Assembly: GCF_963921235.1 (NCBI RefSeq)
Contig: NC_086108.1
Coordinates: forward strand, 34,350,001-34,414,000
From: Mobula hypostoma
Lineage: Eukaryota
DNA length: 64,000 bases
Reading direction: 5' to 3'
The notes under the pieces were generated by a model. That model did not search any database, was not told the origin of the DNA, and saw only the letters and a list, made by a program, of their open reading frames with translations. Positions within the stretch are counted from its first letter, which is position 1. Each line of letters opens with the position of its first letter. Below, piece by piece: positions 1-64,000 of the stretch. Made by a program: the position numbers and the translations under genes.

Positions 1-3000
1 AAAAAAAAGGCCTGCTAGAACCACACTCATGTCAGAAAGTGCAAGAAAGTTTTGCTGGAAAACATTTTCTCACTAGTCAAGGATTTTCTTTAATCTCCAA
101 TGGACCTGGAAATTCCATGGAAGCCTTTTCCCATCTTGCCTCCATCTCACCAATTGCCAGGAATGTAGTCAATCTCATGATCATTTCTGCTGCCCAGCTA
201 TCATACAGTGGGATTCTGGGTAGCTTGAAGACAGTGAGGCCCTGCCGTTTAGATAACCCCTGCCTTTGTTTCCTAGGGCTCTGTTTCAGTAGGTGCTGGT
301 TCACCATCGCTTTCTTAAAAATGATGTCTATATCATTAAACCAAATTATTGCTGAGGATGCCTACTTGAGCAGGTGCAATCAAGGAATGTAGGGATCTCC
401 CAAAGCAATTAGCTGGTACTTTGCATTGACTCAGGCTGTTTCCCAGCTCACTGAAGACAACACTCCCATGAATTGTTTGCCATAGACCAGGGATACCCAA
501 TCGCTTTTTTATGCCATGGGCTAATACCATGAAGCAAGGGCCCCAAACCCCTGATTTAGACAATATTTAGAAAGAAAATCAAAAACTGCTTCTGAAGGCT
601 TTCAGAATCCCAGTAACCAATTACCTAACACAGAAGCAATTTGTAACAGAACAATTCCTTCCTGGTTGTCACTTTGCTAAGAAGCAAAAACTTGGCACAG
701 ATGTTCACTTATGTTAAAAAAAGTTATATTAACTTATGTTAAAAATATTAATGCACAGACTTGACTCAACTTTTCATTTCACTAATGTGTTTTTTTTTAT
801 GAACAAGACATACCACGGGCCCCTGTACACAGAGGGAGGCTGAAGCAGTCAAAAAGCAGAATAAGTGGGCAGAAATTTGGAAGTTCATTATTTCATATAA
901 GGTTCTCCAGAAAATACAGCACTGGAACAGATCATTTTGCCTGTGTAATTCATGCCAGTCCTTCGGATCCAGAATACACTGCTCCTCATATGTTGCTACA
1001 AATTTTAAATGTACAGTTTTCTTTCAATAGCCAGTTCTATGGCCTCATCTCTGTGGTTTTAAAGAAATTTCCTTTCACCTTCCATTTGCACTCTGGTTTT
1101 GTTGTGATGGTAACTTCAAATTCAAGTATCATTAAACCGAATATGATCATAGCCAAATGAAACAGTGTTCCTCCGAGGCCAAGGTGCAAAGCACACTGCA
1201 CATAGCACAAGTGGCACATATGGTTATGATTTCAGAAGAAAATGCAGTCACAAGTGAAAAATAATAGTACAGCCTAAGTCACTGAGTTGTCCTGGTCTAG
1301 CTTGTACTTCCACTGAGTGAACACCAGAGGGCAGCGCTGATAGGGCAGGCACAGTACTAAATCCAGTGGCACACAGTCAGCTCCAGCATCGTCTTTGCCA
1401 GAAACCACAACAGACATCTGTGAGGCATGGGGACCTTTACAGCACAACAACCAAGGCAATGCAGCTGCCCTGCCGCCAGTCTCACCAATGAACCAGTGAA
1501 CTGGACTTGCAGTACTCTATGCTGCATAAGTCCAACAGGATCTTGCAAACACAATCAAAATGTCCGAACAATCACTTGGCAGCTTTTTTTTTTGGACCGG
1601 GCACCAAATCAGCTCAATGGTATGCAATAAGTCCAGCTCCATTGCTACCAAGCTACTCACTAATGGGATAGTCCTGCAGTACTTGATGTATCCAGAGGTG
1701 ACTTGCGATCATAAAAGAGACATACAGGACAAACAAATACACATTTGATTGGACCCGGAATGGCTGCTGCATCTGAGCACACCACCATTTTATTGAAAGC
1801 AGAATTTCTACTTACCCCCACCAGGAGAAACAGTCCCTCTGTTAATAAACCATTGAAACCTTTCCTAATGTAAAAACAAAACCCTGTACAGTCTCTCCTT
1901 GGTCATTCCTAATCATGAGACTGTTTATCCCTTCTGAAGCTCACACTTTAGCAGAATTTTTTAATCTCTTCCTTGCCCTCCTGAGCGTCCCTCCGTTCTT
2001 TTTATCATTAAGAAAACTAGAAGACCAAACTCCCCATCTCCCTTCCTCACAAGTTCATGCTCTTACCAAGACATCTGCTTGTTCTGGAGTGCTGCTTGCT
2101 GAACAAAAACCTCCTTCCGTCTTCCTGACAGGAACCCTGTTGAAAAAGGGAAGTAGAGGAACTAAAATCCCACAGCTTGTGAGCAACCTGGACTTCTGGG
2201 TTACCCATTTGAACTCACCTACCCAATTCCTGCTCAATTCATCAAGACCCTGTGTCTTTTCCTGGAAAATTCAATTGATTTGTAGGGTAAGTAACAGTTG
2301 ATGGATTTTTCACACTGTTCTTGCTACGCTGTTCATACTTCCACAATTTAGGATCTTCATTTTAGTTTATGGTTCCTCTCTAAAGCCCGACCTAACTCAA
2401 TAGTCAGCTATTTCAAAGACCTAGATATCACTGGGAATAGATTAATTACCCTAATTTGCATTAATTAATGCAAATGAAGGTAATTTACAGTGAAATTCCA
2501 CTTCCAGATCAACAGTCCAAGGTCTGTAATAACAACTGCTGCAAACCCTCTGTAATTTTTTTTTAAAGCTGCTATTAGGGAGTGAACTGGAGAGACTTTC
2601 AAATACTTTTCTTGTATCCTAACATTAAATTACACCAGTTTGCTCATTCTTTCTCCTGTCACTCAACATTCATCTTAGATCGAGTGGACAGGATATGTTG
2701 GAAACAATTTGCCGAAGGACCCACAGATCTTCATAATGATTCCAATGCTTTTTAAAGTATGCACTATGAAATCTTCAGACCAAGTACTTCAATTAAACAT
2801 TCCAATGCAAAAGGCAACTCCATCTTCCAGAATACTACTCTGCCAGTAATTAGTCCCAATAAAGGAAAAGAATGAACACAATATTTGAAAGACAAATGAA
2901 GGACATCCAAGGAAATTGGGTGCATGACTTGGGCGTAGCTCATTTGCCCCCCACATTGATGGGAAAACGCAGGAACCAAAGAAGGAAAGGAAATGTGAAG

Positions 3001-5048
3001 AAGCGTCCCACTCCAGGAATTCTAGCACTAAGTTCAGGCTGACACTCCAGTGCTGTGTTGCGGAAGTTACACAGTGTCAGAAGTTCTGTGTTTAAGAGTA
3101 AATAAAACAGTAAACAAAAGACATAATGGTTCAAATTAATGGTTCAATTTAATAATATATACAGTATTCAAACTGAAATTGTTACTCTTTGCAGACATCC
3201 ACAAAACAGAAAAAACCCAAAGAATGAATAACATCAGAACCCCAAAGGTTTTCCTTCTTAAAAAAATCTCAGAGCGGAGTTTTAAATATGCAGTGAGGAG
3301 GGAGGTGATGGCGAGATGTCCAAGTCTAATGATCACAACTCTTACTTCTCATGATCAACAGTCATCCATCAGTATGGACCCCTACCAACTGGGCCATGCC
3401 CTCTTCTCACTGCTGCCTGCATCAGGAGGTACTGTACACAAGCCTAAAGACTCACACCTCAGGAATACCCTACAGTTTCTTCCCTACAAATTGCTCATGG
3501 GGAACATCGTACTAAATATCCAAGGAAAGGGGGGGGGGTAAGATTTTTTTTTAACGACTTGGGATAAAAGAGGCACAACTGCACAGGTGCGTGACCTCAG
3601 AGCGTGGAAGGCTTAAAAAAAACACTGCCATATCCATGCGGGTAGATCGGAGTGGGCAGCGGAGTGAGAGGGCGCAGAGTGATAGGGCTTTGGCTTAACA
3701 GGCTTAGGCGGAAACAGGAAGAGGCTTCCTGCCACCGTTGAGTCTCATAGTAAAGGGGTAAGTTACAGGTTTATTTATTTAGTAATAACAATAGCATTAG
3801 AGATATGCATCTAGGATTAGTGTTGTGCTTGGAGTGCCAGATGTGGGGACCCTGGGAGACTCCCAGCCTCCCCAAGGATTACATCTGCACCAGATGCTTT
3901 GAGATGAGACTCTTTAAGGACCATGTTAGGGATCTGGAGCTGCAACTTGATGACCTTCAGCTAATTAGGGAAAGTGAGGAGGTGATTGATAATACCTATA
4001 GAGAGATAGTGGACAGCACCTCTGTGACAGTCCTCCTCAGAAATCAATATGTCGTTTTAGATACTGTTGGAGAAGTTGACCTGACAGAGGAAGACCACTG
4101 CGAACGGGACTCTGCCCAGTGCTGCAATCAAGAGAGCAAGGAGAAATGCAGTAGATATAGGGGATTCCATAGTGAGGGGAATAGGCAAGAGATTCTGTGA
4201 GCCGGACAAGGATACCCAGATGGTGTGTTGCCTCTCTGGTGCCAGGGTATGGGATGTCTCAGATCGGGTCCAGAGTATTCTGAGGAGAGAGGGTGAGCAG
4301 CCAGAAGTCTTGGTACATGTTGGTACTAATGACATAGACAGGAAAAAGACAGGAGGTCCTGAAGGAAGATTACTGGGAGCTAGGAAGAAAATTGAAAAGC
4401 TGGACCTCCAGAGTAATAATCTCAGGATTACTGCTTGAGCCACGCACTAATGAAGGTAAGAATAGCAGAATTAAGCAGATGTATGTGTGGCTAAGTAACT
4501 GGTGCAAGGGGCAGGGCTTCAAATTCTTGGATCATTGGGATCTATTTTGGGGGATAAACAATGGGTTACACCTGAACTCAAAGGGTATTAATATCCTGGC
4601 GGGATTGTTTAATATAGCTGTTAGGGAGGGTTAAAACTAGGTTGGCAGGGGGAAGGAAACCAGGGTGTTAGGGTTGAGGAAGAGGAAAATAGAAATAAGT
4701 CAAAGATACTGTGCAGCAAAGATGGCAAGAAGGACAGGCAGGTGAATAAACAGGATAATTTGCTGTGTGATAGAAATATAGCAAAATCGCTAACAGATAC
4801 TGATCTAAATGTACTGTACTTAAATGCACGCAGCGTTAGAAATAAAGTGGATGACCTTGTTGTACAGCTACAGGTTAAAAGATATGACATTGTGGCCATC
4901 ACTGAGTCATGGTTAAATGATAGATGTGATTGGGAGCTGATTGTCCAAGGATACACAGTGCATAGGAAAGGTAGGAAGGTAGGTAAAGGAGGTGGCTAGA
5001 TGGAGGGACGGTGAGCAGAATTGGATGAAATTCCTACAAGAAATAAGG

Positions 5049-7534
5049 TTGTGATTGTGGGAGATTTTAATTTTCCACACATAGACTGGGAAGCCCATAC
5101 TGTAAAAGGGCTGGATGGTTTGGAGTTTGTCAAATGTGTGCAAGATAGTTTTTTTGCAGCAATACATAGAGGTACCAACTAGAGAAGGGGCAGTGTTGGA
5201 TCTCCTGTTAGGGGATGAGATAGGGCAGGTGATGGAGGTTTGTGTTGGGGAGCACTTCGGGTCCAGTGATCACAATACCATTAGTTTCAATATAATTATG
5301 GAGAAGGATAGGACTGGACCCAGGATTGAGATTTTTGATTGGAGAAGGGCTAACTTTGAGGAGATGTGAAAGGATTTAGAAGGAGTGGATTGGGACAATT
5401 TGTTTTATGGGAAGGATGTAATAGAGAAATGGAAGTCATTTAAAGGTGAAATTTTGAGGGTACAGGATCTTTATGTTCCTGTTAGGTTGAAAGGAAAGGT
5501 TAAAAGTTTGAGAAAGCCATGGTTTTCAAGGGTTATAGGAAACTTGGTTTGGAAAAAGAGAGGGATTTATAATAAATATAGGCAGCTTGGAGTTAATGAG
5601 GTGCTCGAGGAATATAAAGAATGTAAAAGAATCTTAAGAAAGAAATTAGAAAAGCTAAAAGAAGATACGAGGCAGCTTTAGCAAGTAAGGTGAAAATAAA
5701 TCCAAAGGGTTTCTACAATTATATAAATAGCAAAAGGATAGTGAGGGATAAAACTGGTTCCTTAGAGAATCAAAGTGGACGGCTATGTGCGGAGCCAAAA
5801 GAGATGGGGGAGATTTTGAACAATTTCTTTGCTTCTGTATTCACTAAGGAGAAGGATATTGAATTGTGTAAGGTAAGGGAAAAAAGATGGGTAGTTATGG
5901 AAAGTATGACAATTAAAGAAGAGGAAGTACTGGCGCTTTTAAGGAATATAAAATGGATAAGTCTGCGGGTCCAGACAAGATATTCCCTAGGACCTTGAGG
6001 GAGGTTAGTGTGGAAATAGCAGGGGCTCTGACAGAAATATTTCAAATGTCATTAGAAACGGGGATGGTGCCGGAGGATTGGCGTATTGCTCATGTGGTTC
6101 CGTTGTTTAAAAAGTGATCTAAGAGTAAACCTAGCAATTATCGGCCTGTGAGTTTGACATCAGTGGTGGGTAAATTGATGGAAAGTATTCTTAGAGATGG
6201 TATATATAATTATCTGGATAGACAGAGCCTGATTAGGAACAGTCAACATGGATTTGTGCGTGGAAGGTCATGTTTGACAAATCTTATTGAATTTTTTGAT
6301 GAGGTTACTAGGAAAGTTGACAAGGGTAAAGCGGTGGATGTTGTCTATATGGACTTCAGTAAGGCCTTCGACAAGGTTCCACACGGAAGGTTAGTTAGGA
6401 AAGTTCAATCATTAGGTATTAATATTGAAGTAGTAAAGTGGATTCAGCAGTGACTGGATGGGAGACGCCAGAGAGTAGTGGTGGATAACTGTGTGCCAGA
6501 TTGGAGGACGGTGTGTAGCGGTGTGCCTCAGGGATCTGTACTGGGTCCAATGGTGTTTGTCATATATATTAATGATCTGGATGATGGGGTGGTAAATTGG
6601 ATTAGTAAGTATGCAGATGATACTAAGATAGGTGGCATTGTTGATAATGAAGTAGGTTTTCAAAGATTGCGGAGAGATTTAGGCCAGTTAGAAGAGTGAG
6701 CTGAAAGATGGCAGATGGAGTTTAATGCTGAAAAATGTGAGGTGCTACATTTTGGTAGGACTAATCAAAATAGGACATACATGGTAAACGGTAGGGCATT
6801 GAAGAATGCTGTAGGACAGAGGGATCTAGGAATATTGGTGCATAGTTCCCTGAAGGTGGAATCTCATGTGGATAGGATGGTGAAGAAAGCTTTTGGTATG
6901 CTGGCCTTTATTAATCAGAGCATTGAGTATAGGAGTTAGGATGTAATATTGAAATTGTATCAGGCATTGATAAGGCCGAATTTGGAGTATTGTGTACAGT
7001 TCTGGTCACCGAATTATAGGAAAGATGTCAATAAAATTGAGAGATTACAGAGGAGGTTTACTAAAATGTTGCCTGGGTTTCATCTCCTAAGTTACAGAGA
7101 AAGGTTGAACAAGTTAGGTCTTTATTCTTTGGGGCGTAGAAGGTTGAGAGGGGACTTGATAGAGATGTTTAAAATTATGAGGGGGATTGACAGAGTTGAC
7201 GTGGATAGGCTTTTTCCTTTGAGAGTGGGGAAGACTCAAACAAGAGGACATGAGTTGAGAGTTAAAGGGCAAAAGTTTAGGGGTAACATGAGGGGGAACT
7301 TCTTTACTCAGAGAGTGGTGGCTGTGTGGAAAGAGCTTCCAGAAGAAGTGGTTGAAGCAGGTTCGATGTTGTTGTTTAAAGTTAAATTGGATAGATATAT
7401 GGACAGGAAGGGAATCAGGGTTATGGACCGAGTGCAGGTCAGTGGGACGAGGTGAGAGTAGGAGTTCGGCACAGACTAGAAGGGCCGTACAGGCCTGTTT
7501 CCATGCTGTAATTGATATATGGTTATATGGTTAT
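5049..7534 (+). mobile_element. 5'-truncated CR1 LINE (element B) nested in element A
   Basis: APE C-terminus (GDFN, LDLLL, SDH) and RT (KYADD) with stops. (TATATGGT)n tail. 11-bp TSD aagaaataagg at 5038-5048 and 7535-7545. Confidence 0.92.
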
Positions 7535-9052
7535 AAGAAATAAGGAAAGTACAGGAAAGATATATTCCAAGAAAAAAGAAAATCATGAATGGAAAAATGA
7601 CACAAGCGTGGCTAACGAGAGAGGTTAAGACTAAAACAAAAGCAAAAGAGACGGCGTACAAGGAAGCAAAAATTAGTGGGAAAACTGAGGACTGGACGAC
7701 TTTTAAAAACTTACAGAAGGAAACTAAGAAAGTCATTAGGAAAGAAAAGATGAATTATGAAAGGAAGTTGTCAATTAACATAAAAAAGGATACTAAGAAT
7801 TCTTTTAAATATATGAAGAGTAAAAGAGTGACATAGGTAGATATAGGACCAATTGAAAATTATGTTGGAGAAATTTTAACAGGTAACAAAGAGATGGCAG
7901 AGGAACTAAATGAGTATTTTGCATCAGTCTTCACAGTGGAAGACATTAGCAACATACATGATAGCCAGAGGTCTCAGGGAATAGAATTAGGTACAGTCAA
8001 GATTACTGGAGAGAAAGTGCATGGGAAGCTAAATGGACTAATAATAGATAAGTCTCCCGGACCAGATGAGGTGCACACACAGGTTCTGAAAGAGGTGGTT
8101 TTGGAGATTGTCGAGGCATTGGAAATGATCTTCCAGGAATCAATAGACTCTGGCATGGTTCCGGAGGACTGGAAGGTTGCAAATGTAGTTCCGCAGTTTA
8201 AAAAAGGAGGGAGGCAGCAAAAAGAAAATTACAGACCTATTAGTCTGACATCAGTAGTTGGAAAGTTATTGGAGTCGATCCTCAAGGACGAGGTTATGAA
8301 ATACCTCGAGGTGCATGACAAGATAGGCCCAAGCCAACATGGTTTCACGAAGGGAAGACCCTGCCTCACCAACCTATTGGAATTTTTTTAGGTAATCTCA
8401 AATAATATTGACAAGGGAGAGGCTGTGGAGGATGTGTATTTGGATTTTCAAAAGGCCTTCGATAAGGTGCCGCATATGAGGCTGCTTAATGAGATGAGAG
8501 CCCATGGAAATACAGGAAAGATATTGGAATAGGTGGAGCATTGGCTGATAGGCAGAAAGCAAAGGGTGGGAATAAAGGGATCCTATTCTGATTGGTTGCT
8601 GGTTACTAGTGGTGTTCCGCAGGGGTCGGTGTTGGGGCCGCTTCTTTTTGCAATGTATATCGATGATTTGGATTATGGATTAAATGGTTTTGTGGCTAAG
8701 TTTGCGGATGACACCAAGATAGGTGGAGGAGCGGGAAGTGTTGAAGAAACGGAAAGGTTGCAGAGAGACTTGGTCAGTTTAGGAGAGTGGGCAAAGAAAT
8801 GGCAGATGAGATACAATGTTAAGAAATGTACGGTTGTACATTTTGGAAGAAAAAATAACCGGGCAGATTATTATTTAGATGAGGAGAAAATTCAAAAATC
8901 GGAAGTGCAAAGGGACTTGGGGGTCCTCATGCAGGATACCCTAAAGGTTAACCACCAGGCTGGATCGGCAATAAGGAAAGCGAATGCTTTGTTGGCATTC
9001 ATTTCAAGAGGAATAGTGTATAAGAGTAAAGAGGTGTTGATGAGGTGCTATG

Positions 9053-9911
9053 TGTCATGGTCCGGTCTGTGAAGTCTGCATTCCGGTTCACGGTCCGGTC
9101 CATCAATCCGTATTCTAGGTTTTCCTGTTATCCCTGTTTCTGTTGGGTGCTCTAATTGAGGCACATGATTCTTGTTTGGGCAGACACATAAATATCTCTG
9201 GAGACCAGGGCTTGGCTGCTGGATTGTTCCTGTCCAAACCCCCATCTGAATCCAGTCCAGTCCAGTCCAATCCAATCCAAAGCCCTGGCCCCAAGTCCTG
9301 TTCCCAAGGAGGGGTCCTGGCTCTGTGTTCCATGTCTCTGTGTATCTGTCCTCTCAAGACCAAGGCTTGGTGTTCCTGTCCTCCCTCAACCTAGTCAAGG
9401 CTTTGTGTTCTTGTCCTGTCCATGTGCCTTGCCCAGCCCAGGAGTACCATGCCCAGCCTGGTGCCGGGGTTCCCTCATCCTGTCCAAGCCATGTCTGAGA
9501 ACCTTATCCTGTCCAAGCCACGTCCGAGAACCTCATCCTGTCCAAGCGCCTCGTCCTGTGCAGGAGTTCCACATCCAGTCCTGTAGCCATGTCATATCTT
9601 TGTCTAGTTCTGGAGTCCGAGCCTGTCAAGACCCAGGTTCTGGGTCCTTGCCCAGTCTCTGGCTCGGAGTCGGAACCCAGGCCTCGCCATGTCCTCACCT
9701 CAAGGAACCCAAGCCCAGGCTCTCAGTTCCCAGTTCCTTGTCCTGGTCCTGCTTGCCTAGCCAATGTCCTAGCCCAAGTCTGTGTTCTTGTCCCAGCTCC
9801 TAGTCTGCATCCAGTCACGTTCCTAACCCAGCTCTCTCGTCGAGTCCTGCTCCTAGTACTCAGTGTCTGTGTCTTGCATTTGGGTCCACCACCAATGCCC
9901 CCCTTATGACA
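9053..9911. mobile_element. Solo LTR (859 bp) inserted in CR1 element A
   Basis: TGTCAT...ATGACA inverted termini. 5-bp TSD ctatg at 9048-9052 and 9912-9916. The CR1 reading continues across the insertion. Confidence 0.85.
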
Positions 9912-11418
9912 CTATGAGGCACTGGTGAGACCTCATTTGGAATACTGTGTGCAGTTTTGGGCCCCCTATCTTAGAAAGGATGTACTGATGTTGGAGAGTT
10001 CAGAGAAGATTTACGAGGATGATTCCTGGAATGCAAGGGCTAATATATGAGGAGTGTTTGTCGTCTCTTGGACTGTATTCATTAGAGTATAGAAGAATGA
10101 GGGGGGATCTCATAAATACATTTCGAATGTTGAAAGGGTTGGACAGAGTAGATGTGGAAAGGCTGTTTCACTTGGTGGGTGAGTCCAGGACAAGAGGCCA
10201 GTGTTAGAATTAGAGGGTACTCATTTAAAACAGATAAGGAGAATTTTTTTTGCCAGAGGGTCGTGGATTTGTGGAATTCGTTGCCACATACAGCTGCGGA
10301 GGCCTGATCATTGAGAGTGTTTAAGGAGGAGATTGATAGGTATCTAATTAGTCGAGGTATCAAGGGATATGGGGAAAAAGCCGGAAATTGGAACTAGATG
10401 GGAGAATAGTTTAGCTCATGGAGAAGTGGCGGAGCAGACTCGATGGGCTGAATGGCCTACTTCTGCTCCTTTGTCTTGTGATCTTCTCTTGTGACTTAGA
10501 AACAGCTCATTTGCCCACCCACAATATCAGGGGACAAAGAGGGAAACAAAGAAGGAAAGTTCCACTCCAAGAATTTGAGCAGCAAGTTCTTCTCACCTTC
10601 CATACTATCAATCAGTTTCTTGAACTAACTTGGAAAACCCTAATTCTACCTCAGGCTGTATTTCCCTCAACCTGCATTAATATCATTATGTTATTTTTGT
10701 TTTGTATGTTTTGTAAATTATGTATAATTTATGCTAATTTAAGTTTATGTAATTATATTTGTCATGTTAGCAATGTACTGTACTGCTACTACATGAAGAT
10801 CACCTTCATGGTCATTATACCCTGGATATGTATGCTTATGATAATAAACTTGAACTTCTGATCCTCCTGTTATCAAATTACAAGGGGCAGCTTGCTGAGC
10901 GCAGATTTTCGATATTCCAACAATATTACACTTTGAAGTACTTCACTGTTTGTAGTATATGGCCGTTTGAGGACCTGAGAGAGACTTCTGATGTGTTAAT
11001 TTTTCAATCTAACATATTATAATACTGTATATTACTGGAAGAGTGCTGTATTACACAAATGTACCTTGTGATCAGGATTAATTTCCATATAACCATATAA
11101 CAATCACAGCACGGAAACAGGCCATCTCTGCCCTTCTAATCCATGCCGAACTCTTACTCTCACATAGTCCCACCGACCTGCACTCAGCCCATAACCCTCC
11201 ATTCCTTTCCTGTCCATATATCTATCCAATTTAACTTCAAACGACAACATCGAACCTGCCTCAACCACTTCTGCTGGAAGCTCGTTCCACACAGCTACCA
11301 CTCTCTGAGTAAAGAAGTTCCCCCTCATGTTACCCCTAAACTTTTGCCCTTTAACTCTCAACTCATGTCCTCGTGTTTGAATCTCCCCCCACTCTCAGTG
11401 GAAAAAGCCTATCCACGT

Positions 11419-12251
11419 TGTGACGAATACACATAGATAAGATGTTAGCTGTCCTGTGTGATCAGCAGTTGGTCTGCCACCTGGCTTCAAGAGAGAGATA
11501 AGGGACACAATGAAACAGCACCTGGAGATGTGTAGAGAGCTGTCTGGAGCGGCTCCCCCTTTGAACCCTGAACTGTTTGAAGTGATGGACAGGCGATACC
11601 CCAGCAGGGGGATAAAAAGGGACAGGTTCGCTAAGGCAGGACATACACGACACCCGTGGTAACGAGACCCTGGAAGCGGTGCGCCTCTCACGAGTGGGTG
11701 AGAAGTACCAGACAACGACCAGGGTGGAAAGGTACGATCAGCAGGAACCTGGTGTGTGTCTGCCCTTGCTTGGGTGCCGGGTTCACTGCAGAGGATCGAC
11801 CGCATCTGGAGGAGGGGTCACAGTCGGTGACCTCAGGTGACATCACCAAGGACCGGCCCGAAAGCTGCTTGTGAGCCATATCGCCGGTCTGTGAGTGGAA
11901 GCCGTGTCTGAATGATCAGTCGTTCCCGTTCTCTCTCTCTCTCTCTCTCTCCCCCCACGTTGTCCATCGCCATGGCAACGATTACTGCGAACTGAACTAA
12001 ATTGGACTGAACTTTTGTGTCACTTTGAAATTTGGTCATTTACCCCTAGACAACGATAGAGCCTGATTGATGCTGTTATCTTAATTCTGTGCACATGTGT
12101 GTTTATCATTGCTGAACTGTTGCATTTATTATCCTTTCGATTCCTGTGTTGCTTGTTTCTTTAATAAAACTTTCTTAGTTCTAGTAATCCAGACTCCAAC
12201 TGAGTGATCCATTTCTGCTGGTTTGGCAACCCAGTTACAGGGTACGTAACA
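11419..12251 (+). repeat. 5' LTR (833 bp)
   Basis: Direct repeat of 15444-16272. TATA-like gataaaaa near 11612; AATAAA at 12163-12168. Confidence 0.95.
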
Positions 12252-12255
12252 TAAG

Positions 12256-12274
12256 TGGGGTTCTCGTCCGCGAT
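12256..12274 (+). promoter_or_regulatory. Primer-binding site, tRNA-Pro-like
   Basis: tggggttctcgtccgcgat lies 4 nt after the 5' LTR and resembles the tRNA-Pro PBS TGGGGGCTCGTCCGGGAT. Confidence 0.75.
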
Positions 12275-12350
12275 TTTGAACGCTAAATTTGGGACGGAGT
12301 AAATTGATTGGGTTAAAATTCCCGAAAGAAAGAAAAGACAAACAGCAGAA

Positions 12351-15070
12351 ATGGAGCTGAGGAATTTATAAAGGCGCCGACCTTGGAGGCATTAGAGGAT
12401 GCCAGGAAATCGGAATTGATAGCTGTGGCCAAACGGTTGAATCTTGTTAAGGTGAAGTCGACAATGAGGAGAGAGGAGATACACAGAGCTATTGTAGAGC
12501 ACTATGTATCTAAAGGTGTGTTTCCCCAAGGTGAGCTGGGGGTGGTGTCTATTGAAAAACCTGCTGGAGACGGGGTACAGGTACAGCTTGAAAAACTGAG
12601 ACTCGAGCACGAGTTCCGGGTACGGCAGTTAGAACACGAAGAGAAGCAGTTAGAAAGGCAGGAGAGAGAGTTACAAAGGCGGGAGAAAGAGAAAGAGGTA
12701 GAAAGGCAAGAGAGAGAAAGACAGTTGGAGAGAGAAGAGAGGGACAGACAGTTGGAGAGAGAAGAGAAAGAGAGGGACAGACAGTTGGAGAGAGAGGAGA
12801 AACAGGGGGAAAGGGAATTTGAGCTGGAGAAGTTAAGGTTAAGGGCAGAGCAGGGTCTCATGCCGAACCAAGGTGGAGGGTTCCGGGCGACCCAGGAGGT
12901 TAGACTGGTTCCCCCGTTTGATGATACCGACGTAGATCGGTACTTTCTCCACTTCGAAAAAGTGGCTATAAGTTAGGACTGGCCGAGGGATAAGTGGGCT
13001 GTGTTACTTCAGTGTGTACTGAAAGGGAAAGCCCAAGAAGCTTACTCCGCTTTGTCCGCGGAAGATGCCCAGAGGTATGAGGTGGTGAAAGAGGCCATCC
13101 TCAGGATTTATGAGTTGGTCCCGGAGGCATCCCGGCAGAGGTTCCGGAATGCGAGGAAGCAGTGGGACCGCACGTATTTGGAGTTTGCCCGTGAGATGCA
13201 GACATATTGTGAGCGTTGGTGCGCCTCAAAGGGGGTAGAGGGGGATTATGACAGACTGCTACAACTGATCCTGATTGAGCAGTTTAAAGGTTGTGTCCCT
13301 GAGGGTATGAGACCCTACCTCGATGAGAAAGGGGCAGCCATGTTAGCCGCAACTGCTAAGTTAGCGGATGAGTATGCGTTGACGCATAAAATGAAGTTTG
13401 CCCTGAGTAAAGGCTACCAGAAGGGTAGTCAGGACAGCGGGGAGAGTCCGCCGGAAAAGTCAGAAAGTAAGCCGGGGACTAGTGAAAAGGATAAGGTAGA
13501 CCGGGAGCAGTCTGGTAGGAAGTCTCCTGGGGTCGTCTGTTATAATTGTGGGAAAGCCGGACACTTTGCGTCCAGATACTTTGCCCCAAAGAAGGAGACG
13601 GGAAAAGGAAAAACAGCGATTTTGAATGGTTGTATCGAGCTGTTAAACGATCCGCGAGGGAAGGACAGGTCTGAAAAAGTCCAGGAAGGGCGCGAGAGGT
13701 TTATCTCGGGCGGACTGGTGTCAGTGAAGGAGGGGTTAAAACCAGTTCCAGTGCGGATCTGGAGAGACACGGGAGCGTGTCAGTCACTAATACTGAAGAG
13801 TGTATTAGAGTTTAGCTCAGAGACCCAGACTGGGGAGGTAGAGGTCAAAGGTGTTGGGGAAGGGACAGAGTCAGTCCCTTTGCACCAGATACACTTACAA
13901 AGCAACCTGGTCTCTGAACTAGTCACGATCGGGGTGAGGTCCGAATTACCGATGAAAGGCGTGGAAATCTTGCTCGGTAATGACATCGCCGGGGGAATCG
14001 TGTTCCCAGTCGTGAGATTGACAGGTCAGCCCGCCAGCAGTGAGGCCCCGCCCATGGACTCACAGGTTCATCACGGGACTACGGTAGTGAATTTAGCTGA
14101 AACGTTTCTGCCAACCTTGTATGAGACGGGGTGTAGTGAGACAAGAGGTAGTGAGGGAGCTGGGACAGACGTAGCAGTAGCCAGGAAAGAACTTGTGCAG
14201 ACGCGGGAGCGAGACGAGGGGCTGATGGTTTCGGCAGAGACAGCTCTCTCTGACACAGCTTTAACAAGGGAACTAGTAGGCTATTGTGTGGAGGAGGAAG
14301 TGCTAAGGAAAAAAGGGAAATCAAGTACAGTACCCGCAGATGAGGAGTGGGGGGTGGTGCAAAAGAGTTATGGGGATGAGGTTTTTAACATGGCCCACGA
14401 GGTACCCCCCGGTGGACATTTTGCGGTGCTGGAGGAAACAGTTGGTGGAATCATGAAAGAGGTTTACCGGCTGCCCAGGGGGAAGAATGTTATTGATCAT
14501 GACCGACGCGAACTGAGACGGTCACCGGCTTTTGATATGCTAACAAACCTAGTCGGTGTTAGCGTGGAAATCAAAGAAGCTAGGGGCCCCCTGATAAGAG
14601 GAAAAAACCATTTTGAAAAGATTTGTATGGGATCGATCAGATGGGAGAAGGCTATTGTTTTGGCCAGGTCTACTGATAAGGTCTCTCCCTTAATCCCCGA
14701 ACAAAGCGAATCTTTAGAAGAAGTAATTAAACGACTCGCACCCGTGTGTTTGATTGTCCCGAGGCAATGCAAAGAACTGGGACGTTGGATGATGTCTGTT
14801 TCAATAGGTGAGCCTAGCAAACAACAGCCATATATAATGAGTAATTCAGTGACTAAAGGGCTGATGAACACAGAGGTGTGTATTGGCAATTTAATACGGC
14901 TGTCTGAAGCCAGTTTGATAGTGAACCTTGAAAAAAATGAATTCGGCCACACGAGGGTCACTTACCTGGGAATTGTGGTGACACAGGGGCAGCTGGCAGC
15001 GATGCAAGCTACAGTGCAGGCTATCGCTGACCTCCCTCGGAAGGTTCTTGGAGATGGTAGGGTACTGTAG
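12351..15070 (+). pseudogene. gag-pro-(degenerate pol) ORF of the LTR element
   Basis: Coiled-coil RQLEREE repeats, SCAN-like capsid (LKGKAQEAY..YEVVKEAIL..ASRQRFR), zinc knuckle CYNCGKAGHFASRY (last C to Y), protease RDTGA, then integrase and RT vestiges. One in-frame TAG at 12974-12976 and an apparent frameshift just after the ATG at 12351. Confidence 0.85.
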
Positions 15071-15443
15071 GAAGTTTTGCAATAACTCTGCGGTCAATAC
15101 CCCTCCCCCTTCTACTAAGCCCTTGCGAGAGAAAACTGAGTCGGATTGACGACCCTTGTTATTGTGGTCCGGGACAAAACCAAATGAGAGGTTACATTGA
15201 TCGAAATTCATCAGTGTTTTTGGCCACTATGAAGTTTGCTGAGTTAGAGCCTGGTCTAAGGGATTATTAATAACACATATAAAAGGAACAGAGAACGTGA
15301 TGACTGTCTGTCAAGGTGTTGACAACTTCAAACTCGCTGTGTTAGCCACATAGCTGATAAAGATGTATATTTGTGCGTGTATCAAATAATGTATTCATGT
15401 TTGTAATTTTTACCTCCCGGTAAAAATCCTTAAAGGGGGGAAG

Positions 15444-16272
15444 TGTGACGAATACACATAGATAAGATGTTAGCTGTCCTGTGTGATCAGCAGTTGGTCT
15501 GCCACCTGTCTTCAAGAGAGAGATAAGGAACACAATGAAACAGCACCTGGAGATGTGTAGAGAGCTGTCTGGAGCGGCTCCCCCTTTGAACCCTGAACTG
15601 TTTGAAGTGATGGACAGGCAATACCCCAGCAAGGGGATTAAAAAGGGACAGGTTCGCTAAGGCAGGACACACACGACACCCGTGGTAACGAGACCCTGGA
15701 AGCGGTGCGCCTCTCACGAGTCGGTGGGAAGTATCGGACAATGCACAGGGTGGAAAGGTACGATCAGCGGGAACCCGGTGTGTGTCCGCCCTTGCTTGGG
15801 TGCCGGGTTCACTGCAGAGGATCGACCGCATCTGGAGGAGGGGTCACAGTCGGTGACCTCAGGTGACATCACAAAGGACCTGCCCGAAAGCTGCTTGTGA
15901 GCAATATCGCCGGTCTGTGAGTGGAAGCCGTGTCTGAATGATCAGTCGTTCCCGTTCTCTCTCTCTGTCTCCCCCCCACGTTGTCCATCGCCATGGCAAC
16001 GATTACTGCGAACTGAACTAAATTGGACTGAACTTTTGTGTCACTTTGAAATTTGGTCATTTACCCCTAGACAACGATAAAGCCTGATTGATGCTGTTAT
16101 CTTAATTCTGTGCACATGTGTGTTTATCATTGCTGAACTGTTGCATTTATTATCCTTTCGATTCCTGTGTCGCTTGTTTCTTTAATAAAACTTTCTTAGT
16201 TCTAGTAATCCAGACTCCAACTGAGTGATCCATTTCTGCTGGTTTGGCAACCCAGTTACGGGGTACGTAACA
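15444..16272 (+). repeat. 3' LTR (829 bp)
   Basis: Direct repeat of 11419-12251, immediately after the PPT. Confidence 0.95.
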
Positions 16273-16859
16273 ACGTCAACTCCTATCTATCTCCCTCATA
16301 ATTTTAAATACTTCTATCAAGTCCCCCCTCAACCTTCTACATTCCAAAGAATAAAGACCCAACTTGTTCAACCTTTCTCTGTAACTTAGGTGATGAAACC
16401 CAGGTAACATTCCAGTAAATCTTCTCTGTACTCGCTCTGTTTTGTTGGCATCTTTCCTATAATTCGGTGACCAAAATTGTACACAATACTCCAAATTTGG
16501 CCTCACCAATGCCTTGTACAATTTCAACATTACATCCCATCTCCTATATTCAATGCTCTGATTTATAAAGGCCAGCATACCAAAAGCTTTCTTCACCACC
16601 CTATCCACATGAGATTCCACCTTCAGGGAACTATGCACCATTATTCCTAGATCCCTCTGTTCTACTGCATTCTTCACCATGTTAATGCTCAAGGAACTCG
16701 GTCATTTCATTTCATAAATGACTCCTAAATTTCATAATTCCTCCGCATTGCTGTGATGTCACAATGACGGGTCGTCCCGACCTTGAATGGAATAATTTCA
16801 GGAATATCCCCATGTACAGCAGATGGAAATACAACACTTTCAGACAAACTTCACTAACA

Positions 16860-17205
16860 AAGGTATACCAAACTATGAGGGGCATTGACAGGGTGGACAA
16901 TCCGAAAAGTTTCCCCTACAGCAGAGGTGTCTAAAACCAGAGGGGATTCATTGACGGGAGGTTGTAAGCGACTTAGGTGAGTCAAGAGCAAATTTTGTTT
17001 CAACCCACCGTACAGTTAGAATCTGGAACACACTGCCTAATTGGTGGTAAAGGCTGATACATTCAGAACATTAAAGAAGTATTCAGATTATTTGAATCAA
17101 CAAGGCACACAAGTCTATATTCCAAGTGCTAGTAATGGGATTAGAGTAGATGGTTGGATTGGACATAGTGATCTGAAGGGCTTGTTTCTGTGCTGTCTGA
17201 CCTTA
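16860..17205 (+). mobile_element. Old CR1 3' fragment
   Basis: Degenerate match to the CR1 3' ends elsewhere in this window. Confidence 0.65.
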
Positions 17206-18762
17206 TAAGTATCTCTGGTCAACACACAGTTGAGAAAGGAAATTGGTGGCTTGGACAACTTCTTGTTGTGGAACTGAAGCCTGAGAACCCATGACAATTG
17301 ATCCGAGAAACATAATCCCCACGTGAAAGAGCAAGAGGATAACTTGAGATTTGTAACAAATAAGCAGAAATTCCAAAAGACATTTCTGTGTGGTGACCAA
17401 AGAGGGAGCTTGATAACTATCTGGAAGAAAAAAGATTTATAAAAGAAAAGCATGTAGCTAAATTGAATTAATTAGTTTTCAATCCCTTTTGTCCTTATGT
17501 GCTGAAGTACGAGGCAGGATTGAAGAATTGGCTGGTCTTGTCCTGCCCATCAATTACACTTGCTCATTAGAAAATGTCTGCAGGATTAATCCCAAGCTGT
17601 TACTATGAATAAATGAATGTCACAAAGTTTTCACTTGGCTGCTTCTTCCCCTCAGTTTAAATCTGAACTGCAAACACCCGTGAAAGAAAACAGACAAAGT
17701 AATAACACGGTTTATAGCTTCATTGTGGAAGATATCAATAGATCTTAAATAAGTATCTGGCACCGTTAGCGTGCAAGAACAATACACGTGCAGTCACCTG
17801 GCGACCATTTTTACGTAGATACCTGCAGATGCTTGAAGGAAATGCCATTACTCTAGGAGTACTACAGATTGCTTTCATAGCTACAAGGACATGCATTCCC
17901 AGTTCCTGCAGGATTCAACACCACACCTATTCCTTTCCCATGCCGGGGATCTAAAGTTCTTGGCTTTTGAAGGAGCTTTATTAGCATCCTTAATATTATG
18001 AGCTATGTGCAGGGGGTGCACATGTCAGTGAATGTGTGCTATATAATTGTTTTGGATTGTTATAAGGATGTTGGTCCACACCCTTACATCCCCTTGCCTC
18101 TTGCCTAACTCAGTACTGTTAATCTACGTAAAACATTTTTTTCAAACTAGCACCTTTCCAAAGAGTAGCAGTGTTGTTGGATTCTACAGGACCTAGAGTC
18201 CAGCAGTGCCTACCTTACACTTAAACCCAAGCAGATCCGCAAATGTGACCCATCACTGTGATTTCAGTGTACAGGCCTGTGCTTGCCAACCCCACTGAAG
18301 CATACAAGTTATGTTCACTCAGTGATCATCATCAGTTTTCATCATTTACAGCCTGGCCGTGCCAAGGGTCCAGTTTCAGTGGGGTGTGACAAGTGGGTGG
18401 ATCACTAAAACCAGGCGGTGGTGCCCAGCCACCATAAGGGAAGAGCAGTCCAAGCTAGTTTTAACTCAATGACCACAGCCGGATAATTAACATGGCTGGC
18501 AGAGTCGTGACAAGACTGGCAGGTAAGAGCTTGATTCACGATGGGATCTAGTTTATGCCAGATTAGTTCTTCGTCTCAGCATAAGTATTGAGGGCTTTCC
18601 CAAAGAAGGGTAGGCAGTGGGAAGTCTAGGACAAAAGAAATTTGAGATCTGCTCCAAGCTCCTCTATATCAGATGTTCTCAAAGACTAGGAATTTGCTTC
18701 TCTCAGTTCCTATGCTAAGTATTCTGCCCTCACTCAAGAGATTTCCTCATTTTCTTAAGCTA

Positions 18763-19070
18763 ATAATAAAGGCATCCATTAGTCTTGCGAGACCATGGAT
18801 CTGCGCCTGGAAAGTCTTCACTCTCCAGGGCACAAGCCTGGGCAAGGTTGTATGGAAGACCAGCAGTTGCCCATGCTGCAAGTATCCCCTCTCCATGACA
18901 CTGATGTTGTCCAAGGGAAGGGCAAGTTCTGATACAGCTTGGCACCAGTGTCGTCACAGAGCACTGTGTGGATAAGTGCCTTGCTCAAGGTCACAACATG
19001 CTGCCTCAGCTGGGGCTCGAACTCACGGCCTTCAGATCTCTAGTCCAATGCCTTAACCACTTGGCCACGT
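18763..19070 (-). mobile_element. tRNA-derived SINE
   Basis: The minus strand begins with a Pol III A box TGGCCAAGTGG (19067-19057) and B box GTTCGAGCCC (19022-19013), and ends in a (TTA)n-like tail. Confidence 0.7.
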
Positions 19071-19298
19071 AGTTTTCTTAAGCTAGACAGATAGATAACT
19101 CCAGTCCCAGTGTAGCTGTGGTTGAAAGCAGTTTTATTATTCACCAATACGTTAGAGTATGCAAGGAGCCAGTATAAAAATTCAGTCCTTCTTGCACTCT
19201 CAAGCGCTGATCAAAACTCCCTCAACTTCCAACAAACAACACACATAAAAATTGCTAGTGAACGCAGCAGGCCAGGCAGCATCTATAGGAAGAGGTAC

Positions 19299-19334
19299 AG
19301 TCAACGTTTCGGGCCGAGACGCTTCGTCAGGACT
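19299..19334 (-). ncRNA. Minimal type I hammerhead ribozyme motif in the Penelope tail
   Basis: AGUC-CUGACGA-AGCGUCUCGGCCC-GAAAC-GUU-GACU; one mismatch in stem II. Confidence 0.7.
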
Positions 19335-20576
19335 AACTGAAAGAACAGATAGTAGGAAATTTGAAAGTGGGAGGGGGAGGGGAGATCCAAAATGATAGGA
19401 GAAGATAGGAGGGGGAGAGATGGAGCTAAGAGCTGGACAGGTGATTGGCAAAAGGGATACAAGGCTGGAGAATGGAGAAGATCATGGGATGGGAGGCCTA
19501 GGAAGAAAGAAAGGGGGAGGGGGGAAGCCCAGAGGATGGGCAAGGAGTATAGTGAGAGGGACAGAGGGAGAAAAAGGAGAGAGAGAAAATAATAATAATA
19601 AATAAATAACAGATGGGGTATGAAGGGGAGGTAGGCATTAACGGAAGTTGGAGAAGTCAATGTTCATGCCATCAGGTTGGAGGCTACCCAGACAGAATAT
19701 AAGGTGTTGTTCCTCCAATCTGAGTGTGGCTTCATCTTTACAGTAGAGGAGGCCGTGGATTGACATATCAGAATGGGAATGGGATGTGGAATTAAAATGT
19801 GTGGCAACTGGGAGATCCTGCTTTCTCTGGCAGACAGAACGTAGTTGTTCAGCGAAACGGTCTCCCAGTCTGCGTCAGGTCTCGCCAATATATAGAAGGC
19901 CACATCGGGAGCACCGGACACGGTATATCACCCCAGCCAACTCACAGGTGAAGTGTCGCCTCACCTGGAAGGACTGTCTGGGGCCCTGAATGGTAGTGAG
20001 GGAGGAAGTGTAAGGGCATGTGTAGCACTTGTTCTGCTTACGAGGATAAGTGGTTAGGTATGGAATCCAAAAAGAAGCAAACAGCTTTGAGACCTTCCTG
20101 GTAGGGGATGGAAGTATATAGGGACTGGACATCATGGTGAAAATAATGCGGTGGGGGCCAGGGAACTTAAAATCATTGAAAAAATTGAGAGCGTGAGAAG
20201 TGTCACGAACATAGGTGGGAAGGGATTGAACAAGGGGGGAATAAAACCGTCTCGAGGTATGCAGAAATGAGTTCGGTGGGACAGGAGCAAGCTGAGACAA
20301 TGGGTCTACCTGGACAGGCAAGTTTGTGGATCTTGGGTAGGAGGTAGAAATGGGAACTGCGGGGTGTGGGAACTATAAGGTTGATAGCAGTGGATGGGAG
20401 ATCCCCTGAGCGGATAAAGTCGGTGATGGTGTGGGAGACAATGGCCTGGTGCTCCTTAGTGGGGTCACGATCGAGGGGTAAATAAGAGGAGGTATCCGCG
20501 AGTTGTCGCTGTGCCTCGGCAAGGTAGAGGTCAGTGCACCAGACTACAACAGCAACCTCCTTATCGGCGGGTTTTA

Positions 20577-22953
20577 CATAGAAACATAGAAACATAGAAA
20601 ATAGGTGCAGGAGTAGGCCATTCAGCCCTTCGAGCCTGCACTGCCATTTATTATGATCATGGCTGATCATCCAACTCAGAACCCCGCCCCAGCCTTCCCT
20701 CCATACCCCCTGATCCCCGTAGCCACAAGGGCCATATCTAACTCCCTCTTAAATATAGCCAATGAACTGGCCTCAACTGTTTCCTGTGGCAGAGAATTCC
20801 ACAGATTCACCACTCTCTGTGTGAAGAAGTTTTTCCTCATCTCGGTCCTAAAAGGTTTCCCCTTTATCCTCAAACTGTGACCCCTTGTTCTGGACTTCCC
20901 CAACATCGGGAACAATCTTCCTGCATCTAGCCTGTCCAATCCCTTTAGGATTTTAGACGTTTCAATCAGATCCCCCCTCAATCTTCTAAATTCCAACGAG
21001 TACAAGCTCAGTTCATCCAGTCTTTCTTCATATGAAAGTCCTGCCATCCCAGGAATCAATCTGGTGAACCTTCTTTGTACTCCCTCTATGGCAAGGATGT
21101 CTTTCCTCAGATTAGGGGACCAAAACTGCACACAATACTCTGGGTGTGGTCTCACCAAGGCCTTGTACAACTGCAGTAGTACCTCCCTGCTCCTGTACTC
21201 GAATTCTCTCGCTATAAATGCCAGCATACCATTCGCCTTTTTCACCGCCTGCTATACCTGCATGCCCACTTTCAATGACTGGTGTATAATGACACCCAGG
21301 TCTCGTTGCACCTCCCCTTTTCCTAATCGGCCACCATTCAGATAATAATCTGTTTTCCTATTTTTGCCACCAAAGTGGATAACTTCACATTTATCCACAT
21401 TAAATTGCATCTGCCATGAATTTGCCCACTCACCCAACCTATCCAAGTCACTCTGCATCCTCTTAGCATCCTCCTCACAGCTAACACTGCCACCCAGCTT
21501 CATGTCATCCGCAAACTTGCATTTAATTCCCTCATCCAAGTCATTAATATATATTGTAAACAACTGGGGTCCCAGCACTGAGCCTTGCGGTACCCCACTA
21601 GTCACCGCCTGCCATTCTGAAAAGGTCCCGTTTATTCCCACTCTTTGCTTCCTGTCTGCGAACCAATTCTCCATCCACATCTATACCTTACCCCCAATAC
21701 CGTGTGCTTTAAGTTTGCACACTAATCTCCTGTGTGGGACCTTGTCAAAAGCCTTTTGAAAATCCAAATATACCACATCCACTGGTTCTCCCCTATCCAC
21801 TCTACTGGTTACATCCTCAAAAAATTCTATGAGATGCGTCAGACATGATTTTCCTTTCACAAATCCATGCTGACTTTGTCCGATGATTTCACTGCTTTCC
21901 AAATGTGCTGTTATCACATCTTTGATAACTGACTCCAGCAGTTTCCCCACCACCGACGTTAGGCTAACTGGTCTATAATTCCCCAGTTTCTCTCTCACTC
22001 CTTTTTTAAAAAGTGGGGTTACATTAGCCACCCTCCAATTCTCAGGAACTAGTCCAGAATCTAACGAGTTTTGAAAAATTATCACTAATGCATCCACTAT
22101 TTCTTGGGCTACTTCCTTAAGCACTCTAGGATGCAGACCATCTGGCCCTGGGGATTTATCTGCCTTCAATCCCTTCAATTTACCTAACACCACTTCCCTA
22201 CTAACAAGTATTTCGCTCAGTTCCTCCATCTCACTGGATCCTCTGTCCCCTACTATTTCTGGAAGATTATTTATGTCCTCCTTAGTGAAAACAGAACCAA
22301 AGTAATTATTCAATTGGTCTGCCATGTCCTTGCTCCCCATAATCAATTCACCTGTTTCTGTCTGTAGGGGACCTACATTTACCTTTACCAGTCTTTTCCT
22401 TTTTACATATCTATAAAAGCTTTTACAGTCAGTTTTTATGTTCCCTGCCAGTTTTCTCTCATAATCTTTTTTCCCCTTCCTAGTTAAGCCCTTTGTCCTC
22501 CTCTGCTGAACTCTGGATTTCTCCCAGTCCTCAGGTGAGCCACTTTCTCTAGCTAATTTGTATGCTTCTTCTTTGGAATTGATACTATCCCTAATTTCTC
22601 TTGTCAGCCACTGGTGCACTACCTTCCTTGATTTATTCTTTTGCCAAACTGGGATGAACAATTGTTGTAGTTCATCCATGCAACCTTTAAATGCTTGCCA
22701 TTGCATATCCACCGTCAATCCTTTAAGTGTCATTTGCCAGTCTATCTTAGCTAATTCACGTCTCATACCTTCAAAGTTACCCCTCTTTAAGTTCAGAACC
22801 TTTGTTTCTGAATTAACTATGTCACTCTCCATCTTAATGAAGAATTCCACCATATTATGGTCACTCTTACCCAAGGGGCCTCTCACGACAAGATTGCTAA
22901 TTAACCCTTCCTCATTGCTCAAAACCCAGTCCAGAATAGCCTGCTCTCTAGTT
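20577..22953 (-). mobile_element. Young 5'-truncated CR1 LINE (element C)
   Basis: 413-aa, 142-aa and 189-aa ORF2 pieces (SDHN, PVSLTS, GVPQGS, KFADD). (CATAGAAA)n tail. 7-bp TSD ggtttta at 20570-20576 and 22954-22960. Confidence 0.93.
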
Positions 22954-24483
22954 GGTTTTATAGTAAGGTTAGGATTAGTGCGGAGGGAGTGGAGAGCAGA
23001 GTTTTCAGAAGGAGTTAGGTTGGAATGGGAACAAGGTGCAGTGAAGTCGAGATGGTTGGTGTCCCATCGGCAGTTAGCAATAAAGAGATCCAGTATAGGC
23101 AGAAAACCAGAGCGGAGTGTCCATGAAGAGGAGGAGGGATGAATATGGGAGAAGGGGGCATCAGTGGGGGTGGGAGAGTCTTTGCTGAAGAAGTAGGTTT
23201 GAAGACATAGCCGGCGGAAGGAGTGTTCAGCATCTCCTTTCTTGATCTTTCTGTCTCTATCTCTGGAGACAGCTTATCTACCGATGTCTACTATAAGCCT
23301 ACAGACTCTCACAGCTACCTGGACTATTCCTTTTCTCACCCTGTCTCTTGCAAAAATGTCATCCCCTTCTCGCAATTCCTCCGTCTCCGCCGCATCTACT
23401 CTCAGGATGAAGCTTTTCATTCCAGGACGAGGGAGATGTCCTCCTTTTTTAAAGAAAGGGGCTTCCCTTCCTCCACCATCAACTCTGCTCTCAAATGTAT
23501 CTCTCCCATTTCACGCACATCTGCTCCCACCCCATCCTCCCCCACCCCACTAGGAATAGGGTTCCCCTTGTCCTCACCTACCACCCCACCAGCCTCCGGG
23601 TCCAACATATAATTTTCCGTAACTTCCACCACTTCCAATGGGATCTCACCACTAAGCACATCTTTCCCTCCCCCCCCCCGCTTTCCGCAGGGATCGCTCC
23701 CTACGCGACTCCCTTGTCCATTCGTTCCCCCTGCAATCCCTTCCCACCGATCTCCCTCCTGGCACTTATCCTTGTAAACGGAACAAGAGCTACACATGCC
23801 CTTACACTTCCTCCCTCACCACCATTCGGGGCCCCAGACAGTCTTTCCAGGTGAGGCGACACTTCACCTGTGAGCCGGCTGGGGTGATATACTGCATCCG
23901 GTGCTCCCGATGCGGCCTTCTATATATTGGTGAGACCTGACGCAGGCTGGGAGACCGTTTCACTAAACACCTACACTCTGTCCACCAGAGAAAACAGGAT
24001 CTCCCAGTGGCCACACATTTTAATCCCACATCCCATTCCCATTCTGATATGTCTATCCACGGCCTCCTCTACTGTCAAGATGAAGCCACACTCAGGTTGG
24101 AGGAACAACACCTTATATTCCATCTGGGTAGCCTCCAACCTGATGGCAAGAACATTGACTTCTCCAACTTCCATTAATGCCCACCTCCCCTTCGTATCCC
24201 ATCCGTTATTTATTTATTATTATTATTATTAACTTTTTTTTCTTTCTCTCTCTCCTTTTTCTCCCTCTGTCCCTCTCACTATACTCCTTGCCCATCCTCT
24301 GGGCTTCCCACCTCCCCCTTTCTTTCTCCCTAGGCCTCCCGTCCCATGATCCTCTCATATCCCTTTTGCCAATCAACTTTCCAGCTCTTGGCTCCATCCC
24401 TCCCCCTCCTGTCTTCTGCTATCATTTTGGATCTCCCCCTCCCCCTCCCACTTTCAAATCTCTTACTATCTGTTCTTTCAGTT

Positions 24484-24519
24484 AGTCCTGACGAAGGGTC
24501 TCGGCCCAAAACGTCGACT
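24484..24519 (+). ncRNA. Minimal hammerhead ribozyme motif with a mutated core
   Basis: AGUC-CUGACGA-AGGGUCUCGGCCC-AAAAC-GUC-GACU; GAAA changed to AAAA at 24508. Confidence 0.7.
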
Positions 24520-25037
24520 GTACCCCTTCCTATAGATGCTGCCTGGCCTGCTGTGTTCACCAGCAATTTTTATGTGTTGCTTGAAATTCCAGCGTCTGCA
24601 GATTTCCTCGTGTCGACTTCCAACAGAATGGCTGAAATGCACAAGCAATATAAAATGGCCGACCTGATAATGAAAGCATATTGCCTAACAATGCGATGAT
24701 GAGAAATCAACAACAGTTGTGAACCCACAAGTAAGATCTGGTAATTAGAAATACAACAGGAAAGGCATAACACTGAGTATTATTGGATTTCACTGCCCAG
24801 GATCCCACAACCCTTCCCAACAATCACATCATAATGAGTACAATGTCATTGTGGGGATCAGCAGATCCAATTAAATGATCTCCTCCTGCTTTCCTATAAG
24901 GGGAAGTTACACCAACTCCAAAAGAAAATATTGGAAATATTCAGGACAGGCCACCCCCATACAAAGAAACAGAGTTAGCCCAGCAGGTCAGTAGCCTTTC
25001 ATTAGAATACATCTCACAAGAGGTTATTGGACTGAAA

Positions 25038-26335
25038 CATAGAACACAGAACAGTACAGCACAGGAACAGGTCCTTTAGCCCACATTATTGTGCTAAAGT
25101 AATTAAACTAATAATTAATTGCCTAGCTAAACAAACCTCCTCTGCTCATATCCCTCCATTCCCTATGCATGAAAGAGTCTATCTATAAGCCTCTTAAATG
25201 CTTCTGTTGTATTTCTCTCTACTGAGCTTCAAAAGATTCAAAGTACATTTATTATCAAAGTATGTATGCAGTATACAACCCTGAGATTTGTGTTCCCACA
25301 GACAGCCATGAAACAGAGAAAACCAGGAAACCATCAAACACCCAACACAGAAAAAAAGAACAAATCATGCAAACAGCAAAAAATGAATCAAGAACACAGA
25401 ATATAAAACCTCAAACCACAGTCATTGAAAGAGTCTGGGAATGTTTAGTTTGGTTCAGTTCAGTTCTGTTCAGCGCTGTGTCATTTGTTCACTGCAGGTC
25501 GCAGAGCTAGTCCGCCCCAATCAAAATCACACAAAATAGCAATAAAAAAGGAGTAATCAGAAACCAGAAACACATGTAGTATGAACTGCAGAGTCCAATC
25601 CACAAACAGTGTTGATTAAACCTTGGCCAAGACCCAATACTTCAGCACCATCGTCCAGCAGCATCAAGTGAGAGGGAGAGAGAGAGTGATCAGTCAAATG
25701 TAGGCACTTTCCTCCAGGAGCAGCAAGAGAGAGACCAGCCAAACGCAGGTAGGTGGTTCTGAACACCCATTCACCTTCCGCTCTCATCCTCGTTGACTTC
25801 AATCTTGCTCGGGCTTTAATGGGCAAGATTCGCAGAAAATGGAGTCAATCATTCTCTTGGCCTCCAGGCCGTACACTTTGCTCAAAACCTCACCAAGCTC
25901 CCTTGGAGACAGCAAAGCACCATATTGCTCAATCGACCTGAAAACGCATCCTGAAACGTCGACTGCACCTCTTCCTATAGATGCTGCTTGGCCTGCTGCG
26001 TTCACCAGCAACTTTGATGTATGTTGCATCAAAATTAAACCACAGGTTCCAGTCAAAGGTAAAAGCTTAGTAGAAGAATCATATTTGAAAGAAGAGGAGG
26101 TAAGATAAGTAGTTTCGTGAACTATCTGAAGGACATCACCTTAGGTCGCATTGTCCACTGACGTCTTCATCAAGATGTCCACCCCTGGCAGTGCATTCCA
26201 AGCACTCATCACCCTTATATTAACCAAAGTTTGCCCTGCATGTCTCCTTTAAACTTCTCTGTTCTCACCTTAAATGCATGCCCTGCAGTATTAGACATTT
26301 CTACCCTGGGAAAAAAGAGATACAGGCTGTCTAAT
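25038..26335 (-). mobile_element. CR1 3' fragment interrupted by another LINE-tail-type repeat (~25225-26160)
   Basis: catagaac tail at 25038; the CR1 sequence resumes near 26170. The insert begins with an aaagattcaaagtacatttattatc tail. Confidence 0.55.
25951..26025 (+). mobile_element. 75-bp Penelope-tail fragment
   Basis: Matches about 24506-24580. Flanked by gcatc (25946-25950, 26026-26030), a possible TSD. Confidence 0.7.
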
Positions 26336-27452
26336 TTAATTTCACATTAACCTTACTCTCAGATGCTGCCTGACCTACTGAGTATACCAGAATTTTTATT
26401 AATATTTCGGGTGTCCAGCAGCTTTTTGCTTTCAGATAACCATTCTCTCAAGGCCAGATGATCTAAAGTCAATCCCACTCAGGTGGGATGATCATAAAAT
26501 AGTTCTTTTTATTACTTAGGTACAACTTCTGGAAAATATGAAAGTGGAAATGAAGGCCCAAGACAAACCTTTTGTCCCATTGTGTAAGTATCCTGAAGTA
26601 ATAATATAAATTCAACACAGCATAACAAGCTAATACTCACCACAAGGACTGATTGACATAATTTTCAGTTGACTGAAGGTTACATTTGCTCACCATTGAT
26701 CCTGAAGACATGAAAGGGAAAACTCAAAACTTAGAAAATGGTTGATGCAGTGCCTTAATGTAAAAGGAATTTCCATTATGTGAACATGAATCAGTCGAAG
26801 AACATTATCCTCTCAGTTTCATACAAGATCACTCCAACAAAATACATATACTGCTCCCCTCCCTCAGTGACAAAAGAGTCTGCCAAACATAAACATTGCC
26901 TCTTTCAAAAATCTGCAGTTGCCCCAGTCTACATACCATTATTCTAAAATCTTTGTTTCCGCTCCCTTTCAATAGATTGCGAGGCCTGGACAATGAGACA
27001 GTGAGGACCTGAAGCAAAGAAATAGAAAAGCATCGATGTGATATGCAGAAGCATTTGCGCACTTTGCTTCAATTGAAAGCCATCACCCCTCGAGCTCATG
27101 GAAAGTGAAATATTTTGTAAATCTTACTCAAGTTTGATTGTTTAAAAATAGGCTAATAAAAGCATGTCAGCAGAAAGGGATGGGCAAGCTGAATGTATTA
27201 AAACCAGTCCTGTTTTGTTTCTCCTTTGCTGTAATTTGTACATTTCTTGGTTTACAAGCATCTGCTTTATGAATTTTTGTGATGATGCTATTGACATTTC
27301 AACATACTTGTCTTCAGTTCACAAAAATACTTTTGTCTGATAAATTTTGTGCTGCATTTAACACTTCAGAAAATAGTGTACCAAATGCACATGATACTTT
27401 TCACCCATTCTTTTTGATTTGAAAACGTTTGTTTCATAAAATATTTTCCAGG

Positions 27453-27586
27453 AATCAGAATCAGGTTTAATATCATTGGCATATGTCGTAAAATTTATTG
27501 TTTTGCAGTAGCAGTCCATTATAATGCGTAATAATAAAAACTATAAATTACAATAAGGAGCGCACTCACACACACACACACACACA

Positions 27587-27653
<67 letters not shown>

Positions 27654-27654
27654 A

Positions 27655-27697
<43 letters not shown>

Positions 27698-27721
27698 TCA
27701 CACACACACACACTCACACAC

Positions 27722-27755
<34 letters not shown>

Positions 27756-27757
27756 AC

Positions 27758-27823
<66 letters not shown>

Positions 27824-29330
27824 ACTCACACACACACACACTCACACACACACACACACACACACACATACCTGTCATGTCCTGGGTGATGGGGATCCTT
27901 AATGATGGAGGCCAAGTTTTTGAGGCATCACCGTTAAAAGGTGTCCTCGATGCAGGGCAAGTTAGTGTTCAGGATAGAGCTGAGTTTACAACTTTATGCA
28001 GCTTTTTCTGACCCTCTACAATACAACCCCCCCCCCCCACACACCAGACGGTGATGCAGCCGGTTAGAATGCTCTCCACCGTACATCTGTAGAAATTTGC
28101 AAGTGTCTTTAGTGACATACCAGATATCCTCAAACTCATAATGAAATACAGCTGCTGTCATGCCTTCTTTGTAATTGCATCAATATGTTGGACCAGGATA
28201 GATTGTCAGAGATGTTGACAGCCGAGAATAGAAATTGCTCACCTGGTGTGTTAAGGACTGATCTGTGTTCCTTCAACTTCCCTTCCTGAAGCCCGCAATC
28301 AATTTCTTAGAATTACTGACATAGAGTATAAGGTTGTTGCTGCGTCGGATCTCAACCGACTGATCTACTTCGTTCCTGTACGCCTCCTCGCCACCACCTG
28401 AAATTTTGTCAATAATAGTTATGTCGTCAGCAAACTTATCGATGCTATCTGAGCCGTGCCTAGTCACACAGTTGTGGGAGTAGAGAGAGCAAAGCAGTGG
28501 GTTAAGCTAGCATCCCTGAGGTGCATCAGTGTTGATTGCCAGCGAGGAGGAGATGTTATGTCCAATCTGCATTGACTGTCGTCTCCCGGTGAGGAAACAA
28601 AGGATCCAGTTGCAGAGGAAAGAACAGAAACCCAGATTTTGGAGTTTGTTGATTAGAAGTGAGAGTATGATGGCATTGAGCACTAAACTGTAATCAATAA
28701 ACAGCAGCCTGATGTGGGTATTACTATTGTCCAGGTGATCCAAGGCCAAGTGGAGAGCCATTGAGCTCATCTGGGAGTGAAACATCACAGCCATTCATGA
28801 TGTTAGGTTTCACTTTGAAGGAAGTGATGGCCTGCAAACCCTGCCAGAACTGAGTGCATCTGATTCCATCTCTAGCCTCAAGCCGAATTTTTTTTTTGCC
28901 CTTAAGATAGCCTTTTGTAGTTCACACTTGGACCTACTGCATAGTTCTGGATTGTTGGTCTTGAGTGCCACTGATCTAGCCCTCTGTAGGCTATGAATCT
29001 CCTGTTTTATCCATGGTTTTGGTTTGGGTATGTCCAGTATGTCCTTGAAGGCACACATTTACCCACACGGGTTTTAATGAAGTTGGTGACAACTGTGGCG
29101 TAATCATTTAGATACTAAGTTGAATCCCTGAATATTGTCCAGTCCACTGAATCAAAGAAATCCTGTAAGTGCTCCTTCAGCTCCCTTGACCATACCTTCG
29201 TGGTTCTCACCATTGGTGCTGCAGTCTTTAGTCTCTGCTTTTATGCTGGGAGTAAAAACGCAGCCTGTTGATCAGACTTTCCAAAGTGTGGCTGTGGGAT
29301 GGTAAGCATTTTTGATGGTGCTATAACAGG
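27453..29330 (-). mobile_element. Decayed Rex1/Babar-like LINE
   Basis: RT remnants ALDHLD..IRLLFIDYS, LCNWIL.FLTGR, APQGC, KFADD; aatcag tail. Confidence 0.8.
27562..27870. repeat. (CA)n microsatellite with CT interruptions
   Basis: Seen directly; about 310 bp. Confidence 0.97.
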
Positions 29331-29455
29331 AATAGATCTCTGTTGTCTACAGAGGAATGGCTATGCATAAAAATCTTCAATTATACAATAACATAAAGCA
29401 GAATACCTCACTGAATGCACAATAGAGCACAAACTGTTAATCCTCGGAGACTTAC

Positions 29456-29486
29456 CCAACAAGCCACCCAAAAATCAACCTGAAGG

Positions 29487-29537
<51 letters not shown>

Positions 29538-29694
29538 CTGTATCTGAGGATGAAAGAGTTGGATTCAGTACCTCTTCTAGTCTGCTTCTTTCCTTGGGCA
29601 GTACTCCAACGTCCTTACTGTGAAGGACCTCTTCAGCCCAGGGCTGCTTCAGAAGGTTCTCTTGCAACAGCTGTCCCCATGTCTGCAGCTGCAG
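29456..29694 (-). pseudogene. Exon remnant, kinase subdomain XI and post-kinase linker
   Basis: Acceptor ttccccctgtcag, then LLQENLLKQPWAEEVLHSKDVGVLPKERSRLEEVLNPTLSSSD...RLIF. Compare GCN2 LLNHDPAKRPTATELLKSELLPPPQMEESELHEVLHHTLTNVD...AQIF. Donor-like gtaagt at 29455. The 3' boundary is uncertain. Confidence 0.75.
29491..29536. repeat. (TG)n microsatellite within the GCN2-like exon remnant
   Basis: Seen directly. Confidence 0.97.
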
Positions 29695-29899
29695 CTGACA
29701 GGGGGAAACAAAACATTTATCATTATTAATTAACTAGTGCTATGAAGAGCATTGGAAGCCAGAATCAGGCAATCTGGTGTTTATCTCTTATTCAGCTTTA
29801 CTGCAATACTAGAAGACCAAATGTTTCCTCTATCTACAACTAAATAACGTGGGAAGGAGCCACCCATTTAAGACAGAGCTGAGATTCTTCCATTAAAAA

Positions 29900-30445
29900 T
29901 TGCAATTGGTTTTGCCTGCCCCATTATTGGAGGGGTGTGGAGCAATGGAGAGGGTGCAGAAGAAGTTTACCAGGACGATGCCTGGATTAGAGAGCATGTG
30001 CTATAAGGAGAGGTCGGACTAAATTGTGTTGCCTTTTCTGGAGCAGTGGAAGCTGAGAGAAGACCTGATAGAAGCTTATAGAATTATGAGAGGAATAGAT
30101 AAAGTAGACTGGCAATATCTTCCCACCACCACACCACCCCCCCCCACCCCCGAGTCAAAATACTTAATACTGGAGGGCATACATTTAAGGTGAGAAGGCT
30201 AAGTTCAAAGGAGATGTGCAGAGGAGGCTTGTTTACAGAGAGTCATTTGTGCTTGGAACTTGCTGCCTGGAGCAGGTACGATATAGGCATTTAAGAGGAC
30301 CTTAGATGGGCTCATGAATTTGCAGAGAATGGAGAAAAATGGATCACAAGCAGGCAGAAGGGATTAGGAGTCATCAGCTTAATTAACTTAGCACAATATC
30401 ATGGGTTGAAGAGCCTGTCCTGCATCTTACTGTTCTATCTTCTAA
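29900..30445 (+). mobile_element. Old CR1 3' fragment
   Basis: Degenerate ERVQ..FTR.MPGL and LR.DLIE.Y.IMRGID coding followed by a CR1 tail. Confidence 0.7.
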
Positions 30446-30809
30446 AGAATCACGAATCTTTGGAGATCTCTAGACCAGAGAGCTATGGAGGTTGAACCAA
30501 GGTTGAGGAGGGCAGCTTTTTGGACTGAAATCAAGGAACCTGCAGGAAAATGGAACTCAGACTACAATCAGATTAGCCATGATCTTATTACGTGGCACAG
30601 CATGCTTGGCATACAAATGGCCTACACATGCTCCTTTCTCCTTTGCTTTGGTTCCAGTTAACCAGTCAATATCGTTCCCTTTAACTAACACCAGTTACAA
30701 ATGAGGCTATCTGGTCACTACCCCAGTGTTGTCTGTAGAAGTTTTCGGAAGGTAAATTGGCTGCTCCATTCCCCTCATAACATTTCAAAATTGCAGCACT
30801 AGACTGGCG

Positions 30810-31150
30810 TAGAGTCATGTAGCATGAAAACAGGGCATTCAGCCCAACTCCTCCACGCCAACCAAGATTCCTATCTAAGCTGGTACCATCCGTCTGCGTT
30901 TGAACCATGTCACTCCAAACCTTTCATATCCATGTACTTGTCCAAGTTCTTCCTGAATGCTGTTAATGCACTTGGCTCAACCATTTCCTCTTGCAGCTCA
31001 TTCCACGTACTTACCACTCTATATGAAAACGTTGTCCCTCAGCTTCCTTTTAAACCTCTCCCCCGACACCTGAAACCCTCTAGGTTTTAATTCCCCAAAT
31101 CTGAGAAAAAGATGGTGTGTGTGCATTCTTTCCATGTCTCCCATGAGGCA
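30810..31150 (-). mobile_element. Old CR1 3' fragment
   Basis: Resembles 11100-11410. Confidence 0.6.
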
Positions 31151-31920
31151 TCCAAGCCTCCACATAAATGCAAGCTTGTCTCTTAACTATGTTTTCTCGG
31201 CTGAAATAAAGCAATCTCATTGCTTCACTTCAAGGCGAGTGCACATCATTATACAGACTATGATCAGGAACTGTTCCAAGAAATTTTAATGTATTGTCAG
31301 GCTTGATGCATTGATTCAGATGGAGAACCAATTGAAAAGTTAATTTTAAGAATTAAACAGCTGGTATAATTATGGCAACCAAAGTGTTAGATATTACAAA
31401 AGCAAACAAATCACTGTTCTTCTATAAAAGGCATTTGCCATCTCTATCTAGTCCAACCTAGCTGTGACTCCAGTTGACTTCTAATTGCCTATTCAGGTGA
31501 GGCAGACATGGAGGAACAATAAATGTCAGCAATGTTCAGGTTGCATGGACAAATGCATTGAAAGGAACCTGCTGCTTGTGCCAAGTTTTTTAGCACCTTC
31601 AGTCACTCAACAAGCACAAGCTCAGGAATTCTGGCCGCAATAGGAAATCCTTTGCTCTGTCAGCCAAAAGCTTGTGTATGCAGCACCATGGAGAAGTCAA
31701 AAGCACATTTTACATTTATTTGTAGTTTTCACTGAATCGGAAATTTGTATTAATAGCAATTCAGTTCACATTTGTTCATGTTGCTGCACCTTTAAAAACG
31801 CACGCTTTCATACATTACTGACAAAGGAAGTTCTGTCCATGGGAACGGAGAGATCAAACCAATTCTTGTTTGGGTACAAGACAACTTTTATCACTGTGTA
31901 GGGTGAAGAAAAATCCTTAC

Positions 31921-32019
31921 ACATTTCCAAATCCTATCCCTCAGCTTCCGGCTTTCTTGAACTGTGCACTGGAAAGGCATATCCCGGATTACCATCCCAC
32001 AGCTGTACATAATTGCCCA
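31921..32019 (-). pseudogene. Exon remnant, kinase subdomain IX
   Basis: WAIMYSCGMVIRDMPFQCTVQESRK aligns without gaps to GCN2 KVDLFSLGIIFFEMSYHPMVTASER. Good donor gtaagg. The polypyrimidine tract ends ttgcat, with no AG acceptor. Confidence 0.6.
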
Positions 32020-32139
32020 GATGCAAGAAGAAAGCACACAAATCAGGGCAGTAATTTCACAGTATCCAATGCCACATGCAGATGTTCCTTTTAGCAATGT
32101 GTTCTGGATTGAAGTAATCTCGTTAGTTCACTTCAAATG

Positions 32140-32815
32140 ACAACTTTTTCTTTCCTTTTTCAATCTTTTCATAAGTTTCAAATTAATATAATAACAATAT
32201 TAATGATACAAAGAGATCGGTATAACATTGATAATGGTTAACATATACAAGCATAATTTGAGTAAAATATATAATTCAAGCCTCCCAATCTCTAAGTAAT
32301 TGAACATGAAAAAAGAATTTTATAAAGAACCCCCTAAACTAAAAAAAAACAAAAACAAAAACAAAACTGGGATATCCTTTTCCTTTGGATAAGAACATTA
32401 TTTGTCATTAACACCGCTCCTCCATAGATAAACAAAAGATTATTTAAAAGAGGGTTCTGAAAAGGACAACTTACATCATATGAAAATGTTGAATAAACAG
32501 TCTCCAGGTTTCTTCAAATTCATCTGAAGAATCAACCATACCACACCTAATGTTTTCCAGGTTTAAACATAATATAGTTTGAGAAAACCATTGAAAAGTA
32601 GTAGGAGGATCAGAACCTTTCCATTTAAGTAAGATGGATCTTTTAGCTATTAGTGTAACAAATGCAATCAAACAGCAAGCTGAAAGAGATAAATGACCCA
32701 CATCTGTCACTGGTAATCCAAAAATTGCAGTAATAGGGTAAGATTTTAAAATAATACGCAAAACCATTGAAATAATATCAAAAGTATCTTTCCAATATTC
32801 TTTAAATTGATATAA
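32140..32815 (-). mobile_element. L1/Tx1-clade LINE 3' fragment
   Basis: ORF2 C-terminal-type residues YWKD.F..IS, AIFG, LIAKRSILLKWK...PP....W and F..TW..F, followed by a 3' UTR with an A-rich end. Confidence 0.7.
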
Positions 32816-33049
32816 ATGACAGTGCACAACACAATAAGTTGCACATTCCTACCAAGAATAGTATGTCAGAAAATCACACTATTGGCTAAATTACTTGGTC
32901 TTGGTAGTGAACCACTGGATTGGGTCCAGCAGGCAATGTGCTCGCCATATTGTTCAAACACTGCTTGATTTGGTGGGGTTAGTTTAGTTAATTGAACACA
33001 GCAAGTTATGGATCTGGGATGGGAATATTTGTAATTTAAATTCATAATT

Positions 33050-33750
33050 TGAGCTATAACCCAGCATGTAAGTACATGAAGAAAGTACAGCAGCACCTCT
33101 ACTTCCTTAGAAGCTTGTGAAGATTTGACATGACATCTAAAACTTTGATAAACTTCTATAGATGTGTGGTGGAGAGTATATTGACTGACTGCATCACAGC
33201 CTGGCCTGGAAACACCAATGCCCTTGAACAGAAAATCTTTCAAAAGATAGTGGATAAGGCCCAGTCAATCATGGGTAAAGCACTACCAACCATTGAGCAG
33301 ATCTACATGGAGTGTTGGGGCAGGAAAACAGCATCCATCATCAGAAACCCACGCCAGCCAGGTCATACATTTTTCTCATTGATGCCATCAGGAAGAAGGT
33401 ACAGGAGCCTCAGGACTCACACCAGCAGGTTCAGGAACAGTTATCACCCTTCAGCCATCAGGCTCTTGAGCCAGAGGGGACAGCTTCACTGAGCAATCCC
33501 CACAATCTATGGACTCACTTTCATGTATCTCCATCTCATGTTCTCAATATTTATCTCTGATTTATTATTATTATTATCATTACTATTTCCTTTTTTTCTC
33601 TTTTTGTATTTGCACATTTGTTGTCTGCCTGTTGGTGTGGTCTTTCATTTATAGTCATTGTAGTATGCTCACAAGAAAATGGATGTCATTTTCATATATG
33701 ATGACATATATGTACTTTGATAATAAATAAATTTCTGTGAACTTTGAATA
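33050..33750 (+). mobile_element. Rex1/Babar-like LINE 3' fragment
   Basis: L.NFYRCVVESILT.CITAW...LMPSGRRYRS..T.TSRFRNSY.P.AIRLL. Confidence 0.8.
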
Positions 33751-34097
33751 TTGAAAAGTACTCAGTATTTTTTTCTGGTTATTTACACACCACGATCAGG
33801 TCAAAAAGAGGGAGTGTTTTTTGTAAAAATGATTTGCAGATGTTTTGAGGAAAGGAAGGGTTTTTTGTTGGGACCAAGACAACCTGCATATAGAAGCTCC
33901 AATCAGCTCCCTGATTTTAAACGATGGCTTGATTTGATGCCATACCCCAATAGCCAGAGTTATAGTATCAGGTAAGGCTAGCATATTGCATTAAGTACCT
34001 GTAGGTGGGGAAATTATGCATAGCACTATGGAGGACTTTCTAAGTCAACACAAGGAGGAGGTGCTTGGGAAGGTGAAAAGTATGAAGGTATGTAAGC

Positions 34098-34231
34098 AAA
34101 CAACAGGAATTCTGCAGATGCTGGAATTTCAAGCAACACACATAAAAGTTGCTGGTGAACGCAGCAGGCCGGGCAGCATCTCTAGTAAGAGGTGCAGTCG
34201 ACGTTTCAGGCCGAGACCCTTCGTCAGGACT
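34098..34231 (-). mobile_element. 134-bp Penelope-tail mini-insertion
   Basis: Matches the reverse complement of 24484-24612. 10-bp TSD gtatgtaagc at 34088-34097 and 34232-34241. Confidence 0.88.
34196..34231 (-). ncRNA. Minimal hammerhead ribozyme motif with an intact core
   Basis: AGUC-CUGACGA-AGGGUCUCGGCCU-GAAAC-GUC-GACU. Confidence 0.75.
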
Positions 34232-34559
34232 GTATGTAAGCCATCAGAACCAGATGGGCTACACTGCAGGTTTGGAAAGAGGTAGCTGAAGAGATTGTGA
34301 AGGCAGTAATCATCTTTCAAGAATAACTAGACTCTGTAATGGTTCCGGAGGACAGGAAAATTGCAAATGCCACTCCACTCTTGCAGAATGGAGGGAGGAG
34401 GAGAAAGGAAAGTTAGCCTGACTTCAGTGGTTGGGAAGATGTTGGAGTCCATTAGTCAGGATGAAGTTTCAGGGTACTTGGAGGCACACTATAAACTAGG
34501 CTGAAGTCAGCATGTATTCCCTAAGGGAAAATTTTGCCTAACAAACCTGCTGGAATCAA

Positions 34560-35495
34560 AGTAAGAAGAAACACAGGTGGATAGGTGCGTGGTTGATAGG
34601 CAGAATGAGCAATGTGGAAACGGTAACAGATCCTGGTGATGGTGGGGAGAGTTTGGAATGAAAAGAGAAAGAAAGAGAGAGGAACGCTGGAAGGACTAGT
34701 AGAAATGAGAAAGGAATACTGTACTAGGGTGTGGGTTACCTAAAACTGGAAAATTTAATATTCATTCCATGGGTCTGTAATAATCCAAATTGAACCTGAG
34801 GTGTTATTCTTCGGGTTTTCAGATTTGCTTCACTCTATTAGTGAAGAAATCTAAAGAAGGTCAGGTCAACGTGGGAATCTGAAGGGGAGTTGAAACTCCA
34901 TGCCACAGTAACTCAAGGTGGAGTGTAGATGGTTTAAAAAAAAGTTCACCTAGTCTATGCTTGACATTGCTAATCTAGAAGATCACATTGAGAATACCAC
35001 TGTAAAGGCCAGATCGGAGGAGGCGGGTGGATGAACATTGACTATTCTAACTTCCAGTAATTTTCCTCCCCACCACCTTTCTACCCCTCCCCCTTTCTCA
35101 CTTATGCAATTCCCTATTCTGGTTACTCTCTCACCTCTTCTCTTCTTCTCTTCCACCCTCCCAACCTGCCCATCACCTCCCTCTAGTTTCTCCCCTCTTC
35201 ACCTTTATTCCTCGGACCACTGTCCTCTCCTATTAAATACCTTCTTCATTGGCCCTTTATCTCTTCCACTTATCCCCTCCGAGCTTCGTACATCACACAC
35301 CTTTCCCCTCACCTGGTCTCACGTATCGTGTGGAGCTTGTAAACCACCCTCCACCAAACCTTCTTATTCTGGCTTACACCCCCTTCCTTTCCAGTCCTCT
35401 CGACCTGAAACAGTGTAGTTCCCTCCACAGACGCTGCCTGACCTTTTTGGGTTCTCCGATATTTTGTGTTTCACTGCAGTGTCTGCAGAATCTCA
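34560..35495. mobile_element. Old Penelope-like 3' ends in inverted arrangement
   Basis: ~34560-35025 resembles 19400-19900 (minus). 35031-35495 begins MNIDYSNFQ* and resembles 24150-24610 (plus). Confidence 0.6.
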
Positions 35496-36785
35496 TATCT
35501 AAGGTATGACTAGTGCTGGGATCCCAATGGTTGGTAGAAATAATGAAGAATGATGTGCTAGCTCCCAGCAGCTATGACAGAGAAAGGTAAGGGCCAAGAG
35601 AACCATTTCTGTGCTGTTTCGGGGAAGGGTGTGGGAGCTGAAGTTTGGGAAGTGGAAGAAATAGGAGTGCAGGTTCCATCAAGCACAGGAGAGTGGGCAA
35701 CAGGAAATTGCTAAGGGCCTGTACTGTGCTGCACAGTTCTATATTCTATGTTTCTCTCCCCAAGGAAAGTTTCTCAGAAATCCTGCAACATAAAGCCTTA
35801 TCCTCAGAACAGATGCAGCAGAAACAGAAATACTGAGTGAAAAGGATAAAGTTCTTCCAGGAGACATGGCAGGAAGAGATGTAGTCGCGGTGGCTGCGGG
35901 AGTACCTGTTGGAGGAGTGCGATGGGATGCTGTTTATCATTATTTTTACTCTGGTAGATAATAGGAAATACTGACAATTGGAATATAGATATCGGGTTTG
36001 TAACATCAACAAGTTTCAACTTCAGAAACTCCAAGGGCTATTTTAAACAAGGAAGCGTATCTGATCAGATTAGTCCATCCGAAAATATTTAACAGAGAGG
36101 TTGATGGTGTGTAATCTGGGGAAGCCAGTACCCCTCAAACCTGACCACATTTGTTCTCTGCTGAGTGAAATAAGCTATAATTACTCAGTCAAACATTACA
36201 GAGGTCACAAAAGGGATGAATGTGATGAAGTAAACCTGATTATAAATGAAACTCCCTTGGAGGCACTTACAAACGAATGGCCATTGAAACAATGAGGCGG
36301 AAAGTACATACCCAGTCGTACATTGTCTTGTGCTGCCTTGTTTAAACCTCTGGAGCCAGGTAACCCTGTGTTCCAATATTCACTGTAAACTACTCAGAGT
36401 CGAATAAAGGAAGTGCCCTGATTGAGGACTGCAATTAGAGAGGAATGGTCTGGTTAAAAGACGCTGAAAAAGTCAATTTGTTTTGTGTGTGTTTTGAAAT
36501 GTATCTTAAGTATAAAAACATTTAGTATGATTGTTTAAATGAAATGAACATTTCAACCTTTAAATTGGATATGAAAACCATATCTTATTTAATCATTTTC
36601 TCTACTGTACTGGTGCAAATATATGACAAAATAAAATATAGTAATTGGATTACTGAAATTTCTAAGAATAGGTTGCCCATAATTCACAAATGATTTTCAC
36701 CTCTAAGAATGGCATTGAAACTAAGCTTCTGGAATCAATGTCAATATTTTGCCAAGGCTTTTTTTTTGTGGATGCAGTTTTCAGT

Positions 36786-36975
36786 CTATTTATTTATCTA
36801 TTGAGATACAGCACAGAATAGGCCCTTCTGGTCCTTTGAGCCACACTACACAGCAATCCCCCAATTTAACCCTAGCCTAAGCACTGGGCAATTTACAATG
36901 TCCAATTAACCAGAGTACTCAGAGGAAACCTGCACGGTCACCAGGAGAATGTGCAAACTCCTTGCAGGCAGTTGA
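36786..36975 (-). mobile_element. V-SINE-like element (HE1-like), partial
   Basis: gaggaaacc..cacggtcaccaggagaatgtgcaaactcc V-domain-like segment; a second copy lies at 40078-40295. Confidence 0.65.
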
Positions 36976-38529
36976 GGGGTTAAAATTGTAAAGAAACGAA
37001 CAGCGGCTAATTTTACACTCCACCTGGGTCCAGCTCAATTTGTGCATCCATTTTGTTCCTGTGTTTCTGTACATCCCTTAAATATGAAGCACTGTGTATA
37101 CAATTAACTTTTTTCTGTACAGTGAACGTATTCATTCATTCAGCTTTGCCAGTGATCCTCTGACTGTTGCTTAATCATAGATTGAACAATGCAATGGTAA
37201 TGAGTTTCTTGATTACACTGCAGATCATATAAGCTTGTGTTTTATGGATAGATGTAGACAGATTCTGATTTAATAGTGTGGAGTGTAGATACGTGATACC
37301 TTATTCACAGCATAGATGCCAGATGCAGTATTGATTGGCCCTATTCTTTTCTGTGATATACACTGGCAGTCTCAGTTACATTGCTCAATCGTATCATTGT
37401 TTTCATGAAGAAGTGCAGTACTTTTTTGATTATTGGGTTCCAAATGCTCTTGAAATTCCCATACACTTTTCCAAAAATATAGCTGAAGGCTAGACAAGCA
37501 GATGAATGATGGGTCAAAAACTAACAGTTTTTTTAATACATTGTAGACTTGAAAATGGCTTTCAACATTTTTCTGGGGCACGCATCTGTAAATAAATCAT
37601 GAAATTGACCAAACTGAAATTTTGAATCGGTATTGGGTGGATTAGATCAAGAAAGATGTGCTATAATGGAACCAGTGTGCTTCTTGATGGACCACGCTCA
37701 GGTAGCTCAACTGGCTGCACTTACTGCAAGTCAGCCCTTAAAGAGACACTCACGTGGCAGCCGGACACTGCAGAGGCTTTCATAGGAGAGAGAGGTCAAA
37801 GGGCAGACAATCAGAGCTCCACGGTTCGCACAATGCAATTCTGAACTTTTGGTGCAGGAAATAGAAGCTGGGAAGGTGCACTGTGCACTGCGTGACAGGA
37901 GAGCTATTCTGGCCTTAATAAAGGAACATGAAAAACGTCCAAGACAGCAAACATCAGGAATTAACAATCTCCCAAGCTGTGGAGAAATTCGGGGTAAAAT
38001 GTCATGACATTACTACACATACAATGATACCCCCTCTATCTCTCAAAAAATCCCAGAGATTGGATAATAAGATGGTTTCTAAATGTCCTTCACCACCTCC
38101 ATTTGGGTGGAGAGAGTGAGGAATAGAAAGGAGATCCATCATGCACTAATGGACAGAGGAGGATCAAGCTGAGAATAACCAAAGACTAGGGCAATCTGCA
38201 TTCCCTTGCTGTGCTCACTAAATCTTTATTGAGATGATCAGCAGTGAAGATCTTCATTCCATTTTACTCATACAGCATGACAGGAAAAGTTAGAGATTCC
38301 CAAATGCCGGACAGGAGAACATAGAGAAGTGGGAGGAACATAAGAGGACATGGAGGAAGAAGAGGAGTGGGGGAGTGATCATGGAGATGAAGAGCACGGT
38401 GCTTTGACACAGCAAATCCCCTGTTGCTATATGGCACCAGCTCAGAGACCGGCATTGTGAGGCATGAAGAAACTGGATCAAAGGAACGCCTTTCACATAC
38501 AAAGAAAAAGTAGAAAACGGATCATGGAA

Positions 38530-39160
38530 AGTTTTCAACAAAAGCAGCATATGTGGGAAACACCCAGCAGGTCCAGCTGCATCTGTGGGAAGGAAATACA
38601 ATTAACATTTCAGGTTGAAGATTCTACATTAGAACGGGAAAAGGAAGAAAACAGCTTAATCTCAAGTTGCATAGAGGGTGACAGAGGGATGAGCAGAGCA
38701 AGGGGAATATCATTGACAGGGTGAAGTCAGGGTAGTCCCAGGGGCAATTCATAGAGATCATCAAACTGATGAATTAATGGGAGCAGATAGAGACTCAAAG
38801 AATCAACAACAGCTATCAAATGAACTTTACCAGAGAAGGAAAACACAGACAAACAAAAAGTTGCAAAATGCAGAGCTATTGGACCTGCCAGATTTGCTAA
38901 TGTTGAGAGAAAAAGAGTTCATTTAATAGACAGATGATTTTCAGCAGGAACGGCTAGTTCCAGTAGATAGAGTGAAATTGAATTACTTGAAGTTATATGA
39001 TTTTATACTGTGTCCAGGAAGCTATAAAATGCTCAGATGGAAGATGAGATGTATTTCTCAGGCTGATGATGAGCCTCATTATAACAGTGCAGGAGGTCAA
39101 GGTGGAAGTGGCAGTGTAATGATAAATTAAAGAGAGACACAACAGAGAGATCTCAGTGTG
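38530..39160 (-). mobile_element. Old Penelope-like 3' fragment
   Basis: cagcagg..cagctgcatctgtgg tail motif and a degenerate match to 19640-19800. Confidence 0.5.
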
Positions 39161-39289
39161 CACATACAACAGGCATTAGTGGGCTGTATTTTTGTAGGAA
39201 ATCAAAAGCTTGCTAGAAGATGTTCTTTACAGCTGCAAAGGACCCAGATGGAGATCATGATTAGGAAGCTTTCTTCACATCATTCATCA

Positions 39290-40030
39290 ATGGGGCTTAG
39301 TGATTGGATGAGAACATGGCAAATGTGATAACTATGAGGACAAACAATTTAGTGTACCAAACAGTGCACTTTTAACACTGTCATTTTTAAGGGGACCCCA
39401 ATTTCTTTGTGCACAAGTCACTGAAAGCTAATACAGTATTCATGGTTAGCAGGCAATCAGCAGGACAGATGGTATGCTAAATTTTATTGCGAGAGAATTT
39501 GAGCACAGGATTAAAGATACCTTACTATAATTATATGGGACCCTGGCAAGACCACACCTGGAGTGTATTATATACAGTTTTGTTCTTGTTCCCTAAATAG
39601 AGAGAGGAAGTGCAACAAAGATGTATTGGGCTAGTTCCAGGGATGGTCGATTTGCCATATGAGGAGAGATTGTATTGACAAGTCCTATATCCTCTATAAA
39701 GAGGTGATCACATTGAAAAGTGCAACACTCCTCAGGCCTTGGCAGGGTAAATGCAGGGAAAATATTTCCTGTTGCCAAGGAGTCTGCTGTAAAGAGTTTC
39801 TGCCTCAGAATAAGGGAGGGATTATGGACAGGAGAAACTTTGGTGAATGTTTGGAATTCTCTACCCTGGAGGGTTGCGAAGGCTCAGTCTGAGTTCATTC
39901 ATAAGAGGGGTTAATAGGCTTCTGGATCGTGCAGGGACATGGTCTGAGGTGGAAAATCACCTCAGAGCCAGTTTGGATGGCAGAGCAAGCTGAAAAGGCC
40001 AGTGGCCTACTTCTGCTCTCGTTCTTATAA
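39290..40030 (+). mobile_element. Old CR1 3' fragment
   Basis: Degenerate W.RTWQM, A.GML.FIAR..E.R, L.RPHLE coding, ending tggcctacttctgctc. Confidence 0.7.
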
Positions 40031-40077
40031 AGAAAAGGCACAAGATTGTTCAAGTATAAACCAATGAGTTTGAATCT

Positions 40078-40295
40078 TTTTTAATGTATTTTGATACAAC
40101 ATGGAATAGGCCCTTCTGGCACCAAGCCACGCTGCCCAGCAAACCCCCGATTTAATCCTCACCTAATCACAGGACAATGTACAATGACCAATTAACCTAT
40201 CAATTGGTACATCTTTGGACTGTGGGAGGAAACCGGAGCCCCCAGAGGAAACCCACATAGTCACAGGGAGAACGTACAAACTCCTGACAGGCAGC
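40078..40295 (-). mobile_element. V-SINE-like element (HE1-like), partial
   Basis: ggaggaaaccggagcccccagaggaaacccac..gggagaacgtacaaactcc segment; similar to 36786-36975. Confidence 0.7.
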
Positions 40296-40609
40296 ACCTG
40301 TACTGTAATGCATTTTGGTAACCATAATGCTACCATGTATTGGTTATTACAAGCAATTCTGAACAGACAGGCACTGTGCACATGTTTCCTTATTTTGAGT
40401 GAATAATCTTCACCGAGCAGAGTGAGGTCACATTGAAATGCAATGGCTACAGAGCAGACCATGCCTTAATTGTAGCCGATCTGTGATATTAGTGAATTAG
40501 TATGTCTGCAGCTAACTGCTGGAGAAAGAATTCCATTAGTTTTAACACACTGTAGACCATGGAGTTTTGCAATTATCCAGTCAGATCTTCTGATGTTAGT
40601 GGAATTGAG

Positions 40610-41160
40610 GCCTCTTTCTGTCAGGGACGACCATGGACGCTGCATTTTAGCTGTCTAGATATGAAAGCCTGAGCAGCACAATATGGAGAGCCAGCTGTTG
40701 CCCATCTAGCAAGCTCCCCCTCTCCATTCATCTGATGAACCCAAAGGAATAGCAGAGACTGATACAGTTTGGCACCAGCGGCAACTCAGGACTTGCCAGT
40801 CAGCGTTGAACTCAATATAGGACCGCTTTAGGTAGTCCCTCAGGGTTTACTCTCAAAGCCTTCCCCATGAGTGGTTATAGCTGCAAGGCAGCAGAAGTTT
40901 GAGATTAGAGTTTGCCTTCTCCTAGATGAGCTGCCAGCCACAGATGATGAGCCCCATCTGCCCGAAGCTATTGGTTTTAAGGCACCAGTAACTCACCTTT
41001 GCCCCTTCGCCGTTTCTGCCGGCTTTAATAGCTAAGGCACATGTGAAGGCCAGGAGCTGGACTTAGTTGCCAGAAGCTATTAGAGATGCACGCCATTGGG
41101 AGCATTTATTAGGTAGTGGGCACTTGTCCCCATTACCGCCCATGGTTATAACAAACTTAA
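40610..41160. mobile_element. Interspersed repeat, partly similar to the 3' half of the SINE at 18763-19070
   Basis: Shared gaccatgga..., tatgga...ccagc.gttgcccat and actgatacagtttggcaccag blocks. Confidence 0.45.
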
Positions 41161-42073
41161 GGAACCTTAGAGTGTTTCTTTAAAAAGTGTTAAAAACAAG
41201 TGGTGCAATATTCGCTTCGTAATACTGGGCTAGACTATGTACATAAAAAGTATGAACAGCAGTGGACCACCTGGCCTTTTGAGTTTGTTCCATCTTTCAA
41301 TAAGATTGTGGCTGATCTGATTGTAACAATACACTTCCACCTACCTCCACCTCTGCTTAATCAGTATCCATCTACCTCTGCCTTAAAAATATTCACTCTG
41401 CCTGCATTGCTCTTTCAGAAAAGGAATCTTAGCAGAGAAAAAATGTTACCTCTTCTGCCTAAAATGGTGATTCCTTATTTTTAAGTTGACACCCCTAGTT
41501 CAAGAGGAAACATCTTCTCTGCATTCAAGATCATGGTCAAAAATTGCATCTTTGAAACTCAATTTAGCTTGGCAAGGCATTGAGCAAATCATGCCATCAT
41601 TGTGTGGTGCCAGAGAAAAGCCGAGCTTGTTAAATTGCTCAATTTCTGGTTTAAAATGGTGCTGCTGAAACACAGCGACGACTTACTGGCAGCAAACAAG
41701 TCTGCTAACTACTTCATTAATCACAATTCTTCTGGAAAAAAGATCATGGCAATCAGTAGCCTGCAACTTTCATTTTGGAACTGAGCTTTTGGGATGCCTG
41801 AAAACTGAGGTGTTGAAGGTGCAGGACAGGTGCAGCACGACGTGTAAGGGCCATACTGAGGCGGTGTGGCCCAAGCCCAAATGCGTATAGAAGCAGCAGG
41901 GTCTGCGTCCGAGAACAAGAAATGAACCGAGGTTTGGCTGATTTAAGCGCCAGACCAGATCAAAAAGATCAAGGCGTCGGTGCCAGAGGTGAGGGATGGG
42001 CCAGTGTTCAGCTCACTGTTCACTGAGGTTTACTCGTCTCTTCACTTAACTGAGGCTATGGCCTGCAACTAAC

Positions 42074-42571
42074 GCAGACATCCCACCCTGCAAAAACTCA
42101 TTTCACGGAGGTAGCACCGTCAGTTTGTGGGAGACTCCCGGAACTTCCGGGAAAGGTGGGATGTCTGCAATAGAGTAGCTCCTTAACAGCTGGCCAGCTA
42201 GTTTAAATAACGTTAGTTATGCCAATGAACGAATGACAACTGTTAAACTCACCTCAACATGTCTTTTACAGTTTTAACCCACAATGGGCAATAGAAAAGT
42301 CACTGTTGCAAACAGTGCAGCGAGCAACACTCATTATTTTTGACCCCTATTAGGCAGGGCTACACTTTAGTGTAGTCTGGGGTGACATACGTTTTATATT
42401 TTCTTTTTTTGAAACATTCTGCCATGGTGCACTCTCTCTCTCTCTCTCTCTCATTCACTTGATCTAAAAAAAATCGATTTCCAGGATATTGTATATAATT
42501 TGCGGGCATCAGGGAGCCACTATCAATATGTGGGAGTCTCCCAGAACTTCCAGGAGAGGTGTGATGTCTGC
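42074..42571. mobile_element. Non-autonomous DNA-type element with terminal inverted repeats, inserted in a LINE-tail-type repeat (~41780-42815)
   Basis: gcagacatcccacc (42074-42087) is inverted at 42155-42168 and 42558-42571. Flanks are taac and taat. Confidence 0.65.
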
Positions 42572-43178
42572 TAATGGGCTCCTGGATCATCTGGGGCTGG
42601 CTTTGTGGCTGTGAACTCACAAATGTGAACTTTAGTTCTCAACGTTATTTGCTTACCTTTTATTGTTTGCATGATTTGTCCCTTTTTTGTGTACTGTGTT
42701 TTTAAATGAGTTCTTTTGGGTTTCTTTGTTCTGAGGCTACCTGTAAGGAGACGAATCTCAAGACTGTATCTCGTATACCCACTTACGTAATAAATGCACT
42801 TTGAACTTTGAAATTTAAATAACACAGAGGAGTGCTCACACCATTTTTGAGATGAACATGATTTCACCAAGAAATGATCACCAGCACCGTCTCTTTTGGG
42901 TGAGATGGTGCAATTTATGCATAACAAGAGCACTAATTGATCCAAATTCTAGAAACTTAGCCTGCATTAGATCAGTGTATTGCACTGCATTATAAAATGG
43001 GGATAAGTGAAGAATGGTTCTATCAAAGCTGTTCATTGTCCCAGAACTGTACACTTAATTTTAACTGTAAGCTATAGACTTAGGGTTCCACAGTTACTAA
43101 AAATTTACAGAGAAGTTGTGTCGCGTGACAAATGAATGGAAAATACACAAATTCACTAATACCCCAGAAGCACACTAC

Positions 43179-43292
43179 CTGTGATGGAGAGATTCTGGAC
43201 AACTGAATCTTCATGGCAAAATCTTCAATTTTTACATTTCCACCTTGATCATTAAATCTGTCCCCAGGCTTCAGGTCTCGATGTATGATGCC
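43179..43292 (-). pseudogene. Exon, kinase subdomains VIb-VII
   Basis: tttttacag / 114 nt, phase 0-0 / gtagtg. Encodes GIIHRDLKPGDRFNDQGGNVKIEDFAMKIQLSRISPSQ; compare GCN2 [28 protein letters not shown]. Confidence 0.85.
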
Positions 43293-43529
43293 CTGTAAAA
43301 ACAGGAAAATATTGTTACTGTTCAATTGGCTTCTATATATTGATATTATTATTATTAAATTATTATTATTTATTTTATTTCTTACATCTAAGAGAGTAAA
43401 AATCTTTATGTTGCGTCTCCATCGCAATGTACAAGCAATAGAGAGGGAAGTATGGGAGGATATTGCCCAGATGCTAAGATTGTATATGTAATTGTTTGGT
43501 ATACATGTATGTACAGTCAGGTATGCAAT

Positions 43530-43740
43530 CAGATCAATGTGTATTGATCAATCTGATGGCCTGGTGCAAGAAGCTGTCCCAGAGCCTGTTGGTCCAGGCC
43601 TTAATGCTGTGGTACTGTTTGGCAGACAGTAACAGCTGTGACAGTTTGTGGTTGGGGTAGCTGGAGGCCCTGATGATCCTCCGATCCCTTTTTATGCTCC
43701 TGCTGCTGTAGATGTCCTGAATAGAGGAAACTAGTTCTGC
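43530..43740 (-). mobile_element. Rex1-like LINE 3' fragment
   Basis: LLLSAKQYHSIKAWTNRLWDSFLHQAIRLIN. Confidence 0.7.
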
Positions 43741-43806
43741 CATTCATAGGAATGTACAGTATGTATGCATGTATATCAGACTGTTGATAATTTTATAGGA
43801 GCAGGG

Positions 43807-44238
43807 ACCATAAGACCATAAGATATAGGAGAAGTCAGGCATTCGACCCATCGAGTCTGCTCCGCCATTCAATCATGGGCTGACCCAATTCTTCCAGTCA
43901 TCCCCACTCCCCTGCCTTCACCCCTTACCCTTTGATGCCCTGGCTAATCAGGAATTTATCTATCTCTGCCTTAAATGACTTGGCCTCCACAGTCACTCAT
44001 GGCAGCAAATTCCACAGATTTACCACCCTCTGACTAAAGAAATTTCCCTGCATCTCAGTTCTAAATGGACGTTCTTCAATCCTGAAGTCGTGCCCTCTTG
44101 TCCTCGAACCCCCTACCATGGGAAATAGCTTCGCTATGTCTAATCTGTTCAGGCCTTTTAACATTCAGAATGTTTCTATGAGATCCCCCCTCATTCTCCT
44201 GAACTCCAGGGAATACAGCCCAAGAGCTGCCAGATGTT
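43807..44238 (-). mobile_element. CR1 3' fragment
   Basis: (GACCATAA)n tail; similar to 20600-21020. Confidence 0.85.
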
Positions 44239-44364
44239 TCTGCAAGTCAAACATTAGTAACTCAGGACGGGCCTATGCATTGGGAATGTAAGGACATGCA
44301 TTTATAAAGCACCTTTCACAGGCTCAAAATGTCCCGAAATATTTCACTGCTGATGGAATACCTC

Positions 44365-45355
44365 AAAGTTCAAAGTAAAATTTATTATCAGAGTACATAC
44401 AGGTCATCACATACAACCCTGAGGTTCTTTTTCTGCGGCAAACTTAGCAAATCTATAGAGCAGTAACTGTAAACTGTAAACATCAGGAAGTGTTAACTGT
44501 GAACAAACTGTGCCAATGCAAACATAAATAAATAACAATAAATAACCAGCATGAAGTAACAATATAGCTGAGTCCTTAAATGTGTGTGGCTATCCCCTTT
44601 TGTTCAAGAGCCTGATGGTTGAGGAGGAACTGTTCTTGAACCTGGTGGTGCGAGTCCTAAGGTTCTTGTACCTTCTACCTGATGGCAGCAACAATAAAAG
44701 AGCAAGGCCTGGGTGCTGAGGGTCTTTGATGATGGATGCTGCTTTTCTATGGCAAAGTTTCATGTAGATGTGCTCGAAGATTGGGAGGATCTTACCCATG
44801 ATGTACTAGGCCAAATCCACTACCTTTTGTGGGATTTTCCAGTCAAAGGCATTGGCGTTCACATAGCAGGCTGTAATGCATGCAATCAGCACATTTCCAC
44901 CACACATCTACAGAGGTTTGTCAAGGTTTTCAATGACCTGCCAGACTCCCACAGACTCCTAAGGATGTAGAGGCACTGTTGTGCTTTCTTTGCAATAATA
45001 TTTATATGATAAGCCCAGGGAAGTTCCTCTGGGATAGTGAGAGGATCTAAAGTGAAAGGAATTTAAAGTCACTGACCCTTCCACCTCTGATCCTTTTATG
45101 ATTGCTGGCTCATGGACCTCTGGTTTCCCTTTCCTGGTCTACAATCAGATCCTTAGTTTTACTGACATTGAGTGAGAGGTTGTCGTTATTACACCACTCA
45201 GCCAAGTTTTCAATGTCCCTCCTGTATGCGGATTCATCACCATCTTTGATACAGCCCAGAACAGCGGTATCATCAGCAAACTTGTATATGGTGTTGGAGC
45301 TGTACTTAACCACACAGTCACAGGAGTAAAGCGAGTAGAGCAGGGGGCTAAAAAT
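44365..45355 (-). mobile_element. Rex1/Babar-like LINE 3' portion
   Basis: SPLLYSLY..DCV...IYKFADD, LNVSKTK and LLPSGRRY..RTRTTRFKNS. Confidence 0.85.
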
Positions 45356-45584
45356 AGCGCTGGTGAACATCGGCGGCTCTCTGCGGGCTGCAGGAAGTTC
45401 TGAATGTTGTCACTGGTTTTTACTTTGCTGACAAACATGGCACCACTTTGCACACAACAAGATACCACCAACAGTAACTTGTGGGAGAAGTACATTCTTT
45501 CAAAGGTGGCATTCAAACTGGAACATCTCTATCAGAGGCTTGATGAGGCCTTTGTATAGAACCTTGTGCAAAATTCAGAATCTC

Positions 45585-45695
45585 CAACAGTGCTGAACTC
45601 CTCAGTGCTGTACTGGAGTGTCAGTACATTTTAGATGCACTGAGACTCTAATTCATGGCCTCTGGTCTCAGAAGTGACAGAGCTACCACTGAGAG
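45585..45695 (-). mobile_element. Old SINE fragment (SacSINE1/AmnSINE1-like head)
   Basis: ctcagtgctgtactggagtgtcag block. A plus-strand counterpart, ctgacactccagtgctg, lies at 3005-3090. Family name is from recall. Confidence 0.45.
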
Positions 45696-46244
45696 AAGTC
45701 AGGCACTCAGACTGGCTGGTGCAGTGCAGTAATTTGTGGTGCAGTGTAGAAGGACAAAGCAAATCATTGCACTGTGTGAAAAATAAGTCATATAGCTCAA
45801 AATGGCCCAGAACCAGATTAGGAAGGATAAAGTTCATTCTCATTCTGCCACCCATAATGATTTTGTGAATGAGTTTAGAAATGTACCCACTTCGCTTGCC
45901 GGAAATCCATTACCTGTGCATTAACTGTGCTGAGAAGGTTGGTGGGGTTTTTAGATGATGGTCTCATCCAACCATTAAAACAAACATTCCAAGAATGATA
46001 ACACTCTGTTGGAGTAATCCAGCAGGCTGAGCAGCATTTGTAGAGGGGAATGGAATTGCTGGTGTTTCAACTCGGGGACTTGAGACACTGTCTCGACTGT
46101 AAATGTCAGCAATTTCTTTTCTCCCACAGATGCTGCTCGACCTGCTGAGTTCATCCAGGAGAGCATTTTTTGCTCCAGGTTTCAGCTCCTGCTGTCTCTT
46201 GTGATTCCAAGAATGACAATGTGGTAATAAGTGCAATTACTCAG

Positions 46245-46713
46245 GGTACACAGATCTTGGCGTCCATCCTCGGCTTTGCGTGTCACCTGTTGCCGGGGCC
46301 GGGGTCGAAGCGCTCAGCAGAGATGGTGTTCAGTGCTCGGTGTCGAAGAGGTGGGTCAGAGGCTCGGAGTTTTTCAGACGGACTCGGAGTCGGACTGTGA
46401 TCGGATGCTTCCAGGATGCTGCATCAGCAAGTTGGTGGCGCTGGAGGTTTACCATCTGCGTGAGATGATGGGACTTCCGAGAGACTTTGAGACTTTTATT
46501 GTGCCATGGTCTGTTCTCATCAGATTATGGTATTGTTTTGCACTGTTGTAACTATATGTTATAATTACATGGTTTTTGTTAGCTTTTAAGTCAGTTTGTC
46601 ACTTGTTTTCGTGATATCATTCTGGAAAAACATTTTATCATTTCTTAATGTATGCATTACTAAATGACAATAACAGGGGACTGTGTCCTCATAATCATAA
46701 TCATAATCATAAT
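46245..46713 (+). mobile_element. LINE 3'-UTR/SINE-like insertion with an (ATAATC)n tail
   Basis: CpG-retaining body and a tandem hexamer tail at 46690-46713. It abuts the kinase II-IV exon remnant. Confidence 0.55.
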
Positions 46714-46951
46714 TGCTGTCAGTCTGTTGCGCGGACGCCTCACAATCGGAACTCAGAGTCCTCACTCTGCTCAGCCATCACTGTGCAATCCAGTTCCTCA
46801 ATCCAAGCATCGTGATAGCGCACAACACTCCTGCGGCTTAGCTTCGAAGGAACCTTCACCTCAGTCAGAAAGGAACTTCCAGCTCACTTCCTATCGTGCA
46901 ACAAGTGGATGCACTTCAGTGCATCGACTTTCTCCTCAAGGCTGCAGGTGC
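46714..46951 (-). pseudogene. Exon remnant, kinase subdomains II-IV
   Basis: Acceptor tttctcttag, then TCSLEEKVDALKCIHLLHDRK*AGSSFLTEVKVPSKLSRRSVVRYHDAWIEE. Compare GCN2 NKLDGCCYAVKRIPI...GEVTLLSRLHHENIVRYYNAWIE. In-frame TGA at 46884-46886. Confidence 0.85.
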
Positions 46952-47169
46952 CTAAGAGAAACTAAATGAACCATTGGTGGTTATGTACAGAATTGCTAAT
47001 GGGAAGGGGCAATTCGAGAGCAATGATCTACTGCAAGCCACCAAATCGTACAAAGAAATTTTCCAAACTGAACCACACTGCGATGTGAATGTGAAAAAGC
47101 AAGGCCTCTTTCCACCTGCCAACTAGATTAAAGAAAGTTGCTTTCCCCCCATGACCCTCACCGATTTCT

Positions 47170-49122
47170 TATTGATGCATTGTAGAAAGCATCCGATCCA
47201 GATGCACCATGGCTTGGCATGGCAACTGCTCTGCCTGTGACCACAAGAAACTGCAAAGTGTTGTGGACACTGCTCAGAACATTACAGAAACCATCCTTCC
47301 CTCCATGGTCTTTGTCTATACTTCCTGCTGCCTCCATGAGGTAGCTAACATAATCAATGACAACATAATTATATAGGAAGGAGACTGAAAATCTGTTTGA
47401 AAGGTGCCACAAGGACTACCTCTCATTTAACGTCAGCAAAACTGAAGAGCAGATTATTGACTAGAAGAGGAGGAAATAGGAGGTCCATGAGCCAAGCCTC
47501 CTTAAGGTATGAGAGTTGGAGAAGGTCAGTAACTTTAAATTCCTCGGTGTTATCATTTCAGACGGTTTGCATGTTGGGACTAGCATGTAAGTGCCATACC
47601 AAGAAGGCATGGCAGCAACTCTACTTTCTTAGAAATTTGCACAGATTCAGCCTGTCATTGAAAACCTTGACAAACTTCTATTGATGCACAGTGGAGAGTC
47701 TCTTGACTGGATGTTTTCTATGTTTCTATGTTTCAATCATGACCTGGTATGGAAACACCAATGCCCAAGAATGGAAAAGTCTACAAATGCAGCCCAGAAC
47801 ATCACAGGAAAAGCCCTCCCCACCATTGAGCACATCACATGGAGCACAGCCACAGGAAAACAGCATCCATCATCAACAGCCCTCACTATCCAGGCCATAC
47901 TCGCTTCTTGCTGCTGCAATCAGGAATGAGGTACCGGAGCCTTGGATCCCATACGTCCAGGTTCAGGACTCTATAACTCATGTCCTCAGTGTTATTTATT
48001 CACTTACTTATTTATTTATTATTATATTTTTAATTTGCTTTTGCACTGTTGGGTTTTTTTTTGCACATTGATTGTCAATCTTAGTATGTAGATTTTAATT
48101 GATTCTGTTGCATTTCTGTTCTACTGTGAATGCCTTCAAAACATTAATCTGAAGATAGCATATGGTGATGTATATGTAGTATATGTATATGGTATATATA
48201 GTACGTAGCACATGGACTTTGAACTTTGACCCACTCCATATATTCTCCCTTCTCCCCCTTCCATTGTGTAGAAGATAGGAAAGCCCGAAAGCATGTATCA
48301 TGAGGCTTATCGACAGCTTCTACCCAACTTCTCTGAGACAATTAAACTGTTTTTGAGAATAAGATGGGCTCTCGACCTCAAAATCTACCTCATTATGATC
48401 TTGCACCTTATTATTTACCCGCAACACCACAAAGATAATTAACAATATATTTTCTCTGAAGCTGTTACACTTTATTCAGCATCTGTTATTGTTTTATCTT
48501 GTTCTATCTCAACGCTATGTGTAATGAATTGATCTTTACGAACAGTATGCAAGACAAGCTCTTCACTGTACATCGGTATGCGACAGTAATAATAAGACAA
48601 CCAAACAACAATAAACTTATGTCCTCCATTTAATGCCAGTTCTACCAGTCTGTTGTTGCCAGTACAATCTTCTACGTGGTGGTGTGCTGAGGCAATGGCA
48701 TCAACACAGGTGATGCCCACAGGCTCAATAAACTGATTCGAAAACCTGGCTCTATTATTGGAGTCAAACTGGACACACTGGAGGCTGTGCTAAAACAAAG
48801 GACCCTATTTTGGCAATTCTGGACAACGTTTCCCACCCTCTGCGTGCCAATTTGACTGAACGGAGGAGCACTTTTAGTGATAGACTAAGACAACTGCACT
48901 GCTCCAAAGAGTGCTTTACGAGGTCATTCTTACCCTCGGCCATTAGGCTCTATAGTGAGTCAACTTATACCAGGGAAGTGATGACCCCCTACTGTTAGAC
49001 TGTTTGAAGCAACTTTTTTTTTATTCTTTCTACTTCTCTTCTAATATTTATATCTGTGCATTTGTAATGCTGCTGTGACACTGTAATTTCCTTTGGGATC
49101 TATAAAATATCTATCTATCTAA
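47170..49122 (+). mobile_element. Cluster of Rex1-like LINE 3' fragments
   Basis: KKAWQQLYFLRNL..L.NFY, ESLLTGC, and AILDNVSHPL..FTRSFLPSAIRLY; ttgaactttga and (TATC)n tails. Confidence 0.75.
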
Positions 49123-49201
49123 TAACAACACCTGTTGCTGAAAAAAACTTTCAGCAGAAATGAAAATAATCACAAAGATGAATTTTCAACTCATAATTTC
49201 A

Positions 49202-49325
49202 CCAGGCTTGTAGACAATTTCAAATCCACCTTGGTCAAAGCATTCAATATCCATGTCACCTTTACTCTGCGGGATTTCTCAGACTTGGTCCAATACATTC
49301 TCCCTTCGCCACATCAGATGAAACT
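49202..49325 (-). pseudogene. Exon remnant, kinase subdomain I (Gly-rich loop)
   Basis: After an acceptor-like ccctcatag the minus strand reads KSR, then after a frameshift DIECFDQGGFEIVYK. Compare GCN2 SRY..EFEELQLLGKGAFGAVIK. Two of the three loop glycines are replaced. Confidence 0.6.
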
Positions 49326-50045
49326 CTATGAGGGACAATGTAAGATTCTTAATGATAAAATCTACAAAGGACACAGAATTTTAAACACCTCCGCCGATTG
49401 GCTGCATGATAAATGCAACACTGGTGCAGGATGTCAGAAAGAATAAATGTTCATTTTATTCAAAAACATTGAAGATGAGAGTAAAGAAATTCAGCAGTCA
49501 ATACTAAATTCATCCGTAATTTCTACAGTTAGAGAAATCCAGAATCCTTGAAGCCCTGGCTTTATAATACAGGTATGATAGATAATACAGAACCAAATTC
49601 TTGCATTGCTTAATGGTCAGTCAGTAAATTAGATTTTAATGTACAGTAACTGATATGAGGTAGAAAACTATAGAACAAGCAAACCTCTGATTAATGCCAA
49701 ATGGACTGGGAAAAGGTTTTATTGGTGATTGTCAGAAAAGGAATACACAAGAGTCAATCACTCGGGTTATTATCCATGGAGACTGGTGCCAGTCAGGATC
49801 CGAGGATGATCAGATGTGCAGAGGCTATCAAGTCAAAACTGAGCTTCGTGTCATATGTGCAAGTACAGATATGTACAGTTGCAATATAAAACTTACTTGC
49901 AATTGCAAGCAGGCAAATAAAATCAGAATGGTAGCATTCACAAGACAAACATAAATTAAACAAAATATACACATTTTAAACAAGAAATGGCACAATTTAA
50001 CAAAAAAAAAATCTCCATTGTAATACTTAATGACAAAAGTGGTCA

Positions 50046-53000
50046 GAGTGCGGCTATATGGAGATAGTGAGTGGAGTGTGGCTATATGGAGATAGTGAGT
50101 GGAGTGTGGCTATATGGAGATAGTGAGTGGAGTGTGACTATATGGAGATAGTGAGTGAAGTGTGACTATATGGAGATAGTGAGTAGTGTGTGGCTATATG
50201 GAGATACTGAGTGGAGTGTGACTATATGGAGATAGTGAGTGGAGTGTGACTATATGGAGATAGTGAGTACAGTGTGACTATATGGAGATAGTGAGTGGAG
50301 TGTGACTATATGGAGATAGTGAGTGGAGTGTGGCTATATGGAGATAGTGAGTGGAGTGTGACTATATGGAGATAGTGAGTGGAGTGTGACTATATGGAGA
50401 TACTGAGTGGAGTGTGGCTATATGGAGATAGTGAGTGAAGTGTGACTATATGGAGATAGTGAGTGGAGTGTGACTATATGGAGATAGTGAGTGGAGTGTG
50501 GCAGTATGGAGATAGTGAGTGGAGTGTGGCTATATGGAGATAGTGAGTGGAGTGTGGCTATATGGAGATAGTGAGTGGTGTGGGACTATATGGAGATAGT
50601 GAGTAGTGTGTGGCTATATGGAGATAGTGAGTGGAGTGTGGCTATATGGAGATAGTGAGTGGAGTGTGACTATATGGAGATAGTGAGTGGAGTGTGGCTA
50701 TATGGAGATAGTGAGTGGAGTGTGACTATATGGAGATAGTGAGTGGAGTGTGACTATATGGAGATAGTGAGTGGAGTGTGGCTATATGGAGATAGTGAGT
50801 GGAGTGTGACTATATGGAGATACTGAGTGGAGTGTGGCTATATGGAGATAGTGAGTGGAGTGTGACTATATGAAGATAGTGAGTGGAGTGTGACTATATG
50901 GAGATAGTGAGTACAGTGTGACTATATGGAGATAGTGAGTGGTGTGTGACTATATGGAGATAGTGAGTGGAGTGTGGCAGTATGGAGATACTGAGTGGAG
51001 TGTGGCTATATGGAGATAGTGAGTGGAGTGTGACTATATGGAGATAGTGAGTACAGTGTGACTATATGGAGATAGTGAGTGGAGTGTGACTATATGGAGA
51101 TAGTGAGTGGAGTGTGGCTATATGGAGATAGTGAGTGGAGTGTGACTATATGGAGATACTGAGTGGAGTGTGGCTATATGGAGATAGTGAGTGGAGTGTG
51201 ACTATATGGAGATAGTGAGTGGAGTGTGACTATATGGAGATAGTGAGTACAGTGTGACTATATGGAGATAGAGAGTGGTGTGTGACTATATGGAGATAGT
51301 GAGTGGAGTGTGGCAGTATGGAGATACTGAGTGGAGTGTGGCTATATGGAGATAGTGAGTGGAGTGTGACTATATGGAGATAGTGAGTACAGTGTGACAA
51401 TATGGAGATAGTGAGTATATGGAGATAGTGAGTGGAGTGTGGCTATATGGAGATAGTGAGTGGAGTGTGACTATATGGAGATAGTGAGTGGAGTGTGGCT
51501 ATATGGAGATAGTGAGTGGAGTGTGACTATATGGAGATAGTGAGTGGAGTGTGGCAGTATGGAGATAGTGAGTGGAGTGTGGCAGTATGGAGATAGTGAG
51601 TGGAGTGTGACTATATGGAGATAGTGAGTGGAGTGTGGCTATATGGAGATAGTGAGTGGAGTGTGGCTATATGGAGATAGTCAGTGGAGTGTGACTATAT
51701 GGAGATAGTGAGTGGAGTGTGACTATATGGAGATAGTGAGTGGAGTGTGGCTATATGGAGATAGTGAGTGGAGTGTGACTATATGGAGATACTGAGTGGA
51801 GTGTGGCTATATGGAGATAGTGAGTGGAGTGTGACTATATGGAGATAGTGAGTGGAGTGTGACTATATGGAGATAGTGAGTACAGTGTGACTATATGGAC
51901 ATAGTGAGTGGTGTGTGACTATATGGAGATAGTGAGTGGAGTGTGGCAGTATGGAGATATTGAGTGGAGTGTGGCTATATTAAGATAGTGAGTGGAGTGT
52001 GACTATATGGAGATAGTGAGTACAGTGTGACTATATGGAGATAGTGAGTGGAGTGTGGCTATATGGAGATAGTGAGTGGAGTGTGACTATATGGAGATAG
52101 TGAGTGGAGTGTGGCTATATGGAGATAGTGAGTGGAGTGTGACTATATGGAGATAGTGAGTGGAGTGTGGCAGTATGGAGATAGTGAGTGGAGTGTGGCA
52201 GTATGGAGATACTGAGTGGAGTGTGGCTATATGGAGATAGTGAGTGGAGTGTGACTATATGGAGATAGTGAGTACAGTGTGACTATATGGAGATAGTGAG
52301 TGGTGTGTGACTATATGGAGATAGTGAGTGGAGTGTGGCAGTATGGAGATACTGAGTGGAGTGTGGCTATACGGAGATAGTGAGTGGAGTGTGACTATAT
52401 GGAGATAGTGAGTACAGTGTGACTATATGGAGATAGTGAGTGGAGTGTGGCTATATGGAGATAGTGAGTGGAGTGCGGCTATATGGAGATAGTGAGTGGA
52501 GTGTGACTAAATGGAGATAGTGAGTGGAGTGTGACTATATGGAGATAGTGAGTGGAGTGTGGCTATATGGAGATAGTGAGTAGTGTGTGGCTATATGGAG
52601 ATAGTGAGTGGAGTGCGGCTATATGGAGATAGTGAGTGGAGTGTGACTAAATGGAGATAGTGAGTGGAGTGTGACTATATGGAGGTAGTGAGTGGAGTGT
52701 GGCTATATGGAGATAGTGAGTAGTGTGTGGCTATATGGAGATACTGAGTGGAGTGTGGCTATATGGAGATAGTGAGTGGAGTGTGACTATATGGAGATAG
52801 TGAGTGGAGTGTGACTATATGGAGATAGTGAGTACGGTGTGACTATATGGAGATAGTGAGTGGTGTGTGACTATATGGAGATAGTGAGTGGAGTGTGGCA
52901 GTATGGAGATACTGAGTGGAGTGTGGCTATATGGAGATAGTGAGTGGAGTGTGACTATATGGAGATAGTGAGTACAGTGTGACTATATGGAGATAGTGAG

Positions 53001-56000
53001 TGGAGTGTGACTATATGGAGCTAGTGAGTGGAGTGTGGTAGTATGGAGATAGTGAGTGGAGTGTGACTATATGGAGATAGTGAGTGGAGTGTGACTATAT
53101 GGAGATAGTGAGTGGAGTGTGGCCATATGGAGATAGTGAGTACAGTGTGACTATATGGAGATAGTGAGTGGTGTGTGACTATATGGAGATAGTAAGTGGT
53201 GTGTGACTATATGGACATAGTGAGTGGAGTGTGGCAGTATGGAGATAGTGAGTGGAGTGTGGCTATATGGAGATAGTGAGTGGAGTGTGACTATATGGAG
53301 ATAGTGAGTGGAGTGTGGCAGTAAGGAGATAGTGACTGGAGTGTGGCTATATGGAGATAGTGAGTGGTGTGTGACTATATGGAGATAGTGAGTAGTGTGT
53401 GGCTATATGGAGATAGTGAGTGGAGTGTGGCAGTATGGAGATAGTGAGTGGAGTGTGACTAAATGGAGATAGTGAGTGGAGTGTGACTATATGGAGGTAG
53501 TGAGTGGAGTGTGGCTATATGGAGATAGTGAGTAGTGTGTGGCTATATGGAGATACTGAGTGGAGTGTGGCTATATGGAGATAGTGAGTGGAGTGTGACT
53601 ATATGGAGATAGTGAGTGGAGTGTGACTATATGGAGATAGTGAGTACAGTGTGACTATATGGAGATAGTGAGTGGTGTGTGACTATATGGAGATAGTGAG
53701 TGGAGTGTGGCAGTATGGAGATACTGAGTGGAGTGTGGCTATATGGAGATAGTGAGTGGAGTGTGACTATATGGAGATAGTGAGTACAGTGTGACTATAT
53801 GGAGATAGTGAGTGGAGTGTGACTATATGGAGATAGTGAGTGGAGTGTGGTAGTATGGAGATAGTGAGTGGAGTGTGACTATATGGAGATAGTGAGTGGA
53901 GTGTGACTATATGGAGATAGTGAGTGGAGTGTGGCCATATGGAGATAGTGAGTACAGTGTGACTATATGGAGATAGTGAGTGGTGTGTGACTATATGGAG
54001 ATAGTGAGTGGTGTGTGACTATATGGAGATAGTGAGTGAAGTGTGGCAGTATGGAGATAGTGAGTGGAGTGTGGCTATATGGAGATAGTGAGTGGAGTGT
54101 GACTATATGGAGATAGTGAGTGGAGTGTGGCAGTATGGAGATAGTGAGTGGAGTGTGACTATATGGAGGTAGTGAGTGGAGTGTGACTATATGGAGATAG
54201 TGAGTACGGTGTGACTATATGGAGATAGTGAGTGGTGTGTGACTATATGGAGATAGTGAGTGGAGTGTGGCAGCATGGAGATACTGAGTGGAGTGTGGCT
54301 ATATGGAGATAGTGAGTGGAGTGTGACTATATGGAGATAGTGAGTACAGTGTGACTATATGGAGATAGTGAGTGGAGTGTGACTATATGGAGATAGTGAG
54401 TGGAGTGTGGTAGTATGGAGATAGTGAGTGGAATGTGACTATATGGAGATAGTGAGTGGAGTGTGACTATATGGAGATAGTGAGTGGAGTGTGGCCATAT
54501 GGAGATAGTGAGTACGCTGTGACTATATGGAGATAGTGAGTGGTGTGTGACTATATGGAGATAGTAAGTGGTGTGTGACTATATGGACATAGTGAGTGGA
54601 GTGTGGCAGTATGGAGATAGTGAGTGGAGTGTGGCTATATGGAGATAGTGAGTGGAGTGTGACTATATGGAGATAGTGAGTGGAGTGTGGCAGTATGGAG
54701 ATAGTGACTGGAGTGTGGCTATATGGAGATAGTGAGTGGTGTGTGACTATATGGAGATAGTGAGTAGAGTGTGGCTATATGGAGATAGTGAGTGGAGTGT
54801 GGCAGTATGGAGATAGTGAGTGGAGTGTGACTATATGGAGATAGTGAGTGGAGTGTGGCAGTATGGAGATAGTGAGTGGAGAGTGGCTATATGGAGATAG
54901 TGAGTGGAGTGTGGCTATATGGAGATAGTGAGTGGTGTGGGACTATATGGAGATAGTGAGTAGTGTGTGGCTATATGGAGATAGTGAGTGGAGTGTGGCT
55001 ATATGGAGATAGTGAGTGGAGTGTGACTATATGGAGATAGTGAGAGGAGTGTGGCTATATGGAGATAGTGAGTGGAGTGTGACTATATGGAGATAGTGAG
55101 TGGAGTGTGACTGTATGGAGATAGTGAGTGGAGTGTGGCTATATGGAGATAGTGAGTGGAGTGTGACTATATGGAGATACTGAGTGGAGTGTGGCTATAT
55201 GGAAATAGTGAGTAGAGTGTGACTATATGGAGATATTGAGTGGAGTGTGACTATATGGAGATAGTGAGTACAGTGTGACTATATGGAGATAGTGAGTGGT
55301 GTGTGACTATATGGAGATAGTGAGTGGAGTGTGGCTATATGGAGATAGTGAGTGGAGTGTGACTATATGGAGATACTGAGTGGAGTGTGGCTATATGGAG
55401 ATAGTGAGTAGAGTGTGACTATATGGAGATAGTGAGTGGAGTGTGACTACATGGAGATAGTGAGTACAGTGTGACTATATGGAGATAGTGAGTGGTGTGT
55501 GACTAGATGGAGATAGTGAGTGGAGTGTGGCAGTATGGAGATACTGAGTGGAGTGTGGCTATATGGAGATAGTGAGTGGAGTGTGACTATATGGAGATAG
55601 TGAGTACAGTGTGACTATATGGAGATAGTGAGTGGAGTGTGACTATATGGAGATAGTGAGTGGAGTGTGGCTATATGGAGATTGTGAGTGGAGTGTGAAT
55701 ATATTGAGATAGTGAGTGGTGTGTGGCTATATGGAGATAGTGAGTGGAGTGTGGCTATATGGAAATAGTGAGTGGAGTGTGACTATATGGAGATAGTGAG
55801 TGGAGTGTGACTATATGGAGATAGTGAGTGGAGTGTGGCTATATAGAGATAGTGAGTGGAGTGTGACTATATGGAGATAGTGAGTGGAGTGTGGCTATAT
55901 GGAGATAGTGAGTGGAGTGTGACTATATGGAGATAGTGAGTGGAGTGTGACTATATGGAGATAGTGAGTACAGTGTGACTATATGGAGATAGTGAGTGGT

Positions 56001-59000
56001 GTGTGACTATATGGAGATAGTGAGTGGAGTGTGGCAGTATGGAGATACTGAGTGGAGTGTGGCTATATGGAGATAGTGAGTGGAGTGTGACTATATGGAG
56101 ATAGTGAGTGGAGTGTGACTATATGGAGATAGTGAGTGGAGTGTGACTATATGGAGATAGTGAGTGGAGTGTGGCTATATGGAGATAGTGAGTGGAGTGT
56201 GACTATATGGAGATAGTGAGTGGAGTGTGGCTATATGGAGATAGTGAGTGGAGTGTGGCTATATGGAGATAGTCAGTGCAGTGTGACTATATGGAGATAG
56301 TGAGTGGAGTGTGACTATATGGAGATAGTGAGTGGAGTGTGGCTATATGGAGATAGTGAGTGGAGTGTGACTATATGGAGATAGTGAGTGGAGTGTGGCT
56401 ATATGGAGATAGTGAGTGGAGTGTGACTATATGGAGATAGTGAGTGGAGTGTGACTATATGGAGATAGTGAGTACAGTGTGACTATATGGAGATAGTGAG
56501 TGGTGTGTGACTATATGGAGATAGTGAGTGGAGTGTGGCAGTATGGAGATAGTGAGTGGAGTGTGACTATATGGAGATAGTGAGTGGAGTGTGGCTATAT
56601 GGAGATAGTGAGTGGAGTGTGACTATATGGAGATAGTGAGTGGAGTGTGGCTATATGGAGATAGTGAGTGGAGTGTGACTATATGGAGATAGTGAGTGGA
56701 GTGTGGCTATATGGAGATAGTGAGTGGAGTGTGACTATATGGAGATAGTGAGTGGTGTGTGGCTATATGGAGATAGTGAGTGGAGTGTGGCTATATGGAG
56801 ATAGTGAGTGGAGTGTGACTATATGGAGATAGTGAGTGGAGTGTGGCTATATGGAGATAGTGAGTGGAGTGTGACTATATGGAGATAGTGAGTGGAGTGT
56901 GACTATATGGAGATAGTGAGTGGAGTGTGGCTATATGGAGATAGTGAGTGGAGTGTCACTATATGGAGATAGTGAGTGGAGTGTGGCCATATGGAGATAG
57001 TGAGTACGGTGTGACTATATGGAGATAGTGAGTGGTGTGTGACTATATGAAGATAGTGAGTGGAGTGTGGCAGTATGGAGATACTGAGTGGAGTGTGGCT
57101 ATATGGAGATAGTGAGTGGAGTGTGACTATATGGAGATAGTGAGTGGAGTGTGGCTATATGGAGATAGTGAGTGGAGTGTGACTATATGGAGATAGTGAG
57201 TGGAGTGTGACTATATGGAGATAGTGAGTACAGTGTGACTATATGGAGATAGTGAGTGGAGTGTGACTATATGGAGATAGTGAGTGGAGTGTGGCAGTAT
57301 GGAGATAGTGAGTGGAGTGTGGCTATATGGAGATAGTGAGTGGAGTGTGACTATATGGAGATAGTGAGTGGAGTGTGGCAGTATGGAGATAGTGAGTGGA
57401 GTGTGGCTATATGGAGATAGTGAGTGGTGTGTGACTATATGGAGATAGTGAGTAGTGTGTGGCTATATGGAGATAGTGAGTGGAGTGTGGCAGTATGGAG
57501 ATAGTGAGTGGAGTGTGACTATATGGAGATAGTGAGTGGAGTGTGGCTATATGGAGATAGTGAGTGGAGTGTGACTATATGGAGATAGTGAGTGGAGTGT
57601 GGCTATATGGAGATAGTGAGTGGAGTGTGACTATATGGAGATAGTGAGTGGAGTGTGGCTATATGGAGATAGTGAGTGGAGTGTGGCTATATGGAGATAG
57701 TGAGTGGAGTGTGACTATATGGAGATAGTGAGAGGAGTGTGGCTATATGGAGATAGTGAGTGGAGTGTGACTATATGGAGATAGTGAGTGGAGTGTGACT
57801 ATATGGAGATAGTGAGTGGAGTGTGGCTATATGGAGATAGTGAGTGGAGTGTGACTATATGGAGATACTGAGTGGAGTGTGGCTATATGGAGATAGTGAG
57901 TAGAGTGTGACTATATGGAGATAGTGAGTGGAGTGTGACTATATGGAGATAGTGAGTACAGTGTGACTATATGGAGATAGTGAGTGGTGTGTGACTATAT
58001 GGAGATAGTGAGTGGAGTGTGGCTATATGGAGATAGTGAGTGGAGTGTGACTATATGGAGATAGTGAGTGGAGTGTGGCTATATGGAGATAGTGAGTAGA
58101 GTGTGACTATATGGAGATAGTGAGTGGAGTGTGACTATATGGAGATAGTGAGTGGAGTGTGGCTATATGGAGATAGTGAGTGGAGTGTGACTATATGGAG
58201 ATAGTGAGTGGAGTGTGGCTATATGGAGATTGTGAGTGGAGTGTGAATATATTGAGATAGTGAGTGGTGTGTGGCTATATGGAGATAGTGAGTGGAGTGT
58301 GGCTATATGGAAATAGTGAGTGGAGTGTGACTATATGGAGATAGTGAGTGGAGTGTGACTATATGGAGATAGTGAGTGGAGTGTGGCTATATAGAGATAG
58401 TGATTGGAGTGTGACTATATGGAGATACTGAGTGGAGTGTGGCTATATGGAGATAGTGAGTGGAGTGTGACTATATGGAGATAGTGAGTGGAGTGTGACT
58501 ATATGGAGATAGTGAGTACAGTGTGACTATATGGAGATAGTGAGTGGTGTGTGACTATATGGAGATAGTGAGTGGAGTGTGGCAGTATGGAGATACTGAN
58601 NNNNNNNNNNNNNNNNNNNNNNNNNNNNNNNNNNNNNNNNNNNNNNNNNNNNNNNNNNNNNNNNNNNNNNNNNNNNNNNNNNNNNNNNNNNNNNNNNNNN
58701 NNNNNNNNNNNNNNNNNNNNNNNNNNNNNNNNNNNNNNNNNNNNNNNNNNNNNNNNNNNNNNNNNNNNNNNNNNNNNNNNNNNNNNNNNNNNNNNNNNNT
58801 ATATGGAGATAGTGAGTGGAGTGTGACAGTATGGAGATAGTGAGTGGAGTGTGGCTATATGGAGATAGTGAGTGGAGTGGTGTGTGACTATATGGAGATA
58901 GTGAGTGGAGTGTGACTATATGGAGATAGTGAGTGGAGTGTGACTATATGGAGATAGTGAGTGGAGTGTGACTATATGGAGATAGTGAGTGGAGTGTGAC

Positions 59001-62000
59001 TATATGGAGATAGTGAGTGGAGTGTGACTATATGGAGATAGTGAGTGGAGTGTGGCTATATGGAGATAGTGAGTGGAGTGTGACTATATGGAGATAGTGA
59101 GTGGAGTGTGGCTATATGGAGATAGTGAGTGGAGTGTGACTATATGGAGATAGTGAGTGGAGTGTGACTATATGGAGATAGTGAGTGGAGTGTGGCTATA
59201 TGGAGATAGTGAGTGGAGTGTGACTATATGGAGATAGTGAGTGGAGTGTGACTATATGGAGATAGTGAGTGGAGTGTGACTATATGGAGATAGTGAGTGG
59301 AGTGTGACTATATGGAGATAGTGAGTGGAGTGTGACTATATGGAGATAGTGAGTGGAGTGTGGCTATATGGAGATAGTGAGTGGAGTGTGGCTATATGGA
59401 GATAGTGAGTGGAGTGTGACTATATGGAGATAGTGAGTGGAGTGTGGCTATATGGAGATAGTGAGTGGAGTGTGACTATATGGAGATAGTGAGTGGAGTG
59501 TCACTATATGGAGATAGTGAGTGGAGTGTGGCCATATGGAGATAGTGAGTACGGTGTGACTATATGGAGATAGTGAGTGGTGTGTGACTATATGAAGATA
59601 GTGAGTGGAGTGTGACTATATGGAGATAGTGAGTGGAGTGTGGCTATATGGAGATAGTGAGTGGAGTGTGGCAGTATGGAGATAGTGAGTGGAGTGTGGC
59701 CATATGGAGATAGTGAGTGGTGTGTGACTATATGGAGATAGTGAGTGGTGTGTGACTATATAGAGATAGTGAGTGGAGTGTGACTATATGGAGATAGTGA
59801 GTAGTGTGTGGCTATATGGAGATAGTGAGTGGAGTGTGGCTATATGGAGATAGTGAGTGGAGTGTGACTATATGGAGATAGTGAGTGGAGTGTGGCTATA
59901 TGGAGATAGTGAGTGGAGTGTGACTATATGGAGATAGTGAGTGGAGTGTGGCTATATGGAGATAGTGAGTGGAGTGTGGCTATATGGAGATAGTGAGTGG
60001 AGTGTGACTATATGGAGATAGTGAGTGGAGTGTGACTATATGGAGATAGTGAGTGGAGTGTGGCTATATGGAGATAGTGAGTGGAGTGTGACTATATGGA
60101 GATACTGAGTGGAGTGTGGCTATATGGAGATAGTGAGTGGAGTGTGACTATATGGAGATAGTGAGTGGAGTGTGACTATATGGAGATAGTGAGTACAGTG
60201 TGACTATATGGAGATAGTGAGTGGAGTGTGGCTATATGGAGATAGTGAGTGGAGTGTGACTATATGGAGATAGTGAGTGGAGTGTGACTATATGGAGATA
60301 GTGAGTAGTGTGTGGCTATATGGAGATAGTGAGTGGAGTGTGACTATATGGAGATAGTGAGTGGAGTGTGACTATATGGAGATAGTGAGTACAGTGTGAC
60401 TATATGGAGATAGTGAGTGGAGTGTGACTATATGGAGATAGTGAGTGGAGTGTGACTATATGTAGATACTGAGTGGAGTGTGGATATATGGTGATAGTGA
60501 GTGAAGTGTGACTATATGGAGATAGTGAGTGGAGTGTGGCTATATGGAGATACTGAGTGGAGTGTGGCTATATGGAGATAGTGAGTGGAGTGTGACTATA
60601 TGGAGATAGTGAGTGGAGTGTGGCTATATGGAGATAGTGAGTGGAGTGTGACTATATGGAGATAGTGAGTGGAGTGTGGCTATATGGAGATAGTGAGTGG
60701 AGTGTGACTATATGGAGATAGTGAGTGGAGTGTGGCTATATGGAGATAGTGAGTGCAGTGTGGCTATATGGAGATAGTGAGTAGTGTGTGGCTATATGGA
60801 GATACTGAGTGGAGTGTGGCTATATGGAGATAGTGAGTGGAGTGTGACTATATGGAGATAGTGAGTGGAGTGTGACTATATGGAGATAGTGAGTACAGTG
60901 TGACTATATGGAGATAGTGAGTGGTGTGTGACTATATGGAGATAGTGAGTAGAGTGTGGCAGTATGGAGATACTGAGTGGAGTGTGGCTATATGGAGATA
61001 GTGAGTGGAGTGTGACTATATGGAGATAGTGAGTACAGTGTGACCATATGGAGATAGTGAGTATATGGAGATAGTGAGTGGAGTGTGGCTATATGGAGAT
61101 AGTGAGTGGAGTGTGACTATATGGAGATAGTGAGTGGAGTGTGACTATATGGAGATAGTGAGTGGAGTGTGGCTATATGGAGATAGTGAGTAGTGTGTGG
61201 CTATATGGAGATACTGAGTGGAGTGTGGCTATATGGAGATAGTGAGTGGAGTGTGACTATATGGAGATAGTGAGTGGAGTGTGACTATATGGAGATAGTG
61301 AGTACGGTGTGACTATATGGAGATAGTGAGTGGTGTGTGGCTATATGGAGATACTGAGTAGAGTGTGGCTATATGGAGATAGTGAGTGGAGTGTGACTAT
61401 ATGGAGATAGTGAGTGGAGTGTGACTATATGGAGATAGTGAGTACAGTGTGACTATATGGAGATAGTGAGTGGTGTGTGACTATATGGAGATAGTGAGTG
61501 GAGTGTGGCAGTATGGAGATACTGAGTGGAGTGTGGCTATATGGAGATAGTGAGTGGAGTGTGACTATATGGAGATAGTGAGTACAGTGTGACTATATGG
61601 AGATAGTGAGTGGAGTGTGACTATATGGAGATAGTGAGTGGAGTGTGTCTATATGGAGATAGTGAGTGGAGTGTGACTATATGGAGATAGTGAGTGGAGT
61701 GTGACTATATGGAGATAGTGAGTGGAGTGTGGCTATATGGAGATAGTGAGTAGTGTGTGGCTATATGGAGATACTGAGTGGAGTGTGGCTATATGGAGAT
61801 AGTGAGTGGAGTGTGACTATATGGAGATAGTGAGTGGAGTGTGACTATATGGAGATAGTGAGTACGGTGTGACTATATGGAGATAGTGAGTGGTGTGTGA
61901 CTATATGGAGATAGTGAGTGGAGTGTGGCAGTATGGAGATACTGAGTGGAGTGTGGCTATATGGAGATAGTGAGTGGAGTGTGACTATATGGAGATAGTG

Positions 62001-64000
62001 AGTACAGTGTGACTATATGGAGATAGTGAGTGGAGTGTGACTATATGGAGATAGTGAGTGGAGTGTGGTAGTATGGAGATAGTGAGTGGAGTGTGACTAT
62101 ATGGAGATAGTGAGTGGAGTGTGACTATATGGAGATAGTGAGTGGAGTGTGACTATATGGAGATAGTGAGTGGAGTGTGGCCATATGGAGATAGTGAGTA
62201 CGCTGTGACTATATGGAGATAGTGAGTGGTGTGTGACTATATGGAGATAGTGAGTGGTGTGTGACTATATGGAGATAGTGAGTGGAGTGTGGCAGTATGG
62301 AGATAGTGAGTGGAGTGTGGCTATATGGAGATAGTGAGTGGAGTGTGTCTATATGGAGATAGTGAGTGGAGTGTGGCAGTATGGAGATAGTGAGTGGAGT
62401 GTGACTATATGGAGATAGTGAGTGGAGTGTGGCAGTATGGAGATAGTGAGTGGAGTGTGGCTATATGGAGATAGTGAGTGGAGTGTGGCTATATGGAGAT
62501 AGTGAGTGGTGTGTGACTATATGGAGATAGTGAGTAGTGTGTGGCTATATGGAGATAGTGAGTGGAGTGTGGCTATATGGAGATAGTGAGTGGAGTGTGA
62601 CTATATGGAGATAGTGAGAGGAGTGTGGCTATATGGAGATAGTGAGTGGAGTGTGACTATATGGAGATAGTGAGTGGAGTGTGACTATATGGAGATAGTG
62701 AGTGGAGTGTGGCTATATGGAGATAGTGAGTTGAGTGTGACTATATGGAGATACTGAGTGCAGTGTGGCTATATGGAGATAGTGAGTGGAGTGTGACTAT
62801 ATGGAGATAGTGAGTGGAGTGTGACTATATGGAGATATTGAGTACAGTGTGACTATATGGAGATAGTGAGTGGTGTGTGACTATATGGAGATAGTGAGTG
62901 GAGTGTGGCAGTATGGAGATACTGAGTGGAGTGTGGCTATATGGAGATAGTGAGTGGAGTGTGACTATATGGAGATAGTGAGTACAGTGTGACTATATGG
63001 AGATAGTGAGTGGAGTGTGACTATATGGAGATAGTGAGTGGAGTGTGGCTATATGGAGATAGTGAGTGGAGTGTGACTATATGGAGATAGTGAGTGGTGT
63101 GTGACTATATGGAGATAGTGAGTGGAGTGTGGCTATATGGAGATAGTGAGTGGAGTGTGGCTATATGGAGATAGTGAGTGGAGTGTGACTATATGGAGAT
63201 AGTGAGTGGAGTGTGACTATATGGAGATAGTGAGTGGAGTGTGGCTATATGGAGATAGTGAGTGGAGTGTGACTATATGGAGATAGTGAGTGGAGTGTGG
63301 CTATATGGAAATAGTGAGTGGAGTGTGACTATATGGAGATAGTGAGTGGAGTGTGGCTATATGGAGATAGTGAGTGCAGTGTGGCTATATGGAGATAGTG
63401 AGTAGTGTGTGGCTATATGGAGATACTGAGTAGAGTGTGGCTATATGGAGATAGTGAGTGGAGTGTGACTATATGGAGATAGTGAGTGGAGTCTGACTAT
63501 ATGGAGATAGTGAGTACAGTGTGACTATATGGAGATAGTGAGTGGTGTGTGACTATATGGAGATAGTGAGTGGAGTGTGGCAGTATGGAGATACTGAGTG
63601 GAGTGTGGCTATATGGAGATAGTGAGTGGAGTGTGACTATATGGAGATAGTGAGTACAGTGTGACTATATGGATATAGTGAGTGGAGTGTGGCTATATGG
63701 AGATAGTGAGTGGAGTGCGGCTATATGGAGATAGTGAGTGGAGTGTGACTATATGGAGATAGTGAGTGGAGTGTGACTATATGGAGATAGTGAGTGGAGT
63801 GTGGCTATATGGAGATAGTGAGTAGTGTGTGGTTATATGGAGATACTGAGTGGAGTGTGGCTATATGGAGATAGTGAGTGGAGTGTGACTATATGGAGAT
63901 AGTGAGTGGAGTGTGACTATATGGAGATTGTGAGTACGGTGTGACTATATGGAGATAGTGAGTGGTGTGTGACTATATGGAGATAGTGAGTGGAGTGTGG
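50046..64000. repeat. 28-bp satellite array, consensus TATATGGAGATAGTGAGTGGAGTGTG(A/G)C
   Basis: Seen directly. Roughly 490 units; the array runs off the window end. Confidence 0.98.
58600..58799. other. Assembly gap (200 N)
   Basis: Run of N inside the satellite. Confidence 0.99.

What the first reader, a model, noticed from the sequence alone, without database searches (positions are those of the whole stretch)
250..49325. Hidden fossil of a highly diverged GCN2-like eIF2-alpha kinase gene
Seen: five minus-strand exon remnants in kinase order over 20 kb, most with splice signals, largely invisible in the ORF track. They include eIF2-alpha-kinase-type motifs (LE....ALKCI, VVRYHDAWIE, HRDLKP) and the GCN2-type post-kinase linker (E.S.LEEVL..TL...D). 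Established: GCN2/EIF2AK4 is normally single-copy and well conserved in jawed vertebrates. Inference: divergence this deep with introns retained fits an ancient duplicate, possibly a whole-genome-duplication ohnolog, that evolved fast and then died. Relatives might still carry it as an undescribed extra eIF2-alpha kinase. The alternative, that this is the species' only GCN2, would mean loss of the amino-acid-starvation sensor.
Basis: partly seen in the sequence, partly recalled or inferred. Interest (0 to 1): 0.8.

Follow-up and report, generated by a model that had tools for sequence, protein, structure and literature searches.

The report
Dead shark-type second GCN2 kinase gene
This ray DNA holds the broken remains of a shortened second copy of the stress kinase GCN2 that is intact in gene models of 14 other sharks and rays, where it keeps its catalytic residues but has lost the starvation-sensing parts, so it likely works as an extra, unstudied switch on protein synthesis that this ray lineage lost long ago.

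Summary
Confirmed and extended. Eleven collinear minus-strand exon remnants (49361 to 770; the gene runs off the window) are 69% identical to a sawfish 'GCN2-like' RefSeq protein but only 22-26% to canonical GCN2. They carry 7 stops, 4 frameshifts, lost exons and broken catalytic residues: an old pseudogene (about 0.16-0.20 substitutions per base). The living orthologue occurs in 14 elasmobranch species, five of which also have canonical GCN2; none was found outside elasmobranchs. It keeps the kinase, activation-loop and alphaG threonines, and a HisRS-like fold. It lacks RWD, pseudokinase and CTD, and has Leu for the tRNA/ribosome-sensing m2 arginine in 14 of 14 species, like the laboratory m2 mutant. 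It is likely an eIF2-alpha kinase uncoupled from starvation (untested). The duplicate kept GCN2's introns. Its age is unresolved: trees favour the vertebrate stem, a chondrichthyan origin is only marginally rejected (p=0.044), and ohnology is untested. The scan had already noted the intact gene in another genome (e1-8036389, e1-8036392); new here are the loss and the residue map. I found no paper on the family.

The parts
49207..49361 (-). First coding exon remnant (sawfish residues 7-57; G-loop). One TGA stop; G48D and G53E; acceptor AG kept, donor lost
   Evidence: 38 of 51 identical
46712..46951 (-). Exon remnant, residues 58-153 (AxK lysine, alphaC Glu, start of kinase insert). -1 frameshift at its start, one TGA stop, 47-nt internal deletion (frameshift), cut off by a repeat
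   Evidence: 50 of 64 plus 8 of 11 identical
46600..46713 (.). (TCATAA)4 microsatellite followed by a high-copy repeat where the exon breaks off. Residues about 154-257 (hinge, alphaD, alphaE) were not found
   Evidence: (contig depth 3e4-6e5 in bin 46600-46693)
43179..43292 (-). Catalytic-loop exon, residues 258-291: HRDLKP kept; N268D, G280E, DFG read as DFA; 12 nt longer in frame; AG and GT kept
   Evidence: 18 of 25 identical over 258-282
37024..37076 (-). Activation-segment exon, residues 292-309; +1 frameshift; AG and GT kept
36312..36398 (-). Exon with GTxGYLAPE, residues 310-338; two stops (TAG, TAA); acceptor lost, GT kept
   Evidence: 21 of 28 identical
31921..32016 (-). alphaF-alphaG exon, residues 340-371; D341I, R361S; acceptor lost, GT kept
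   Evidence: 22 of 32 identical
31617..31688 (-). Exon remnant, residues about 374-397; both splice sites degraded
   Evidence: 17 of 23 identical
29407..29688 (-). Kinase C-terminus and post-kinase linker, residues 398-479; R412Q; two stops; in-frame 36-nt (CA)n expansion inside the exon; AG and GT kept
26937..27008 (-). Start of HisRS-like domain, residues 484-508; -1 frameshift and one stop; AG and GT kept
   Evidence: Weak by score alone (33 vs control 33); accepted for collinearity, two adjacent matching pieces and splice sites
16746..16820 (-). HisRS-like exon, residues 509-533; both splice sites degraded
   Evidence: 18 of 25 identical
770..822 (-). HisRS-like exon, residues 549-565; 3-nt poly-A expansion; AG kept, donor probably mutated. 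The exon for 534-548 was not found
   Evidence: (profile E 0.03)
50046..63999 (.). 28-bp satellite array starting about 680 bases upstream of the first coding exon; no upstream exon or promoter was identified

Best explanation
The window holds a dead, intron-containing orthologue of a shortened second GCN2 gene that is intact in gene models of 14 sharks and rays, where it likely acts as an eIF2-alpha kinase that no longer responds to amino-acid starvation. Shown: (1) the remnants belong to this elasmobranch family and group with the ray members; (2) they cannot encode a kinase; (3) the living proteins (about 880-920 aa in most models) start at the kinase domain, keep every catalytic residue and a HisRS-like fold, and lack RWD, pseudokinase and CTD; (4) several regulatory residues are changed in all 14 species. 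Inferred: the gene arose by DNA-level duplication of a vertebrate-type GCN2, before sharks and rays split and probably on the vertebrate or jawed-vertebrate stem. A burst of change then removed the GCN1/ribosome/tRNA inputs: RWD, pseudokinase and CTD gone, m2 Arg to Leu, GGRY to GGQY, alphaA Arg585 to Leu, acidic patch weakened. It kept the substrate-docking alphaG threonine, both activation-loop threonines and the autoinhibitory insert strand. Predicted working mode (about 50%): output set by where and when the gene is expressed, or by a new partner at the remodelled HisRS-like domain, with the missing CTD raising basal activity. In this ray lineage the gene decayed neutrally for about 0.16-0.20 substitutions per base, likely from early in the stingray-order lineage. 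Confidence about 0.95 for identity and death, about 0.5 for the mechanism of the living protein.
For: Identity: 272 of 395 aligned codons match sawfish P0001. Over about 340-360 columns identity is 58-69% to the 14 short proteins and 22-26% to 32 canonical GCN2s. The window groups with Pristis and Narcine at 100/99. Death: 7 stops; 4 frameshifts read; G48D, N268D, D341I, R412Q; 67 of 237 shark-invariant columns changed vs 10 in Pristis and 24 in Narcine (Fisher p 3e-13 and 7e-7); neutral simulation fits both the 32% amino-acid difference and 6 stops in 365 codons at d 0.16-0.20. Family: 10 clusters, 14 species; a single 50% cluster at 1657 bits among 1.84 billion representatives, the next real hits being canonical GCN2 at 291 bits or less. 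Five species hold both genes, four of them on records of different length. GCN2 ancestry: best solved match human GCN2, E 5e-89, from residue 593 on; the AlphaFold model (pLDDT 73) matches GCN2 HisRS-like domains first, E 3e-23; exon-sized gaps in canonical gene models end at six window intron positions. Residues: (14 short, 22 vertebrate and 10 invertebrate GCN2 rows). Meaning of those residues: PMC6421407 (m2 F1143L/R1144L abolishes tRNA binding and lowers ribosome binding; CTD deletion raises basal activity about 20-fold), bioRxiv 10.64898/2026.09.09.750423 (insert strand 695-723 repressive, acidic patch binds eIF2-alpha, T943 needed for substrate phosphorylation, S808G constitutive), PMC10124904 (R585Q blocks activation by uncharged tRNA).
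Against: No activity, substrate or expression data for the living protein. Several changes point to low activity rather than high: R585 lost, acidic patch weakened to 3-5 D/E per 9 residues vs 6-9, inhibitory strand kept. The long stem (4.6) makes the date of duplication weak: short plus gnathostome GCN2 is not rejected (p 0.40), an origin older than deuterostomes is not rejected (p 0.11), and a chondrichthyan origin is rejected only at p 0.044. Diagnostic sites split 9 vs 7 (vertebrate vs invertebrate state) and 3 vs 5 (gnathostome vs others). The sister position to Pristis is 91/84 only, and the alternative is not rejected (p 0.15). An intact second copy elsewhere in this genome could not be excluded. 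Absence from protein collections is not proof of loss: Hemiscyllium has canonical GCN2 listed but no short protein, although its close relatives do.
Confidence: 0.75

Rival explanations
1. The living short protein is not an ISR activator. It is a damper or partner of canonical GCN2 (for example through HisRS-like heterodimers), or a kinase with a different substrate.
For: The alphaA Arg/Glu pair is Leu/Gly in 14 of 14 and the acidic eIF2-alpha-binding patch is weakened. The repressive insert strand is kept. A basic C-terminal tail replaces the CTD in most models.
Against: alphaG Thr-x-x-Glu-Arg (T357, E360, R361), T314, T319 and all catalytic residues are invariant in 14 of 14, as expected if eIF2-alpha docking and catalysis are still selected. 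At about 27% identity to GCN2 a preserved heterodimer surface is doubtful.
Confidence: 0.3
2. Origin: a true whole-genome-duplication ohnologue of EIF2AK4 kept only in elasmobranchs, as opposed to a single-gene duplication of similar age.
For: The free tree puts the family on the vertebrate stem (96/89); a gnathostome-stem position is not rejected (p 0.40); introns are shared; the two genes lie on different chromosomes in four sharks.
Against: No flanking gene lies in the window, so synteny is untested. No trace in chimaera, bony fish or cyclostome proteins, which would need several losses.
Confidence: 0.3
3. Origin: duplication within the cartilaginous-fish stem, followed by very fast divergence that pulls the family to the base of the tree.
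For: Found only in elasmobranchs; the stem of 4.6 changes per column invites long-branch attraction.
Against: The AU test rejects short plus chondrichthyan GCN2, but only at p 0.044. At the 2 columns diagnostic for chondrichthyan GCN2 the family shows neither state.
Confidence: 0.3
4. The window is a redundant dead duplicate, and an intact short GCN2 survives elsewhere in this genome.
For: No whole genome was available to exclude it.
Against: No stingray-order protein is among the 10 family clusters (that such genomes are annotated is recalled, not shown). Neutral decay accounts for nearly the whole branch since the split from sawfish.
Confidence: 0.07
5. This is the species' only GCN2, so the starvation sensor is lost.
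For: Canonical GCN2 of this species was not seen in any call.
Against: 22-26% identity to canonical GCN2 vs 69% to the short family. No RWD, pseudokinase-specific or CTD exon in the window. Skates and sharks have canonical GCN2 as a separate gene.
Confidence: 0.02

Closest known systems
RefSeq 'eIF-2-alpha kinase GCN2-like' of elasmobranchs (e.g. Pristis pectinata XP_051868882.1, Narcine bancroftii XP_069793906.1, Scyliorhinus canicula XP_038650841.1)
   Same: Orthologue: 58-69% identity over the remnants, same exon order; the exon skipped in a Carcharodon isoform matches window exon 43292-43179.
   Different: Those are open, conserved gene models; the window copy has 7 stops, 4 frameshifts and lost exons. 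They are automatic annotations; I found no paper on them.
Canonical GCN2 / EIF2AK4 (human chain 8t7t)
   Same: Kinase with GCN2-type insert (APP...SVEW strand), post-kinase linker, HisRS-like and anticodon-binding folds, T899/T904/T943 equivalents, six shared intron positions.
   Different: No RWD, pseudokinase or CTD; m2 Arg1144 to Leu; GGRY to GGQY; Arg585 to Leu and Glu589 to Gly; Ser808 to Met or Thr with one hinge residue fewer; weak acidic patch; only about 25-28% identity.
PKR-sis of cartilaginous fishes (Wu et al. 2024, PMC11305385)
   Same: Another extra eIF2-alpha kinase of cartilaginous fishes, shown active in yeast when dimerised; its assay can be reused.
   Different: PKR-sis has its kinase at residues 260-537 and is sister to PKR. 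The short GCN2 has an N-terminal kinase plus a HisRS-like domain, and none of its accessions is in the chondrichthyan supplement rows seen (the Rhincodon rows use an older assembly and cannot be matched).
Unitary (unprocessed) pseudogenes
   Same: Intron-containing, disabled orthologue of a gene alive in relatives.
   Different: Absence of a working copy in this genome could not be tested.

Membership tests
eIF2-alpha kinases (living orthologue) | Kinase domain closer to GCN2/HRI/PERK/PKR than to other kinases | tested here: met
   The family profile ranks all 19 matches at E<=1e-25 as eIF2-alpha kinases (GCN2 kinase-only chains 133-148 bits, HRI 121, PERK 112-115, PKR 101-111) ahead of SPAK at 90
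eIF2-alpha kinases (living orthologue) | Intact catalytic residues (G-loop, K, E, HRDxKxxN, DFG, APE, D, R) | tested here: met
   Invariant in 14 of 14; the third G-loop glycine is Ser in 12 of 14
eIF2-alpha kinases (living orthologue) | Insert between beta4 and beta5, and alphaG Thr for substrate docking | tested here: met
   Insert present; T357 equals human T943, 14 of 14
eIF2-alpha kinases (living orthologue) | Phosphorylates eIF2-alpha Ser51 | not testable with these tools
   Needs a yeast or cell assay
Canonical GCN2 (EIF2AK4) | N-terminal RWD domain | tested here: not met
   25-58 residues precede the G-loop in the models checked; no Pfam RWD in 6 of 6 short proteins, present in 2 of 2 canonical ones
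Canonical GCN2 (EIF2AK4) | Pseudokinase domain | tested here: not met
   The proteins begin at the active kinase; the continuous match to human GCN2 starts at chain residue 593
Canonical GCN2 (EIF2AK4) | HisRS-like domain | tested here: met
   Profile match through human residue about 1435; fold search ranks 1-6 are GCN2 HisRS-like chains; Pfam PF13393 stays below its cut-off, E 4e-4 to 0.025
Canonical GCN2 (EIF2AK4) | m2 motif aromatic-Arg (F1143-R1144) | tested here: not met
   Phe-Leu in 14 of 14; Arg in 22 of 22 vertebrate and 9 of 10 invertebrate GCN2s
Canonical GCN2 (EIF2AK4) | C-terminal dimerisation domain (CTD) | tested here: not met
   The alignment ends after the anticodon-binding part; a short, mostly basic tail follows
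Canonical GCN2 (EIF2AK4) | Activation-loop T899 and T904 | tested here: met
   T314 and T319 invariant
Canonical GCN2 (EIF2AK4) | alphaA Arg585 with Glu589 | tested here: not met
   Leu36 and Gly40 in 14 of 14 in an ungapped alignment; Arg in 20 of 22 vertebrate GCN2s, His in the two skates
PKR-sis | C-terminal kinase (260-537), sister to PKR, no HisRS-like domain | tested here: not met
Unitary pseudogene (window copy) | Disabling lesions with introns retained | tested here: met
Unitary pseudogene (window copy) | No working copy elsewhere in the genome | not testable with these tools
   No assembly held
Whole-genome-duplication ohnologue of EIF2AK4 | Duplication node on the vertebrate or gnathostome stem | tested here: inconclusive
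Whole-genome-duplication ohnologue of EIF2AK4 | Lies in a paralogon of the EIF2AK4 region | not testable with these tools
   No flanking gene in the window, no genome held; passages of PMC7269912 gave no usable assignment

The most novel reading that the evidence does not exclude
Sharks and some rays have an additional ancient vertebrate eIF2-alpha kinase: a GCN2 duplicate whose tRNA-synthetase-like domain was rewired (a natural m2 mutant fixed for the whole elasmobranch radiation) to sense a new ligand or partner. It was lost at least twice in rays (the stingray-order lineage, fossil shown here, and skates), which gives natural knock-outs and a natural test of what GCN2's HisRS-like domain does without tRNA and ribosome input.
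Probability: 0.3. Interest if true: 0.75.

Novelty: new variant of a known kind. Interest (0 to 1): 0.5.

Why it matters
The vertebrate stress response is described as having four eIF2-alpha kinases (PMC5025754, abstract and section 4), plus PKZ and PKR-sis in fishes (PMC11305385). A conserved GCN2 derivative that lacks RWD, pseudokinase and CTD and carries the m2 substitution is a natural version of several laboratory mutants at once. It bears on the open question of whether tRNA, the ribosomal P-stalk or the substrate controls GCN2 (bioRxiv 10.64898/2026.09.09.750423), and it can be tested cheaply in yeast. The fossil shows the gene is dispensable in at least one ray lineage and dates the loss in relative terms. 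The pseudogene alone is an ordinary gene loss, and the scan had already noted the living gene, so the score is moderate.

Tried and rejected
Whole-genome search for canonical EIF2AK4, a second short copy and synteny: no assembly held. Sequencing runs: no RNA holder listed; the one guessed-RNA run laid had no cover on the two exons. Neither is evidence on expression. Laying contigs on 46600-49400 was swamped by intronic repeats, so the letters at the stop codons in other species were not shown (353 difference rows cut). The organism-B contig crosses the 47-nt deletion with one gap, but has only about 24 letters on one side, below the tool's 31-letter bridging rule, so sharing of that lesion is a hint only. 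The first AlphaFold run on 10 sequences failed (pLDDT 34) and was not used. The ESM Atlas search gave HisRS-type clusters at 0.81-0.84, a lead only. Exons for residues 154-257, 534-548 and 566-881 were sought and not found above the reversed-query control. P0156 (319 bits) is a repetitive plant-kinase-like model and was dropped. The first join used a wrong frame for one piece, corrected. The residue labels were off by one and were redone. The 38-row tree finished only as a quick tree. Nine of 47 rows were left out of that tree and 24 of 47 out of the dating tree, for run time and long branches. PKR-sis identity was considered and rejected. Literature searches that found no paper on the family: 0 papers; 0 papers; subscription papers and book chapters are not covered.


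Full report
Observation. The exon around VVRYHDAWIE, read through its stop with X, matched eIF2-alpha kinases in its nine best solved-structure hits. Its only protein hit was a sawfish 'eIF-2-alpha kinase GCN2-like' model, P0001, 881 aa, 78% identical, E 7e-20. Using P0001 and its relatives I mapped 11 collinear exon remnants from 49361 to 770. Nine tblastn pieces reach E<1e-3, against none in the reversed window, the complemented window or 20 local shuffles. Earlier scan notes call this genome a devil ray; I did not test that, but the tree agrees with a ray.

It is dead. The aligned pieces hold 7 in-frame stops in 395 codons. Four frameshifts can be read from the sequence: -1 and -47 nt in the 46951-46712 exon, +1 at 37076-37024, and -1 at 27008-26937. 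Nine of 22 splice dinucleotides are lost or doubtful. Residues about 154-257 and 534-548 were not found, and G48D, N268D, D341I and R412Q break the catalytic core. Of 237 columns invariant in 12 sharks, 67 are changed in the window, 10 in sawfish and 24 in Narcine. A neutral simulation reproduces both the 32% amino-acid difference and the 6 stops in the 365 codons it used at 0.16-0.20 substitutions per base. Contigs from three other organisms cover the exon-2 region with 12 of 547, 27 of 542 and 41 of 452 other letters. So the decay is inferred to be older than those splits; their letters at the stops were not shown.

The living family. P0001 found 10 clusters at 71-83% identity, then a drop to about 27%. 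Their members come from 14 species: 2 rays and 12 sharks. A profile search of 1.84 billion representatives gave one cluster at 1657 bits and, apart from one repetitive artefact, canonical GCN2s at 291 bits or less. Heptranchias, Pristiophorus, Stegostoma and two Chiloscyllium species have both this gene and a canonical GCN2 of about 1650 aa; in the four with record lengths, the two lie on different records. Three skates have canonical GCN2 listed but no short protein. Since sawfish and Narcine keep it, that suggests a second loss (batoid relationships recalled). Hemiscyllium shows the same gap while its close relatives have the gene, so annotation gaps are possible.

Anatomy. The family matches human GCN2 from the kinase start to about residue 1435 (E 5e-89). 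It has no RWD, only 25-58 residues before the G-loop in the models checked, and a short, mostly basic tail instead of the CTD. An AlphaFold model from 52 sequences (pLDDT 73) matches GCN2 HisRS-like domains first, then HisRS enzymes and GCN2 kinase domains. In 14 of 14 species all catalytic residues, the T899 and T904 equivalents, the alphaG T943 equivalent and the APP...SVEW insert motif (V and E in 13 of 14) are kept. Also in 14 of 14, the m2 Arg is Leu, GGRY is GGQY (13 of 13 that have the exon), the Arg585/Glu589 columns are Leu/Gly, and the Ser808 column is Met or Thr with one hinge residue fewer. Human numbering was counted from the chain, which runs one residue ahead. The acidic patch holds 3-5 D/E per 9 residues against 6-9 in 22 vertebrate GCN2s.

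Mechanism (inferred). In human GCN2, F1143L/R1144L abolishes tRNA binding and lowers ribosome binding, and removing the CTD raises basal activity about 20-fold (PMC6421407, passages). The 695-723 strand represses, the acidic patch binds eIF2-alpha and relieves that repression, T943 is needed for substrate phosphorylation, and S808G is constitutive (bioRxiv 10.64898/2026.09.09.750423, passages and section 9; its supplements were not seen). R585Q blocks activation by uncharged tRNA (PMC10124904, passages). The short protein has therefore lost the known starvation inputs but kept catalysis and substrate docking. I think it most likely phosphorylates eIF2-alpha under control of its expression or of a new partner (about 50%). 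A damper of GCN2 or a kinase with another substrate is the main rival (about 30%). Nothing here measures activity.

Origin. Exon-sized gaps in canonical GCN2 gene models end at six places that match window introns within a codon or two: before G258, at 338/339, at 371/372, after G508, at 547-549 and at 563-565. So the copy arose at DNA level. The careful tree (23 rows, 654 columns agreed by three aligners) puts the family on a stem of 4.6 changes per column as sister to all vertebrate GCN2 (96/89; vertebrate GCN2 without it 91/80). AU tests: with chondrichthyan GCN2 p 0.044, with all gnathostome GCN2 p 0.40, outside deuterostome GCN2 p 0.11. Diagnostic sites are split. An age at the vertebrate genome duplications is plausible but not shown. 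Synteny could not be tested; an unchecked note placing ANGPTL3 18 Mb away on the same piece is a weak hint against ohnology in place.

Known or new. The family exists in RefSeq only as 'GCN2-like'. Searches (listings only, except as stated) found no paper on it. Wu et al. 2024 (PMC11305385; first fifth of the text, passages and the supplement rows for six chondrichthyan genera; figures not seen) describe a different extra kinase, PKR-sis. PMC5025754 (abstract and section 4) concludes that vertebrates have four such kinases. PMC7269912 (passages) gave nothing usable for synteny. Two earlier scan notes describe the intact gene in another genome; I saw them after establishing the family, and they are not independent support.

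Verdict. A real, old pseudogene of a real, conserved and unstudied GCN2 variant of sharks and rays. New variant of a known kind; interest 0.5.

Noticed in passing
window 29491-29536: A (CA)23 microsatellite has grown inside the dead exon, adding 36 nt in frame where the sawfish protein reads Thr-His: a microsatellite released by loss of coding constraint.
   Followed up: partly
window 50046-63999: A 14-kb array of a 28-bp satellite with extreme strand skew (GC skew about 0.8) and a 200-N gap at 58600-58799. Earlier notes lie 32 Mb before and 18 Mb beyond the window, so the array is interstitial, not telomeric. It starts about 680 bases upstream of the first coding exon.
   Followed up: no
window 11085-16676: Two repeats of about 1.2 kb (11085-12251, 15444-16676) flank open frames at 12317-15070 with a CCHC zinc knuckle and a protease-like stretch: probably an LTR retrotransposon in an intron of the dead gene (class named from recall).
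   Followed up: no
window 3754-9072 and 19233-24608: Nested LINE-like reverse-transcriptase frames and GIY-YIG (Penelope-like) fragments fill the largest introns, including a 530-codon open frame at 21681-23273 (classes named from recall).
   Followed up: no
proteins P0153 / P0012 (Narcine bancroftii): The electric-ray copy changes 24 of 237 shark-invariant columns against 10 in sawfish, with a branch of 0.14 vs 0.014: possible relaxation in a second ray lineage.
   Followed up: partly
proteins P0329, P0335 (skate canonical GCN2): Both skate GCN2s have His at the column of human Arg585, which is Arg in the other 20 vertebrate GCN2s aligned; R585Q is a human disease allele.
   Followed up: no
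proteins P0319, P0433, P0438 (Chiloscyllium punctatum): Two separate accession series of full-length 'GCN2-like' lie on the same 149-Mb record: a recent tandem copy of canonical GCN2 or an assembly duplication.
   Followed up: no
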